From positions 64,740,701-64,804,698 of the forward strand of contig NC_068993.1 of NCBI RefSeq assembly GCF_001194135.2: a stretch of 63,998 nt of DNA, given 5' to 3'. Positions 1 to 63,998 of the stretch are shown here, piece by piece; positions within the stretch are counted from its first letter, which is position 1; each line of letters starts with the position of its first letter. A model generated the notes under the pieces. The model was not told the DNA's origin. It was given only the letters and a program-made list of their open reading frames with translations, and did no database searches. The stretch comes from Octopus bimaculoides. Taxonomy: Eukaryota. The translations under genes were made by a program, and so were the position numbers.

Positions 1-82
<82 letters not shown>
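1..82. repeat. (TC)n microsatellite, representative of dozens of (AT)n, (GT)n, (GA)n, (GATA)n and (TACA)n tracts across the window
   Basis: Directly visible. These tracts generate the [12 protein letters not shown] and THTHTH ORFs in the track. Confidence 0.98.
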
Positions 83-83
<1 letters not shown>

Positions 84-1122
84 GTTCCTATCTCTCCCAC
101 TTCTATATAAATTTGCTGATGTTGCTGTTTGCCCTTTCATCTAAATAATATCTACCACATGATATAGAAACGGTTGTCAAAAGCTCCCAAAGAAATACAT
201 TCCCTGCTTTTATATGAATAATGAAATGTTATTTTATATTTTATTGTTTCATTGAAGTTTGTTTATTCACTCCCTTCTAAGAGTTTAACCATTTAAACGC
301 GCCATGTGAATTAACTAGATTCACTGACAAAACTCAAATGCAATGTTCTTATGTATTTATCTTATTTAATCTAGTTTAGTCTTGGCAATCTTCCAGCAGC
401 TGATGACACTGGGACCATTACTGCTGAAACTAAAGTTCTTTAATTGGTTATTTTGCGAATGATTAAAATTGATGTCACTTAACTAATTCCTCCCTCCTTC
501 GATCGCGAACGTTCATCAGACAAAGTCTTATACAGTAGAAGGCTCAAGTGTTGCCTGTGTGTTATTGGTATAAATTCCACGTAGATCGTTATCTCTGTGG
601 AAGTATACAGAAGAATTATTTGTTTTATTTTGCTGTTGGATGCATCTAAGAGAATTCACATCGATGAAAGGATTTTATCCTGGTCTCCCCTCTGAACATA
701 ACTTCCAGCATTTTGCCCACAAGGCTGGAAAGCAAACTGCGACGGATGCTACCAGAAGTCTCTATACATTGTTGTAAAACAGCAATGGAAAATAACAGAA
801 CAAAATGTATCCCTTGAAAATATGCTTGACACGACAAAGACAGTATATATACGTAAACACATTCAAACACACACACATATATATATATATATTATACTAT
901 AGTATATTTGTATAATATTATATCATATTATTTTATATTTGAGATGTCATTTATAGCTTTTTTGTTAATATCACTTCAAAACCTACATCGAAAACATTTT
1001 TTGGCTTTAGGGTACCATTCTTTGTGATTGCAATCATAAAAAAGTCCTTGACTCAGAGAGTTGACGAAATGTAATTGATATGATATCAATCAGTCAATCA
1101 ATCAATTCACACACATTATATG

Positions 1123-1159
<37 letters not shown>

Positions 1160-1228
1160 GTGTTTGTGTGTGTTGAGTGTATGTGCATGTGTTTGCGCGC
1201 GCGTATGTGAGCATGTGTNNNNNNNNNN

Positions 1229-1270
<42 letters not shown>

Positions 1271-2207
1271 CATACGAAAGAAATAGTTAAGAGGGAAAAC
1301 AAGAATCACATTAAAACATATTTTCATACATATTCCTTCTGATTGTTTTTGTGTAGCATTCTCGGATCTGCTTTATAAATTCTTTAAAGTGTACTTCGGT
1401 AAGCTGCTTTCATTTATGTTTCTTTTTTTTTATGTTTCAAATTCCTGAGAATTTCAGACATGATACTTAACAAACATTCAAAAAAAAAACTACCTATATT
1501 TACATGTAAACAACGAAACATTAACTTGCCAAAGATCCGTTTTGTCTTTTATTTCTTTTTTTAACTTTTATTTCTCTTTTAATATTTTTTTTTAAAACTC
1601 CACTGTTTTTCTAATTTGCCAATGTTCTCACATTATTTCCCTCACCCTCGCAAAGATACCATTACTTACAGATAATTAACATTGCATCAAACACTGTGTT
1701 TGCAAAATAGCTTCTAATAGCTAGTAATGCCGAAATAATTTTTGTGTGCTTTCGTTGAATTTTAGTTTTCTTGTTAACGATGTATTTTTCCCTGGTGTGT
1801 AGATTTCAATTAGAGAAGCGCTACTATTATCGCCCAAAGACTTGGACTGTAAATTATTAAGCTCATCTCATAAAAGCTAACAAAACTGTACTAAAGGTAT
1901 TTTTGTCGCAGTTTCTGTTATGACTGTTTGTTTTGTCTCTTTAGTTGGCTTTAGGCAAAAAAAAAATTCTGGAAACCAACAATGGCATCAGTAAACAACG
2001 TTATTTTAACGCAACTTACGTAACACGAATTTCAATAAGCACTAACACTTCCCAGGATAATTACACAAATTTACGACATATTGCTTTTTTCTTTTTACCT
2101 GTTTTACTGGGTGCCTTGGGATATGGGTACCTTGCTATGCACTTCATAGCAACGTGTCCACGACCAAGTGTACGTATTTGTACTCTGTGATATATGTGAG
2201 TGTGTGT

Positions 2208-2525
2208 GGAAGTGCAATGACCCAGTAGTTAGGGCAGCGAACTCGCGCTCGTAGAATCACGGTTTCGATTCCCAGACCAGGCGTTGTGAGTGTTCCTCGA
2301 GGTTCTGGCAAGGGGTGGTGGCGACACTGCAGTACTCTTTCACCACAACTTACTCTCTTTCTTCCTGTTTCTGTCGTACTTGTATTTCAAAGGGGCCAGC
2401 CTTGTCACACACTCCAGTAGTCACTCAAGTACTTTCTCCAGTAGTCACTCAAGTACTTTCTCCAGTAGTCACTCAAGTATCACTTCATACAAACAGATGA
2501 CAGTGGACCGAGTGTGTTTCGAACC
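2208..2525 (+). mobile_element. tRNA-derived SINE
   Basis: Pol III A-box-like TGACCCAGTAGTTAGG (2218) and B-box-like GGTTTCGATTCCC (2261), followed by a unique body. Confidence 0.7.
2412..2479 (+). repeat. 24-bp tandem repeat CTCCAGTAGTCACTCAAGTACTTT, about 2.8 copies, inside the SINE
   Basis: Units start at 2412, 2436 and 2460 and are identical over their length. Confidence 0.95.
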
Positions 2526-3790
2526 AATTCCGATAATAATTATTTGTGAATGATGTATTTTCTATTACATATCCTCCATTGTTCTTCTTTTATCTTTTTA
2601 ATTTCTCGGCATCTACAAATCTATTTATCTATCTGTGTTTACTGTGGTTGCCAGCAGTGAACTTCGTTAACAAATCTTATTAAATTTATCAATATATAAA
2701 CCATATTCGACTTTTTATTGTTATTATAAGCAAATATTGGTAAACTCAAAAATGAAAGCTTGTACATGCTGTTTATTTGCTAATCAAACAACGAATCGAT
2801 CGTTTCTTAGCTGTGTATCTTGTATTATTAAATTTCTTTCAGAAATAATGAAATATTTAGTTAATATTTGCCTCATTTCCTTGTTTTTATTTCAATCTTT
2901 CAGTCTTTCGAAATTCAATGTTTATATTTCTTTGCTATTTTAACCACATTATTATGGGAAGACGATGCACTTTCACAAATCATTTATTGTTCACTTTCTC
3001 TCCTGCCTCACGTATTATCAATACGTGCAGCGAATGGCACGATGCATTGTGACATTTATGAACCTCACTTTGCGTTCTAAGTTTTAATCTCTCCGGCTTC
3101 GAATTTACCTGTTATCATTCCGCATTATTTGTTGTTGTTGCCCTTTTGTAAAAAATCAGCTGTAGTGAAAGGTATTACAACTACAGCTATCCTGTGTGTA
3201 TTGCTATGTTAAGGATTTGCAGGGCGACACTATCATTCAACATATCGGTTTCTTAACTAAAGTGCAAGATTTGGCTGCTATTTCTCGGGTTAGGTAACTT
3301 CCAGCTTGATACTGCAGTCTATTTTATTGACTGTTTCCCACCCTAAATTTTTTAATCTTATATCTCTTTTAAATTATAAAAGAGAAGGAACGAATTTGAA
3401 CAGAAAATACAGCGAGAACCAAATAAAATGTCTTTGCTGCATCAAACTGATTGAATTAATTTCCTTTCAAGTGATATATTGAAACCACGCTCTTATACCT
3501 TTCTAATCAATGTCTCCAATCAATAAATATGTCTTTTGTTTTGAGAATTTACTTTTTCTTTTACATTGTCCGAAGGTGAGATCGGAAGATTAAGACTGGC
3601 AAACGTTTTAATTACAGGTGTGTTACTTAAACAATTGTTCGGACAAAGAGGCAATAATTTCTTTTTCCCTCTTGTACTCTACATCGGTCAACTGCCGAAC
3701 ATGTTCAGCTGCCAGTCAGTTTTTACGAGAAAAGCTACCACACATCGCTCAATTGTTCGCTATTTCTGACATCGCAACGGAGGAAAGACA

Positions 3791-3848
<58 letters not shown>

Positions 3849-3869
3849 ATCAAACCAAGTACTTAAATA

Positions 3870-4490
3870 TCAATACAGCTGATCTTGGTGTGTCACGACA
3901 TCGTTAGATTTTCGGTGGCCATCGATGTTTTTGTGCCATTGGAGTAGCTCGTCAGATTGGCCGAGTGCACACGTGAGAGAGGATACCAAAAGGGATGAAA
4001 TACAAAACAATAACGGTCCTAGAACCGTGCCCTGAAGCATACCGCTTGTTGCAGGTGATTTTGCAAAGAGAAAACAGTTTCCCGCAACAGATTCGTTCCT
4101 ACCCGTAAGAAGTGAAAGAGCTATTCTCCGAGTTGTCCTGTGATCCCAAGATCCCATGCCAGATGATTCCATGTGTTATCTCCTCAAACGCTTTTGGAAA
4201 AATCAAATTATATACAGTCAGTATTCATTCTTCTCAAGGGATTATTGAGGAGAGTGTTGTGGTGCTGTAATACTTGCGACTTCGATCAGTTCGAAAGCCA
4301 TGTTGTCTATAATCTAAGAGGTTGCTTTCCGGAAAATTACGTAAATATACTTTTTCCGAAATTGGGTTCTCACAATTTTAGATGTGTGGATGCGAGAGAA
4401 ACATGTCTGTAATTTTTAGCTTCTTTCAGTACTTCTGGGAATATACCGGTATCTAGCGACTTTTGAAATAGTATTTTTAATGGTTTGGTG
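3870..4490 (-). mobile_element. Degenerate CR1-group LINE reverse transcriptase fragment
   Basis: KPLKILFQKSLDTGIFP..KNYRHVSL and SGMLQGTVLGPLLF resemble the NYRPVSL and SGVPQGSVLGPLLF motifs; frameshifted. Confidence 0.75.
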
Positions 4491-4522
4491 TATACATATA
4501 TAGACACGTGTATATATGTGTG

Positions 4523-4565
<43 letters not shown>

Positions 4566-5607
4566 ACACACATATGTACGTACGTGTGTATGTGTGTGTG
4601 TGTCTGTGTGTGTCTGTAATACCTTGAATTATTTGCATTCATAAATGAAACTCCACTTATTCTGGTTATCTCACCAGAAATGATAGCGGGGTCCTTTATC
4701 CTTCACCATTTTCTCTGATATATTACATCCGATAAACTGAAGATTTTCGTCTCTGGTGTGGAGAATTGTTACAAATTGAAAATAATCCGCCAATCCACAG
4801 TCACAACCCTTCATTATTTGACCAGTCAATGGTTCAGATTTTATAATAGTTTCCTTTTATAAACCACGACTCTAGAATCCCACAGCTGCACATCTACAAT
4901 AAACACGACCCCTAATGATATCTGTGTGTAAGTGTGTGCGTATATATATAAACAAGAGATGTATTTACATATGACTGTGCCCATGTTTAGACATTTTCAC
5001 TAACATAAACCATCGATGCAGACATTCATGTGTGCATTCATAGACCTATACTTATCTCACCAAGACACGTGTACAGATACATAAATATTTGCCTACATAC
5101 ACAGATACTTATATAATTACATCAACACATATACGTAATACTTACGTGCGCATACGCATGCTTTCATATACACAAATATAATTACTCACGTATATACATG
5201 TATACATTGAAATTTGCGCTCAAATAATATATATATATGTATGTATGTACACATATTGGTCGCTTTTAATTGTTTATAATAACTAATAGCATTCTGTATT
5301 CTTTTGTTTTAGTTAAATAACACCCGAGTGTATAGTTGAAGAATATGCATGGCGATTATTCCGCTTCCAAACAACGCCATTAGACTTTGAAAGAAACACC
5401 GGATATTAAGCGACTACAGTTCATAGCAGCTGAGTTAGTTTTAATAACTATTTTTATCATTTGGGAACTATAATAAATTTGGTAGAGACATTTAATTATA
5501 GCCATGAAATTCCTATTGCTACATATTGCTATTAGCTAGTTTAATGTTCGTGTAGTTTGATTGACGACAACAGCATGCGTGTGTGTGTGTATATTTATAT
5601 ATACATG

Positions 5608-5682
<75 letters not shown>

Positions 5683-6118
5683 GTATATGAATCTATGAAC
5701 ATATACATACATACATATTGTATGTATGTATACTCGCACTTGGACCAAGGTTACTAAGCTGACCGTTTTAAAACCTATAAAATACACACATCGATCTCTT
5801 CTTTCCTGCATCATCTCTTTGGTCTCTTTACCCCTTTTCATTATGTTCTCTTCCTCTCTCACTCGTTTGCTTGTCCCCTATTCTCAGTGAAACCTTTCAC
5901 CGCATCATTTTCAGAAAAAAACAAAAAATGTTTTTAATCGAACAGAAACGCTAAATTCCTATATTACAGTTATCCATAGCTCCCTATTTTCTGATACAAT
6001 TGTATTCAGTATATGATATATTTTACATATTAGCTTAGATTAATGGATTAATGCCACTCAAAATAACTGGCAAGCACATATATATATATAATGAAATTAT
6101 ATTGTGCCTTAGCGCTTC

Positions 6119-6153
<35 letters not shown>

Positions 6154-6654
6154 NNNNNNNNNNNNNNNNNNNNNNNNNNNNNNNNNNNNNNNNNNNNNNN
6201 NNNNNNNNNNNNNNNNNNNNNNNNNNNNNNNNNNNNNNNNNNNNNNNNNNNNNNNNNNNNNNNNNNNNNNNNNNNNNNNNNNNNNNNNNNNNNNNNNNNN
6301 NNNNNNNNNNNNNNNNNNNNNNNNNNNNNNNNNNNNNNNNNNNNNNNNNNNNNNNNNNNNNNNNNNNNNNNNNNNNNNNNNNNNNNNNNNNNNNNNNNNN
6401 NNNNNNNNNNNNNNNNNNNNNNNNNNNNNNNNNNNNNNNNNNNNNNNNNNNNNNNNNNNNNNNNNNNNNNNNNNNNNNNNNNNNNNNNNNNNNNNNNNNN
6501 NNNNNNNNNNNNNNNNNNNNNNNNNNNNNNNNNNNNNNNNNNNNNNNNNNNNNNNNNNNNNNNNNNNNNNNNNNNNNNNNNNNNNNNNNNNNNNNNNNNN
6601 NNNNNNNNNNNNNNNNNNNNNNNNNNNNNNNNNNNNNNNNNNNNNNNNNNNNNN

Positions 6655-6697
<43 letters not shown>

Positions 6698-6788
6698 TGT
6701 ACACGCATATATATACGAATATATACATATTCTTTACATTCAGGAATAGGTCACTCTGAGCACTGATGTCTTTCACTTTGCGTATAAT

Positions 6789-7629
6789 CTACAGCAATTC
6801 GTCCTTGCAGTTACTTATGAGGGTTGTGTCATCGGCGTATCTCAGATTGCACAGCCTTCCTCCGCCAATCTGCACACCACCATCGTAGTTCTCCTTCGCC
6901 GCTCTTATGATGTTTTCTGCATAGATGTTGTACAGATATGGAGACAGAACACATCCCTGTCGGACACCCCTCTCAATGCCGAACCACTCAGTGTTACCGA
7001 CGGACGTCCTGATAGATGACTGTTGATCTCGATATAGTCGCGCCAACAGTATGAATAAGTGTTCAGGAAACCCCATGTCGTCCCACATCTTTGCTGTGTC
7101 TCGCACAGTCGAAGGCTTAAGAATAGTCGATGAAACACACGTAAAGTGGAATGTTGCATTCCTTAAACTTCTCGATCATCATCCTGATGTCGGCTATCTG
7201 TCCCCTTCTTCCTCTGCCCTTGACGAAGCCGGCTTGCTCCTCAGCAATGACACTGCTATATTTCCGCTGCTCTGTATCTACGATGATTCGCAGCAGGGTC
7301 TTGCTTGCGTGGACAATAATACTGATGGTTCGGTAGTTAGAGCACACGCGTGAGTTACCTTTCTTCGGTATTGGTACGAAGACTGCACGACACCGGTCGA
7401 TCGGCCGCTCCACGTCGTTCCAGATTTTTACACACAGTCTCCACAACAGTTCTATCCCATCATCTCCCGTCGCCTTCCATACCTCGATGGGAAGTTCATC
7501 CACGCCAGGGCTCTTCCCGTTCTTGGTATGGTAAAGCGCCTGCCTCACTTCTTCTTTGGGTGGTTCCGGTTCTCTGTCTTCGGCTACAGCGAGTGCAACG
7601 GGCCGATCTTCCTGCCTCCTTCTGTACAA
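6789..7629 (-). mobile_element. RTE-clade LINE reverse transcriptase fragment
   Basis: Two consecutive ORFs with one frameshift near 7110: KSPGVD, NYRTISII, EEQAGFVKGRG, CFIDYS, GVRQGCVLSPYLYNIY, LRYADDTTL. Confidence 0.93.
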
Positions 7630-7934
7630 ATCGGTGCTGTATTCACCCCCTCCACCTAACTTTGACGCCCTCTTCGTCTGTCAGGATGTTACCTTCTTTA
7701 TCGTTGGCCGTTTTTTTTTTAATTTAAAATTTTTAAAAGGTTTAATAAAAAATAACAACCAATTAATCAATAATATATTCACCCATGTTGTTTACAACTT
7801 CCCAACGTTCAACAAGATTTTCAAAAGCCCATTGTAGGGCTTAACCGTAAACGGACGCATGAGTATCTAGACGTCTACGTAGTCAACAATTCAGATACAC
7901 AGACGATCCTTTATTGAAACACATTCTTATACGC

Positions 7935-7972
<38 letters not shown>

Positions 7973-8220
7973 NNNNNNNNNNNNNNNNNNNNNNNNNNNN
8001 NNNNNNNNNNNNNNNNNNNNNNNNNNNNNNNNNNNNNNNNNNNNNNNNNNNNNNNNNNNNNNNNNNNNNNNNNNNNNNNNNNNNNNNNNNNNNNNNNNNN
8101 NNNNNNNNNNNNNNNNNNNNNNNNNNNNNNNNNNNNNNNNNNNNNNNNNNNNNNNNNNNNNNNNNNNNNNNNNNNNNNNNNNNNNNNNNNNNNNNNNNNN
8201 NNNNNNNNNNNNNNNNNNNN

Positions 8221-8263
<43 letters not shown>

Positions 8264-9392
8264 GAGTAAGCACTTATCGACATGTTACCCTTCCCTCTCT
8301 ACTTCATAGGTTAAGATACAATTATTGTTACCGGTGCGTAATTTTTTTTCCTGCGCAAGCTTAACTGCGTGTGTATGTGTATACATATGTATTCATGCAT
8401 ATATTCGTGTCTTGCAAATATATACCTATACACGTAGATTATCTGTACGTATGCATCTGTGTATTTTGATGTATATATATATATGTTGTGGATGGTCTAG
8501 TATGCGTATATACTATTGTAATTTTATTTTATTTTTATTGCAGCGTATATTTTATTTTATTTGATTTTAATATGTTAATTCGAATATAATTAATTATTTA
8601 CAATATGTATTTTGAGCCCATTTTTCTATTTAAGGTTTTCTTCGATATTCTTAAAATAGGATGAATCTATATTAAATTCATTTGTTTTGTTCATTACGCA
8701 TCCATGACTGTTATTTGAAACGACCAATCAAACAGATCTATGTGTTTCAAATTTTATATTACTTTTGATTGCATTGTCATTCCTTTCCCATTTCTAACAA
8801 AACTGAACGGGAACGTGAAACTCCGAGTAACAGTCTTTTGTTATATTTCTGCTGCTTTTAAATAAAGTATACATATACATGTATATACATACATACAGAG
8901 ACACACTTGCTCACTCACACACACAAACCCATGCATATAGATATGTATCTATAAATATATAACCGCAAATATATTAAGTCAAGCAGCTTACATAAACATA
9001 CATCTATTTATATGATCATAGAATATACATTCGTGTGCACATATGTATATATGCATTTATGTATACATATGTATGTACGTAGGAATATTATTATGTTTCG
9101 CCATTGCGCTGCGGCATTGTCGGGACACCACCTTCATGTGTTCGCTCAACCATATCGACACCGGTTACTTACATTGATAGTTTATCGATAATCAGGTTTC
9201 AAACCACTGAGAAACATCATAAAATTCAGTGAGATTTAGACTGTAAATACGCCACACATAAAAATCTACACACACAAGCGTGCACCTATATATACACACA
9301 TACACTCGCGCGCGAGCGCACATACACAGACACACACACACAAACAGACAAGCTCATGGTTGGAGTTTGCGCGTGAGATCACGCGTTTATAC

Positions 9393-9430
<38 letters not shown>

Positions 9431-10003
9431 GTGTGTATGTGTGTGTGTACATGCGTATGCATGTGTGCATGCCTATACGCATGTATGTATGTATGTATGT
9501 ATGTATATATGCAAGTATGTACTTATGGATGTACGTGAGTAATAGGGTAAGTGTCTAGACGTGTTTGTGTGTGTGTGTGCGTTTGTACACNNNNNNNNNN
9601 NNNNNNNNNNNNNNNNNNNNNNNNNNNNNNNNNNNNNNNNTAAAGTATACACGCATATACGCTTATCCATCACTACATATATACACATATATACACACAC
9701 ACATACATATATACAAATATATATGACACTAATACAAGCATAATGGTTAAAATTCAAACATGCATTTTTTTAATTGTTTTTTATTATAATCTTTTTTTAC
9801 ACACATACACATACCACACATAGATATATCTACACATACTCATATCAACACATACACACACGTACACACACACATACCTCTACACATACGTACATACACA
9901 TCAAACTATATACGCTCATACGGTTATATATAACTACATGTATGTATTATGCATCTCAACATGTATGTATGGAATTCCACATGTAAAAGAGAGAGGAGGG
10001 TGA

Positions 10004-10620
10004 TTATAGAGGTGTACTCCCGAGTGGAATCTGGATGTTACCCCATTCGGATTTACGGTTGAGAGAGGGTTTGTATTCCTGTATACAGACAGCTTCAGTG
10101 ACTTGTCTCAGCATTGCATCAGTGGGATGTGTGGATAAGATGTTTAATTGAAGTCTCCCCAAGGAGCCCTTGTGGTAGTGTACAGCATGCTGATAGAAGA
10201 TGGAGTTTGGTTTCTTTTCAATGTAGTTGTCCAGGTGTTCTTTGAACCTATCATTGATACTCCTAGAAGTCTCACCAATGTTATCATACCAAGTATCGTT
10301 CTTATTTCTTTTGTTGGCCTCCCCCTCTAACCTATTCCAGAACTTGTTGCGGTACAGGGGCCATATACCGTTTTCAGCATCTCTTAGTATGCGTTCGAAT
10401 TTTGTTTTTGCTCCATCGTACACCCTGATTCTATCATGCTGTGTGTATACGGAACGTTGCATTCGGAATATATGGTGCTGGATGTGTTGTTGTCGTTCTT
10501 GTGGTTGGCACAGTGGGGATACATTCTTCATTACTCTAACTTAGTCTGCTACGAGGATGTTGATCTTGGCAGTACTTGACATCGCTGCACGGTACGACAT
10601 CAACAAGATTTTATTAGAAA
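10004..10620 (-). mobile_element. Penelope-like element C-terminus (RT thumb/linker plus GIY-YIG endonuclease), internally deleted
   Basis: PLYRNKFWNR..TWY is joined directly to IGETSRSINDRFKEH...H..HYH..AMLRQVTEAVCIQEYKPSLNRKSEW; upstream NILV..VRVMKN motif. Confidence 0.85.
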
Positions 10621-11356
10621 AGTCCAAACATTACCCCCACAGTAGCATTAGGAATTGCAGTCTTTGTTTAGAATTGAAATTGCTTATATTGAGATATTCC
10701 TTCCATGCAGGGGACTGAAAGAGGGGTGAGTTTTCTCTTTACTCAACAACGGAAACATGTCTTACCCAGCTGGCTGAGGACATTCTAAGTGAAAGTTTTA
10801 GCATTCCTCCTATTAGTGCTTCATAAATAAGAAGGTTATAATCCACACATTTAACATTTATTCACACGCATTCGTGGCCACACTTCGAAACCCCTTCTCC
10901 ACCTCTGTTGTTATTTCTCTTTCAAACTGCATCCTTTCCAATTCACACTTACCCTTCTTCATACCACCATCACATTTACAAGAACCTTGAGCACACAATT
11001 TCTACTTTCATGCTGATGTGCAGGCCACAATCTGAAAGGAACATCATCAGTGACATACCTGTGATAGTCGTAAGAGCTAAACTTGTTATTTATCTCTAGT
11101 TTCTTTCAGTGTGTTTTTTCATCCATATCTTTCGTTCCGGGTTTTACAACACTTCTGAGATGCATAAACCAGATATAGCAGTTTCAAGGATCCAGTAACA
11201 AAGAGCCCTAACCATATATTTCAATTCAGCCATATCCTATGATCGCTAACTTATCTCTGCAAAACTGGAATGTTCTCGAGCATGAAACCGTTCGTAAATA
11301 TAAACTGGCTAAAACGAGACGAAATTTATGATACGAAATAACACGCACATACACAC

Positions 11357-11388
<32 letters not shown>

Positions 11389-11701
11389 TTATATACATAT
11401 AAGTATACACAGACACTTATAAGTACACACACACGCACACACATTGATGTTCGTGGAAATTATATGGGCGAGGATGAAGTTGCTAGAACATTTTAATTCA
11501 ACTGTGATAATGACACGAAATAGAATTATGTTTTAATGTTTCACCATTTTAGACTGACACTTTTATGCTTATATACGCTGGTTCGTCTTTCTCTCTCACT
11601 TACAATCTATTCCTGTCTCTCGCCTTGTCTACCCCCCACCGCCCGTCAAATACCAATGTGTTTGTATATACACACTAATATATTCATATACGTGTGTATG
11701 A

Positions 11702-11743
<42 letters not shown>

Positions 11744-12914
11744 NNNNNNNNNNNNNNNNNNNNNNNNNNNNNNNNNNNNNNNNNNNNNNNNNNNNNNNNN
11801 NNNNNNNNNNNNNNNNNNNNNNNNNNNNNNNNNNNNNNNNNNNNNNNNNNNNNNNNNNNNNNNNNNNNNNNNNNNNNNNNNNNNNNNNNNNNNNNNNNNN
11901 NNNNNNNNNNNNNNNNNNNNNNNNNNNNNNNNNNNNNNNNNNNNNNNNNNNNNNNNNNNNNNNNNNNNNNNNNNNNNNNNNNNNNNNNNNNNNNNNNNNN
12001 NNNNNNNNNNNNNNNNNNNNNNNNNNNNNNNNNNNNNNNNNNNNNNNNNNNNNNNNNNNNNNNNNNNNNNNNNNNNNNNNNNNNNNNNNNNNNNNNNNNN
12101 NNNNNNNNNNNNNNNNNNNNNNNNNNNNNNNNNNNNNNNNNNNNNNNNNNNNNNNNNNNNNNNNNNNNNNNNNNNNNNNNNNNNNNNNNNNNNNNNNNNN
12201 NNNNNNNNNNNNNNNNNNNNNNNNATATATATATTTCTTTGCCTGATTGCCGACTGCCAGCACCATTTATGTTCCTGCCTTAAGGCTTTCTCTTCATACA
12301 CCTCAGCTCAGTTTGATTCGTTTTCAGTCGAAAGAACTTGTATTCTTGCCATTTGTAATCGTGCAACATGTTCCCGTTTTTTTTTTTTTTTTGTCTTTGG
12401 TGTCGTACACATTCGCTTACTTTCTTACAAAAAATCTAAAGCGTTTAGCTTAGACTCTTTGGAGGCAACCAGAGCAAACAATCTCAAGTGTAACTGCCCG
12501 AAACTGTAGGGACATTTATTTGGTAACTTGACTGATGAAAGAAAGCCACGGATGACCCGTCCACTTTTTTCCTGTTCCTCTAATTGTTGTTTTTCCTGTC
12601 CGCCTTGCATCATCTGTCTGTCCGGATGTTTTATTTTCCTCTATTGCGTTTTTGTTCCATTTTATCTATATGTGTGTGTATGTGTGCATGTTTGTGTGTG
12701 TTTATGCTTGTGTGTGTGTGTATCTTTGTATTTGCAATAACACGGGCGGGTTGAGGTTCACTAAAACTACTTCAGACGTGCTCTTTATTGCTGAACGAAA
12801 ATATTACATCATGTAAGAAAAAAACATTTCTTCTGGTGAACTATTAATAAAATTTAAGTTACGATTCTTCACATAAATAGAACATAATGCAAGTTGACTC
12901 GTCCTTCTTGGTTA

Positions 12915-12945
<31 letters not shown>

Positions 12946-13163
12946 AGCAATAGCTTTATATTCAGGAGACACCTAGCGGTATGCTGTTTAAAGCCCGTCA
13001 CCAGTACTCGGGTACCTGATGTCAACAACAGTGTGCAGGCATATACCACTGGATTCACTTCAGGAATTCTTTAGTGTTCGTATAGTTTATATTAAAAGAA
13101 AAGTGACAGAAGGGAGTTCACGAGACTCTTTATTCAAAATCACAGCAATCGTTTCGACTTTGC

Positions 13164-13215
13164 ATGCACCCATACCTTACAGTGATACTGTACAGTCAAT
13201 TGTTATGCATTACAG
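13164..13215 (+). CDS. Exon 1 (coding part): start codon and signal peptide [17 protein letters not shown](G)
   Basis: First ATG after an in-frame upstream TGA, followed by a hydrophobic 17-codon stretch. Phase-1 donor ACAG|gtgaga joins exon 2 to give Gly-Val-Asn-Cys, a plausible signal cleavage site. Confidence 0.7.
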
Positions 13216-13558
13216 GTGAGATATTGTGCCTCATCAGGTGACTTTTCAAATAAGTACCTCGTTTTTTACTCGCCGTTTCGCTTATTTTTATAACAACACA
13301 TTTTTAGTTATTGTAACATTTCATGTGTCCATAATGAACACAGATAGAATGAAAAAATCAACCTCACATCAGTAAAAAAAAACATAACAATAAATAAAGT
13401 ATACCAAGATAAACGAATAACGAATATAAAATAGAATGTAATACGCCGATAATAAGACACGATTAAATAAATAAAACATAAAATATACGAGATCAGAATA
13501 AAACAAGAAAACCAATTGGACATTTATATAGTCCTTTACATTTTATCAAAACAAGTTA

Positions 13559-13639
<81 letters not shown>

Positions 13640-14931
13640 GAGAGAGATGTGACCAGTCATTAAGCCTTAAGCAGATGTGACCTGCGTTCAGTTATCTCCT
13701 TCGCCTTTTGATTCTCCGTGCTTTTCTGTCTGTCTACTGACAATCCTATTTTTTTTTTAATTTAGAGTTAATATCATATCAATGCGGAGGCATGATTTTT
13801 GTCTGTAGTCTTTCAATATGATGTTTGGCCTATTTGTATCTATCTTNNNNNNNNNNAGAGAGAGAGAGATGTGACCAGTCATTAAGCCTTAAGCAGATGT
13901 GACCTGCGTTCAGTTATCTCCTTCGCCTTTTGATTCTCCGTGCTTTTCTGTCTGTCTACTGACAATCCTATTTTTTTTTTAATTTAGAGTTAATATCATA
14001 TCAATGCGGAGGCATGATTTTTGTCTGTAGTCTTTCAATATGATGTTTGGCCTATTTGTATCTATCTTTCTGTCAGTTTCAATGGTGAAGTTCCAGAGGA
14101 GTGCGATGTGATGATCATTTTCAAGCACTGGGAGTGGTTTGTGTTCCCACCAGTTTTTATCATGGGACAAGTCCAGGTGTGTGTGAGTGTGTGTTTGTAA
14201 GCATTCATGTACAAATGTAAGGGTATATATATGTATGTATATATCTCTATATAAGATCATTTTTATGTGTGTGTGTGGAAATTAGTTGAAACAACATGTC
14301 GCTGAATGTGTGTAACAAGAAACAACGCCCATTAAGTATCTTCACAGAAGCTGGCAAACTGTAAATAACCGAACGACATTTTCTGACAACTCTTTCCATT
14401 TACCAACTAACTTATACTTCTTCAACTCTCCGCCGTTAATTTGCTCTCCACATTTTCCTTCTGGGTTCTACTTCTCCTTCCTTTATCCTCTACTGGATTG
14501 TTATTTACAGGTTTCTTTAGATTTAAATTTCTTAACAGACGTCATCACATAGAAAGCAGAGTCACATTTCATCAATGATTTATTCGAAGAGTCATATTGT
14601 AAGGACTATTTACTTCGTCTTATTCCGCTCTCCACAACTGTTATTTTTTCCATCGAAACTTCGCGAAATATTTCAATCCAGTCGAAATTTGTAAAGCTTA
14701 TTTCCCCCTCCCTCCCTTGACGCGTGCTCACACAAAAATACATTTAAATTAAAATTATTAAGCTCCAGCCCACCTTGCGAACTGCCAAGATGAAAAAGCA
14801 TTCCTGAAAAATGTACCAGTTGGTATGGTCATATTTCTTACTTTCAGTTAAAAACAGAAGTTCAGTAAAGTCGTACACGACTTTTGAATTTGTTACATGG
14901 TCTGAGAAATATATATTGTTCCTTCGTTTTA

Positions 14932-14969
<38 letters not shown>

Positions 14970-17900
14970 GATAACGTAGTTTATGCTACAAGTCTTCAAT
15001 GCGGGCAAAACGCTGCTCCTCTAAATGGAAACCTTGCATGCCATCGTGGCTTTGTGGCACGAAGCAAAGCAAGACTTGCCGTCCACTCAAGCGCCTTTCG
15101 GAGCACTTGTTGTTGTTCAGATGTTGCTTAAAGTGAGGTGCGGATGAACCGGCATATTTTCTTGTCTGTGTATTGGATGTGTTACAACTGCCGATGTTTC
15201 TTTCATTAACTCTGCGTCTGAGGTTGTTTTTGTCGTTGCTGAAGTCGCTGCCAATGCTGATATTCCTGGACGTGATCCTGGTCGCTCTGCTGCAGCTGGT
15301 ACAGCAGCTATTTCCGATCGCAAAGCTAGTGTTACTGCCAGTGGCAGTAACCCCCTCAGCCTCATACCTCAACCCCTTCGGCTTCGCATCACCACACCCA
15401 CACCACTGGGCAGTCATTCTCTGCCCTATATGAGCACCCAGCCTCTGATCGCAGTTTAGGGGTACTCACTAAAATTTTCTTAATGCTGGGCTTACTAAAC
15501 AAACGTTCGTATCTGTGTGACTGTGAACTATTTGTCCACCAATCTAAGGAATATTCTACCCAAACAGGTTTTAACATTGAGAGAGAAGGGTGGGGCAAAC
15601 TAAACGACACTATGGTGACGCTTCCTTTAGCGGGTACCAAGGCACGGGCACGGGCACGGCATACAGACGCCGTCCTTAAACTCACTGGACATANNNNNNN
15701 NNNNNNNNNNNNNNNNNNNNNNNNNNNNNNNNNNTATATATATATATATGGAAGATAATTACAGCGTCTGAAGAAAAACGAGGTTTCGTGCCAGATGCTT
15801 AGCAAACTGATAAGTGCCATGCAGGAATTTGTTACTTGTAACTTTCTGCTGATTAAAACCTGAAAAAGTAAATGAATTCATATATTGAGTTCCGTTTGCC
15901 ATGTTTGTTTTAACACACACATACGAGCGCGCGCGCACACACACACACACCACACGCACATAACATTGCACACACGCACACCTACATAATTCCATGCCAT
16001 TTTATCACTTTATTAATTTGTCATCTATTTCTCTTATATTTAACTTTAACAAAACAGTGTCCTCTCTTCTTCAGGTGTTAACTGCTCTGGTGTCACAAAG
16101 CTAACAGCCTACCCAAGTATCCAGTACTTGACCACTCCTAACTATCCTCACTTTTATGCAAGGTAAGGATGTAACAATGTTTTTTTCTCTTTGAAATTAA
16201 TCTTTACCTCTCAACCATAATGTGTTTTAGTGTTTCAGTTTGGAAGTAAAGGCTCTGATCTCACTGCAATAATACAATATACAGGTTACTGTTTGCTATA
16301 TTTACATCGGCAAGTAAAATGTCTTGCGGTAAAAACACGGACTACTATGTTATATAGAGACGTTCGTGATTGTTGTGGTGAAGGATATTCAGATATTCAG
16401 GACGTACTACAAGAAAACTATCCTCTGGACGAAAGAATTTTTTTTTTTTTTTTTTTTGAAATCATATATTTCCAATATGTAGAGATCTTGCTCCCAAACG
16501 ATGGGAATATTCTGTCGTTCTTGGCAAACTAACTTCTCCAAATTTAATAACTTCATTAAATAATGTTTTGCAATGCGGCAATCGCTACTATCCTTAGACT
16601 CCGTTCTTTTCTTTTTATTTATAAACATATTATTGAGGTGAGCAGGCTGTCGAAGACGTAGGCCTACCAGTACTACTTGTTCAGTGCGATAAAGTAGACG
16701 GTGGGGACCGATGTCAAGCGCAGGGTCGGAAAGATGATTGCAGCGTTTCAGGGAATGTACAAAACCTGATCCACGGTCACTCAGGATATCAGCATCGGAA
16801 TCTAGACTAAGTACTATGCAAGTCAAATGTGAGAAGAAACAAAAACTGCAAGAAGCAACATATTCGGATAAGACACTTAGAAATCCTTAGAATTTTGCAA
16901 CATCAATCGTTTCAACAACACAGTTTCAAGAAGTGCCTCGTCGCGAAGTTTCGAAGACATTGTGATGGAACAAAAGATGCATATTTACTTATTACAGCAA
17001 CCAGTCATCAGCGTGAAGAAACTGCTATGTGATTATCATCAACAGGAAAAAGAAGACAGAAAAATTGTTGTGCGACATTGTGTGAACATTGGAAGAGGAC
17101 CTGGGCTGCGTGGGTTCGTGTACTTTTGCATGGTTGTGTCTGTGCGTATGCGTCCGAATATCTACATCCATAGGAATGTGAATGTGGGTGCGAATTTCAT
17201 TATGGTAAAGTCTGGATTTCGAGGCCACGCGATGGCATTTTTTTATTTTGACAGACACGGATCAATTCAAAGACTGCGAGGGGAATTGCGAAACTGTTTC
17301 GAAACTCATCGAATGTATTTAACTCTAATTCAAAATTTCAGTTCTGCCCCACATTGTCACACTGATTCAGTCAGCGAATTACAAGTACGAACGTCTACGA
17401 ATTACTCAGCCGTCATATTTCAGTATGGAGGCAGAACAGTTAATTGAATAACTGGAATACATACCGTCGAAACTGGGGGCAATTTATTTCTTTTTCTTTT
17501 AGATGCGTGCATGCGCGCGCGCGCGTGTGTGTGTGTGTGTGTACGTGTATGTGAGTGCCTTTGAGCGTATGTCATCCTATTTCATTCCATACGTGGAATA
17601 TATTCTGTGCGAGTTTATGTCTATATATGTATATATGCTCGTGTATGCATGCATGCATGTATGTATGTTTGTATGTATGTATGTGTATTTGCGAAGGGAG
17701 CCCCATTGCTTGGCTAGCTGCTACGGTAGTTTATATCTTCCTCCTTGGCGGAAGGCAGAATAAATCACCAGTTTTAGGCCAATCAGCTACTGGCTTTAGC
17801 AGCATTACTCGGACCTAGGATACAGTTGCAGACATCGACACCGTTGCACTTAAACCATAGGAGGACAAGTGAAGAAAATTCCCTGCCGCTTTTCACCACG

Positions 17901-18565
17901 AGTCTCAGAAAGCCTTAAAAGTGAAGCTTAGTAACGCCCTCCTTCATTCGACGCGTAAAATTACCTCTCGTACTTAAGTTAATTACTATCCGCCAACTGT
18001 AGGCGAGAAGACTTAGACAATAAGACTTCCGACGGTTGTCATTCTACTTAAACATTCAAAGCTAGACAACAACACAACAATGGCAGCGAAATGAAAACAA
18101 GCAGAAAAATAAACCGATATTGACTAGAAACAAAATATAGATATTTTTTGTTTATTTCATTCATTTATCACCTTTTACAACCTTATCTCGAAGAATCGGA
18201 TCTTTTCCAGACACCAAATCATTAAAAACGTATTGGCATTAATTATGCTTCACTTGAAAAAAAAGAAGAAATTTTAACTTTTCATTTTATAATTTGTAAT
18301 TGATAACTTATACTCGATATTACGTGTTCCCCATCTGCACTGAAACATATTTGAAGAAGAAAGTTAAACAAGAAGAAACCGTATTATTAATACTGTCTTT
18401 CTCTCTCTCTGCCCTCTCTATCACTCCTCTCTTACTAACAATTTCCTTCTCGCACCATATATATGTATATATGTATATATGTATGTATATATATATATAT
18501 ATATATATNNNNNNNNNNNNNNNNNNNNNNNNNNNNNNNNNNNNNNNNNNNNNNNNNNNNNNNGT

Positions 18566-18608
<43 letters not shown>

Positions 18609-21600
18609 GACGCGCGCGCACACATATCTGTATGTATATATGTGTATGCATATATATATATATATAGATAGATAGATAGATAGATAGATAGACAGCTGAC
18701 TGGGAAGGGTTCGCACTGGAAGTAATAAGAGATGGCTGTTTGCGATGAAGGTCTCTTGAAACGGAATTTCCCGAAGAATAGACTCGAAGAGGAAGCCACT
18801 GTTAAAAGGACAGGCCTGCGGAGGGTTGATGTAACTGCTACAAAATATAAGCCAAATTTTAGATTACATAATATGGCTTTAATACAGGAAGATTACGTTG
18901 GATATTTGTCTTCTAGCTACACTATGTATCATTAAAAGTTAGGATTATCACGGCTGATACAAAGAATAATGTAATTTTCGATATTATATAGATATGATAC
19001 ATGATAAAAAAATTTTAAATTCTGGTCTGACACATTAGTCTGTGACGTTCATGACTACCCGTTTGATAAGGTTACACCAGACACGTGCATCACAACCATA
19101 TGCGCGTGATATGGAGATCTCATATCAAGATAAAAAGTGGATGACTTTGCAGGTGGGGCCTAGTTAGAATTTTCTTCAAGTCAAGTAGGTCATCTGCTCA
19201 AAAGGTCCCTGAATAAAGGTTATTTAAGGATGATGAACCAAACACCTATGTTTCTAGAAGTGAATTATTCAAATCCCAAACAATTCCTTTCAGTACATGG
19301 TACTGATAACCACCCCCTACTACTCTTCTGCTTAAGATAAGAGATGCACATATCGTCAGCCACCAAGGGACAGGCTCAACTGGCTACGGTCAAGTAACTA
19401 ACAAGCAAATCTGTGGCATTGAGCAGAATATTTGTTGTAGCCCATCTTTTACACCAAGACAAAACATATACATGTTAACACTTCCAATCAGTTTAAGATC
19501 AGAAGTCATAGGAGCCGCTGCCTGTTACTCTGTTACGGGATTTATTATTATTATTGTTGTTGTTGTTGTTGTTGTTACCGTCTTGAGACGCCACGTCTTT
19601 TCGATTAGCAAATCTGTATAAGGCATCTATTTTACATGGATGACTTAAAACTCTATGGCAAAGTCGATAATGAGCTTGAAGGACAGACTACGTGCGAAGA
19701 CCACTTTCCAGAGGCACGTTATTAATTTAAAGTTGGGTGCAACATTTCCCTTTTCAGGATCCTTGACACATAACAATGTCTTTCTCCTTGTCATCCAGCT
19801 GGGTACTGCGCCTTCCTGCAAGCTCTTATCTAGCTGTTGCAATATCCTTTCATAGAGCCCTCTCAGCTTCTTCATCCAATAACATTATTATTTATTTATT
19901 TATTTATTTGCAGCAACTTGTCATGTTCATGGTTAATCAACTCTGGAAGCCGGTCTGGAAAATTGTATCTTGATGTCAGAGATTCAGATATCGAATATTC
20001 CATCGGATGTATGAAGGACTATGCAGAATTGTACTTAGGTAAGACAACAGATATCTTCACATGACTGTTCTAGAACACGCTTACACCAAAACATGCTGGC
20101 ATGATATACACAACCGCACAACCGCATAGATAAATGGACAGACAGATAGATAGATAGATAGACAGATAGATAGACAGATAGATAGACAGATAGATAGACA
20201 GATAGATAGATAGATAGATAACCACTACACACATTTTTTTTCTCTCCTTTTTTTTTCTCTGCTTCTTTTTCTCCTTGTTTCTTTCTGTGTTCTTTTCTGT
20301 GGAAGAGCGTAGGCTCGAAACGTTAAAGACTTTTTCAATTCCCGAGCGTTATACTAATACATCCGTTTGTTTTCTACACCACCTGTCTTCATCTGTTTTT
20401 TTTGGGGGGGGGAGGGGGGTTGTGAATTCTCCCATGATAGATAGATAGATAGATAGCGTGTCAAGGCTGGTCGTTTTGAATACAGGTACAACTCATTTTA
20501 GCCAGCTCAGTGGACTGGAACGGCGTGAAATAAAAATGTTTTGCTGAAAGACACAACGCGTCACCGGCGTATGAACTCATGACTTTACGATCGCGAGTCG
20601 AATACTCTAACCACTAAGCCACGCGCCTTCATACACATCATATACAACATTAAAAGGAAATGAGGTAAAAAGGGGATGATAGTGATGAGGTCCCCTTGCT
20701 ACAAGAAGACCGCTAAGGATAATCGAGGAACTCCACCATCCAGGATCTCGCTGAACCCCAAGGGCAAGTGCTCTTTCCGATTTCTCTTCTCCAACTCACA
20801 AGTCTACAGGTAGAGCGATACCATCCACTCTTGCTATTTTCGCAAGTTTCCTCTACTTTTCATTCAATTCACTCGAGGACAATACTTCCCTGTCCAACCA
20901 CACTTTTCTGTTCAAAGAGGAATGTCACTGTCCACCTGCCTTTCAACCTCATCCACCAGGAAAAGGAAATCTACTTCACCTGTCCGATTAAAGAAAAGCG
21001 GTGGGGCAATCTTCCCTATGGACCCGGAACCTGATAGCCGGATCCACCTCACATGCTACAGCAGCCCTTTGGCATAACTTCTTAAGTCAAGAATGCCCGG
21101 ATACTGAATGAGTGCACGCATCTCGAACAAGCCCGTCTGACAGCACAAAAGGCACAGAGCCTGAAATTTTGTGGCTAGCGTTTAGTTGGTGAATTCGCCC
21201 CCAATATTTGAGTACCACTTCATTTTATTGGTCGCTGAGTGAATAAAGACGAATTTGAACTCAGCGGGATTTGAAGTTTTAATGTATAGAGGTGGAAAAC
21301 ATGTCACAATATGTTTTTGCTAACGCTCTGTCGTATCTAACATTCACAAGTATTGAATTTTTTTTTTTTTTTATCAACAAGTATCTGAGAGAATGGGGTC
21401 AATGTAAGGAGGAAAGACAAACAGTGATTGTCAGTAATTTGTAAAAGGGACGTCATCAACATTAACAAGTAATAGATTCACTAATTAGAGGGGGAAACAC
21501 CTATTATAAATGTAGGTAAAGCTGCAGCCTATCACAAAGTTCAAGATTTTTCAGATACATCACAAGGGAAATTGTCCTATGGCAGTGTATATCATTGTTT

Positions 21601-24600
21601 TCGAGTCGCATAATTTCGTTTGGTCTATATAACTTCGCCAGTCTCTCCGATCTCACCCATAAGTGAACTAATGTAGCAGCCTCTACATGTTTCCTCGATC
21701 TGCAGGAAATAGCTACAAAATGTCTATCTTCTAGATACTGTCTTATAAATGACACATTAGACAATGTGTACATAGGTCTTCTACTGTTAGGAAAAAGACG
21801 GGATTGTCACATCTGGAGTGTCTTTGTCCATACGTCTGCTCGATCAACGCTATTTTGAGCTTAACATTTCATGAAACACCTAAGGCATCTCTAACTTTGT
21901 CTTCTTCAAATTTACTTGAAGAAATTAATTCACCAGAGAAGAAGCTTCAAGTTTGCAAAACTATATTCATATGTACACAGCCCTCCGTATTTGAAGGGAA
22001 CAGTAGATCCCTTCAGATCTTGTAAATTTCTGATGCTCACCCGATTTCTGTAAAGTGAGCCGACGTCGACGCCTCTAAGTGTTGACTAAAAGGCAAAGTT
22101 GGCGGCGTCGGTTGAAGTTGCAATTCAAAACGTAGAGAGCAAAAAAAAAACAAAAAAACAACAAATCAAAGCATTTTGAGGATTCTACGAGTGCATCATC
22201 CGATATTATCATGCATTATCATCCTGTTATAAGTTTTATCTTTACCATTAACCTCAGCAGCAGCAGCAGTATCACCATCATCGACACCACGACCATCATG
22301 ATTATCATAACCATTACCTTCACCCTCTCTTTACTACCATCATCATCATCATTGTTATCATTATCATCATCAACATCATCATAATCGTCATCAAGATCGT
22401 CATCATCATCATCATAATCGTCATCAAGATCGTCATCATCATCATCGTAATCATCACCATCATCATCATTACAATAATGGTTTTTGATTTTGCTTTGTTT
22501 TGTTCGTTTATTTTATTTTTTTTAAATCTACGTCTAATAGCATTAGATTCTTTTTAATAATTCACAAACTAACAAATAATAAATCGTTAAATTATGATAT
22601 TTTATCTTCCAGAAAACATGTGAAATGTTTAGTTATCGAAATATTTTTCTAATCATAAATATAATGAGAATAATCAGTTCAAAAACAGTGGAATAACATC
22701 GCAGCCAAAATATTGAACAGACTGGAAAAGTTTGCAAATTCTTTAAAGTTTAATTATATTATATCATTAGAGAAATCTTCATTCACATCCAGAGGAGAAT
22801 AATTGAAGTAATTTATCGAATACAATTTATTATAAATTTATGTATGGCTGCACAAACGCCCATAAGCATACGTATAAAGATAAACTCATATATGTAGCAT
22901 ATTATAGCAATTGCAATAATATATGTATGTATGTAGGTATGTATGTATGTATGTATATTGACACATACAAACACACACACATATATGTATGTATACACTT
23001 ACATAATACATACACAGGCATCTACTAACATCGTGCACGCATGTACACACCGACGCTTTCCAGTACCTAATGTCTATAATTGATATTTTTCATCATTTTC
23101 TATAATGCACTGAGAGCAATCCGGTTTGTACAGCGAACTCACAGATTGTGACTCCTCTGTCTACGCGAATCAATTCGTCCACTTTGCTGGCGTCTCTTGT
23201 CAGTGACGGCATTTCGTTAGTCTCCCACTGTGATTTGTCTTCAATACAGCTTTCCTCTGCATCTATCCATCTGTGCTGACATCTCGCTCAATATTCTGTT
23301 ACCTTCTGTGGATGCTGCACTCTTTCTTCGCCGAAAACTGACTGTCCGCCTCTGGCTTCTGTTTGCACTCCACTATTTGTCAGCAATAAAGAAGATCGAA
23401 AAGACAGGTTCCTATAGAGGTGGAGTTACTTTACCAACATGTGCTGAAAACTTTGGTAACAATCTTCCACCCGGGTTCCGAAACCGCAACTCCAAATCAC
23501 CATACAAACATCAACTGGTGACGTCACCCACCTCCAGTCCAATGAAATTCTACAAACACCAGTTGCTGACGTCACCTAACTAAAGACCAATCAAACCCGA
23601 ACTTCAGCGAATACAACGAAATGACCCTTTAAGAAAACCAACTAACCGGAACGACTTATGTCCGTATCCACAAGGAAACCAACCAAGCAGAACAATAAAC
23701 TTGACCACGGAAAAAAGAAAAAACCTCACCAGGATTTTAACGAATCAAAAATCAGACCCGCTCGCGGAAAAAAATTATAAATTCATCCGATCCCAAAACA
23801 TGCCACGACAAGTGAAAGCGTCTACAGAAGGAGGATCAGAGAAACTGTAAACCTAATTCCTCCCCCCCACCTTTTTTTTTGACTATTTTCATTTCACACT
23901 TGTTCTTTTTTTTTTCCAGTATGACTTGTCGACCACCACTAAAATTAATGAACTTTGTACATTCAAACAAATTGATATACAGTTTTAATTATATTGACTG
24001 CTGTGAACATTCAAACATACACCTGTTTTGAACATGTTAATTTATCAACATTGAAACATTTTAGTTTGTCAACATTGAAACTTTTAAAGATTTTTTTTTT
24101 AATTTTAAACTTTTACCATTGATAAACAAAAACTATTGTTGAATCTAGTTTGGTATATATGTAAATAAATGTATTTTAAACATTTACGAGTTTTTGAAAT
24201 TTAGGTGCATTTTCAACAGCACATTTTCCTATATTTTTTTCCTGCGTGGAAACACCCCCACCCCCCTCTTTTGTTAAATATATATATATATACACATATA
24301 CACTCATCACTTGCCTCGCAGTGGCACACTGGGGCACACCTACAATTTCTACGACATCGTAGTGGCCATTTTTGTTTGGGTTTCTCGCTCGTAATGCACA
24401 CATGTGCAACTGTGTGTGCTTAGCTATAGCTGTTTACTTACTTATAGTTATTTTGCAGGAACCGACAGAAAAGCTGATATCTTCAGCCGATGGTGTGGAG
24501 GCACTCGACGCAAGTTTTACACCTATCACGCAAGTCTATTCATTCACTTCCATTCAGATGCTTCTCTGACTGGCCGAGGCTTCCAGTTATCGTATTACAT

Positions 24601-25917
24601 GGGATCACGTAAGTTACTCATTTAACACATTATTTTTCAATGATATAATTGTCATATAACTGTTAGTAAATAAATGCGAATAAAAAAAACAAAGAAATTG
24701 CTAAACTATTTTTAATTATTGCCAAATAATGGCAATAAGTGTTGCATACTTTGGTATTACAAGAACTTAGAGCGAAATAACAGCATTACCGAGCGAAATA
24801 ATAGCATTACAGAGATTAAACCGGAACTCAAAGAAAGAACTTCCAAACTTAGTTCTTTTTTTTTATTTATCTATTTCGTTTATAGATTCTAATTTAGGTT
24901 GAAATACAAACTCTCCGTTTGTACAATTTAAATTAAGTATTTAAAAGTCAAGTTTAAACATTGCAGGAGTTTCTCAAATCGATGTTCTGTCGTATCTACT
25001 ATTCTCTATGTTGATAAGAATTGGTATTCTGAGAATATGTAACATATTTTCTCCGAACTGATGGACATATCCATTGCTTTCCCTTGTAGCCTTTAAGAAC
25101 CAACTTCAAACTGCATTGTGTTTATTTTTCATTACTGATATTACTGGATTTATCTCCCTTACTCGCACATTTTGATTTTAAACATTCCTAGAGGGAGTAT
25201 TAACCTCCTAATTACAGTGATAATCTATCAATTTTTCGATAATCTCAGTTTATCAAAATATTTCAATTTCACTGTAATGCATACGTGAGAGTCTTTATTG
25301 CGTGCCATACGAGTCTTCATTATGCCATACGACTTTTTGAAGTACTTCTCTTTGACCCGGGAAAATGTGTATATGTGTGTGTAGATGTGGGTGTGCATGT
25401 TTGTGTGTGTATGTGTGCTCTATTGATAGCTTTATGGACGGAGTTTATAAAAGCTGGCATGATCGTAGGCTTAGTTTGAGCCTTACGTATTACAGAGTGG
25501 TCGACTTTAAAACCACCAACTGGCAAAGGGTTTACTTGTCACAACTATTCAGATTTTATCAAGGCCGCTGATTTCTACTGCAGATATCTAGAATTTGCCA
25601 TTTTCAGCATCTCTTCCTTGGGGATAAAAACAAAACGTTTTATATGCTTCCGTTCGCCCTCCTATTATTTCATGAAAATCTTTGAGAAGTTGCAAGATAC
25701 AACACTACACTGAAAAGTGGGTGTACACTGTCGAATAAATCCTTATCGATTTATTGTTTCTATCATATAAAATGAGTATTTCAACTTTAAAAAAAAAACA
25801 ACGATTGGAGATACATTTCTAATCAATATGCCAGTTCTAACTGGCCCTAAGTGGTTCCGAACACTGCAACAAGCGATAAGAAATATAGGCTTAGAAGTAA
25901 ATATGTAAATAATTCGC

Positions 25918-25948
<31 letters not shown>

Positions 25949-26323
25949 ATTACCCAGGCATACGGAAACATACATAGTAATATTTAATACATATAGACTC
26001 GAACACACACGCATACTCAAAAACACACATATAATAGAATGTATATACGTGCGTGTATGCGTTGTATATCAGAGATTATTTGAGATGTTTGTGCCAAATT
26101 TGGTACCTATTCATTTGGCATGGTAATTTGGAGATTTGGAATTTTGCAATTCTGAAAGTTTGAAGTTAATTATCCAGAAAAGCACAGCCCTAAGCCTTTG
26201 GATCGAGATTTCGAGACGTGCTGAGAGAATTTGGCACGCAGTACAGATACATATACAGACGCACATATATATATATATATATATATATATACATTTATAG
26301 ATATAGATATGTACATACATTTA

Positions 26324-26372
<49 letters not shown>

Positions 26373-27405
26373 ATACACACATACATATAACTATTAATCA
26401 ATATTCACCAGAATAAATAAATAAATGGAATCACACTCACATAAATTACTAGCAAGCACACCTACCTCTGTGTGTTTGTGTATGTTTGTAGTATAGGCCA
26501 TACGTATATTAGTAACTATTCGTTTGAATCAGACAAACTACAGTTTCATCTTCATAATAACTCGATTAGTGCAATAACAGCGGTGTGTAATCAAACGATA
26601 TGTAAACACTATCGGAGTAAACCCAACAAGTAATTCTGGGATTATTTCATTATTTTCGCTTTTTTTTTCCTACGATTATTAGAATATTCTGAAATCTCTA
26701 TTCCAACCTTTGCTTCCTCTTTTAATTAGCAATTTTAATTAGCAAGGAAGATGTTTCAGTTCATCTCTAATTTTGGAAATCTTTTCATCTTTCTAGGTTT
26801 TCCGTACTCATTCATAATTCTTATATGCTTATATTAATTCCATCATTTTTCCGTCCCATCATTGCTTTTCTCTGACCTTCTTTATCCCTCTTCTTTCATC
26901 TCCTTCTTCATTTCTTTGTTTTGTTTTTTTATTGCTTAGTTGCTTTCTATCCTCATTTTAAGCCTTTTTATTAAAAATAAAATCTCTTAGAATTTCAATA
27001 TTACTGGCTTGGTGGGGGGCGTGCCTTTATAACACGGCACTTGTAGACTATATTTCAACGTAGACAGAAGCCTCCAAGGGAGCATGGTTGAGAAATTGCA
27101 GCAGGATGTTCATGTTGTGCACACGAGAAAGCTAACCTTACGAGTATTAAACGCCTAGGGGCCGGTTCGAAGTACACTTTGCGTTGATCATACGTTGTTT
27201 ATGGGTTTGTGTGTGTGTGGTGCAAGGTAGAAAAGTGACCGAGTCCTTAAAGTTTTATGTAGCATCGCTCCGCTCTCAGTTCCCTCAGGGCCACGGTTTA
27301 TTTTGCCTTTCATCGTCGATAATAAAATGGAGTATATTTTTCTATTTTATGTCTATACTCAGGCATATATAAGTGTGGGTGTGTGTGTGTGTACGCGTAC
27401 GCGTT

Positions 27406-27470
<65 letters not shown>

Positions 27471-28169
27471 TCACATATCTAGAATAAATAAGCTCAAAGA
27501 ACGAACACATATTCCATCCTATTATAAAGTCATTTTAAGTTTAACTCTTCGAATACCGAGTAAATAGATTGCGTTCGGCAATCAGTCCATCGCGCACGAC
27601 AACCTATTTACCAACCTCATCCAATCTTATTTTCGGGTGATCTTTTGTTAACTTATTCAATCTAAAAGTGTAAGAAATAAGTAAGCATCGTTAATGATGG
27701 ATTTCCCGTGGCAGATGAATTTTTATTTTCTAGAGTTGAAGATATCTTAAAATAAGACCCTGATTTAAGGGAAATTATTTCTTCTCAGCGCAGTGATTTT
27801 TGTCAAATTTGTGTGCGATCAATTCAACTTCTCTCTTCTTCCTCTTTTTCCGCTTCCCCCCTCTTCCTCTCTCTTTTTCTCTGCATCACCCCCCCCCATC
27901 CTTACCGGGAAAGGTTTTCACATTGCAATCGGTGTACAACATATTTTTCTAGTGTTTGTTTAGATATACAATGGCATACACACGTATATATGACGTGCAT
28001 ATATGTATATGTATATATATCTGTGTGTGCGTGCGTGCACGCGTGTATGCATAAATATATGTTTGTAAACAAATACGTGTATGCGTTTGTGTGAGCATGT
28101 AAATGTATGTATATATATATACACATATAATATATATATATATACACACACACGTATATCTATCTATCA

Positions 28170-28231
<62 letters not shown>

Positions 28232-28680
28232 GCACACACATACACGCATATATGTATATATATAAACCTACATAAGTATATATCTTTATATACTCACGCA
28301 TACATCTATACAAGTCCCATATGCTGCCTTTCCTTTCTTTCATCTCTCTCTATTCTCTTTCTCACAGGCACATGCACACACATACATGACTTGACTGAGC
28401 AAGTTTCTATGTTCTGGCCTATGGCTATAGATTGCCTCAGAAGCTTTTGCTACTANNNNNNNNNNTGCTACTATTTAGATACATTGCTAAATGGAAAAAG
28501 TCTAAAGTATAAAGAATTTTTTTTTTTTTTTTCATAGTTAGTTGCCGATATATAACAATGTATCTTAGAAATAATTGCCATCTACAAAGAATCACAACTT
28601 CGATTTCGTGTGATAATTTCATTGGTATAGAATTTAAACCATATTTTACTTTACATGCCACCACTGCACTACCATTCTAT

Positions 28681-28721
<41 letters not shown>

Positions 28722-29867
28722 GCTTATATATATACTTGTACGTACAAATTATCTTTATAAATGCTGTTTATCGCTATGTGCGAATGTGAGTGCGCATGTT
28801 CAATATAGTGTATGTGTTATATAATCATATACCTTTGCCTGTGCGTGTGAAGGGTTTCTTGTGTATAATTATGTGCTTTTAACGGCGCACGAGTGTGCGT
28901 TTAACTTTGAGCATGTAATTATGTGTTTATGTGTCTGTCTGTGTGGATATATCTCTAATTATGGAAGATTGCTTGAGTTTTTGTGCGATTGGGTAAATGC
29001 ATGTTAGTGTGGGTCTTTGTGTTTATATATATATGCATGTTTATGTGTACGTGTTTGACAATGTGCCGGAGAGTTTGTATGTATAATTATGCGTTTGATC
29101 TGTACGTGAGGGTGCGTATGTATTTGCATTTGCGTATAAGCTTGCATATAATTTATGCGTTCAACTGAATATATGATTGCTTCTTGCGCATGTGTGTCCG
29201 TGAGAAAGAGAGGGAGAACCAGTTATGGTGTTTCATACAATATAGTTATAACAACTGACTTATAGGTATTTTTTGATTCATTCGAAACATTTTCAACTTG
29301 TTTATCTTTGAAAATAGCTAACTACAAAAAAAAAAAGAAAGAAAGAAAAAGAGATCGGAATTTTAAAAAAATGCATAATAGCGTTTAGGTCGATATTTCT
29401 CGTGTTTACAGTAAAGATCGATAAGAAAGTCAGTATGTCGTCTCAAAAATAGATATGTTCCATTTTGAAACCAATTCGCTATTTTATAGATAAGATGAGA
29501 CTCGATTGAAAGTAATCGATCGCAAATCGGGACAAGATGGTCAAAGGGGATGTTATTATTATTATTGTTATTATTGTTGTGGTCGAATGGGTGAGTCTTG
29601 TTGTAGTTGCTGATTGTTTTTGCTTTATTATAACATTCATTAAAATTATTAAATTATAAATACAAGTCATAACCTTGCATGGCTTTAGCAAAAACATCAC
29701 CGGCCGCAAAAAATGACAGGCTTTGAAAAAGTTAGATTTTCATAAATGCATATACATACGGACACACAGGCAGGCACACACGGATTATATATGTATATAT
29801 CTGTATGTATAATATAACATAATGCTATGCATGTATATGTACAAATAGATAGCCATATAAAGAGATA

Positions 29868-29924
<57 letters not shown>

Positions 29925-30160
29925 GAGAGAGTTATCGAAAGAAGGAGAGAGATATGAGACAAGACAAAGTAGAGTCGGGAATGATTAAATGAAGCGACTG
30001 AGATATAACATTGATGCTTACAAACAGAAAGAGACGGTGATTAGAGAGGCAACGGGATGGTGGAGATGTTATCATTAATTCTTTCTACTTCTCCGAATGT
30101 CAAATTAGAAATTTTCTTCGGAAACCTATCGCCTTTTCTCATTTTTCCTTTTCCATTTTG

Positions 30161-30215
<55 letters not shown>

Positions 30216-30320
30216 CACGTTTTCTCTCTTCACACACACATACATATTTAAGAATGTATGCGTGTGTGCTTATACATAAATATATGTAAGTATATATGTA
30301 TGATTGTATGCATGGGTAAG

Positions 30321-30353
<33 letters not shown>

Positions 30354-33300
30354 ATGTATGTATGTATGTATGTATGTATATATTTCTGAATGTGTCTGTA
30401 TGTATATATATATGTCGTTGCACTATTTCTGCACCGTCCCTCTGTACACCTTATACGATAGACTACATTCATAGTTTAAGCTCATAGAGTTTAAGACCAT
30501 GTCCTCTCTACCACTTTGCAGTATGCTGTTTTCATCAATAAGAGGTCCAATTGATGAGACTGCAACCTTACGCTTTTTTAACGAATGAGAACTCTTTCGG
30601 GTTGGCTTTTATTTTATCAATGGCCCATTTCTCTTCTGCTTCTCTTTGATTGTCAGTAACATTTTTCAACCAGTTTTGGAGATGGTGTTTCCTTGATTCT
30701 AACGGGTCTATATCCGCCATGTGTGAGTGTTGCAGCTGGCAATATTTTAGCCGGTTGATTTTTGATTCGTTCTCTTTATCTTTCGTATGAGTGATTTTCT
30801 GGGACGTGTTAGTCCGTAGTTTGTCTTGTTCATGGACCGTAGCGTGGTGTTGTGTAGACATATGTTTGTGACAATGTCCATAAATAGCTGCCATGATGAA
30901 TCAATGCTTCTTGGAGAGAAGGAGTCTGCGAAAGACCAGTCAATGAGTGAGAGCTCGTGGCTGATTGCCGACCAGTTAGCATTGTGAAGGTCCACGAGAT
31001 CGAAGGGGTGTGAGGGATTGAGATCACTCGGATACGCAATTGGCTGCCAGAATCTTAGGCGACAGAGAACCATATCGTGGTCGGAAAGAAGAGGTTTTTT
31101 TTCCACTGTAATATCGTGGATATTGTTTGTGTGGTTGCTTAGCACTAAGTCCAGACTGTTCTTCTTGAACCTCGTTGGCACGAGCACGAGTTGGGACAGG
31201 AAAAACTCTTCCATAAATTGAAATGGCGATTCCACTGCGGCTTTGTCTGAAATGGAAATGCACGCACCAGTTTTCAGGGTATGAATAAACCAGTTAACAC
31301 AGGGGAAACTGAAGTCACCCACCATAAGAATATTATCAGGATGACATTGTTGAAAGAAAGGCTTGATATTCGTGAGGCAGACCTTGAAGCACAATAGTGG
31401 GGAATGAGGTGGCCTGTAGAGCCCAGTTATTACTAAATCATTCCTTTTTGTTGCAGACAGATACTGATTCACAATAGCCATTGGAAAATGTGACATTTGT
31501 TTCTGCAGTAAATGAGTCATGTGGGTAAATGACAACTCCTCCCTCTTCTACTGATGCGGTCTGTCGGATTTTGGTGAAATTCCTTACTTTTACTTCAGCT
31601 TCCGAATGGGAGTTGTCAAGGTGGATTTCAGTAAGGATGAAGAGGGGAATGTGATGAGTGTGGTCGGTAACCCAGTCCTCAATGAATTGGATCTTCCATC
31701 ATTTTGCATGGAAGGGTGTGCAGATGCCTTGTACATTGAGTAAGAATGTTGAGACTGGAGTAGTGGCCTGGTTAGACTTTTTTAGAGGCCTCGGTAGATA
31801 TTTATGGGTTAATGATAGTGAGGAGGAGGATAGATTTTGTACTGAGGTAGCGGCAGAGGTTGGTTCCGTGTGATAGCCAAGATACTCTTCTGGATCTGTT
31901 TGGCTAGGTTTTGCATGGATAAAAAAGATGAATTAACCTGGTCAAGGAGAACTTCGTGGCTGGAATTGTGTTTACATTCACAGTTAGGTTGGTTGCTTCT
32001 ACTGCTTCGAATGGATGCTCTCCAGAAGGAGGACTTTCCAAGGAGATAGTTTATCTCCGTTGATTTTTGTTCTCTGCATCATCCTTCTGAACTCGGGACT
32101 TAGGAAAATTAACCTGGGATATCAGCTAAAGGGAAAATATCGAACACTCAACCACCACTTCTTCATGGACGATTCGAAGTTGTATGGCAAGAACGGAGCA
32201 TAAGTGAGTTCTTTGATGAACACGGTTCACTGTTCAGGAAGTGTGATATCATGCGCCTGAAAACAGGCAAAGTACAGTCCCTACTAGGGATAGAATTACC
32301 TAATAGAGAACTGATTAAACGAATTGAAAAGAACGGCTACAAATACCTTGGCATACTAGAGTTCAACGAAATCATGGAGAAGGAAATTAAAGAACAACTG
32401 AGCATGGAATATCTCCGAACACTAAGATTTGTGTTGCGCCCGAAATTGACCGGATGGAATAAAATCCAAGCGTTTAATATATCAGTGATAGCCTCACTTC
32501 GGTATGGAGCTGGAACCATAAACTGGCTAAAGAAAGAACTGATGAATACGAAGACAAGAAAAATATGCACGGAGCCTTCCACCATAAGAGCGACACCGAT
32601 AGGCTGTACTTTTCCAGAAGAAACGGTGGGAGAGGTTTGATCAGTTGCCAGGATTGTATCGAAACAGAGGAAAACAGCTTAGTGTAATATGTAAAAAATA
32701 CAGTGGAACCATTGTTGAAAGATGTAAAGAAGTCCGGCGACATTAAAACTGAGAATTGTGTAAAGAAAGAAAAAGAGGAAAAGAACACAAAAAAAGAAGC
32801 AGCATGTTAAGAAAAAAAATGTATGGTCAGTTTGCAAGAGATACGAACGCCAAGAAATTGTATCGGTGTCTAATATAGATTTCAAATTCTGACACAAGGC
32901 CAGCAATTTCGACGGAGATGTTAAGTCAATCCGTCGCCTTATTTCGGTGTATTGTCTTGATTGTGAAACATCGAGAATAACAGATACTTGCTTTAAAAAA
33001 AAACGGGATCGTTCTCGTTAGTGTTTCTGTCGTGACATATAAATTATATTTTAGCTCTCCATATATGGTAATGGGGGAACCTCTGTGTAGTCTCTTCATC
33101 TCACAAAAATAGTACCTAATTCCCCATCAAATTATACGTTATGGTCTTAAAGCAGGGCAGATCGATTAAGCAGTTTATCCAAAATCCCCTGTCTAGAAAA
33201 TAGACAGAATGATGATGGATATAACATGTCTTTTCAATAAGATTTGCTCACCTTGGACAAACTTGGATGTAAATAACAACTGCTTTTGATTCGATACAAT

Positions 33301-36300
33301 AAACCTGCAGTCCACTTCAAATATCTGACCTGAAAAGAAATAATTATTTTTGCTTTATAAGTTTGTTTGGTATGTTTGTTTCTAAATTATTATCTCGGTA
33401 ATTGCAATTCCATTTAATTGACAAAGAAAACCAAATAATCTAAACATTTCTTTGTTTTTTTTTTTTGTTTTTTTTTTTCATCTTTCAGCCTCTGCAGCAT
33501 GTCGGGACAAAACACTATTAGTTGCTAACCGCCATGGCTGGAAAGAGTTCAATTCACCGTTTTATCCCACAGTATATGAAGGGTATGTATATTACATATA
33601 TATCAATTTATATGATTACATATATTCAACATTTCAGAGAAAGATGTCCAAAGTAAAGTTTCATCTTTTTTAAAGTTCATAGGGTTGCTTGATTGGAGCC
33701 TGACATATGCTTAAAACTTACCACTACCAATAACAGCACAACACAAACAACAACCACATGACCAAAACCACAACCAATAATAATATCTAATAACAACGGT
33801 ATTACTACAGCACAACCTCATCCAGATGCTAATGTCACTAACAACAATAACAACACAAGTAACATCACCACAGTTATCAACAACTGCGACAATACGACTA
33901 CCACTGACAATAATAACGGTTTCAAATTTTTCTACAAGGGCAGCAATTTTGAGGAGTGAGTGAGTCGATTACATTGAGCCCAGTACTCAACTGGTACTTA
34001 TTTTTATCGACCCTGAAAGGATGAAAGGCGGAATTTGAACTCAGAACGGAGCAACAAGCGAAATACCTCCAAGCATTTTGTGCAGCGTTCTCTCGGTTCT
34101 GCCAGCTTGCTGCTTTCCTTGTGACCGCAATCACAACGCTATCTGGACTATTTCTTTATTGCCCACTGGACTACCACAACCAGTAGCAACTATAATATTT
34201 ATTTCTTTATTGCCCACAGGGGGCTAAACATATAGAAGGGCCAAACAAGCACAGACAACGGGATTAAGTCGATTACATCGACCCCAGTGCGTAACTGGTA
34301 CTTATTTAATCGACCCCGAAAGGATGAAAGACAAAGTCGACCTCTAACGATTCCGCCAGCTCGCTGCCTTTCTTGCAACCACTGGCAATAACAACACTAT
34401 CTGCATAACCACACCCAGCAGCTATGAACCCTATCACCACCATCGCCGCTTCCACCCTACACCCACCCACACACCATCTATAGCCACGTGCTGATTAGTC
34501 TCGGTCGTCTATATTCAAGTACCGCTACATGTAATGAGATGATGGAAGTAACTCTGTCTCATACGCAGATTGTCTATTCCAGATATGGCCTGCCACTACA
34601 TGCATTCAATTTGAAATAGATTATCAGATGGGCCTTAACTGACCAGTTTAAAAATTGTTCAGTTTTAAAACTGCTCAACGGGGAATTGTTTCCCAACATG
34701 GTGGCATCTTGTCTTCTTTTCTACCGCATTATGTACAGTGAGAGAAATGTTTGTTATTTCTTGCAGAGTGACATGAAATATGCCTTATTTGTTGAGTAAT
34801 ACTCAATGCTGCTGTATATTTAGAAATGTATGTATGTACCTATCTATGTAAGTATGCACGTATATATGGATCTTTGGGTATGTATGGATGTATCTGTGTG
34901 TATGCATATGTGTTGTTTTCACCAAGGTTGAGTGGGGACGTGGTAGTCATGTTGGGATTAAAGGCGTTGGAGGAGTGTTTCTCTGTAAAGGGAATTTTTA
35001 CGCAGACTCTCAGCAAAGTAGAATGCGCAACCAAATCCATTTGAAACTAACACAAAACCTTTCTACAATGGTATTGTTGAAAGAAAGGTTTGATTTAAAA
35101 AAAACTATAGATATTGTGATTAGCAGTCTGTGCGGTCGAAATACTGTAGTACTTACAATCTAAATACGAGATCACTCTTCAGTGCCACACACTTTACGTG
35201 ACTCTAGTCAAGAGACATTAGCTTGATTACTTTAGGTTGCACGGCGAACACAAGGAAATATTTCATGTTTTTTTTTACAGTTTGACTTGATTGGATTATT
35301 AAGAGCATCAAAAGTAAAAATATTGCTGTAACGCAAGTCAAGCCACCGATACTTGCATATAACAACTAATGTAAAACAGCAGTAATAAAGAAGAAAGAGG
35401 TGAATAGGAGAGATGACTGGGTTGATTTATGATTGAAGCAGAAATTTGTAACTTTCTAGTGTCATGATTTTTGGCCACCATGAAAATAACTATTGGTGCT
35501 GACAAGAAAGAACGAAAAACAATTAGCTAATGTCCTTACCAATATAGCTGAGAAGAAATCAAAATGTAAGTTTTAGTCTAGAAGGAATAAGAATCCATTG
35601 ACCATGAATTTCATAGCTTCTGTTGTTTGATACTTCATCTGATTACATATGTTCCCACTGATTATAATTGATTAGTTTCAAAGGCCGTGTTTCACAGGCA
35701 AAATTTACAGTCAGTTGAGCCAATGCAAAGGAATTAGAGGAGCTTATTGTATTGACTCCGGGGAAATGAGTAGCAGAGATGCACATCGGCTGGAATTTAA
35801 ACTCAAAATGAAACAAAATGTCATGATACTTTAAATTTATCCCATGTAATTGAATTTAATATATGTAATATGCTGAGTTGAAAAACATGGATTAAATAAG
35901 ATTATCCATAGACTCAGTAGATAAATTTCCTCTTTATAATTCGCTTCATCTGGAATGACAGTAATTAGCTATTGTTTTAGAGTCTAATTAATTTCACTCC
36001 AAGAATCAATGAAAGACAAATTCTTTTTCCGGCTGGATTTTATATTCAGAATGTTTGTAGACAACACTCAAATAGTGTAACATATTTAGTTTGGAACACT
36101 GCATTTACTGCTAATTGATCATAATTAAAGATTCCTCTTTTTGTAAGAAGATCGAATATTTAAATGAAGAATGTTTGATAAAAAAAAAAAAATTTTAAGG
36201 CCGAAATTGCGATATGATTGGTAAATATATTCGTATGATGCTACATTGGTACATTAGGCGTCGTTCAAGGACGAGTTAATGGTTTATATAGCTGTGTCAG

Positions 36301-36789
36301 GTATTAAAGCCAGACATTAGCGGGACGAAGTTAAATGCATTTTGTCAATTTATGCGATTATATTGTCTTCAATTTTCATAGACAAATATCCCGGCTAAAG
36401 ATAAATTGCCAAAATAATTATTTAATTACGACTGAAATTAAGAAAAACATCTAAATAGGTTAAAGTATATTCGACGGTGTATTAATGCCCAGACGTTTTG
36501 ACAGGTTATCAGTACAGTTTATGTGAATGTGTGTGAATATGTGTGTGTGTGTGTGTGTGTATTTTTGTATGTGTGTGTATATATATGCATATATAAATGT
36601 ATCCACACACATATATACGCATATATGTGCGCGCGAATATGTTTAATTGCGTATGTGATTTTTGTCGATGTTAAATGAAATTATAAAACAAAACAAATTA
36701 TAAAAATAAAACAAAATTGTATCGAAGCTTGGAATAGGTTTCCTACGTAGGATATTTTACTTGCGATTTTTCGAATACATTCTATATAA

Positions 36790-36844
<55 letters not shown>

Positions 36845-38018
36845 CAATATCAACAGTTATGAATGAATTGTATCAACAAACATGTGCTTCGCCCAGCCTC
36901 TGCTGATTAGTTAGAACGTATGAAGGAAGTTAAGCAGCTAACACGGTCCGTGAGTGGAGCGCCTCAGAGAACTGTCTTTGGGCTGCGGCTGTTTATGGTA
37001 GCTCTCTCGGATATATCATCAGTTACACAGACAACCACACTTATTCGTTATGCCGACGATGCAAAACTTGCAGTATTACAAGTAGTCGACTATCCTTTCG
37101 ATGCTACTCTCCTGCAGTAGACCTAGACGCCATATATAAATGGGCTGAAGAAAAAACCATCCAGTTTAACGCAGGAAAGTTCCAAGCCCTCCGCTATCAG
37201 CCTTGCTTGCGTTAACATGCCGCAGCAAGTTTAATTTGAACCAGAAGTAATGGCAATCCCAGAGTCATGTACAGTGTGTGATGATTGAGCAACGACGCCT
37301 CGTTTCACGTACATGTCAAAAAGCTAGAAACAATGTGGAGGCATATGGCCGGATGGATTCTGAGGAAGTTCAAAGAAGGAACCGGAAGACCATGCTGGTT
37401 CAATGGAGAATATTTGTTCTCAGCCGTCTGGTCTACTGCTCTCGACTGTGGTCACCCAACAGAGTCAAATTAACAGCAGAACTTAGCTGTTCACCTGGAA
37501 GACTGCATCAATGAAACAGCTGAGCAACCAGAAACGGCTGAAAAACATACGACTCAACTCCCTGAAGTGAAGACAGGAGAGATATGTGGTGAGCCGAGAG
37601 AGGTTGGCACTAAACCCCTCGAGAGTTATACCAGCCCTAGAAATGGACGCTACTGCGCTGTTCAAAAGGTTCTGTCCATCCTTTGAGGGGGGGGGCACTA
37701 TGGTCTAGAGTAAGAGCCCGCTAATCCTGGCCCGCAGCACAGGCTTTTATTTTTTGTTTACAAAACCAACTTACTGTTACGTATTTCTTCCACCAGTTGT
37801 AGAGAGATTATTCGCCTTCAGTCATTTGTTTCTGACGAATCACCTATACTGCTAAGCGCTTTATAGGTATGAAACGAACGGTGACTCTATGACCAGCCAT
37901 AACTCTTAACTTCCTAAAATACACACACGCAGCCTCAGAATAGAATTTGTTTCAATTGTTTTTCGTTCTGCTTTTTGTAACCTTCTATTTATGTTTTTTA
38001 GCCCATAGACAGACAGAC

Positions 38019-38067
<49 letters not shown>

Positions 38068-40322
38068 TGAAAATTTCAGAATATTCCAAACACGAAAAAT
38101 TGTTTTGGAAATTTAGTCGTGACTAAAAGCAAAGATTCACCATCATAAAATAGCAATGAAACGGATACACTGAGCAGACGGCTTGAGTCAGCACTAATAT
38201 TGATATCATCATGTAAATTATATTTTTGGTACACTGGTCTTGTCAGAACATCACAAAAACCAAGTTTTATTCTGGATGTTATTTACCAATACTTTTCACA
38301 GAAATCGATCTTTTAACTTTTCCTATTTTTTTTTATTTATGCATTATAAACTTATGTCTATCAAATAGAATGTTGTTGCAATACCAAATATTCAGATCGC
38401 CACCGTCTCATATATGTAACAGAGAGAGAGTTCAAAACTTCTATGAAAATAGAATATCCTTGAAATAAATAGACAAAGACTTCCTCCAGGTGTTTTTTTT
38501 TTGGGGGGGGGGAATATGAACACATTACACAATATGCTCCCATAATATCATCCATTTGGACATGCTACACAAAGCCAATTGCAGTAGATCAGGACATTGA
38601 AACCAAATATGGAAAAGCAACAGCCATGTTTTGTTCTTAATAGCCCTCAAAATGCTTAGTGGTATTTCGTCTGCTGCTATATTCTGAGTTCAAATTCCAT
38701 CGAGGTCGACTTTGCCTTTCATCCTTTCGTGGTCGATAATTTAAGCACCAGTCAAGTACTGGGGTCGATTATTCTCCTCCTCACAAAAATCTAAACCTTG
38801 TGCCTATAGTAGAAAGGACGGCGAGCTGGCAGAATCGTTAGCACGCTGGACGAAATGCTTAGCAGTATTTCGTCTGCTGCTACGTTCTGTGTTCAAATTC
38901 CGCCCAGGTCAACTTTATCTTTCATCCTTTCGGGGTCCGATAAAGTAAGTACCAGTTGAACCCTGAGGTCGATGTAATCAACTCATCTCCTACCATAATA
39001 TTGCTGCCCTTGTGGCAAAATTTGAAATCATTATTATTATTATTATCATTATTATTATTATTATTACAGAGCAGGTAGAATCGTGAGAGCGCAGGGGGAA
39101 AATGCTTAGCGACATTTCGCCCGTCTGTACGATCTGAGTTCTGAGAAATGATTATTTCTATTATTTTACAAAAAGGAGAACATATAGCAACATATCTTGA
39201 GATATTTTATTCTGATTTAAGGCAGTAAGCTCGCAGAATTGTAAGCACCCAGGCAACCTTAATCCTAAATTTTTTAGCGGCATTTTGTCCTTTTTTTTAA
39301 GTTCTGAGTTCAAATTCCGCCGTTGTCGACTTTGCCTTTCATCCTTTGATAAAATAAGTACCAGCCATGTACTGGGTCGATGTAATCGACTAGACGCTCC
39401 CTCAAAATTCCAGGCCTTGCGCTTATTGTCGAAAGGATATTAATTATTACCTATATATATCATTTTGTATTCAAAGCCAATGTTAAATTTGTTCATCATC
39501 TTTCTGTGTTCAATAAAATATAGCAGCATTCAAGTTCTTAAGTCTATCGAATCCAGTATTTTTTTCTTTTGTAAGTTTCTTCAAAATTCAATAATACATT
39601 GTTATTGAATTAATCCACAGGGCATCAGATAAACTGCTTTCAGGTTATAACATAACCTGAACCTTGAGTTCAAATTCACCGAAGCTTTCATTGTTTTAAA
39701 TCTTCAAAGCTCGGTAGAATCAGTGCCAGCTAGCAAAAGGAATTGACAATAATTGCCCAAATAAATGTAACTCTATATCTGCTATTGGCAGTATATTTTC
39801 ATCAGTGGCGGACAATATGCTCCCCGGTACTTGAGTTCAAGTTTTGTTTAAAGTCTAATTTAAATTTCATTTCAATGAATTCGATAAAATAATTAAGAGT
39901 TAAATATTTTCACCTGTTGGAAATTAGTTATCAAAAAGTGGGGTTCAATGGTTCACCAGTTGCCTTCAGTAGCAAGACCTATTTTGAACTGCTTTTGTTT
40001 ATATTTTCCACAAATGTCCATGTTACGAAACAAGCTAAAATATCGATATATTGTTTGCGATGGAGGTGGAAATTGAAATGTTTACATTTATTTCATGGTA
40101 TGGATATCAATTATTTTATTGTTGTAGCTATAGCTTTTGATGTTATACACTGAACTTTCAGTTTACCTATCTAATGTCGTCAGAACCAATTTTGTTATAA
40201 AATGTGCATGCGCATATGTTTGTATGCGTGTGAGTATATGTGTGTGCGCATATGTTTGTATGCGTGTGTGTATATGTGTGTGCGCGTAGGTGTTTGGATG
40301 TAGGTGTACGTGTCTATAAATA

Positions 40323-40378
<56 letters not shown>

Positions 40379-42384
40379 CCAGTAGTCGTTTGCACTGCTT
40401 CTGCGCTTGTTTGGGGGGGGGCCTTGTGCCATGCTTGTTCTTAACGTTTGTAAGCTTGCCTGGATCGTGGGGCGCTGTCTCATTGACAGCAGGGAACTTG
40501 TCCCAATTTGCTTCAAACCAATCTAGTGTCCGGTGCCGTTTCTTACGAAAAATCTTCAGTGCAGTAATGTAAATGGAGACCATGAGAGACTCTCATCTTA
40601 CCTGTGCCTCTACATCTGAGAGTCTACAGAGAGAGCATCCTACATTAACCATAAGGACTCTTCTGCTTTATCTGGTTGTTGGCTTTGTATAGCGCATCAT
40701 CTTTATCAGTATTCTGATCTGGCAACAAAAAAAAGAGTCTTAAAAGGATCCAGTCATGGGCATATTCCTTGTATGGCACTATCTTTTAATTACCATATTC
40801 TGTTGGTACAGGTATTTTTGAGAAGGGGCGCCTCCAGAACACTTCGTACAGCGTTATTACTTTGGAAATAAAAGTTGCTGATTCATTTACTTCCGGACAT
40901 TCTAGGGAGTGCAAAAAACTCATGTAATTGTAGTCCAGTGTCATTTCTGCTGGCAATCCTATGCCACCCAACACAGTTTGGTTGATATCCTCTCTGGCGT
41001 TTGAAGTTACCAAGCAGCAATCGTTGTTCTTGGTTTGGGGTTTTCTGAATCGTCCTTGAGTGTTGGTCATAGAATTCGTTCCGTTGTATTTTGTGTAGAG
41101 CAAAGGAATGGAGTAGAGTGTAGGGCAAGGGATAGGCGTTGGTGAAGCTAGCAGGCCCATCGGATGAATGTAGTTGATGTGTCAAAATCCTCTGTACCCT
41201 GTGAGGCAGGTGAACTGTAATGAGACAGCACTTGATTGACTCGGCATTTGCCAACACCAAGCAGCAGCGGAGATTGTCCAATGAGACATGATGGTCTTTC
41301 CTTCTGTCGAAAGCGATCTCTTACACTTAGCCCTACATCAATTTCGGGTGCTGGCTTATAATCAGTAAACCGCCGTTTCTATGTTGAACCATTGTAATGA
41401 AGCGATGCTGAAGTGTCTTATCCAAGGCACAGACCTGAGTATGGTTAACACGAGAGACCAATAGTTGCTGATGTAGACGGTCACTCCCTCTCCACGCCAA
41501 ATTGCTGTTCAGTGTCGCAGAAGTTACCAGAACAATGTTGAAAACGAAGTCGGGGTGCCTCGTGGACTTCAGTTCCCAGTTTTTTCAACTGCGTTACCCC
41601 GGAAGGCTTCAAAACGGATGCACATTAATGTTAGGCAGCAGAGGTTTCGGGTCAAAGTTTGACTTCTTTTAGATGGAATACTTTCCCAAGGTGACAGGTT
41701 CCATCTACGTAAAGCACCTGTCTTCGTCACTCCTGTCAGTAAAGCAATTTTGTTGGATTTAGTGTGGTTAAGTGGCATCAGAAAGTCCGAAATTCTACAT
41801 GATTGTTTGAGGTTGTTTTAGATTTTTAACACAAGACACTTTTCTTAAAGTTAGAAGCTTACCCCTTGTACCACTCGTCAAACCATTTCTATGATATGAG
41901 TGTGTGTGTGTGTGTGTGTGTGTGTGCATAAGTGCGTGTGTGTGCGTGCGTGCGTGTACTGTATAGTTATATAACAATGCAAGGGTATTTTTGTTGAAGA
42001 TACAAAATACTTAAGTACATTACATATTATTAATGGGAGATGTCGACAAACAGAAGGTATCGTAAGCTATAATATAATCGCTATCTGTATTGGGCATGTA
42101 TACAGTGCGAGTATATATGCGTATAATTATATGTATGTATGAATGTATGCACATATATATATATATTCGTATGTATATGTATGTGTGTGTATGTGCATTT
42201 ACAAATACACACACACACACATAAATATATATACTTGTGCTTGTGTATGCTCGTATTTGAATGTGTAAAGGCGTGGAGTGTATCTATCTCTCGAGAGCAT
42301 AAACATACTCCCGTAAAATGTAATTTGGTTTCTTTTTGCTTATTTTCATTCATGACTGATGTGCTGGATTTTGTGTGTATTATG

Positions 42385-42439
<55 letters not shown>

Positions 42440-43381
42440 AAGAGAGAGAGAGAGAGATGCATACATCTATATGTATATATATAAATATATATCTTTGTCT
42501 TTATTTACATACGTACATACATATATGTGGATATATGTATATGTGTTTAAGTGTGCGTCTTTTTGATGAAGAATAGGTATGTGTGTGGGGGGAGAGAGAG
42601 GGGTAGAGGCTGATATAAATGTTGGCCCTCTCTTTCCCGAGCAATCAAATCATAAACATCAAACGGTATCATTTTTATGTAAACCCTGCAATATGACACC
42701 GATCTATGTCGACAAAAGAATAAACTCTTCCAGCTAAAATCATTTCTATTCTTTTAGGATTCCTTAAGCGACATAACGAACCAGTACAAAAAAACGCCAT
42801 GCTTGCCGTTGCAATTTCGATATACTCATCAAAGAGTTACTGTTACAAATATGCATTTGTATTGATACGAATCTCACTTCAGCAATTCGTTTCTCTTTTC
42901 TTTACATTTAATATCTTTTATTCTCTCTTTCTCTCTCGTTCTCAATCTCTGTCTCACTCTCTCACGCTCACTCTATTGCATGCTCTCGTGATAAATGTAC
43001 ATACACACACACGCGCGCGCGCACATGCACGCGCGCACACACACACACATACTACACACACACATACTACACACACACATACTACACACACACATACTAC
43101 ACACACACATACTACACACACACATACTACACACACATATACTACACACACACATACTACACACACACATACTACACACACACATATATATGTCTGTCTG
43201 TGCATATTTGAGTGTATGTAAAGATATATAAATTGTATTCACATCTACAAATAATTGTGCACAAATGTAGAGATATAGAGAGGTACATACATATATTATG
43301 TGTATCTCTATATATCATATATGCCCACACAGAGACAGAGCCATAAAGACACGTACACACATGCATATCATTTATACACAA

Positions 43382-43435
<54 letters not shown>

Positions 43436-46400
43436 CAAAAGAGTGTAATTAGATAAATAAGAAAAATAGTACTTGATACAATATACACTAAAGTATAGAC
43501 GTTGAGATAATTCTCGTATAGCTTGTAAAATCAACGTTTTAGTCTAAATANNNNNNNNNNNNNNNNNNNNNNNNNNNNNNNNNNNNNNNNNNNNNNNNNN
43601 NNNNNNNNNNNNNNNNNNNNNNNNNNNNNNNNNNNNNNNNNNNNNNNNNNNNNNNNNNNNNNNNNNNNNNNNNNNNNNNNNNNNNNNNNNNNNNNNNNNN
43701 NNNNNNNNNNNNNNNNNNNNNNNNNNNNNNNNNNNNNNNNNNNNNNNNNNNNNNNNNNNNNNNNNNNNNNNNNNNNNNNNNNNNNNNNNNNNNNNNNNNN
43801 NNNNNNNNNNNNNNNNNNNNNNNNNNNNNNNNNNNNNNNNNNNNNNNNNNNNNNNNNNNNNNNNNNNNNNNNNNNNNNNNNNNNNNNNNNNNNNNNNNNN
43901 NNNNNNNNNNNNNNNNNNNNNNNNNNNNNNNNNNNNNNNNNNNNNNNNNNNNNNNNNNNNNNNNNNNNNNNNNNNNNNNNNNNNNNNNNNNNNNNNNNNN
44001 NNNNNNNNNNNNNNNNNNNNNNNNNNNNNNNNNNNNNNNNNNNNNTATATATATATATATATATATATATGGAGAAGATTAGAGGGGCGGGAGAGGAAAG
44101 AAAGAGAACTTCAGTTATATCTGTACGTAGTTAGAATTTTCGTTTTTATCTCATTTAGCCCCACCATCCACCAAGTCGCCATCTACACCTCACGTACCAC
44201 AACCAATGATAAATACTATAAAATTTTAAAACTACAAAACCATAAATTGTGTGATATTATAGAAAATCGAAAAGCTATGAAAATTTGAATGTCTGAACAT
44301 TCGAATATACGAAAGTCTGAGTGTATAGCATTCAAGAACGTACAACGTGAAAAAAATTGAATTCTATTGCTTTCAAATTTAAAACATGCTGATAGCAAAC
44401 AATCTGTCCATCCCAGTGGCTAGATGGTAATAGTAATTGAGATATGAGGATCGGCTGAAAATTTCATAGGCTGACCAAGATACTCTCATGGTATGTGATA
44501 ATCAAATAAGGTTTATTTTTCAACATGCTGCCTGCCTTGTATTCCCCATCTCTTCTTACTCTTCCTCTACCTTTCCATTCCTCCCTAAGTTACCTGTAAC
44601 TTCTTTTTCCCTGCCTTTTACTCTTATCATCCTCTTCTCCTATTCAACCTTTAAATCTCTCAAACCACTATGTGAAGTGCTGTCGTCAACCTTCCCCTCC
44701 AGACGAACCCGGTATTATGATAACGTTTCTATACATCTATCTACGGCATATCCATGAATTTTTGCGCATTCCATCTGTTGTTTATGAACATTACAAACAT
44801 TTCGTAATTCCGTGCTCCCAGAAATAGCTATCAAGTTAAGGAAAACTATGCATTCTCCCTTAGTCTTCTGTATTTTTTTATACTCCAAGCAATAGTAAAT
44901 TTATTTGTCAATGTATATATATATATATGTGCTTGTACATATGTTTTCATCTTCTGAATATATTTAGTCATTTTTATCTATACAGGGGTCGACTGAAAAG
45001 CTCATAGGCTGACCAAGACACTCACATGGAATGTAACGAAATGTGGTTTATTTTTCAACATACCCATCCCCCCGTAGAAGATATGACCTCATCATCACTG
45101 TGATACTGGTTCCCAGCCAAGTGCGTTTTCATGCTGAGTGACAGATGATAGTCAAATAGGGCCAAATCAAGAAAATAGGGTGGGTGATCAACCAGTTCAA
45201 AGCGACGGTAATACACAGCAGCCATTGAAATCAAGGACTTGTGTGCTGGAGCGAGTCCTGATGAAACAAGACCCCCTTTTGTCAGTTTTCCTAGACGTTT
45301 CATATTGATGGCTTTGCGTAATTGCCACAGTAAGTTCGCAAAGTACTCTCCATTGATAGTATGAGCCTTTTGAAGATAGTCAATAAACACAATGCCTTTT
45401 GCATCCCAAAATATTGAGGCCATTACCTTCTCTGCAGAGACGACTTTGGCCTTCTTTGAACAGTTGAGGAGAACTGTTTCCACTGCATACCTCTCGGTAT
45501 TAACACTGCCTCAGTTGCCAATATATATTTTTTTTCACAAGACCACTGGCTGATCGCCACTCCAACACCTGTTCTGGCACTGTCTCTCTTATATATCGCT
45601 GGCAGTGAAGTGAGTCGCTGCTGTCTCTAGCGGTCGAGCGTCCGTCATTGACGAGACCAAGGACGGTCGAAATCAGGTGATTTAGTAAATCTGAGTGCGT
45701 GGGCTGATAGGGATTTATATCTCCTGCTAGCGATATAAACAAGAGTGCGTTTTGCACTAAAAGCTAATACGAAAGGTTCTCTCGTGACATCTACCGAAGT
45801 ATAGTTTGTTCTACCAGAACGTCCACGTTTAAATGGGGATATCATATCTCTTTGTTGAACCAACACTCATCCTGAGTAAGAAAACGTTCAAGGCAACCAG
45901 TTGGATCTGCCTGAAACAATGTCAGGTTTTTCTATGACATGATCGGCCTGGTGTGCTTTTGAACAGGTGTCAGAAGACGTGGCACTCACCGAGCAGGAAC
46001 CCTTGTCATGCCAAGTACATTGTGCAAACCTTCTCAACCCTCTCGCGATGTATGCTAATAGCATTGCCTATTTGATTTATAGTCAATTGCCTGCCATCCA
46101 TCAGCACGTGGTGAACACGATCACTGTTTTCCTCGGTGGTGGCAGTTAAGGACGTCCAGACCTTGGGTCATGTTCAAGACTCTCCGTTTCCCTCCTACAT
46201 TCAGCTGCCCACTTTTGCGCTGTTGATAAAGTTGGAGCCTCATCCCCTAACATGGCAATCACGTCAGCATGGATGTCCTTGCAGGTACTTGATAACACCA
46301 CGACGCCAAATTTTGTTCATTTTCAAGAGAAATCGCTATTAATTACTTTTGAAGTTTTCTTTGAACAGTCAGATGTCAGTTTACCTGCAACGAAACGATG

Positions 46401-46683
46401 CAGTTATTAATAAAAAAGAGTTGAAATAAATGCATACAAGATTTCACAGCTCAAGCACCATTCCTTCTTCATAGTCAGACGATGAACTTTTCAGTTCACC
46501 CTTACGACCTGATGTTATATTAGAATGATACGGTGATAGTATTTTTGGGCAGGCAGAAATCAAACTGTTGCTTCTCTTTCTTTCTTGTTATCATCAAAAT
46601 AAAACCTTCACAGTCGCTAGAAAGGTTAAATCAGAGTGGATCTCTTATAACCAAAGAATACTTCAACCCTCAACAACCTATTA

Positions 46684-46729
<46 letters not shown>

Positions 46730-46969
46730 TGTAGAAATTTATAGAGAATTGGTGGCGGGGAAGTGCAGTGACGTTCTCAGGGAGTCGATGGGCGCCGACG
46801 AGAACGAACTGGTTAGTCTGTTCCGGAGGACTTTCTGGTCGGGAATTATCATGGATAATTTCCAGATGCCCTTGGCCTGACAAAGATTATAGTAGAAGGC
46901 ACATGCCCAAAGTGTCACGCAATGCGAACGAACCCGGAGCAAGCTTCTTACCACATAGTCACGCCTACG

Positions 46970-47013
<44 letters not shown>

Positions 47014-47187
47014 TGCGTATTTATTTATATATATACACGCACTCGCGCACACACACACACACATCTGTGTTATGCATTTGCGTACGCTTTTTTTTTTTAC
47101 CTGCGAGCAATAATTAAAATGCCAGATATTGTCATAAACGCATGTAAATGTATGCATCAACTGGTTAGGTTATAAAATTTGGTATGT

Positions 47188-47240
<53 letters not shown>

Positions 47241-48320
47241 TTAAGCATGAATACATGCAATGAAATTAATGTATATGCAACTGTGCAGTTAGCATCATTG
47301 CTAATGGACACCGAAAAGGAAACAAAATTCATCTTTTTCTATACATATCCAGTGTGTTCCAGCATAACCTTAAATAGCCTTAAATGTGCTGAATAAAAGA
47401 AAGCGATGAACACGTACGTGCACACACATCCCAAAACATAGACACACATTTAAATGTCCCTCCCACAAACATACGAACATGCGTACAAACATGCACACAA
47501 ACGAGAGATCCTTTATTGATATCCAGCCCTGTTAGAAATAAGTATCAAATTTTCAACAGCTCAAACCGTAGCATACTCTACGTGGGCAGTAAGGGCATCA
47601 GATGATAAGATCCTAGATATTCCTAAAAGGGTGGGAGCATCATGATTAGTAGACCTTGGATTAAAGTCTCTTTAACAGCATTTATCTAACGTGAGACAGT
47701 TGCGAAATACCATTATACTGCCCTCAAGTAGTATAATGATATTTTGAGAATCCTCGACTGTGATCGTATGTCCGACATAGAGAGGGCAGTGTAATAAGCA
47801 GTTTTATTCTCAGCCACATGGTTCTGGGTTCATTCCCAACGAGTAGCATCTTGGACAAGTTTCATCTATCATAGCCTAGGGGCGGCCAAAGCTTGTGAGT
47901 GGATTTGGTAGACAGAAACTGTTTGTCGCTCACCACCGCTTGACAACCGGTGTTGGTGTGTTTACAACCCCATAACTTAGCGGTTTCGCAAAAAAACTGA
48001 TAGAGTAAGTATCAGGCTTAAAAAAAATAAGCACTGGAGTTGATTCCTTCGACTAATAATCTTTACGGTGGAAACAAGTAAAAAATAAAAGATTTCCCCA
48101 TTTCATCTGATGCATTGAATCCCTGTCATTTTTTTTTACAGAAATCTTAGTTGTTGGTGGATTTTGACAGCCGCAAATGAATTCGACATAGTGGAGCTAC
48201 AAGTGCTGGATTTTGAGGTAGAAGACTCACCTGGGTGCGTGTACGATTCTGTTAAAGTTTATGATGGTAAGTGTAGATATTTAACTTAAAAAGGATACGA
48301 TAAATAGAAACATAAGTATA

Positions 48321-48387
<67 letters not shown>

Positions 48388-51300
48388 CCCATGTTACAAA
48401 AGGTTTGCCATCCAAGATTAGAACTGTTGTGGAGCTCCCTGTAATATAAAACGGATTCCCATATCATCCATGTTCATTGACGCACGAGCTCATGCACACA
48501 CACACACACACACACATACACACACACGCATACTCATGCAGACACACTCATCTCCTCCTTTCCTGTATGTATACGGGTGCAGGCTTGACTGAGTTTGAAG
48601 AAGGTCGCTTTATAGCCATGTTGTTTAGTGTTCAGTCCCTTTGCACGGTATGTTGTGCAAATGGCTTCTACTATAGCACCGAGCCGTCCAATGTCTTATG
48701 AGTTGATTTGGCATGCGGGAACAGTGGAAGCCCGTCGTATATATATATATAATCTTTTATTTGTTTCAATCGTTTGACTGCGGGCGTGCTGGAGAACCGC
48801 CTTGAGGTTTTAGTTGAACAAATCTAGCCCGGAGTTCAGGGAGTCTCTCTAGGCCATGCTGCTATTTCTTCGCAGCCAGAGATCACTTCGGGCATGTGAT
48901 TATAGTAGCGCGGGAAATAATCGCAAGCCAGATTCTTCAAGTCGAGCCAACCAACATAAAACCTAGTGGCAAACCAAGAATGAAATGATTGGATAATATC
49001 CATAATTTTTGTTGGTCAGCTTTGGGAATCCAGCAGGAAGTTTTAATTATGATTATTTCCTATAGAGGAGGTGCCTCAGTACTCTATCCCTACGATCCAC
49101 CCAGGAATCGTGGAGAGTGGGATTAAATTGACTGTAATTACAACATTAATGGGGAAAGCAGTGATGAATGTTAAAGAAAACTTATTCGCGCAAAAGATGT
49201 AGTGAACTTAGCTTCGAACTTCTAAAATAAGTGTGAAGTCAGTCTGAAGGTGGAGAGAGAGGCTGGTTCTTGGTGCTGAGGTGTGTGTGCGTGCGGGCGC
49301 GTTTATTTATATTGAATGTAATTATATCAACCAATGTAAACTTTCAAGTTTTTTTCTCACGTGACTTTTTTTGTCTCACTCAACAGGTGGAAATGTGAAC
49401 TCGCCAAGTCTCGACAGATGGTGTGGTGTGAAGCATCCTTCATTTATTAGTACCGGTCAAAAACTCATGGTTCAATTCGAGACAGATGATTCTTATGATT
49501 ACAAAGGATTTAAAATGCGCTACATAGCGAGAGATGTGTGTAAGTAGAACACTTGCATATTTGTGTGTGTGTGTGTGTGTGTGCGCGCCTCGATGTGTGT
49601 ACCACCGTGTGTGCACGTGTGTGTGCGTGTGTGTGTGAGTATTCCAGATACTCAGTATTTTCCAATTAACTGAAAATTTCTCTCTTGCGTTCCATATTGA
49701 CGCCGGTTACCAAGAAGCAATATTGTATAGTGGAGAATACTTTGTTGGAAACATTATTATTATTATCATTATTATTACTACTACTACTACTACTACAACT
49801 AGTAGTAGTAGTATATTTTGCTATTGTTTTGTGAAAAAAATTGTTAATGTTGGTCATAGCGTTGACGGTGACGACTGTGGATTTGCTACGTAATCTCGTT
49901 GATATCTTTGTTAATGACGATAAGTAATTTTACGTGGTTGCTTAATACCCACATCACCCTGATCGTGCAGATCTATACCAAAAGCCCGCCAATCATTACT
50001 GTATCGACCAATGCGTCCTTTTATTTGGATTCTGCTTTAATTGTTAAGATGTTGTGGTGTGCTGTTTCGAATCATGTGTTATTACACACGGTCTATAATA
50101 TTCTTCTCCTGCATCAGCAGCGACAAAAATTGGTTTAGCTTTACTCAACAGCGCTTTCTCTTCTGATATGGGAAGAAATCCTCGTAGGTATTCGAAACAT
50201 AATATGGAGACGATTGTGTTTGGTATTACCTTGTCCTGAATCAACATTAAAAATTTATTAATATAACCGATTTGCTTTTTGATTCTTCTGCCCAAGGAAA
50301 TGTTATTTATTTATAAATATCTATTTAATGGGCGTCGACAGTCGAGTGACCTGTCAAGTGGCTCATGCCATAGTAACAAATATTGTTTCTCGAAACGATC
50401 ACGTGGTTATACGCAATTGACAATAAATGCACTCCATAAAAAAAATATACCAATAAACGATAGCTTAAAATTGAGATATTAATTTATGGCAACATGAATA
50501 ATAAATATTTTTTTAAATGTTATTTTCTCTGCTTTCGTTTTTTTTTCTTGCCGTTTATATTGAAATTTATTCCAATATTTAATGTTTTCGTTGTATTTTG
50601 TTTCATAATATTAAATTATTGTCTTTATATAAACATATTTGTTTATCAATTTTTTTAACGTTTCATTTACTTGTACGTTGATTTGTTTAGAAAAGAATAT
50701 TTTTTAAAAAGCTGTTCATGAAAATATTTTTAACATTGCACTTTTTATGATATGTCTTATTTGAACCAGCGTCCTTAAACGTCTCTTATATTTACTTTTC
50801 ACAAAATCAAGACCATTAATTCAGAAACTATAACATATCAAGTTTAAATCAAATAAAGTTCATCAAATAATGCTGTATGGTGATATTTGTTTGCTTGTCA
50901 TGGTTAGTTATTGGGTTTATTCTAATGAGAAACAAAGATGTAATAACAAGTTCAACAGTTATGTTATTTCCCCATGTTTCAATGAGGCTTTTTGTGGTAG
51001 TCTTCATTCACTATTTTCTTTCCAACAATAATTTTTCAATAGATACTTCTTATTTCCATTCCTTTTATTGTGTTTTGAATCATACTAATTCTGGATTTGG
51101 AAATAGATGGGGGACTCCATATACAGTAACTTAACAATAAAGCTACCTCTCATAAGAATGAGCTGTGGTCCTGTTCAAAATTGCTCTATTCAGCGATTGA
51201 TTGGAGATTTTGTTGATGAATGTGTCAATGATTCTGATTACTGCAGGAGTGGTTGGAGTTCCTATGGATATAAACAGACTTTTCGTCAAGTTTTCTGTAA

Positions 51301-54180
51301 GAATATATGTCTGTCTTGAGGTTTGGAGTTACATTCAAGAAATTGACCTTCATTACACTAATCATAACTGTTCTAATCAGTAAAAATTCTTTGAAGATGT
51401 TTGTTATCATTGAAGGTGTGATCGTTGGTATTGCTTGATATTGCTAAACCAGCGTTCCTGAACAGAACTACACGGTTGTTGGGGTTATGTTTATTAAGGT
51501 TAAAAAGGTTGGGTCGGTGACTTTAAATTCTCATTACACCGCTGATTTGTATCAACTTTTCTTCATAGGTCGCGGTCTCTTTGTTTTGAATCAGAAATAC
51601 TCAAACTGGAATATACACATATATTCTTTTTACAGCATTCCTCTGCGGCCCTGGAAAATACTTGAAAGCGGAACTAGAAGAAAGAAAATACCTAGTTTCA
51701 CCAAATTTAATATCTCCCCTTTACAGGTAAAGTATGCATCACTTATATTTTGTGTTTCTTCATACATTACATTTAAGTTTTTGTTTCTGTTTCTTTTATC
51801 ACAATTTTCTGGATTTGTTCCTGCGAAATCTGTTAGTGTTTTTACCCTTGAAATGTTTGAGTGTATATTCTTCTATACCAATGACCCTCAACTCCTTCTG
51901 ACAAATATTCCGCCATGTTTCTTCTTTCACTTTTGATGCATTCCCGTACGCTAATCAGCCCACGTCTGCCTTTATACCTCTTCATGTACAGCCTGTGTAC
52001 GTTCGCCTTAGGGCGGAGAGCACCATGTATTGTATTTGTCTTTCGGGCAGTGCGATCGAGTTAGTTAATCTCCGTTCGTGTCCATTTCAGAGTGGTGGGG
52101 TACTATAACGGACTACAGTAACAGCCCATATGTTGATGGCAGTTACAAGGTTCCTTGAGCTGAGCTTAGATTTCAAGAGAAGTTTGAGGGCTTCAAACAT
52201 GCAGTGATGACCTTGTCTTTCATTTCTCCGTGCAAGATATTGTCCAACTCCAGAATCCCACGGTACTTGTACCCATCATCATCCGGGTCTTCCACTCACT
52301 CCCATTTGGCAATTCTATGCGCCTACAATCTGCTCTTTTCCCCCGTTTCAAAGTGAGCACCGCACACTTCGAGATACCGAATTCCATCCCTATATCCTTG
52401 TTGTACATCTGCACAGTCTCAGCCAGCCTCTCTATTTCAGCTTCTAATTTTTGCGAACAGTTTTAAATCATCCATGAAGAGAAGGTGATTGAGATGAGGT
52501 CCATTCTTTTTCAGCTCATAGTGCACAGTGACTTTGGGTGGAACTATAGAAAGTGGGATCAAGGCTATAACAAATAACAAAGGTGAACCAGAGTCTTCCT
52601 GGCAGATACCTCTTTTAAATGTTACCTCGGCCAAGTGCTGGTTGTTACAGAAAAGACGTGTTTTCCAACTAGTCATGCACACACATTCTCAGAAACATGC
52701 CAAGTGTTTCCAAAATCCACGAATGCAGCAACATATCCTAAGTCCTTGTAAACTCTATCCAGACCATGGATTTTTTTGGTACCGTTTGCAGTTCTTCATT
52801 ACAACCTTGTCTATCACAAGGTGGTCCTTGATGCCCTTCGATCCTTTTCGGCATCCCTTTTGTTCTATTGGAAGTAGATTCTCTCCGCAAGGAACGTATA
52901 TATTTTCCCTGCATAGATGTCTGTTAACACTTTCCATAAGAGGTTAAGAAAGCAATGGGTCGGTAATTACCAACCTCATTGCCCTCTGACCGCCGAATAT
53001 TTGCAACCTTCACGAGATTCTGACCATTTAGCTTTGACTTCATTAACTTATCCACCCTTCTGATGTACTCCTTCTCAGTTCTCATTTTCATTTCTATAGT
53101 TAGTACTCTGTCGGATTCTAACACCCCTAAGATACTTATAACTCTCTCCTTCTTTCAGTGATTTTAATATCTGGTAATCGGATGCCTTCACAGATGACTA
53201 CTTGTCCCTTATTCATGACTAATAGTGCACACTTAATTATGCTAAATTCCATGCCTATATCTTTTCTGGGGAGTTTTGCAGTTTGTATTAAGGAATCTAT
53301 TTCGTTTTTTGTTCTCATGGAAAAGGTTCAGATCATCCATTGAGAACAAATGGTTAATTTTACCTTTACAATCTCTGAACAGATACCCTGCCGTTGCATT
53401 CCTTAATACTAAACTAAGGTGGATTAAGCATAAGACAAATATTAAAGGGGATAACGAGTTTCCTCGGAAAATTCTTCTCTTGATATTAACATTCCTTAAG
53501 GATGTGTCACCTGTGTAGAAATATAGTTTCCATTTCTTCATAGTACAGTTAATTCTCGTGTCGTCTGCAATATTGAATATACTCAGTCACTTATCAATGA
53601 GTGTGGAATCATGTCAGAGGTTCCAGGTGCTACAGACACCTGATGACTTATCAAAAAACCTGAATCACTTCAGGTTTGAATATTATGATCAAATAGGAGT
53701 GGTTGCAGAAGGAAGAAAGCCAAAGTGTTACATATGTGCAAAAATATATCACTCGGAGGCTTTCTGCTTCGTGGGAGAGACAAGAGCACAGGCCAAAAGG
53801 CAACTGGCGTTCTCGCCAGCCATTACTAGGAAGATTTTCCTCTCCATCTGTTACAATGTGTGTTTCTAAATAGAATACGTCCGTAAGAGATGTTATTTCT
53901 GGACGGATACCGCAGTAAATTTGCTTTCCAACGATGCATTTGCATTAAGTATGATGTATAGAAGGATGTGTGTGTGTGTGTGAGTGTATCCTTTTCATGT
54001 TTCTACGCATAGACACACTAATGTCTTTCTCAAAATACTCTAGTAAGCAAGATTTTGAAAGAACCATAGTATCAAATTTGTTAATAGAAATTAATGGGAT
54101 GTTAACAACTGTCACTGACAAATATATCTCGTAATGTATATATTTATATACATACATACATATGTTTTTGTGTGGATGTT

Positions 54181-54226
<46 letters not shown>

Positions 54227-54764
54227 CGTGTGTATGTTTATGTTTATATGTGTGTGTGCGTTTGTGTGTATACATATGCACTTATAATTAGGTATTTAGA
54301 TATTTATTGAAATACAAATTGACATAAAAAAATATAATCGTTCTTCTGCGAAATGTAAAGATTCGAGACTAAGAAGTGGAGAAATGGAAAGTGAAAGCTT
54401 TGTTGAACAACTGTGTAAGTCGGCTGGTGGTGAAAAAGAATGTGTGAATGGATGAAATAAATTTTATGTGCAAGAAATCAACGCAACAAAAGAAATTCTT
54501 CAATCGTCCCCTGGTCTATAATATTACTGAAGGGATGTATAGATTATATTTACTCTTTGCAGCTAAAATGCTGCACGCAAACAACAGCTAAGAGGCCATT
54601 GTTGTATGGCTCTAATAAATGCTTTCAAAACTAAGATATTTTATTCAGAATATTTTGTTGCTGTCTTCTCTTTAGTTATCTAAACATTTCTAATGTTCAT
54701 AAATCTTAATTACACTTGTAACAAGTAAATAACATATCCCCCCTCTTTCTCTCTCTTTATAAAG

Positions 54765-54803
<39 letters not shown>

Positions 54804-56961
54804 TAAGCTTGTGTGTATGTGTGTGTGTCATTAGCTGATGAAAAACAACAGGATGTATGCGTAAAGTGCATGATTTTAACCAGAAAGCTAAAAAAAAAAA
54901 GAAACTTTACATAATCATCACTTTCTTCTCCCCCGCCTGTTTTCCCTCTTTCTTCTTCCTATTAATATTATTATTGCTTTTGCTCTTGTTCTTATACTTA
55001 CATATCTGTTTCTCATTGTTTCCAAAATAAACCAAGGAGAAGAAAATGTTTCTTGCAGACAATAGCTACTTAATGTTAGTTACCACGTAAATGCTAAAGT
55101 AATAAGCTGATTGCCTTCCAGACATTCAACAGAAAACTCCCAACACATCGTATTTGATGAATCGATGCAGTATTACTTTATAGACACGAATTAGCTTATT
55201 TTGTGAATATTTTATTTACGTTCTAATGATCACCGCAACTCACACAAACACACACAAACACACACAAAAAGGCGCTTACGATAACGTGCAGACATATTAC
55301 AAGGCTAAAACACCAACACAAACGCCTCAAAATATACGCACACACACACACACAAACACAGATAGTTAAATAATCATTTAATATCAATAAGTTCTTTTAT
55401 TTTGTAAAATGGTAAACTTAAATGATACTCACATATATATGCAAACATGCACAAATATATATATATGTGTGTGCGTGTATGTGTGTGTATGAATGTATGT
55501 ATGCNNNNNNNNNNNNNNNNNNNNNNNNNNNNNNNNNNNNNNNNNNNNNNNNNNNNNNNNNNNNNNNNNNNNNNNNNNNNNNNNNNNNNNNNNNNNNNNN
55601 NNNNAGTGGATTTGGTAGACGGAAACTGAAAGATGCCCGTCGTATATATGTATACATATATATGTATGTGTGTATGTATGTATGTGTGTGTTTGTCCCCC
55701 GCAACATCGCTTGACAACTGATGCTGGTGTGTTTATGTCCCCGTAACTTAGCGGTTCGGCAAAAGAGATCGATAGAATAAGTACTAGGCTTCTAAAGAAT
55801 AAGTCCTGGGGTCGATTTGTTCGACTAAAAGGCGATGCTCCAGCATGGCCACAGTCAAAAGACTGAAACAAGTAAAAGAGTAAAAGAGTAAACAAACTTT
55901 TCCTTTCATAGTATCTGTATGAATGAATAAATGAGTGAATGAATGAATGAATGAAAGCCTTCATAAGCTGCAAAAATACGTTCACTTCGTTGTGACTTAA
56001 CACCCTCTGCTCTACCATGAAAAGGATAGGTGTAAATGAAAAGGTGTAAAGTTGTTGTCATGTTTAGTAATCTCTACAAATAACATGCAACCGTCAGGGT
56101 GAAAGAACACAGAATAGTTTTATGACAAATAAGGTTGTCTTATCTCAGTCATTTGCTTCAGCATCTACTGTGAAGATGCAATGAGAGTCAGTGTTTGATT
56201 AGTTATTATGCTTTTTTTAAATTTTGGTGATGCGGATTGCAAATCCCGAGTTGACATCTGCTCTTCTCTCCATTCTCGTGAACTCATTTCACCCTTTTTG
56301 GATAGACTAGTGACTGGTGATGAAAAATGGATCTTCTATCGAAATGTTAAAAATCGTAAACAGTGACTTGGTAAAAGGGAAAAAGCTCAACCCCAACCGA
56401 GAAGGAAACTTCATGGGAAAAAGTTTCTTCTCTCTATCTGGTGGGATTGCAAAGGAGTAATTCACTTTGAATTGTTACCACCTAATGCAACAATCAATGC
56501 TAAAATCTTCTATTAGCAATTAGAGCGTTTGAACCAAGCATTGAAGAAAAAAAAACCCGCTAGTGAATCGAAAAGAAGTGGTGTTTCATCAGGACAATGC
56601 GCGACCCCACACTGCAAAGATCGAAGAGCTTGGCTGGGAAAAAATTCCTCATCCACTTTATTCTCCCGACTTTGCTCCTTCAGACTACCATTTGTTTCGT
56701 AGTTTACAGAATCATTTGGGGCCATAACTTTCACAAGCCAGGAGGAGGTCGAAACTGACATTTCAGAGTTCTTTGCTTTGAAACCAAAAGAGTTTTACAT
56801 TGATGGGATTAAAAAGCTTGTAAATAGATGGAAGGAAGTCATAGATAATCAGGGAAAGTACATTGATGATTAAATTTTAATTAAATATAACATTTGATCA
56901 CTTGTTTTCTTGGTTCAAAATTCGGACAGAACTTATGGGATGACCTGATATATGTTTATGT

Positions 56962-57026
<65 letters not shown>

Positions 57027-57314
57027 TAATTATATATATATGTGTGTGTGTGTGTGTATATGCATACATATATATACATACATATAAATATATACAATAT
57101 ATATATACATATATACATACATATATATACATATATATATATATACATACATATATATATATATACATAGATATATATATACATACATATATATATACAT
57201 ACATACATATATATACATACATACATATATNNNNNNNNNNATATATATACATAGATATATATATACATACATATATATATACATACATACATATATATAC
57301 ATACATACATATAT

Positions 57315-57363
<49 letters not shown>

Positions 57364-58458
57364 GTATATACTGCCTTCAGATTGGTTTCTATTGTGACCT
57401 TGAGACCAAAAGAATTCCGAGTATGTGTTAGATTTTTCGAAAGCTTATCAAGTGCGTGGCCATTCGTCCTTCATTTTGCCGAACTTAATACAGAAAAGTA
57501 CAGAGAAAATTACCAAAGCATTTTCCGTTTTAGAAAATTAATATTGAATTGGATGACATCTAATATAGGCTTTAAATATCTCGACATACCACAATTGAAT
57601 CTTAATGAATGAATAGAGATTCTGGTTTACCCCACTAGCACACTGGGAGAATAATTTGATAGAAATGGTTAATATGGAAGTAGAAATGGAGATAGGTAAT
57701 TGTTCATGTCTGAAAGAAAATTGCAAACAGGGTTTATTGAAAGTGGTGGAAATTGCCATATAAACTGAAAATATATGAAGAGATATTTAGTGAAAGTGAA
57801 GTAGAAGCAGTCATTAAATAAAACATTTTCAAACATGAAAACAACACAAGGAATAATAGGGAAATTTTTTTAAAACAATGGTTTTAAATGATTGCACAAA
57901 GCTAGTAATTTTAAAGGAGGGGTTAAGTCATGTACATCGACCTCAGTGTCCAACTGGTATTTATTTAATCAACCTTGGTAGGATGAAAGGCAAAGATGAC
58001 CTCGGTGGAATTTAAAATCAGATCGTAAAGAGACGGAATAAATGCCGCTAAGCATTTTGTCTGAACAACTAATGATTCTGCAAACTCTCTGCATTGAAAA
58101 ATAAGAAATAAAAAAAAGTACAAAAGAAATTTAAAATTATTGATGAAAATATGTCTGGCGACATTAAGGCTAGTAAAAGTCTAGATTTCATTGAATTCTA
58201 TACAAATTTTAACTGGAGTTTATATGAAAAAGAGAGTAATGTTTTTACTGAATAATGTAAAAATTGGACTCGCTTTACAAATACTGAGTGATCTTTCTTT
58301 TGTCTAATAGCTCATGGTAAACCATTTCCTAACTATCATATCTCTCACTCACACCATTCTTTCTCTCTACCTCTCTCTCTCTCTTTCCCTCTTTCTTTCT
58401 CTCTCTATTTCATTGTATATATGTGTGCATATATATATATATGTATATATATGTGCGC

Positions 58459-58527
<69 letters not shown>

Positions 58528-58569
58528 TATATGTATATGTACATATGTATGTGTATATATATATGTGTG

Positions 58570-58605
<36 letters not shown>

Positions 58606-59635
58606 GGCGTATGTATGTATATGTGTGTGTAAAATTTATATACGAGTGTATGTATACATGTACATATTTAAGAGTATGTGTCTATGTGTTATATGCAAAT
58701 AAATATAGATATATACATATAAGCAAACATGCAAATACATTACAAAAATGTCCGTAAATTAGAATAAAAAGCTTGCTCTAAAGAGAACTTGAGCAATGAT
58801 ACTTTATATTGTCGTATATTGCAGATTATAACATACAAAGGGTCAGAAGATTACTGGCGAGTTCACGTTATACACACACACATACACATACACACTTACA
58901 AACATACAAAAATTAAGGAAATCTAGAACTCCGGGGAATAGCTATGAAAACAGCTTAGAAATTTGAGTAAAGGTACCCTCATAAGACAGAAATGGTGACC
59001 AGCAAGCTGCTACAGATAATGGAACTCTATACATCGTTCAATTCTCTGTAGCGGATTGCTCGTCATTTTTTCCCCGTCTTATAAGAGTATTTTTTTTTAT
59101 TTTTACCTGACCTTCTAAGCTATTTTCGAGATTTCCTTAATTCTAATATATACATATTATGAAGTTAAAAGTTATGGCCGGTAATAGAGCGACCATTAGT
59201 TTCACACCTGTAAAGTGCTTAGCAATATAGGCGAGTCGTCAGACTTAAATGCACATAACCTCTTGAACAACAGGAAGAAATACATAACGGTCAGTAGGTT
59301 TTGTAAACGAAAAATAATTGTCCGTGCTGCGGCCCGGATGTGGTCATCCCAATTACATCGGCTCCGACTATGATATTCGAAGGAGCTGTTGGGGAACTAC
59401 TCAGCGAATGGGGTGTTCCGAGTCTGAAGTCGGAAACGTTTTAGAAGAGGGCATTGAGTGAATACCCATTTCCTGGAGGTTAAAAAGGTATCCGGATCGT
59501 GTGTGCATATATATATGCCTATGTGTGTCTGTTATAAACTGAAAACTCAGCTGTTAGTCAGGGTTTCCCATTCAATCATCAAACAGTATTAAAGTGCCGA
59601 ACATAAGTTGACGGTTTTTATACAAAAATGTGTGC

Positions 59636-59690
<55 letters not shown>

Positions 59691-59896
59691 AGACTGAGAC
59701 TGAGACTAAGCAGAATATAAAATAAATATATTAAAACAATATACATCTTTTTATTTCATTTGTCCTTTTAGTACTGTGAAATGTGAATGGCAAATAACGA
59801 CCAAAAAAGCAGATGAACTCGTAAAGCTTGAAGTAGCTTTCTCCTCATTAGATAACTCAACAAACTGTGACGACAACTATATAGCTGTGTACGACG
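13164..59896 (+). CDS. Multi-exon gene (3'-incomplete): signal peptide plus at least 3 tandem CUB domains; secreted or membrane protein of cubilin/tolloid-CUB-like architecture
   Basis: Manual splicing of exons 1-7 (787 nt) gives [262 protein letters not shown]. It has four canonical Cys per CUB and the PxYP, CxW, YDG, WCG and F-x-SD/TD..GF..Y motifs. All introns are GT-AG and phases match. Orthology cannot be assigned without a search. Confidence 0.9.
13647..14068. repeat. Identical 200-bp direct duplication (13647-13846 and 13869-14068) flanking a 10-N gap; likely unmerged contig overlap
   Basis: Base-for-base identical copies, each preceded by (GA)n and separated by N10. Confidence 0.9.
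13980..14180 (-). mobile_element. Dong/R4-clade non-LTR element, restriction-like endonuclease region fragment
   Basis: [52 protein letters not shown] matches the WD..IQTD....NRPDI....C..ID pattern. Confidence 0.8.
16075..16162 (+). CDS. Exon 2: CUB1 N-terminal part ([28 protein letters not shown])
   Basis: Acceptor cctctcttcttcag|GT, donor AG|gtaagg; 88 nt, phase 1 to 2; TPNYP motif. Confidence 0.9.
19610..19880. mobile_element. Two Dong/R4 RT fragments in opposite orientation
   Basis: Plus strand about 19610-19690: [13 protein letters not shown]. Minus strand about 19705-19875: [33 protein letters not shown]. Confidence 0.8.
19914..20038 (+). CDS. Exon 3: CUB1 middle ([41 protein letters not shown])
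   Basis: Acceptor tttatttgcag|C, donor AG|gtaaga; 125 nt, phase 2 to 1; CxW and C..DY motifs. Confidence 0.9.
20285..20335 (+). ncRNA. Hammerhead-ribozyme-like motif of the minimal, Penelope pseudo-LTR type, with a variant core
   Basis: tcttt-t-CTGTGGA-A-GAGC[gtag]GCTC-GAAA-CG-TT-aaaga: stem II 4 bp, palindromic AACGTT stem III, stem I tcttt/aaaga. The core differs from CUGANGA at position 6. Confidence 0.35.
20457..20632 (-). mobile_element. tRNA-derived SINE 5' part
   Basis: Reverse complement reads GGCGCGTGGCTTAGTGGTTAGAGT (A box)...GAGTTCATACGCC (B-box-like)...GTTGTGTCTTTCAGCAAAACATTT. Confidence 0.7.
20690..21030 (-). mobile_element. Tx1/L1-clade LINE 3' end relic
   Basis: Frameshifted SWWMRLKG...[38 protein letters not shown], resembling Tx1-like ORF2 C-termini as I recall them. 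Confidence 0.55.
21500..21900 (-). mobile_element. Highly decayed RTE-like LINE 3' RT region
   Basis: [27 protein letters not shown] weakly resembles the LLYGSETW....RLE.ND motif. Confidence 0.3.
22250..22475. repeat. Imperfect (CAT)n tract with an internal 33-bp tandem duplication (22381-22446)
   Basis: ATAATCGTCATCAAGATCGTCATCATCATCATC occurs twice. Confidence 0.85.
23090..23400 (-). mobile_element. mariner transposase N-terminal (HTH) relic
   Basis: Reverse strand [13 protein letters not shown]...[29 protein letters not shown] resembles W...F..G..S.ED..RSGRP...KVDELIR.DRR.T..EIA. Confidence 0.6.
23440..24223. mobile_element. Candidate solo-LTR-like or TIR element with a duplicated CRE+CCAAT module
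   Basis: Termini TGTGCTG...CAGCACA form an inverted repeat with TG..CA ends; TGACGTCA at 23519 and 23567; CCAAT at 23539 and 23587; AATAAA at 23694. No target-site duplication found. Confidence 0.3.
24459..24608 (+). CDS. Exon 4: CUB1 C-terminal part ([14 protein letters not shown]...[20 protein letters not shown])
   Basis: Acceptor ttattttgcag|GA, donor C|gtaagt; 150 nt, phase 1 to 1. Confidence 0.92.
30480..31990 (-). mobile_element. CR1-group LINE: apurinic endonuclease plus linker, 3'-truncated
   Basis: [64 protein letters not shown], then [16 protein letters not shown] and IGPL. Confidence 0.92.
32005..32900 (+). mobile_element. Dong/R4-clade non-LTR RT fragment
   Basis: [67 protein letters not shown]; frameshifted. 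Confidence 0.9.
33489..33582 (+). CDS. Exon 5: CUB2 N-terminal part ([30 protein letters not shown])
   Basis: Long poly-T tract then tctttcag|CC, donor GG|gtatgt; 94 nt, phase 1 to 2; SPFYP motif. Confidence 0.9.
33930..34370 (-). mobile_element. Two copies of the abundant tRNA-SINE (GGCGAGCTGGCAGAATCGTTAG family), minus strand
   Basis: 33930-34112 and 34200-34370 are reverse complements of the 38816 copy; the second has an internal deletion. Confidence 0.85.
36900..37720 (+). mobile_element. CR1-group LINE 3' RT fragment
   Basis: [68 protein letters not shown]; frameshifted. Confidence 0.88.
38640..39450 (+). mobile_element. Cluster of four same-orientation tRNA-SINE copies
   Basis: Copies at about 38640-38815 (5' truncated), 38816-39028 (full; A box TGGCAGAATCGTTAG, B box GTTCAAATTCC, (ATT)n tail), 39070-39140 and 39215-39440. 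Confidence 0.88.
40375..41290 (-). mobile_element. Decayed RTE-clade LINE: endonuclease and linker
   Basis: [25 protein letters not shown] resembles FYDQL..TI..+P.....+LLGDFNARVG; downstream [14 protein letters not shown]. Confidence 0.65.
43051..43185 (+). repeat. 15-bp minisatellite (ACTACACACACACAT)x9
   Basis: Strict period of 15; one unit (43126-43140) carries a C to T variant. Confidence 0.95.
44443..44540. mobile_element. Isolated mariner terminal fragment, same family as the element at 44981
   Basis: TATGAGGATCGGCTGAAAATTTCATAGGCTGACCAAGA...GGTTTATTTTTCAACAT closely matches 44981-45062. Confidence 0.8.
44981..46505 (-). mobile_element. Near full-length decayed mariner transposon with both TIRs and a nested insertion at about 45500-45845
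   Basis: N-term [41 protein letters not shown] (46320-45850); C-term [36 protein letters not shown] (45483-45055); TIR-like ends TACAGGGGTCGACTGAAAAGCTCATAG and GATGAACTTTTCAGTTCACCCTTA. Confidence 0.88.
46733..46890 (+). mobile_element. Tx1/L1-clade LINE internal fragment (post-RT region)
   Basis: GC-rich island reading [44 protein letters not shown], resembling LF..TF....MDNFQ.SLAWQ as I recall it. Confidence 0.55.
46890..46972 (-). mobile_element. tRNA-SINE head (GGCGTAGG..GTGGTAAG family)
   Basis: Reverse complement GGCGTAGGCGTGACTATGTGGTAAGAAGCTTGCT..GGGTTCG..TTGGGCATGTGCCTTCTACTAT; shares body with the 47780 and 48620 copies. Confidence 0.7.
47780..48090 (+). mobile_element. tRNA-SINE (GAGTGGATTTGGTAGAC family) ending about 50 bp before exon 6
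   Basis: GGTTCTGGGTTCATTCCC B-box region, GTGAGTGGATTTGGTAGACAGAAACTG, CGCTTGACAACCGGTGTTGGTGTGTTTA; homologous to 55605-55885. Confidence 0.85.
48142..48266 (+). CDS. Exon 6: CUB2 middle ([41 protein letters not shown])
   Basis: Acceptor tttttttttacag|A, donor G|gtaagt; 125 nt, phase 2 to 1. Not in the ORF track. Confidence 0.93.
48620..48835. mobile_element. Degenerate pieces of the same SINE family (5' half on +, 3' tail on -)
   Basis: CTTCTACTATAGC..GAGTTGATTTGG..GAAGCCCGTCGTATATAT followed by an inverted tail segment. Confidence 0.65.
48845..49130 (+). mobile_element. RTE-clade LINE 3' end relic
   Basis: HFGHVII...[29 protein letters not shown] resembles FGHV.R....ILQ.....R..GRP...W.DNI. 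Confidence 0.6.
49387..49539 (+). CDS. Exon 7: CUB2 C-terminal part ([50 protein letters not shown])
   Basis: Acceptor ttttttgtctcactcaacag|GT, donor T|gtaagt; 153 nt, phase 1 to 1. Confidence 0.93.
49950..51900 (-). mobile_element. Decayed Penelope-like element (RT to GIY-YIG)
   Basis: [10 protein letters not shown] (degenerate LYRDDGLAI), [42 protein letters not shown]; many stops. Confidence 0.72.
51900..52990 (-). mobile_element. Dong/R4 RT fragment (copy B)
   Basis: [84 protein letters not shown]. Confidence 0.92.
52990..53900 (-). mobile_element. Dong/R4 RT fragment (copy A), abutting copy B
   Basis: [62 protein letters not shown]. Confidence 0.9.
55605..55885 (+). mobile_element. 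tRNA-SINE 3' portion, starting at a 100-N gap
   Basis: AGTGGATTTGGTAGACGGAAACTGAAAGATGCCCGTCG...GGGGTCGATTTGTTCGACTAAAAGGCGATGCTCCAGCATGGCCACAGTC. Confidence 0.88.
56230..56950 (+). mobile_element. mariner transposase catalytic half plus 3' TIR, decayed
   Basis: [60 protein letters not shown] spacing is 29, i.e. a 5-codon deletion from D34D. TIR ..AACTTATGGGATGACCTGATA followed by TA. Confidence 0.93.
57915..58085 (-). mobile_element. tRNA-SINE copy (GGCAGAATC family), degenerate
   Basis: Reverse complement of the 38816-type body: GGATGAAAGGCAAAG..CCGCTAAGCATTT. Confidence 0.75.
59772..59896 (+). CDS. CUB3 middle exon ([41 protein letters not shown])
   Basis: Acceptor catttgtccttttag|T, donor G|gtaagt; 125 nt, phase 2 to 1, same size as exons 3 and 6; CxW and YDG motifs. 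Confidence 0.9.
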
Positions 59897-60195
59897 GTAA
59901 GTTCTCTTGATTTTCCTCAATGAAGTTAAGGTTGTCATGAAGCAGATGTGCTATAACATCAAATCGAATTCCTTTCAATATATATATCTCACCCTTTGGG
60001 CTCTCAGTTCAGGACCTACTTTGCTTTTCAGCCCTCCTTATTAACGAAGTTTTGTTCAGTCGTCTCACGGAATTAATTAAAAGAAAGAAGCAGAAAAAGA
60101 GAGTTTACATTAGTTCGCCACTCTTTACTTTCGCCACTATTCTCTGGAACTCGCAACAATCAATACTAAATAATCTTCTGTTGACTCCAAGCTAA

Positions 60196-60233
<38 letters not shown>

Positions 60234-60565
60234 GTTTATGAATTTGTTTTACAAGATTCCTGATATGAAATCGTGAAAACGTGTGTTGTAACACATATTG
60301 TTATATTTCGGGTCGGTCACTTTTCTCTGGTCTTTATCCTTATCTGTGTAGATAAGGTTACATATCATAGAAAGACAGAATGGACTAAACAGAACAGGAG
60401 GAGACGCGTGGGATGGAAGGTTACAGAATAGGTCATAGGTGTGTGATTAAACATTTCCAAACAATGGTCATAAAATAAGAACAGTAATAAACAAGTGAAG
60501 AACGACTATATAATGCGTATGCTTGTTTGGCAATAAAAATAAAATGACCGTTCCGAAATATAACA

Positions 60566-60597
<32 letters not shown>

Positions 60598-61067
60598 NNN
60601 NNNNNNNNNNNNNNNNNNNNNNNNNNNNNNNNNNNNNNNNNNNNNNNNNNNNNNNNNNNNNNNNNNNNNNNNNNNNNNNNNNNNNNNNNNNNNNNNNNNN
60701 NNNNNNNNNNNNNNNNNNNNNNNNNNNNNNNNNNNNNNNNNNNNNNNNNNNNNNNNNNNNNNNNNNNNNNNNNNNNNNNNNNNNNNNNNNNNNNNNNNNN
60801 NNNNNNNNNNNNNNNNNNNNNNNNNNNNNNNNNNNNNNNNNNNNNNNNNNNNNNNNNNNNNNNNNNNNNNNNNNNNNNNNNNNNNNNNNNNNNNNNNNNN
60901 NNNNNNNNNNNNNNNNNNNNNNNNNNNNNNNNNNNNNNNNNNNNNNNNNNNNNNNNNNNNNNNNNNNNNNNNNNNNNNNNNNNNNNNNNNNNNNNNNNNN
61001 NNNNNNNNNNNNNNNNNNNNNNNNNNNNNNNNNNNNNNNNNNNNNNNNNNNNNNNNNNNNNNNNNNN

Positions 61068-61140
<73 letters not shown>

Positions 61141-61429
61141 GAGAGAGTAAAGTAATTTTATTCCGCACGGGTAGAAATATAGGAAAAATAGAAGTTAAAA
61201 ATATAGAGAATAGTTCAAATATTTTTTATTAATATATTTGAAGCTTCAAACGGTTTCACAGTTTCCACTGATTTTCAAAAAGTTCAAATAGAAAGACGTA
61301 GCTTGTCTCAGCTGTCTTGCTTCTAACCAGTGTTTGAAGTTTGTCCTTGACGAACCGCTAGTTTACCTGGTTGTAAACTCACCGGATGTCAAGCAGCGGT
61401 GGGGTACAAACACAGACACGAAGGTACAC

Positions 61430-61900
61430 ACACTCACACGGGGGAAGTATTTGAGGGCTGATAGGGCGTCGTTGTGAGGATTGACGATGCTGAGTGATTT
61501 CCACGGTGAAATGATGTTTGGTCTATCCAAGTGGAAAGAGAACGCGTTGAAGAAATTTTCGACAAATTTGGTATATTTAATATGTCTAGAGAAAGAAGTG
61601 CTGTTGGTAATTTATCTCTGTACACGTAGATTTCAGTTAGGTAGCTACAAGCAGAGACAACAAAGCCGCCGGGTTAGTCTGCTTAGTGAATTTTGGAGAC
61701 GAAATAGCTTGCGAAGTTAATAGCGGAAGTGGTTTCTGAGCCGAAAGTGATATTCATGCTTAGTGTTGGAGATTTGCTTCTAGTTGTGGCTAATGAAATC
61801 TTACGATATTTTGTTAATCTGTTCGCCAGTCCAGAAATGGCGTTTCAGAAGTTTCAAGAAATTCTTGTGAGTGCCAGGAAAATGTTAATTATTTTAATGA
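61430..61900 (-). mobile_element. Penelope-like RT fragment of a different lineage from 49950-51900
   Basis: FVSKIH*AD*PGGFVVSACSYLTE resembles LPKIHK..PGRPIVSACSCPTE; SIVNPHNDALSALKYF resembles YT.IPH.DGL.AL..F. Confidence 0.7.
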
Positions 61901-63023
61901 ATATAAGCACTTTTATTAACCATAATACACACACATGCGCGCACACACGAGCACACAATGTGTGTGCAAAGTTTATATACAAGTGTGAGAGAGAGAGAGA
62001 GAGAAAGAAAGAAAGCGTGTGTATGTGTGTTTGCGTAATTACATAAAAGAAAAGACACACGCACGAACGTACGGAGAGTGTATAGTTTTTATGGTGCGTT
62101 TCATTTTTGCGTGTTTGCTTTATATTTGTGTAGATTCATTGAACATTTTAGCTTATTAACATTTCTAGATTTACGTAGATAATATACATATGTATATATT
62201 GCATTTATATTGGAGGATATAGGTGCTGATTTTGTTCTATAAGTGTAGATGTTTAAGATGAAGGATAGTTTAATGTGCACGTGTATTTTATGTTTCCATG
62301 AAATGTGAATTTCCATACAGCTGTGAATAGTATGTCAGTAGCAGAACATGCGTGTATATATCATTCTATGTATATATCATTGTTGCGTGTATATGTCATT
62401 CGACGTATACGTCATTGTATGTGTATATATCATGGCTGCGTGTGATTATGCATTGCTCCTCATGACGCAACGGCAAACATTAAGCTGAATGTATCCTCAT
62501 CTTTTTTCAATCCTGACAGCAACTCCAGCTTCTCTTTGTCAGAAAAATGGCAGTGATTTTCATAGAAAGTGCCCAATTTTCCTGCTTTACTGCTTACAAA
62601 TCGTGCAATAGCTCAGCAGACAGGCAATTCAAGTCAAGACAAGAAGAAAGAAAAGATACATAAAATGCCCTTCCTACTAACATTGTTGTAACCCTTTTTC
62701 TTCTTCATCTCCCTTCCTTTCAGCATATTTTGCTATTATTTCTTTTTCTTTCTTCTGCTTCCTCTTCTTTTTTATCCTTTCTTTTCTTTCCTCTAAAACA
62801 TTTTTTAAAGAAATCGAATCCTTACACCAAGTAAAGAAAATATTGATAAATAATCCATAAAAGTCTTTCTAGGTATTATATTTTTAAGACAATAAGCCCG
62901 AAATATATATACCCTTGTTTTCAGAGAGGAAAAGTAACCGCAAATAAGGAAACATAGCAGATAGAAGAAAAATACTATTAGAAAGAGGGGAGGGGAATGA
63001 AGTTTTTAGTGTGTGTGTGTGTG

Positions 63024-63065
<42 letters not shown>

Positions 63066-63629
63066 CACACATACATACATATAAGCAAAAACACGTACAG
63101 ATATATGTATACATACATGCATACATACATACATATACACAAGTACAATTTACTCAATTGGCTTTCTTACCGTTTGCATCTACTCAATTCACTCACAAAC
63201 AAAATATTTCTGTGGCTTCGGTTGATTCGCGTCTATAGAAAACGATATTTGCCCAAGGTATTGAACATATATTCATACATACACCATTAATACAAACAGT
63301 AAATGGAAACGGGAATGAGATGAATTCAGAACAAAAATATATTTGACTGTGTATATTGTTTTTACGAGGGGGTGGCAAAACCGACTGAGCCTTTTTTTTA
63401 TATATTTTTTTTCAAAGTGCAAAAAAATGAACGTAATTCTAGTAAAAAGAAAATAGACATTAAATACTTTTCAAATCCACCGAATATTTTGCAATCCTTT
63501 CTTCTTTATGCCTTACACATAAATTGCTATCATTTTCCCTCTTACATTTTATGTTTTGTGCAATTTCCCACATTCGGAAGCACAGAATCGATAAATGAGC
63601 TTGTCATTCCGCTAACGTCGCTTGACTGA

Positions 63630-63998
63630 GTGTTTGTTTGGTCACACGGATGCGGTAAGTTTACTTCTGCGTATGCGGACGACGTCACTCTCATCGTGTC
63701 TGAGGAAGCACAACTACCTCGAGTAGAAGATGCTCTCCGAAGATACGAAGCGGTGGCAGGAGCAAAAGTTAACAAGGACAAGTCCATCGGTCTGCGCCTC
63801 GGCACCTGGAGGAACAGGCCGTTATCGTCCAGTGTCATTGGACACTGGACAGATGGTCCTGTTAAGTTGCTTGGAGTCTGGTTCGGTTCAGACTCACAGA
63901 CGGAGAAGAATTGGAGCGAGGTAGTAAACAAGGTGGAGGCCATAGTCCGGAAGTGGTCCGGGCGGTCTCTGTCCTTGAAGGGTAGAGCGGAGGTGGTG
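63630..63998 (+). mobile_element. Tx1/L1-clade LINE reverse transcriptase, stop-free to the window end
   Basis: 123 open codons: SAYADDVTLIVSEE..YEAVAGAKVNKDKSIGLRLGTW..VKLLGVWFGSDSQTEKNWSEVVNKV..WSGRSLSLKGRAEVV. Confidence 0.92.

What the first reader, a model, noticed from the sequence alone, without database searches (positions are those of the whole stretch)
13164..59896. Hidden 47-kb gene for a secreted or surface tandem-CUB protein
Seen: eight small exons (52-153 nt) buried in repeats. Exons 1-7 splice into a stop-free signal peptide + CUB + CUB, and a third CUB follows. Established: CUB domains mediate extracellular recognition (complement C1r/s, tolloid/BMP1, cubilin, spermadhesins, neuropilin). 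Inference: no protease, EGF or SRCR exon lies between the signal peptide and CUB1-2, so this looks like a CUB-only lectin/receptor-like protein. It may belong to a lineage-expanded cephalopod family with unknown ligands.
Basis: partly seen in the sequence, partly recalled or inferred. Interest (0 to 1): 0.7.

Follow-up and report, generated by a model that had tools for sequence, protein, structure and literature searches.

The report
Middle of an annotated octopus multi-CUB gene
The small exons are real, but they are the middle third of an already annotated, roughly 250-kb Octopus bimaculoides gene for a membrane-anchored protein with eight CUB domains, not a hidden 47-kb gene for a small secreted protein.

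Summary
These are 16075-16162, 19914-20038, 24459-24608, 33489-33582, 48142-48266, 49387-49539 and 59772-59896.

Joined, exons 2-9 give 316 stop-free residues, and Pfam CUB scores E = 9e-48. This peptide is an exact substring (aa 275-590) of RefSeq XP_052828520.1, 'cubilin' of Octopus bimaculoides. That gene spans about 250 kb. The full-length O. sinensis orthologue (1086 aa) has a signal peptide, eight CUB domains, one transmembrane helix and a 47-residue tail.

The window therefore holds only CUB3, CUB4 and two thirds of CUB5. No 8-mer from the rest of the protein occurs in any reading frame of the window.

All assembly gaps are intronic, and no coding exon is missing between 16075 and 59896. 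Cuttlefish mRNA contigs carry the orthologue: 80% amino-acid identity, no indels, and saturated synonymous sites. The gene is therefore expressed in cuttlefish and under strong constraint.

CUB1-4 keep the Ca2+-site signature and CUB5-8 do not. The architecture is not cubilin's.

Verdict: the gene is real and already annotated, but its function is uncharacterised. Interest is low.

The parts
13164..13215 (+). Probably not an exon: it lies inside an intron of the annotated gene.
   Evidence: It has an ATG, a phase-1 end and a CAG|gtgaga donor. It is the only candidate of its quality on either strand of the window. However, it is absent from all orthologues' N-termini, has no match in the cuttlefish mRNA, and has a weak hydrophobic core (1.92 against 2.5-3.3 for the real signal peptides).
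16075..16162 (+).
   Evidence: ttcttcag|GTGTTAAC ... GCAAG|gtaagg. Part of the exact match to XP_052828520.1 aa 275-590. The blastn HSP to Sepia mRNA ends at the exon edges.
19914..20038 (+). Exon, middle third of CUB3; phase 2->1; 125 nt
   Evidence: 93% aa identity to Sepia.
24459..24608 (+). Exon, last third of CUB3, including Ca2+-site positions D98 and S100; phase 1->1; 150 nt
   Evidence: 49/49 aa identical to Sepia at only 79% nt identity.
33489..33582 (+).
48142..48266 (+). Exon, middle third of CUB4; phase 2->1; 125 nt
49387..49539 (+). Exon, last third of CUB4; phase 1->1; 153 nt
   Evidence: In Sepia, a genomic read-through ORF (P0089) and the mRNA (P0008) agree only over the equivalent 51 residues. 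The exon boundaries are therefore conserved.
51636..51726 (+).
   Evidence: tblastn with the Sepia protein. ttacag|CATTCC ... TTACAG|gtaaag. Part of the exact match to XP_052828520.1.
59772..59896 (+). Exon, middle third of CUB5; phase 2->1; 125 nt. The last third of CUB5 and everything after it lie outside the window.
   Evidence: (CUB 20.3 bits alone).

Best explanation
The window is Octopus bimaculoides DNA. It holds eight consecutive internal coding exons (aa 275-590) of a roughly 250-kb gene that RefSeq calls 'cubilin' (XP_052828520.1; full-length orthologue O. sinensis XP_029644438.1, 1086 aa).

The protein is a type I membrane glycoprotein: signal peptide, eight tandem CUB domains, one transmembrane helix and a 47-residue cytoplasmic tail. 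The window encodes CUB3, CUB4 and the first two thirds of CUB5. The signal peptide, CUB1-2, the rest of CUB5, CUB6-8, the TM helix and the tail lie outside it.

Mechanism (inferred, not shown). The four membrane-distal domains, CUB1-4, keep the Tyr-Glu-Asp-Asp (-Ser) signature of Ca2+-binding CUB domains. In solved complexes such domains hold a ligand through the Ca2+-organised loops. CUB5-8 have lost the signature and would serve as a stalk. The protein would therefore act as a cell-surface, Ca2+-dependent receptor or co-receptor. CUB3-CUB4, the part in this window, would be its most constrained binding module.
For: Identity (shown).
- The 316-aa splice product is an exact substring of P0212 = XP_052828520.1.
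- It matches O. vulgaris at 315/316, O. sinensis at 314/316 and the Argonauta orthologue at 289/316.
- The gene range is 249.6 kb in GCA_001194135.2.
- No 8-mer of aa 1-274 or 591-906 occurs in any frame of the window, against 260 8-mers of aa 275-590.

Architecture (shown for orthologues).
- Pfam finds only CUB: 8 stretches, E = 2e-145 in Sepia.
- A local profile finds eight domains in O. sinensis, and a TM segment at aa 1021 with KD 3.24.

Expression and constraint (shown for cuttlefish).
- The intronless 1084-aa ORF sits on 4-5.3 kb Logan contigs; one sequence is indexed in 89 blocks of the collection.
- One of the runs is Sepia esculenta larval RNA-seq.
- Octopus versus Sepia shows 80% aa identity with no gaps, pN 0.13 against pS 0.83 (saturated).

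Mechanism (inference).
- Positions equivalent to C1s Y17/E45/D53/D98/S100 read YEDDS in both complete CUBs of the window. They read YED(D/N)x in CUB1-4 and are lost in CUB5-8. The pattern holds in both paralogues and in both octopus and cuttlefish.
- Ca2+-binding CUB domains commonly bind ligands through this site (PMC8051872).
- The closest solved structure is cubilin CUB5-8, E = 1e-41.
Against: - No RNA data from O. bimaculoides itself were available here. The junctions rest on the RefSeq model and on cross-species mRNA.
- The O. bimaculoides RefSeq model (906 aa) ends without the TM helix. The TM and tail are inferred from O. sinensis and from the separate old fragment XP_014782933.1.
- The Ca2+ signature is a sequence motif only. 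The mapping uses a human C1s CUB1 sequence written from my memory. It reproduces the published numbering, but it is not a database record.
- No ligand, tissue or phenotype is known.
- Exon 1 is the single best ATG/hydrophobic/donor candidate in 128 kb of both strands. An alternative first exon is therefore not excluded.
Confidence: 0.9

Rival explanations
1. One reading: a self-contained gene, or an alternative-promoter isoform, that starts at 13164 with its own signal peptide and encodes a secreted protein starting at CUB3.
For: Exon 1 has an ATG, ends in phase 1 as the next exon requires, and has an 8/9 donor match. It is the only such hydrophobic candidate on either strand of the window. 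CUB modules here are phase 1-1, so skipping CUB1-2 would keep the frame.
Against: Every annotated orthologue and both O. sinensis isoforms start with MYTTQFKM... or MYIFISNQMYTT... followed by CUB1-2. The segment matches nothing in the cuttlefish mRNA. Its hydrophobic core is interrupted by Y-S-Q and is weaker than that of real signal peptides. Invented hydrophobic first exons are a known artefact at this very locus: S. pharaonis CAE1288457.1 starts with MLLFSRILLVGVEGLHVL, which full-length transcripts contradict.
Confidence: 0.07
2. The protein is an auxiliary or clustering subunit of ligand-gated ion channels, in the manner of the CUB-plus-TM proteins SOL-1, LEV-10 and Neto, rather than a general endocytic or adhesion receptor.
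For: It has the same broad layout: N-terminal tandem CUBs, a single TM helix and a short tail. NETO2 is among the PDB matches, E = 2e-16. SOL-1, LEV-10 and Neto families regulate AMPA, ACh and kainate receptors, and molluscs have members of these families (PMC9282427).
Against: It has eight CUBs and no LDLa module. Per my own knowledge, SOL-1 has four CUBs and LEV-10 and Neto carry LDLa. Molluscs already have separate SOL-1, LEV-10 and Neto orthologues. Cubilin CUBs are much the closer sequence match. No expression or interaction data exist.
Confidence: 0.12
3. It is a true cubilin orthologue, as the RefSeq name says: a peripheral endocytic receptor working with amnionless.
For: The database name is 'cubilin'. 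The best PDB match is cubilin CUB5-8. Cubilin-length proteins of 3400-3800 aa top the library search.
Against: Per my own knowledge, cubilin has EGF repeats, 27 CUBs and no TM helix. This protein has no EGF, 8 CUBs and a TM helix. Identity to the cubilin-length proteins is only 25-27%. The ranking reflects summed scores over many CUBs.
Confidence: 0.03
4. It is a decaying partial copy (pseudogene fragment) of a CUB gene.
For: Only internal exons are visible in the window, and they are surrounded by transposon debris.
Against: There is no stop or frameshift, all 16 splice sites are canonical, and the product is identical to the RefSeq protein. pN 0.13 against saturated pS versus Sepia.
Confidence: 0.01

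Closest known systems
Octopus bimaculoides XP_052828520.1 'cubilin' (906 aa), and the older split models XP_014768246.1 'DMBT1-like' and XP_014782933.1 'nas-39'
   Same: It is the same gene: the window product equals aa 275-590 exactly.
   Different: Nothing differs in the sequence. The RefSeq model lacks the TM end. The 2015 model ends in a false exon at window 53384-53515.
Octopus sinensis XP_029644438.1 / XP_036364424.1 'cubilin isoform X2/X1' (1086/1094 aa); O. vulgaris CAI9732331.1; Argonauta hians GAB1601767.1
   Same: These are orthologues: 314/316, 315/316 and 289/316 identity over the window's part. O. sinensis shows the full layout of signal peptide, 8 CUB domains, TM helix and tail.
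   Different: They come from other species, and none has been characterised functionally.
Cuttlefish orthologue: Sepia pharaonis CAE1288457.1 'CUBN' (C-terminal half only) and 1084-aa Sepia transcripts (P0008, P0152, P0154)
   Same: Collinear and gapless, with 80% aa identity over the window's part and 75% over the full length. mRNA evidence exists.
   Different: Synonymous sites are saturated. The S. pharaonis genome annotation splits the gene and invents an N-terminus.
Paralogue B: O. sinensis XP_029639291.1 'BMP1-like' (1066 aa), Argonauta GAB1600020.1, Sepia pharaonis CAE1246542.1 'CUBN' (1054 aa)
   Same: Eight CUB domains in O. sinensis and Sepia, with the same split of Ca2+-signature domains: CUB1-4 keep it and CUB5-8 have lost it.
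   Different: Only 41-49% identity, and the genes sit on other chromosomes or contigs.
Haliotis 'cubilin-like' XP_048245301.1 (1038 aa)
   Same: Eight Pfam CUB stretches and a C-terminal hydrophobic helix.
   Different: About 28% identity, and a different distribution of Ca2+-signature domains. Orthology was not tested.
Vertebrate cubilin (PDB 3kq4, CUB5-8 with intrinsic factor-B12)
   Same: Tandem Ca2+-type CUB domains. It is the best solved-structure match, E = 1e-41.
   Different: Per my own knowledge, cubilin has 8 EGF repeats, 27 CUBs and no TM helix. Here there is no EGF, 8 CUBs and a TM helix.
SOL-1 / LEV-10 / Neto (CUB-TM auxiliary subunits of ionotropic receptors)
   Same: They are type I proteins with N-terminal CUBs and a single TM helix, and they offer a possible functional analogy.
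   Different: They have a different domain number, and LEV-10 and Neto carry LDLa.

Membership tests
CUB domain (Pfam PF00431) | Profile score above the gathering threshold (21.4 bits) | tested here: met
   146-162 bits, E = 5e-43 to 9e-48, with two full domains. The CUB5 middle exon alone scores 20.3 bits.
CUB domain (Pfam PF00431) | Four conserved cysteines per domain (two disulfides) | tested here: met
   Cysteines at model positions 3, 33, 61, 83 and 125, 156, 184, 206, and at 248, 279, 307 for the truncated third domain.
CUB domain (Pfam PF00431) | Beta-sandwich (jelly-roll) fold | not tested
Ca2+-binding CUB subtype | Tyr17 / Glu45 / Asp53 / Asp98 / Ser100 signature (C1s numbering) | tested here: met
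   YEDDS in both complete CUBs of the window. The third (CUB5) reads L-D-N, so the signature is not met there. The C1s reference sequence was supplied from memory.
Ca2+-binding CUB subtype | Actual Ca2+ coordination and Ca2+-dependent ligand binding | not testable with these tools
   This needs protein biochemistry or a structure.
Coleoid 8-CUB transmembrane protein, paralogue A (RefSeq 'cubilin' of Octopus) | Collinear, near-identical sequence to the annotated protein | tested here: met
   Exact 316-aa substring of XP_052828520.1.
Coleoid 8-CUB transmembrane protein, paralogue A (RefSeq 'cubilin' of Octopus) | Signal peptide, eight CUBs, TM helix and cytoplasmic tail | tested here: inconclusive
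   These are present in the O. sinensis and Sepia orthologues. They lie outside this window.
Cubilin proper | N-terminal EGF repeats followed by about 27 CUB domains, and no TM helix | tested here: not met
   Pfam finds only CUB, in 8 stretches. The local profile finds 8 domains and a strong TM segment.
BMP1/tolloid and nas-39 (names given to fragments or to the paralogue) | Astacin metalloprotease domain | tested here: not met
   No astacin hit in the window model, P0008, P0031 or P0037.
DMBT1 (name of the 2015 model) | SRCR and ZP domains | tested here: not met
   No SRCR or ZP hit. No Cys-rich module exon among the window's + strand ORF pieces.
SOL-1 / LEV-10 / Neto | CUB + (LDLa) + TM layout and association with ionotropic receptors | not tested
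   The layout is only loosely similar and there is no LDLa hit. No SOL-1 or LEV-10 sequence or interaction data were at hand.

The most novel reading that the evidence does not exclude
The 8-CUB-plus-TM proteins form a distinct, uncharacterised molluscan receptor family. It has two paralogues in coleoid cephalopods and look-alikes in abalone, variously mislabelled cubilin, BMP1, tolloid, DMBT1 or nas-39. Its ultra-conserved CUB3-CUB4 module binds a specific ligand or partners an ion channel, for instance in the nervous or sensory system.
Probability: 0.15. Interest if true: 0.5.

Novelty: already known. Interest (0 to 1): 0.15.

Why it matters
It matters little as a discovery, because the gene is already in RefSeq for this species and its relatives. 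Three points have practical value.

- The database names (cubilin, DMBT1-like, nas-39, BMP1-like, tolloid-like) are architecture-blind and misleading for this family.
- Several annotations split or truncate the gene. These are O. bimaculoides 2015 and the current 906-aa model, and S. pharaonis. Full-length cuttlefish transcripts and the O. sinensis model show the true layout of 8 CUB domains plus a TM helix.
- The window holds the most constrained part of the protein (CUB3 is 94% identical between octopus and cuttlefish). That is where to start if anyone looks for a ligand.

Tried and rejected
- The single-sequence word-index search with the 262-aa model found nothing, although an identical annotated protein is in the collection. 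That negative result was a false negative.
I used the 50-aa translation of exon 49389-49538 instead, which found the cuttlefish orthologue.
- I at first took Argonauta GAB1600020.1 (49% identity) for the orthologue and concluded that the window came from a decapodiform. The profile search showed that protein is paralogue B and that the window is Octopus (then 58-64).
- Regex and phase-aware enumeration failed to find the first exon of CUB5. It was found only by tblastn with the Sepia protein.
I replaced it with a screen for Cys-rich ORF pieces plus Pfam on the few non-repeat ones, all negative. That screen is less complete than a full six-frame Pfam scan.
- DNA for the O. bimaculoides and S. 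pharaonis loci was not returned because the gene ranges exceed 100 kb. XP_029644438.1 (P0162) was not on record as a gene product in the contig look-up.
- Literature searches for a characterised cephalopod CUB or cubilin protein found nothing relevant.
- No structure prediction was attempted.

Full report
**What the window is.** The window is AT-rich eukaryotic DNA with 13 N runs and many TA/CA microsatellites. Motif screening of all stop-to-stop pieces found CUB-like pieces only on the + strand.

**Checking the observation.**
- 13164-13215 (52 nt)
- 16075-16162 (88 nt)
- 19914-20038 (125 nt)
- 24459-24608 (150 nt)
- 33489-33582 (94 nt)
- 48142-48266 (125 nt)
- 49387-49539 (153 nt)
- 59772-59896 (125 nt)

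All internal boundaries are AG/GT. Exons 1-7 join into 787 stop-free nt, giving 262 aa. Pfam CUB scores 146 bits, E = 5e-43, with two domains. The eighth exon alone scores 20.3 bits on CUB profile positions 25-63.

Each CUB is built from three exons with phases 1->2, 2->1 and 1->1, so whole domains are phase 1-1 modules. A profile made from the two complete domains finds exactly these seven CUB exons and nothing else on either strand. The closest solved structures are cubilin CUB5-8 (3kq4, E = 1e-41), then neuropilin a1a2 and PCPE-1.

**Finding relatives.** An exhaustive HMMER search with the 50 residues of exon 49389-49538 gave 541 hits. Among them was P0008, a 1084-aa protein carrying a near-identical stretch.

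Its cluster holds Sepia pharaonis CAE1288457.1 'CUBN' and several 1084-aa ORFs on 4-5.3 kb Logan contigs. These contigs are intronless, so they are mRNA. One of the runs (SRR25097170) is Sepia esculenta larval RNA-seq.

It is 91 nt, phase 1->2, with ttacag| and |gtaaag boundaries, and it encodes the first third of the 'third CUB'.

Exons 2-9 then give 316 aa. They align to Sepia aa 274-589 without a single indel at 80% identity. blastn HSPs end at the exon edges. pN is 0.13 against pS 0.83, which is saturated. Exon 24459-24608 is 49/49 aa identical at 79% nt identity.

**Identity of the gene.** A profile of Sepia, Argonauta and window sequences (A1) retrieved O. sinensis XP_029644438.1 'cubilin isoform X2', 1086 aa. 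Its 90% cluster contains the following:
- O. bimaculoides XP_052828520.1 'cubilin' (906 aa)
- O. vulgaris CAI9732331.1
- Argonauta GAB1601767.1
- the 2015 O. bimaculoides fragments XP_014768246.1 ('DMBT1-like', 593 aa) and XP_014782933.1 ('nas-39', 166 aa)

My 316-aa model is an exact substring of XP_052828520.1, at aa 275-590. The window is therefore O. bimaculoides, and the exon model, including the newly found exon, equals the RefSeq model.

That gene spans 249.6 kb in GCA_001194135.2. No 8-mer of aa 1-274 or 591-906 occurs in any of the six frames of the window, whereas 260 8-mers of aa 275-590 do. The signal peptide, CUB1-2 and everything after the middle of CUB5 therefore lie outside the window. 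In principle they could instead lie in N runs, but the gene's range of about 250 kb makes that unnecessary.

**The assembly gaps.** None of the gaps lies in an exon. The exact match to the same-species protein and the gapless match to cuttlefish mRNA show that nothing coding is missing. They also show that order, strand and phase are preserved across every gap-bearing intron between 16075 and 59896.

Two 10-N gaps (13847-13856 and 57231-57240) are flanked by perfect duplications of 212 and 74 nt. This points to unmerged contig overlaps. Most other gaps sit in microsatellites.

It is the single best candidate in the window by the criteria of ATG, phase 1, hydrophobicity and donor match, on both strands. 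Four observations count against it.
- All orthologues, including both O. sinensis isoforms and both O. bimaculoides models, begin with a different signal peptide followed by CUB1 and CUB2 before '...EQK|GVNCSG'.
- The segment matches nothing in cuttlefish mRNA.
- Its hydrophobic core (1.92) is weaker than the real signal peptides (2.5-3.3). It is weaker even than the invented N-terminus of the S. pharaonis gene model (2.38).
- It lies in an intron of the RefSeq model.

I give it about 7% as an alternative first exon.

**Other modules.** Cys-rich + strand ORF pieces are almost all microsatellite translations. The few that are not have no Pfam hit. Full-length orthologues show only CUB in Pfam. 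'CUB-only ectodomain' is therefore right. 'Secreted' is not: O. sinensis and Sepia have a strong TM segment (KD 3.24 and 3.05) and a tail of about 45 residues.

**Mechanism (inference).** I aligned every CUB of the octopus and cuttlefish proteins to human C1s CUB1, whose sequence I supplied from memory. The numbering Y17/E45/D53/D98/S100 is reproduced.

The result is YEDDS in CUB3 and CUB4, the two complete domains in the window. CUB1 and CUB2 read YED(D/N)x. CUB5-8 have lost the signature. The pattern is the same in paralogue A and paralogue B and in both lineages.

Ca2+-binding CUB domains usually hold ligands through this site (PMC8051872). I therefore propose a membrane-distal, Ca2+-dependent binding module on a four-CUB stalk. 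CUB3 is the most conserved domain: 94% identity to Sepia and 65% to the Argonauta paralogue.

**Family.** There are two paralogues, A ('cubilin') and B ('BMP1-like' or 'tolloid-like 2'; 41-49% identity). Both are present in octopods and in Sepia, so the duplication predates their split. Abalone has 8-CUB proteins with a C-terminal helix at about 28% identity. This is a small conserved family, not a large lineage expansion, and the window holds no tandem copy.

It is not cubilin (no EGF, 8 rather than 27 CUBs, TM present). It is not BMP1, tolloid or nas-39 (no astacin). It is not DMBT1 (no SRCR or ZP). A functional analogy with the CUB-TM auxiliary subunits SOL-1, LEV-10 and Neto (PMC9282427) is possible but untested.

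**Verdict.** The CUB exons are real and correctly delimited. The finding is an internal fragment of an already annotated but functionally uncharacterised gene. The signal-peptide exon and the 47-kb 'hidden gene' reading are not supported. Novelty: already known. Interest: low.

Noticed in passing
window 13635-13846 and 13857-14068; 57231-57240 flanks: Perfect 212-nt and 74-nt direct duplications flank two 10-N gaps. They look like contig overlaps that the scaffolder did not merge, so these two 'gaps' probably hide no sequence.
   Followed up: yes
window 53384-53515 (+): The 2015 O. bimaculoides model XP_014768246.1 ('DMBT1-like', 593 aa) ends in 44 residues ([13 protein letters not shown]...DVSPV) encoded here. 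This stretch is antisense to a reverse-transcriptase fragment at 53245-53541 (-). It is a false terminal exon, absent from the current model and from all orthologues.
   Followed up: yes
window 45058-45483 (-), 30750-31535 (-), 7120-7629 (-), 53245-53541 (-), 63630-63998 (+): Transposon debris lies in the introns and flanks. There is a mariner-type transposase (PF01359, E = 3e-18), a LINE endonuclease (PF14529, E = 3e-8) and three weak reverse-transcriptase fragments below Pfam's threshold.
   Followed up: partly
window 10007-10531 (-): A 175-aa ORF with no Pfam hit. By eye it has a GIY-YIG-like 'YDNIGETSRSINDRFKEH' stretch, as in Penelope-like elements. This was not verified.
   Followed up: no
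window 24459-24608: This exon is 49/49 aa identical between octopus and cuttlefish, although nucleotide identity is only 79% and synonymous sites are saturated. The constraint on the last third of CUB3 is unusually strong.
   Followed up: partly
Sepia pharaonis GCA_903632075.3 (proteins P0151, P0169, P0216): The cuttlefish genome annotation splits the orthologue into several 'genes'. It gives the C-terminal piece (CAE1288457.1) an invented hydrophobic N-terminus, MLLFSRILLVGVEGLHVL. Full-length 1084-aa transcripts contradict this.
   Followed up: partly
O. bimaculoides XP_052828520.1 (P0212) C-terminus: The current same-species RefSeq model stops at 906 aa with '...SVPKLVLVLVQFEKVYWNFSR'. It lacks CUB8, the TM helix and the tail. 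Those are present in O. sinensis and are carried by the separate old fragment XP_014782933.1, so the model is probably truncated.
   Followed up: no
tool behaviour: The single-sequence word-index search returned no hit for a query that is about 94% identical (245 of 262 residues, exons 2-7) to a protein in the same collection. The profile query found it. Negative results from that mode should not be read as absence.
   Followed up: yes
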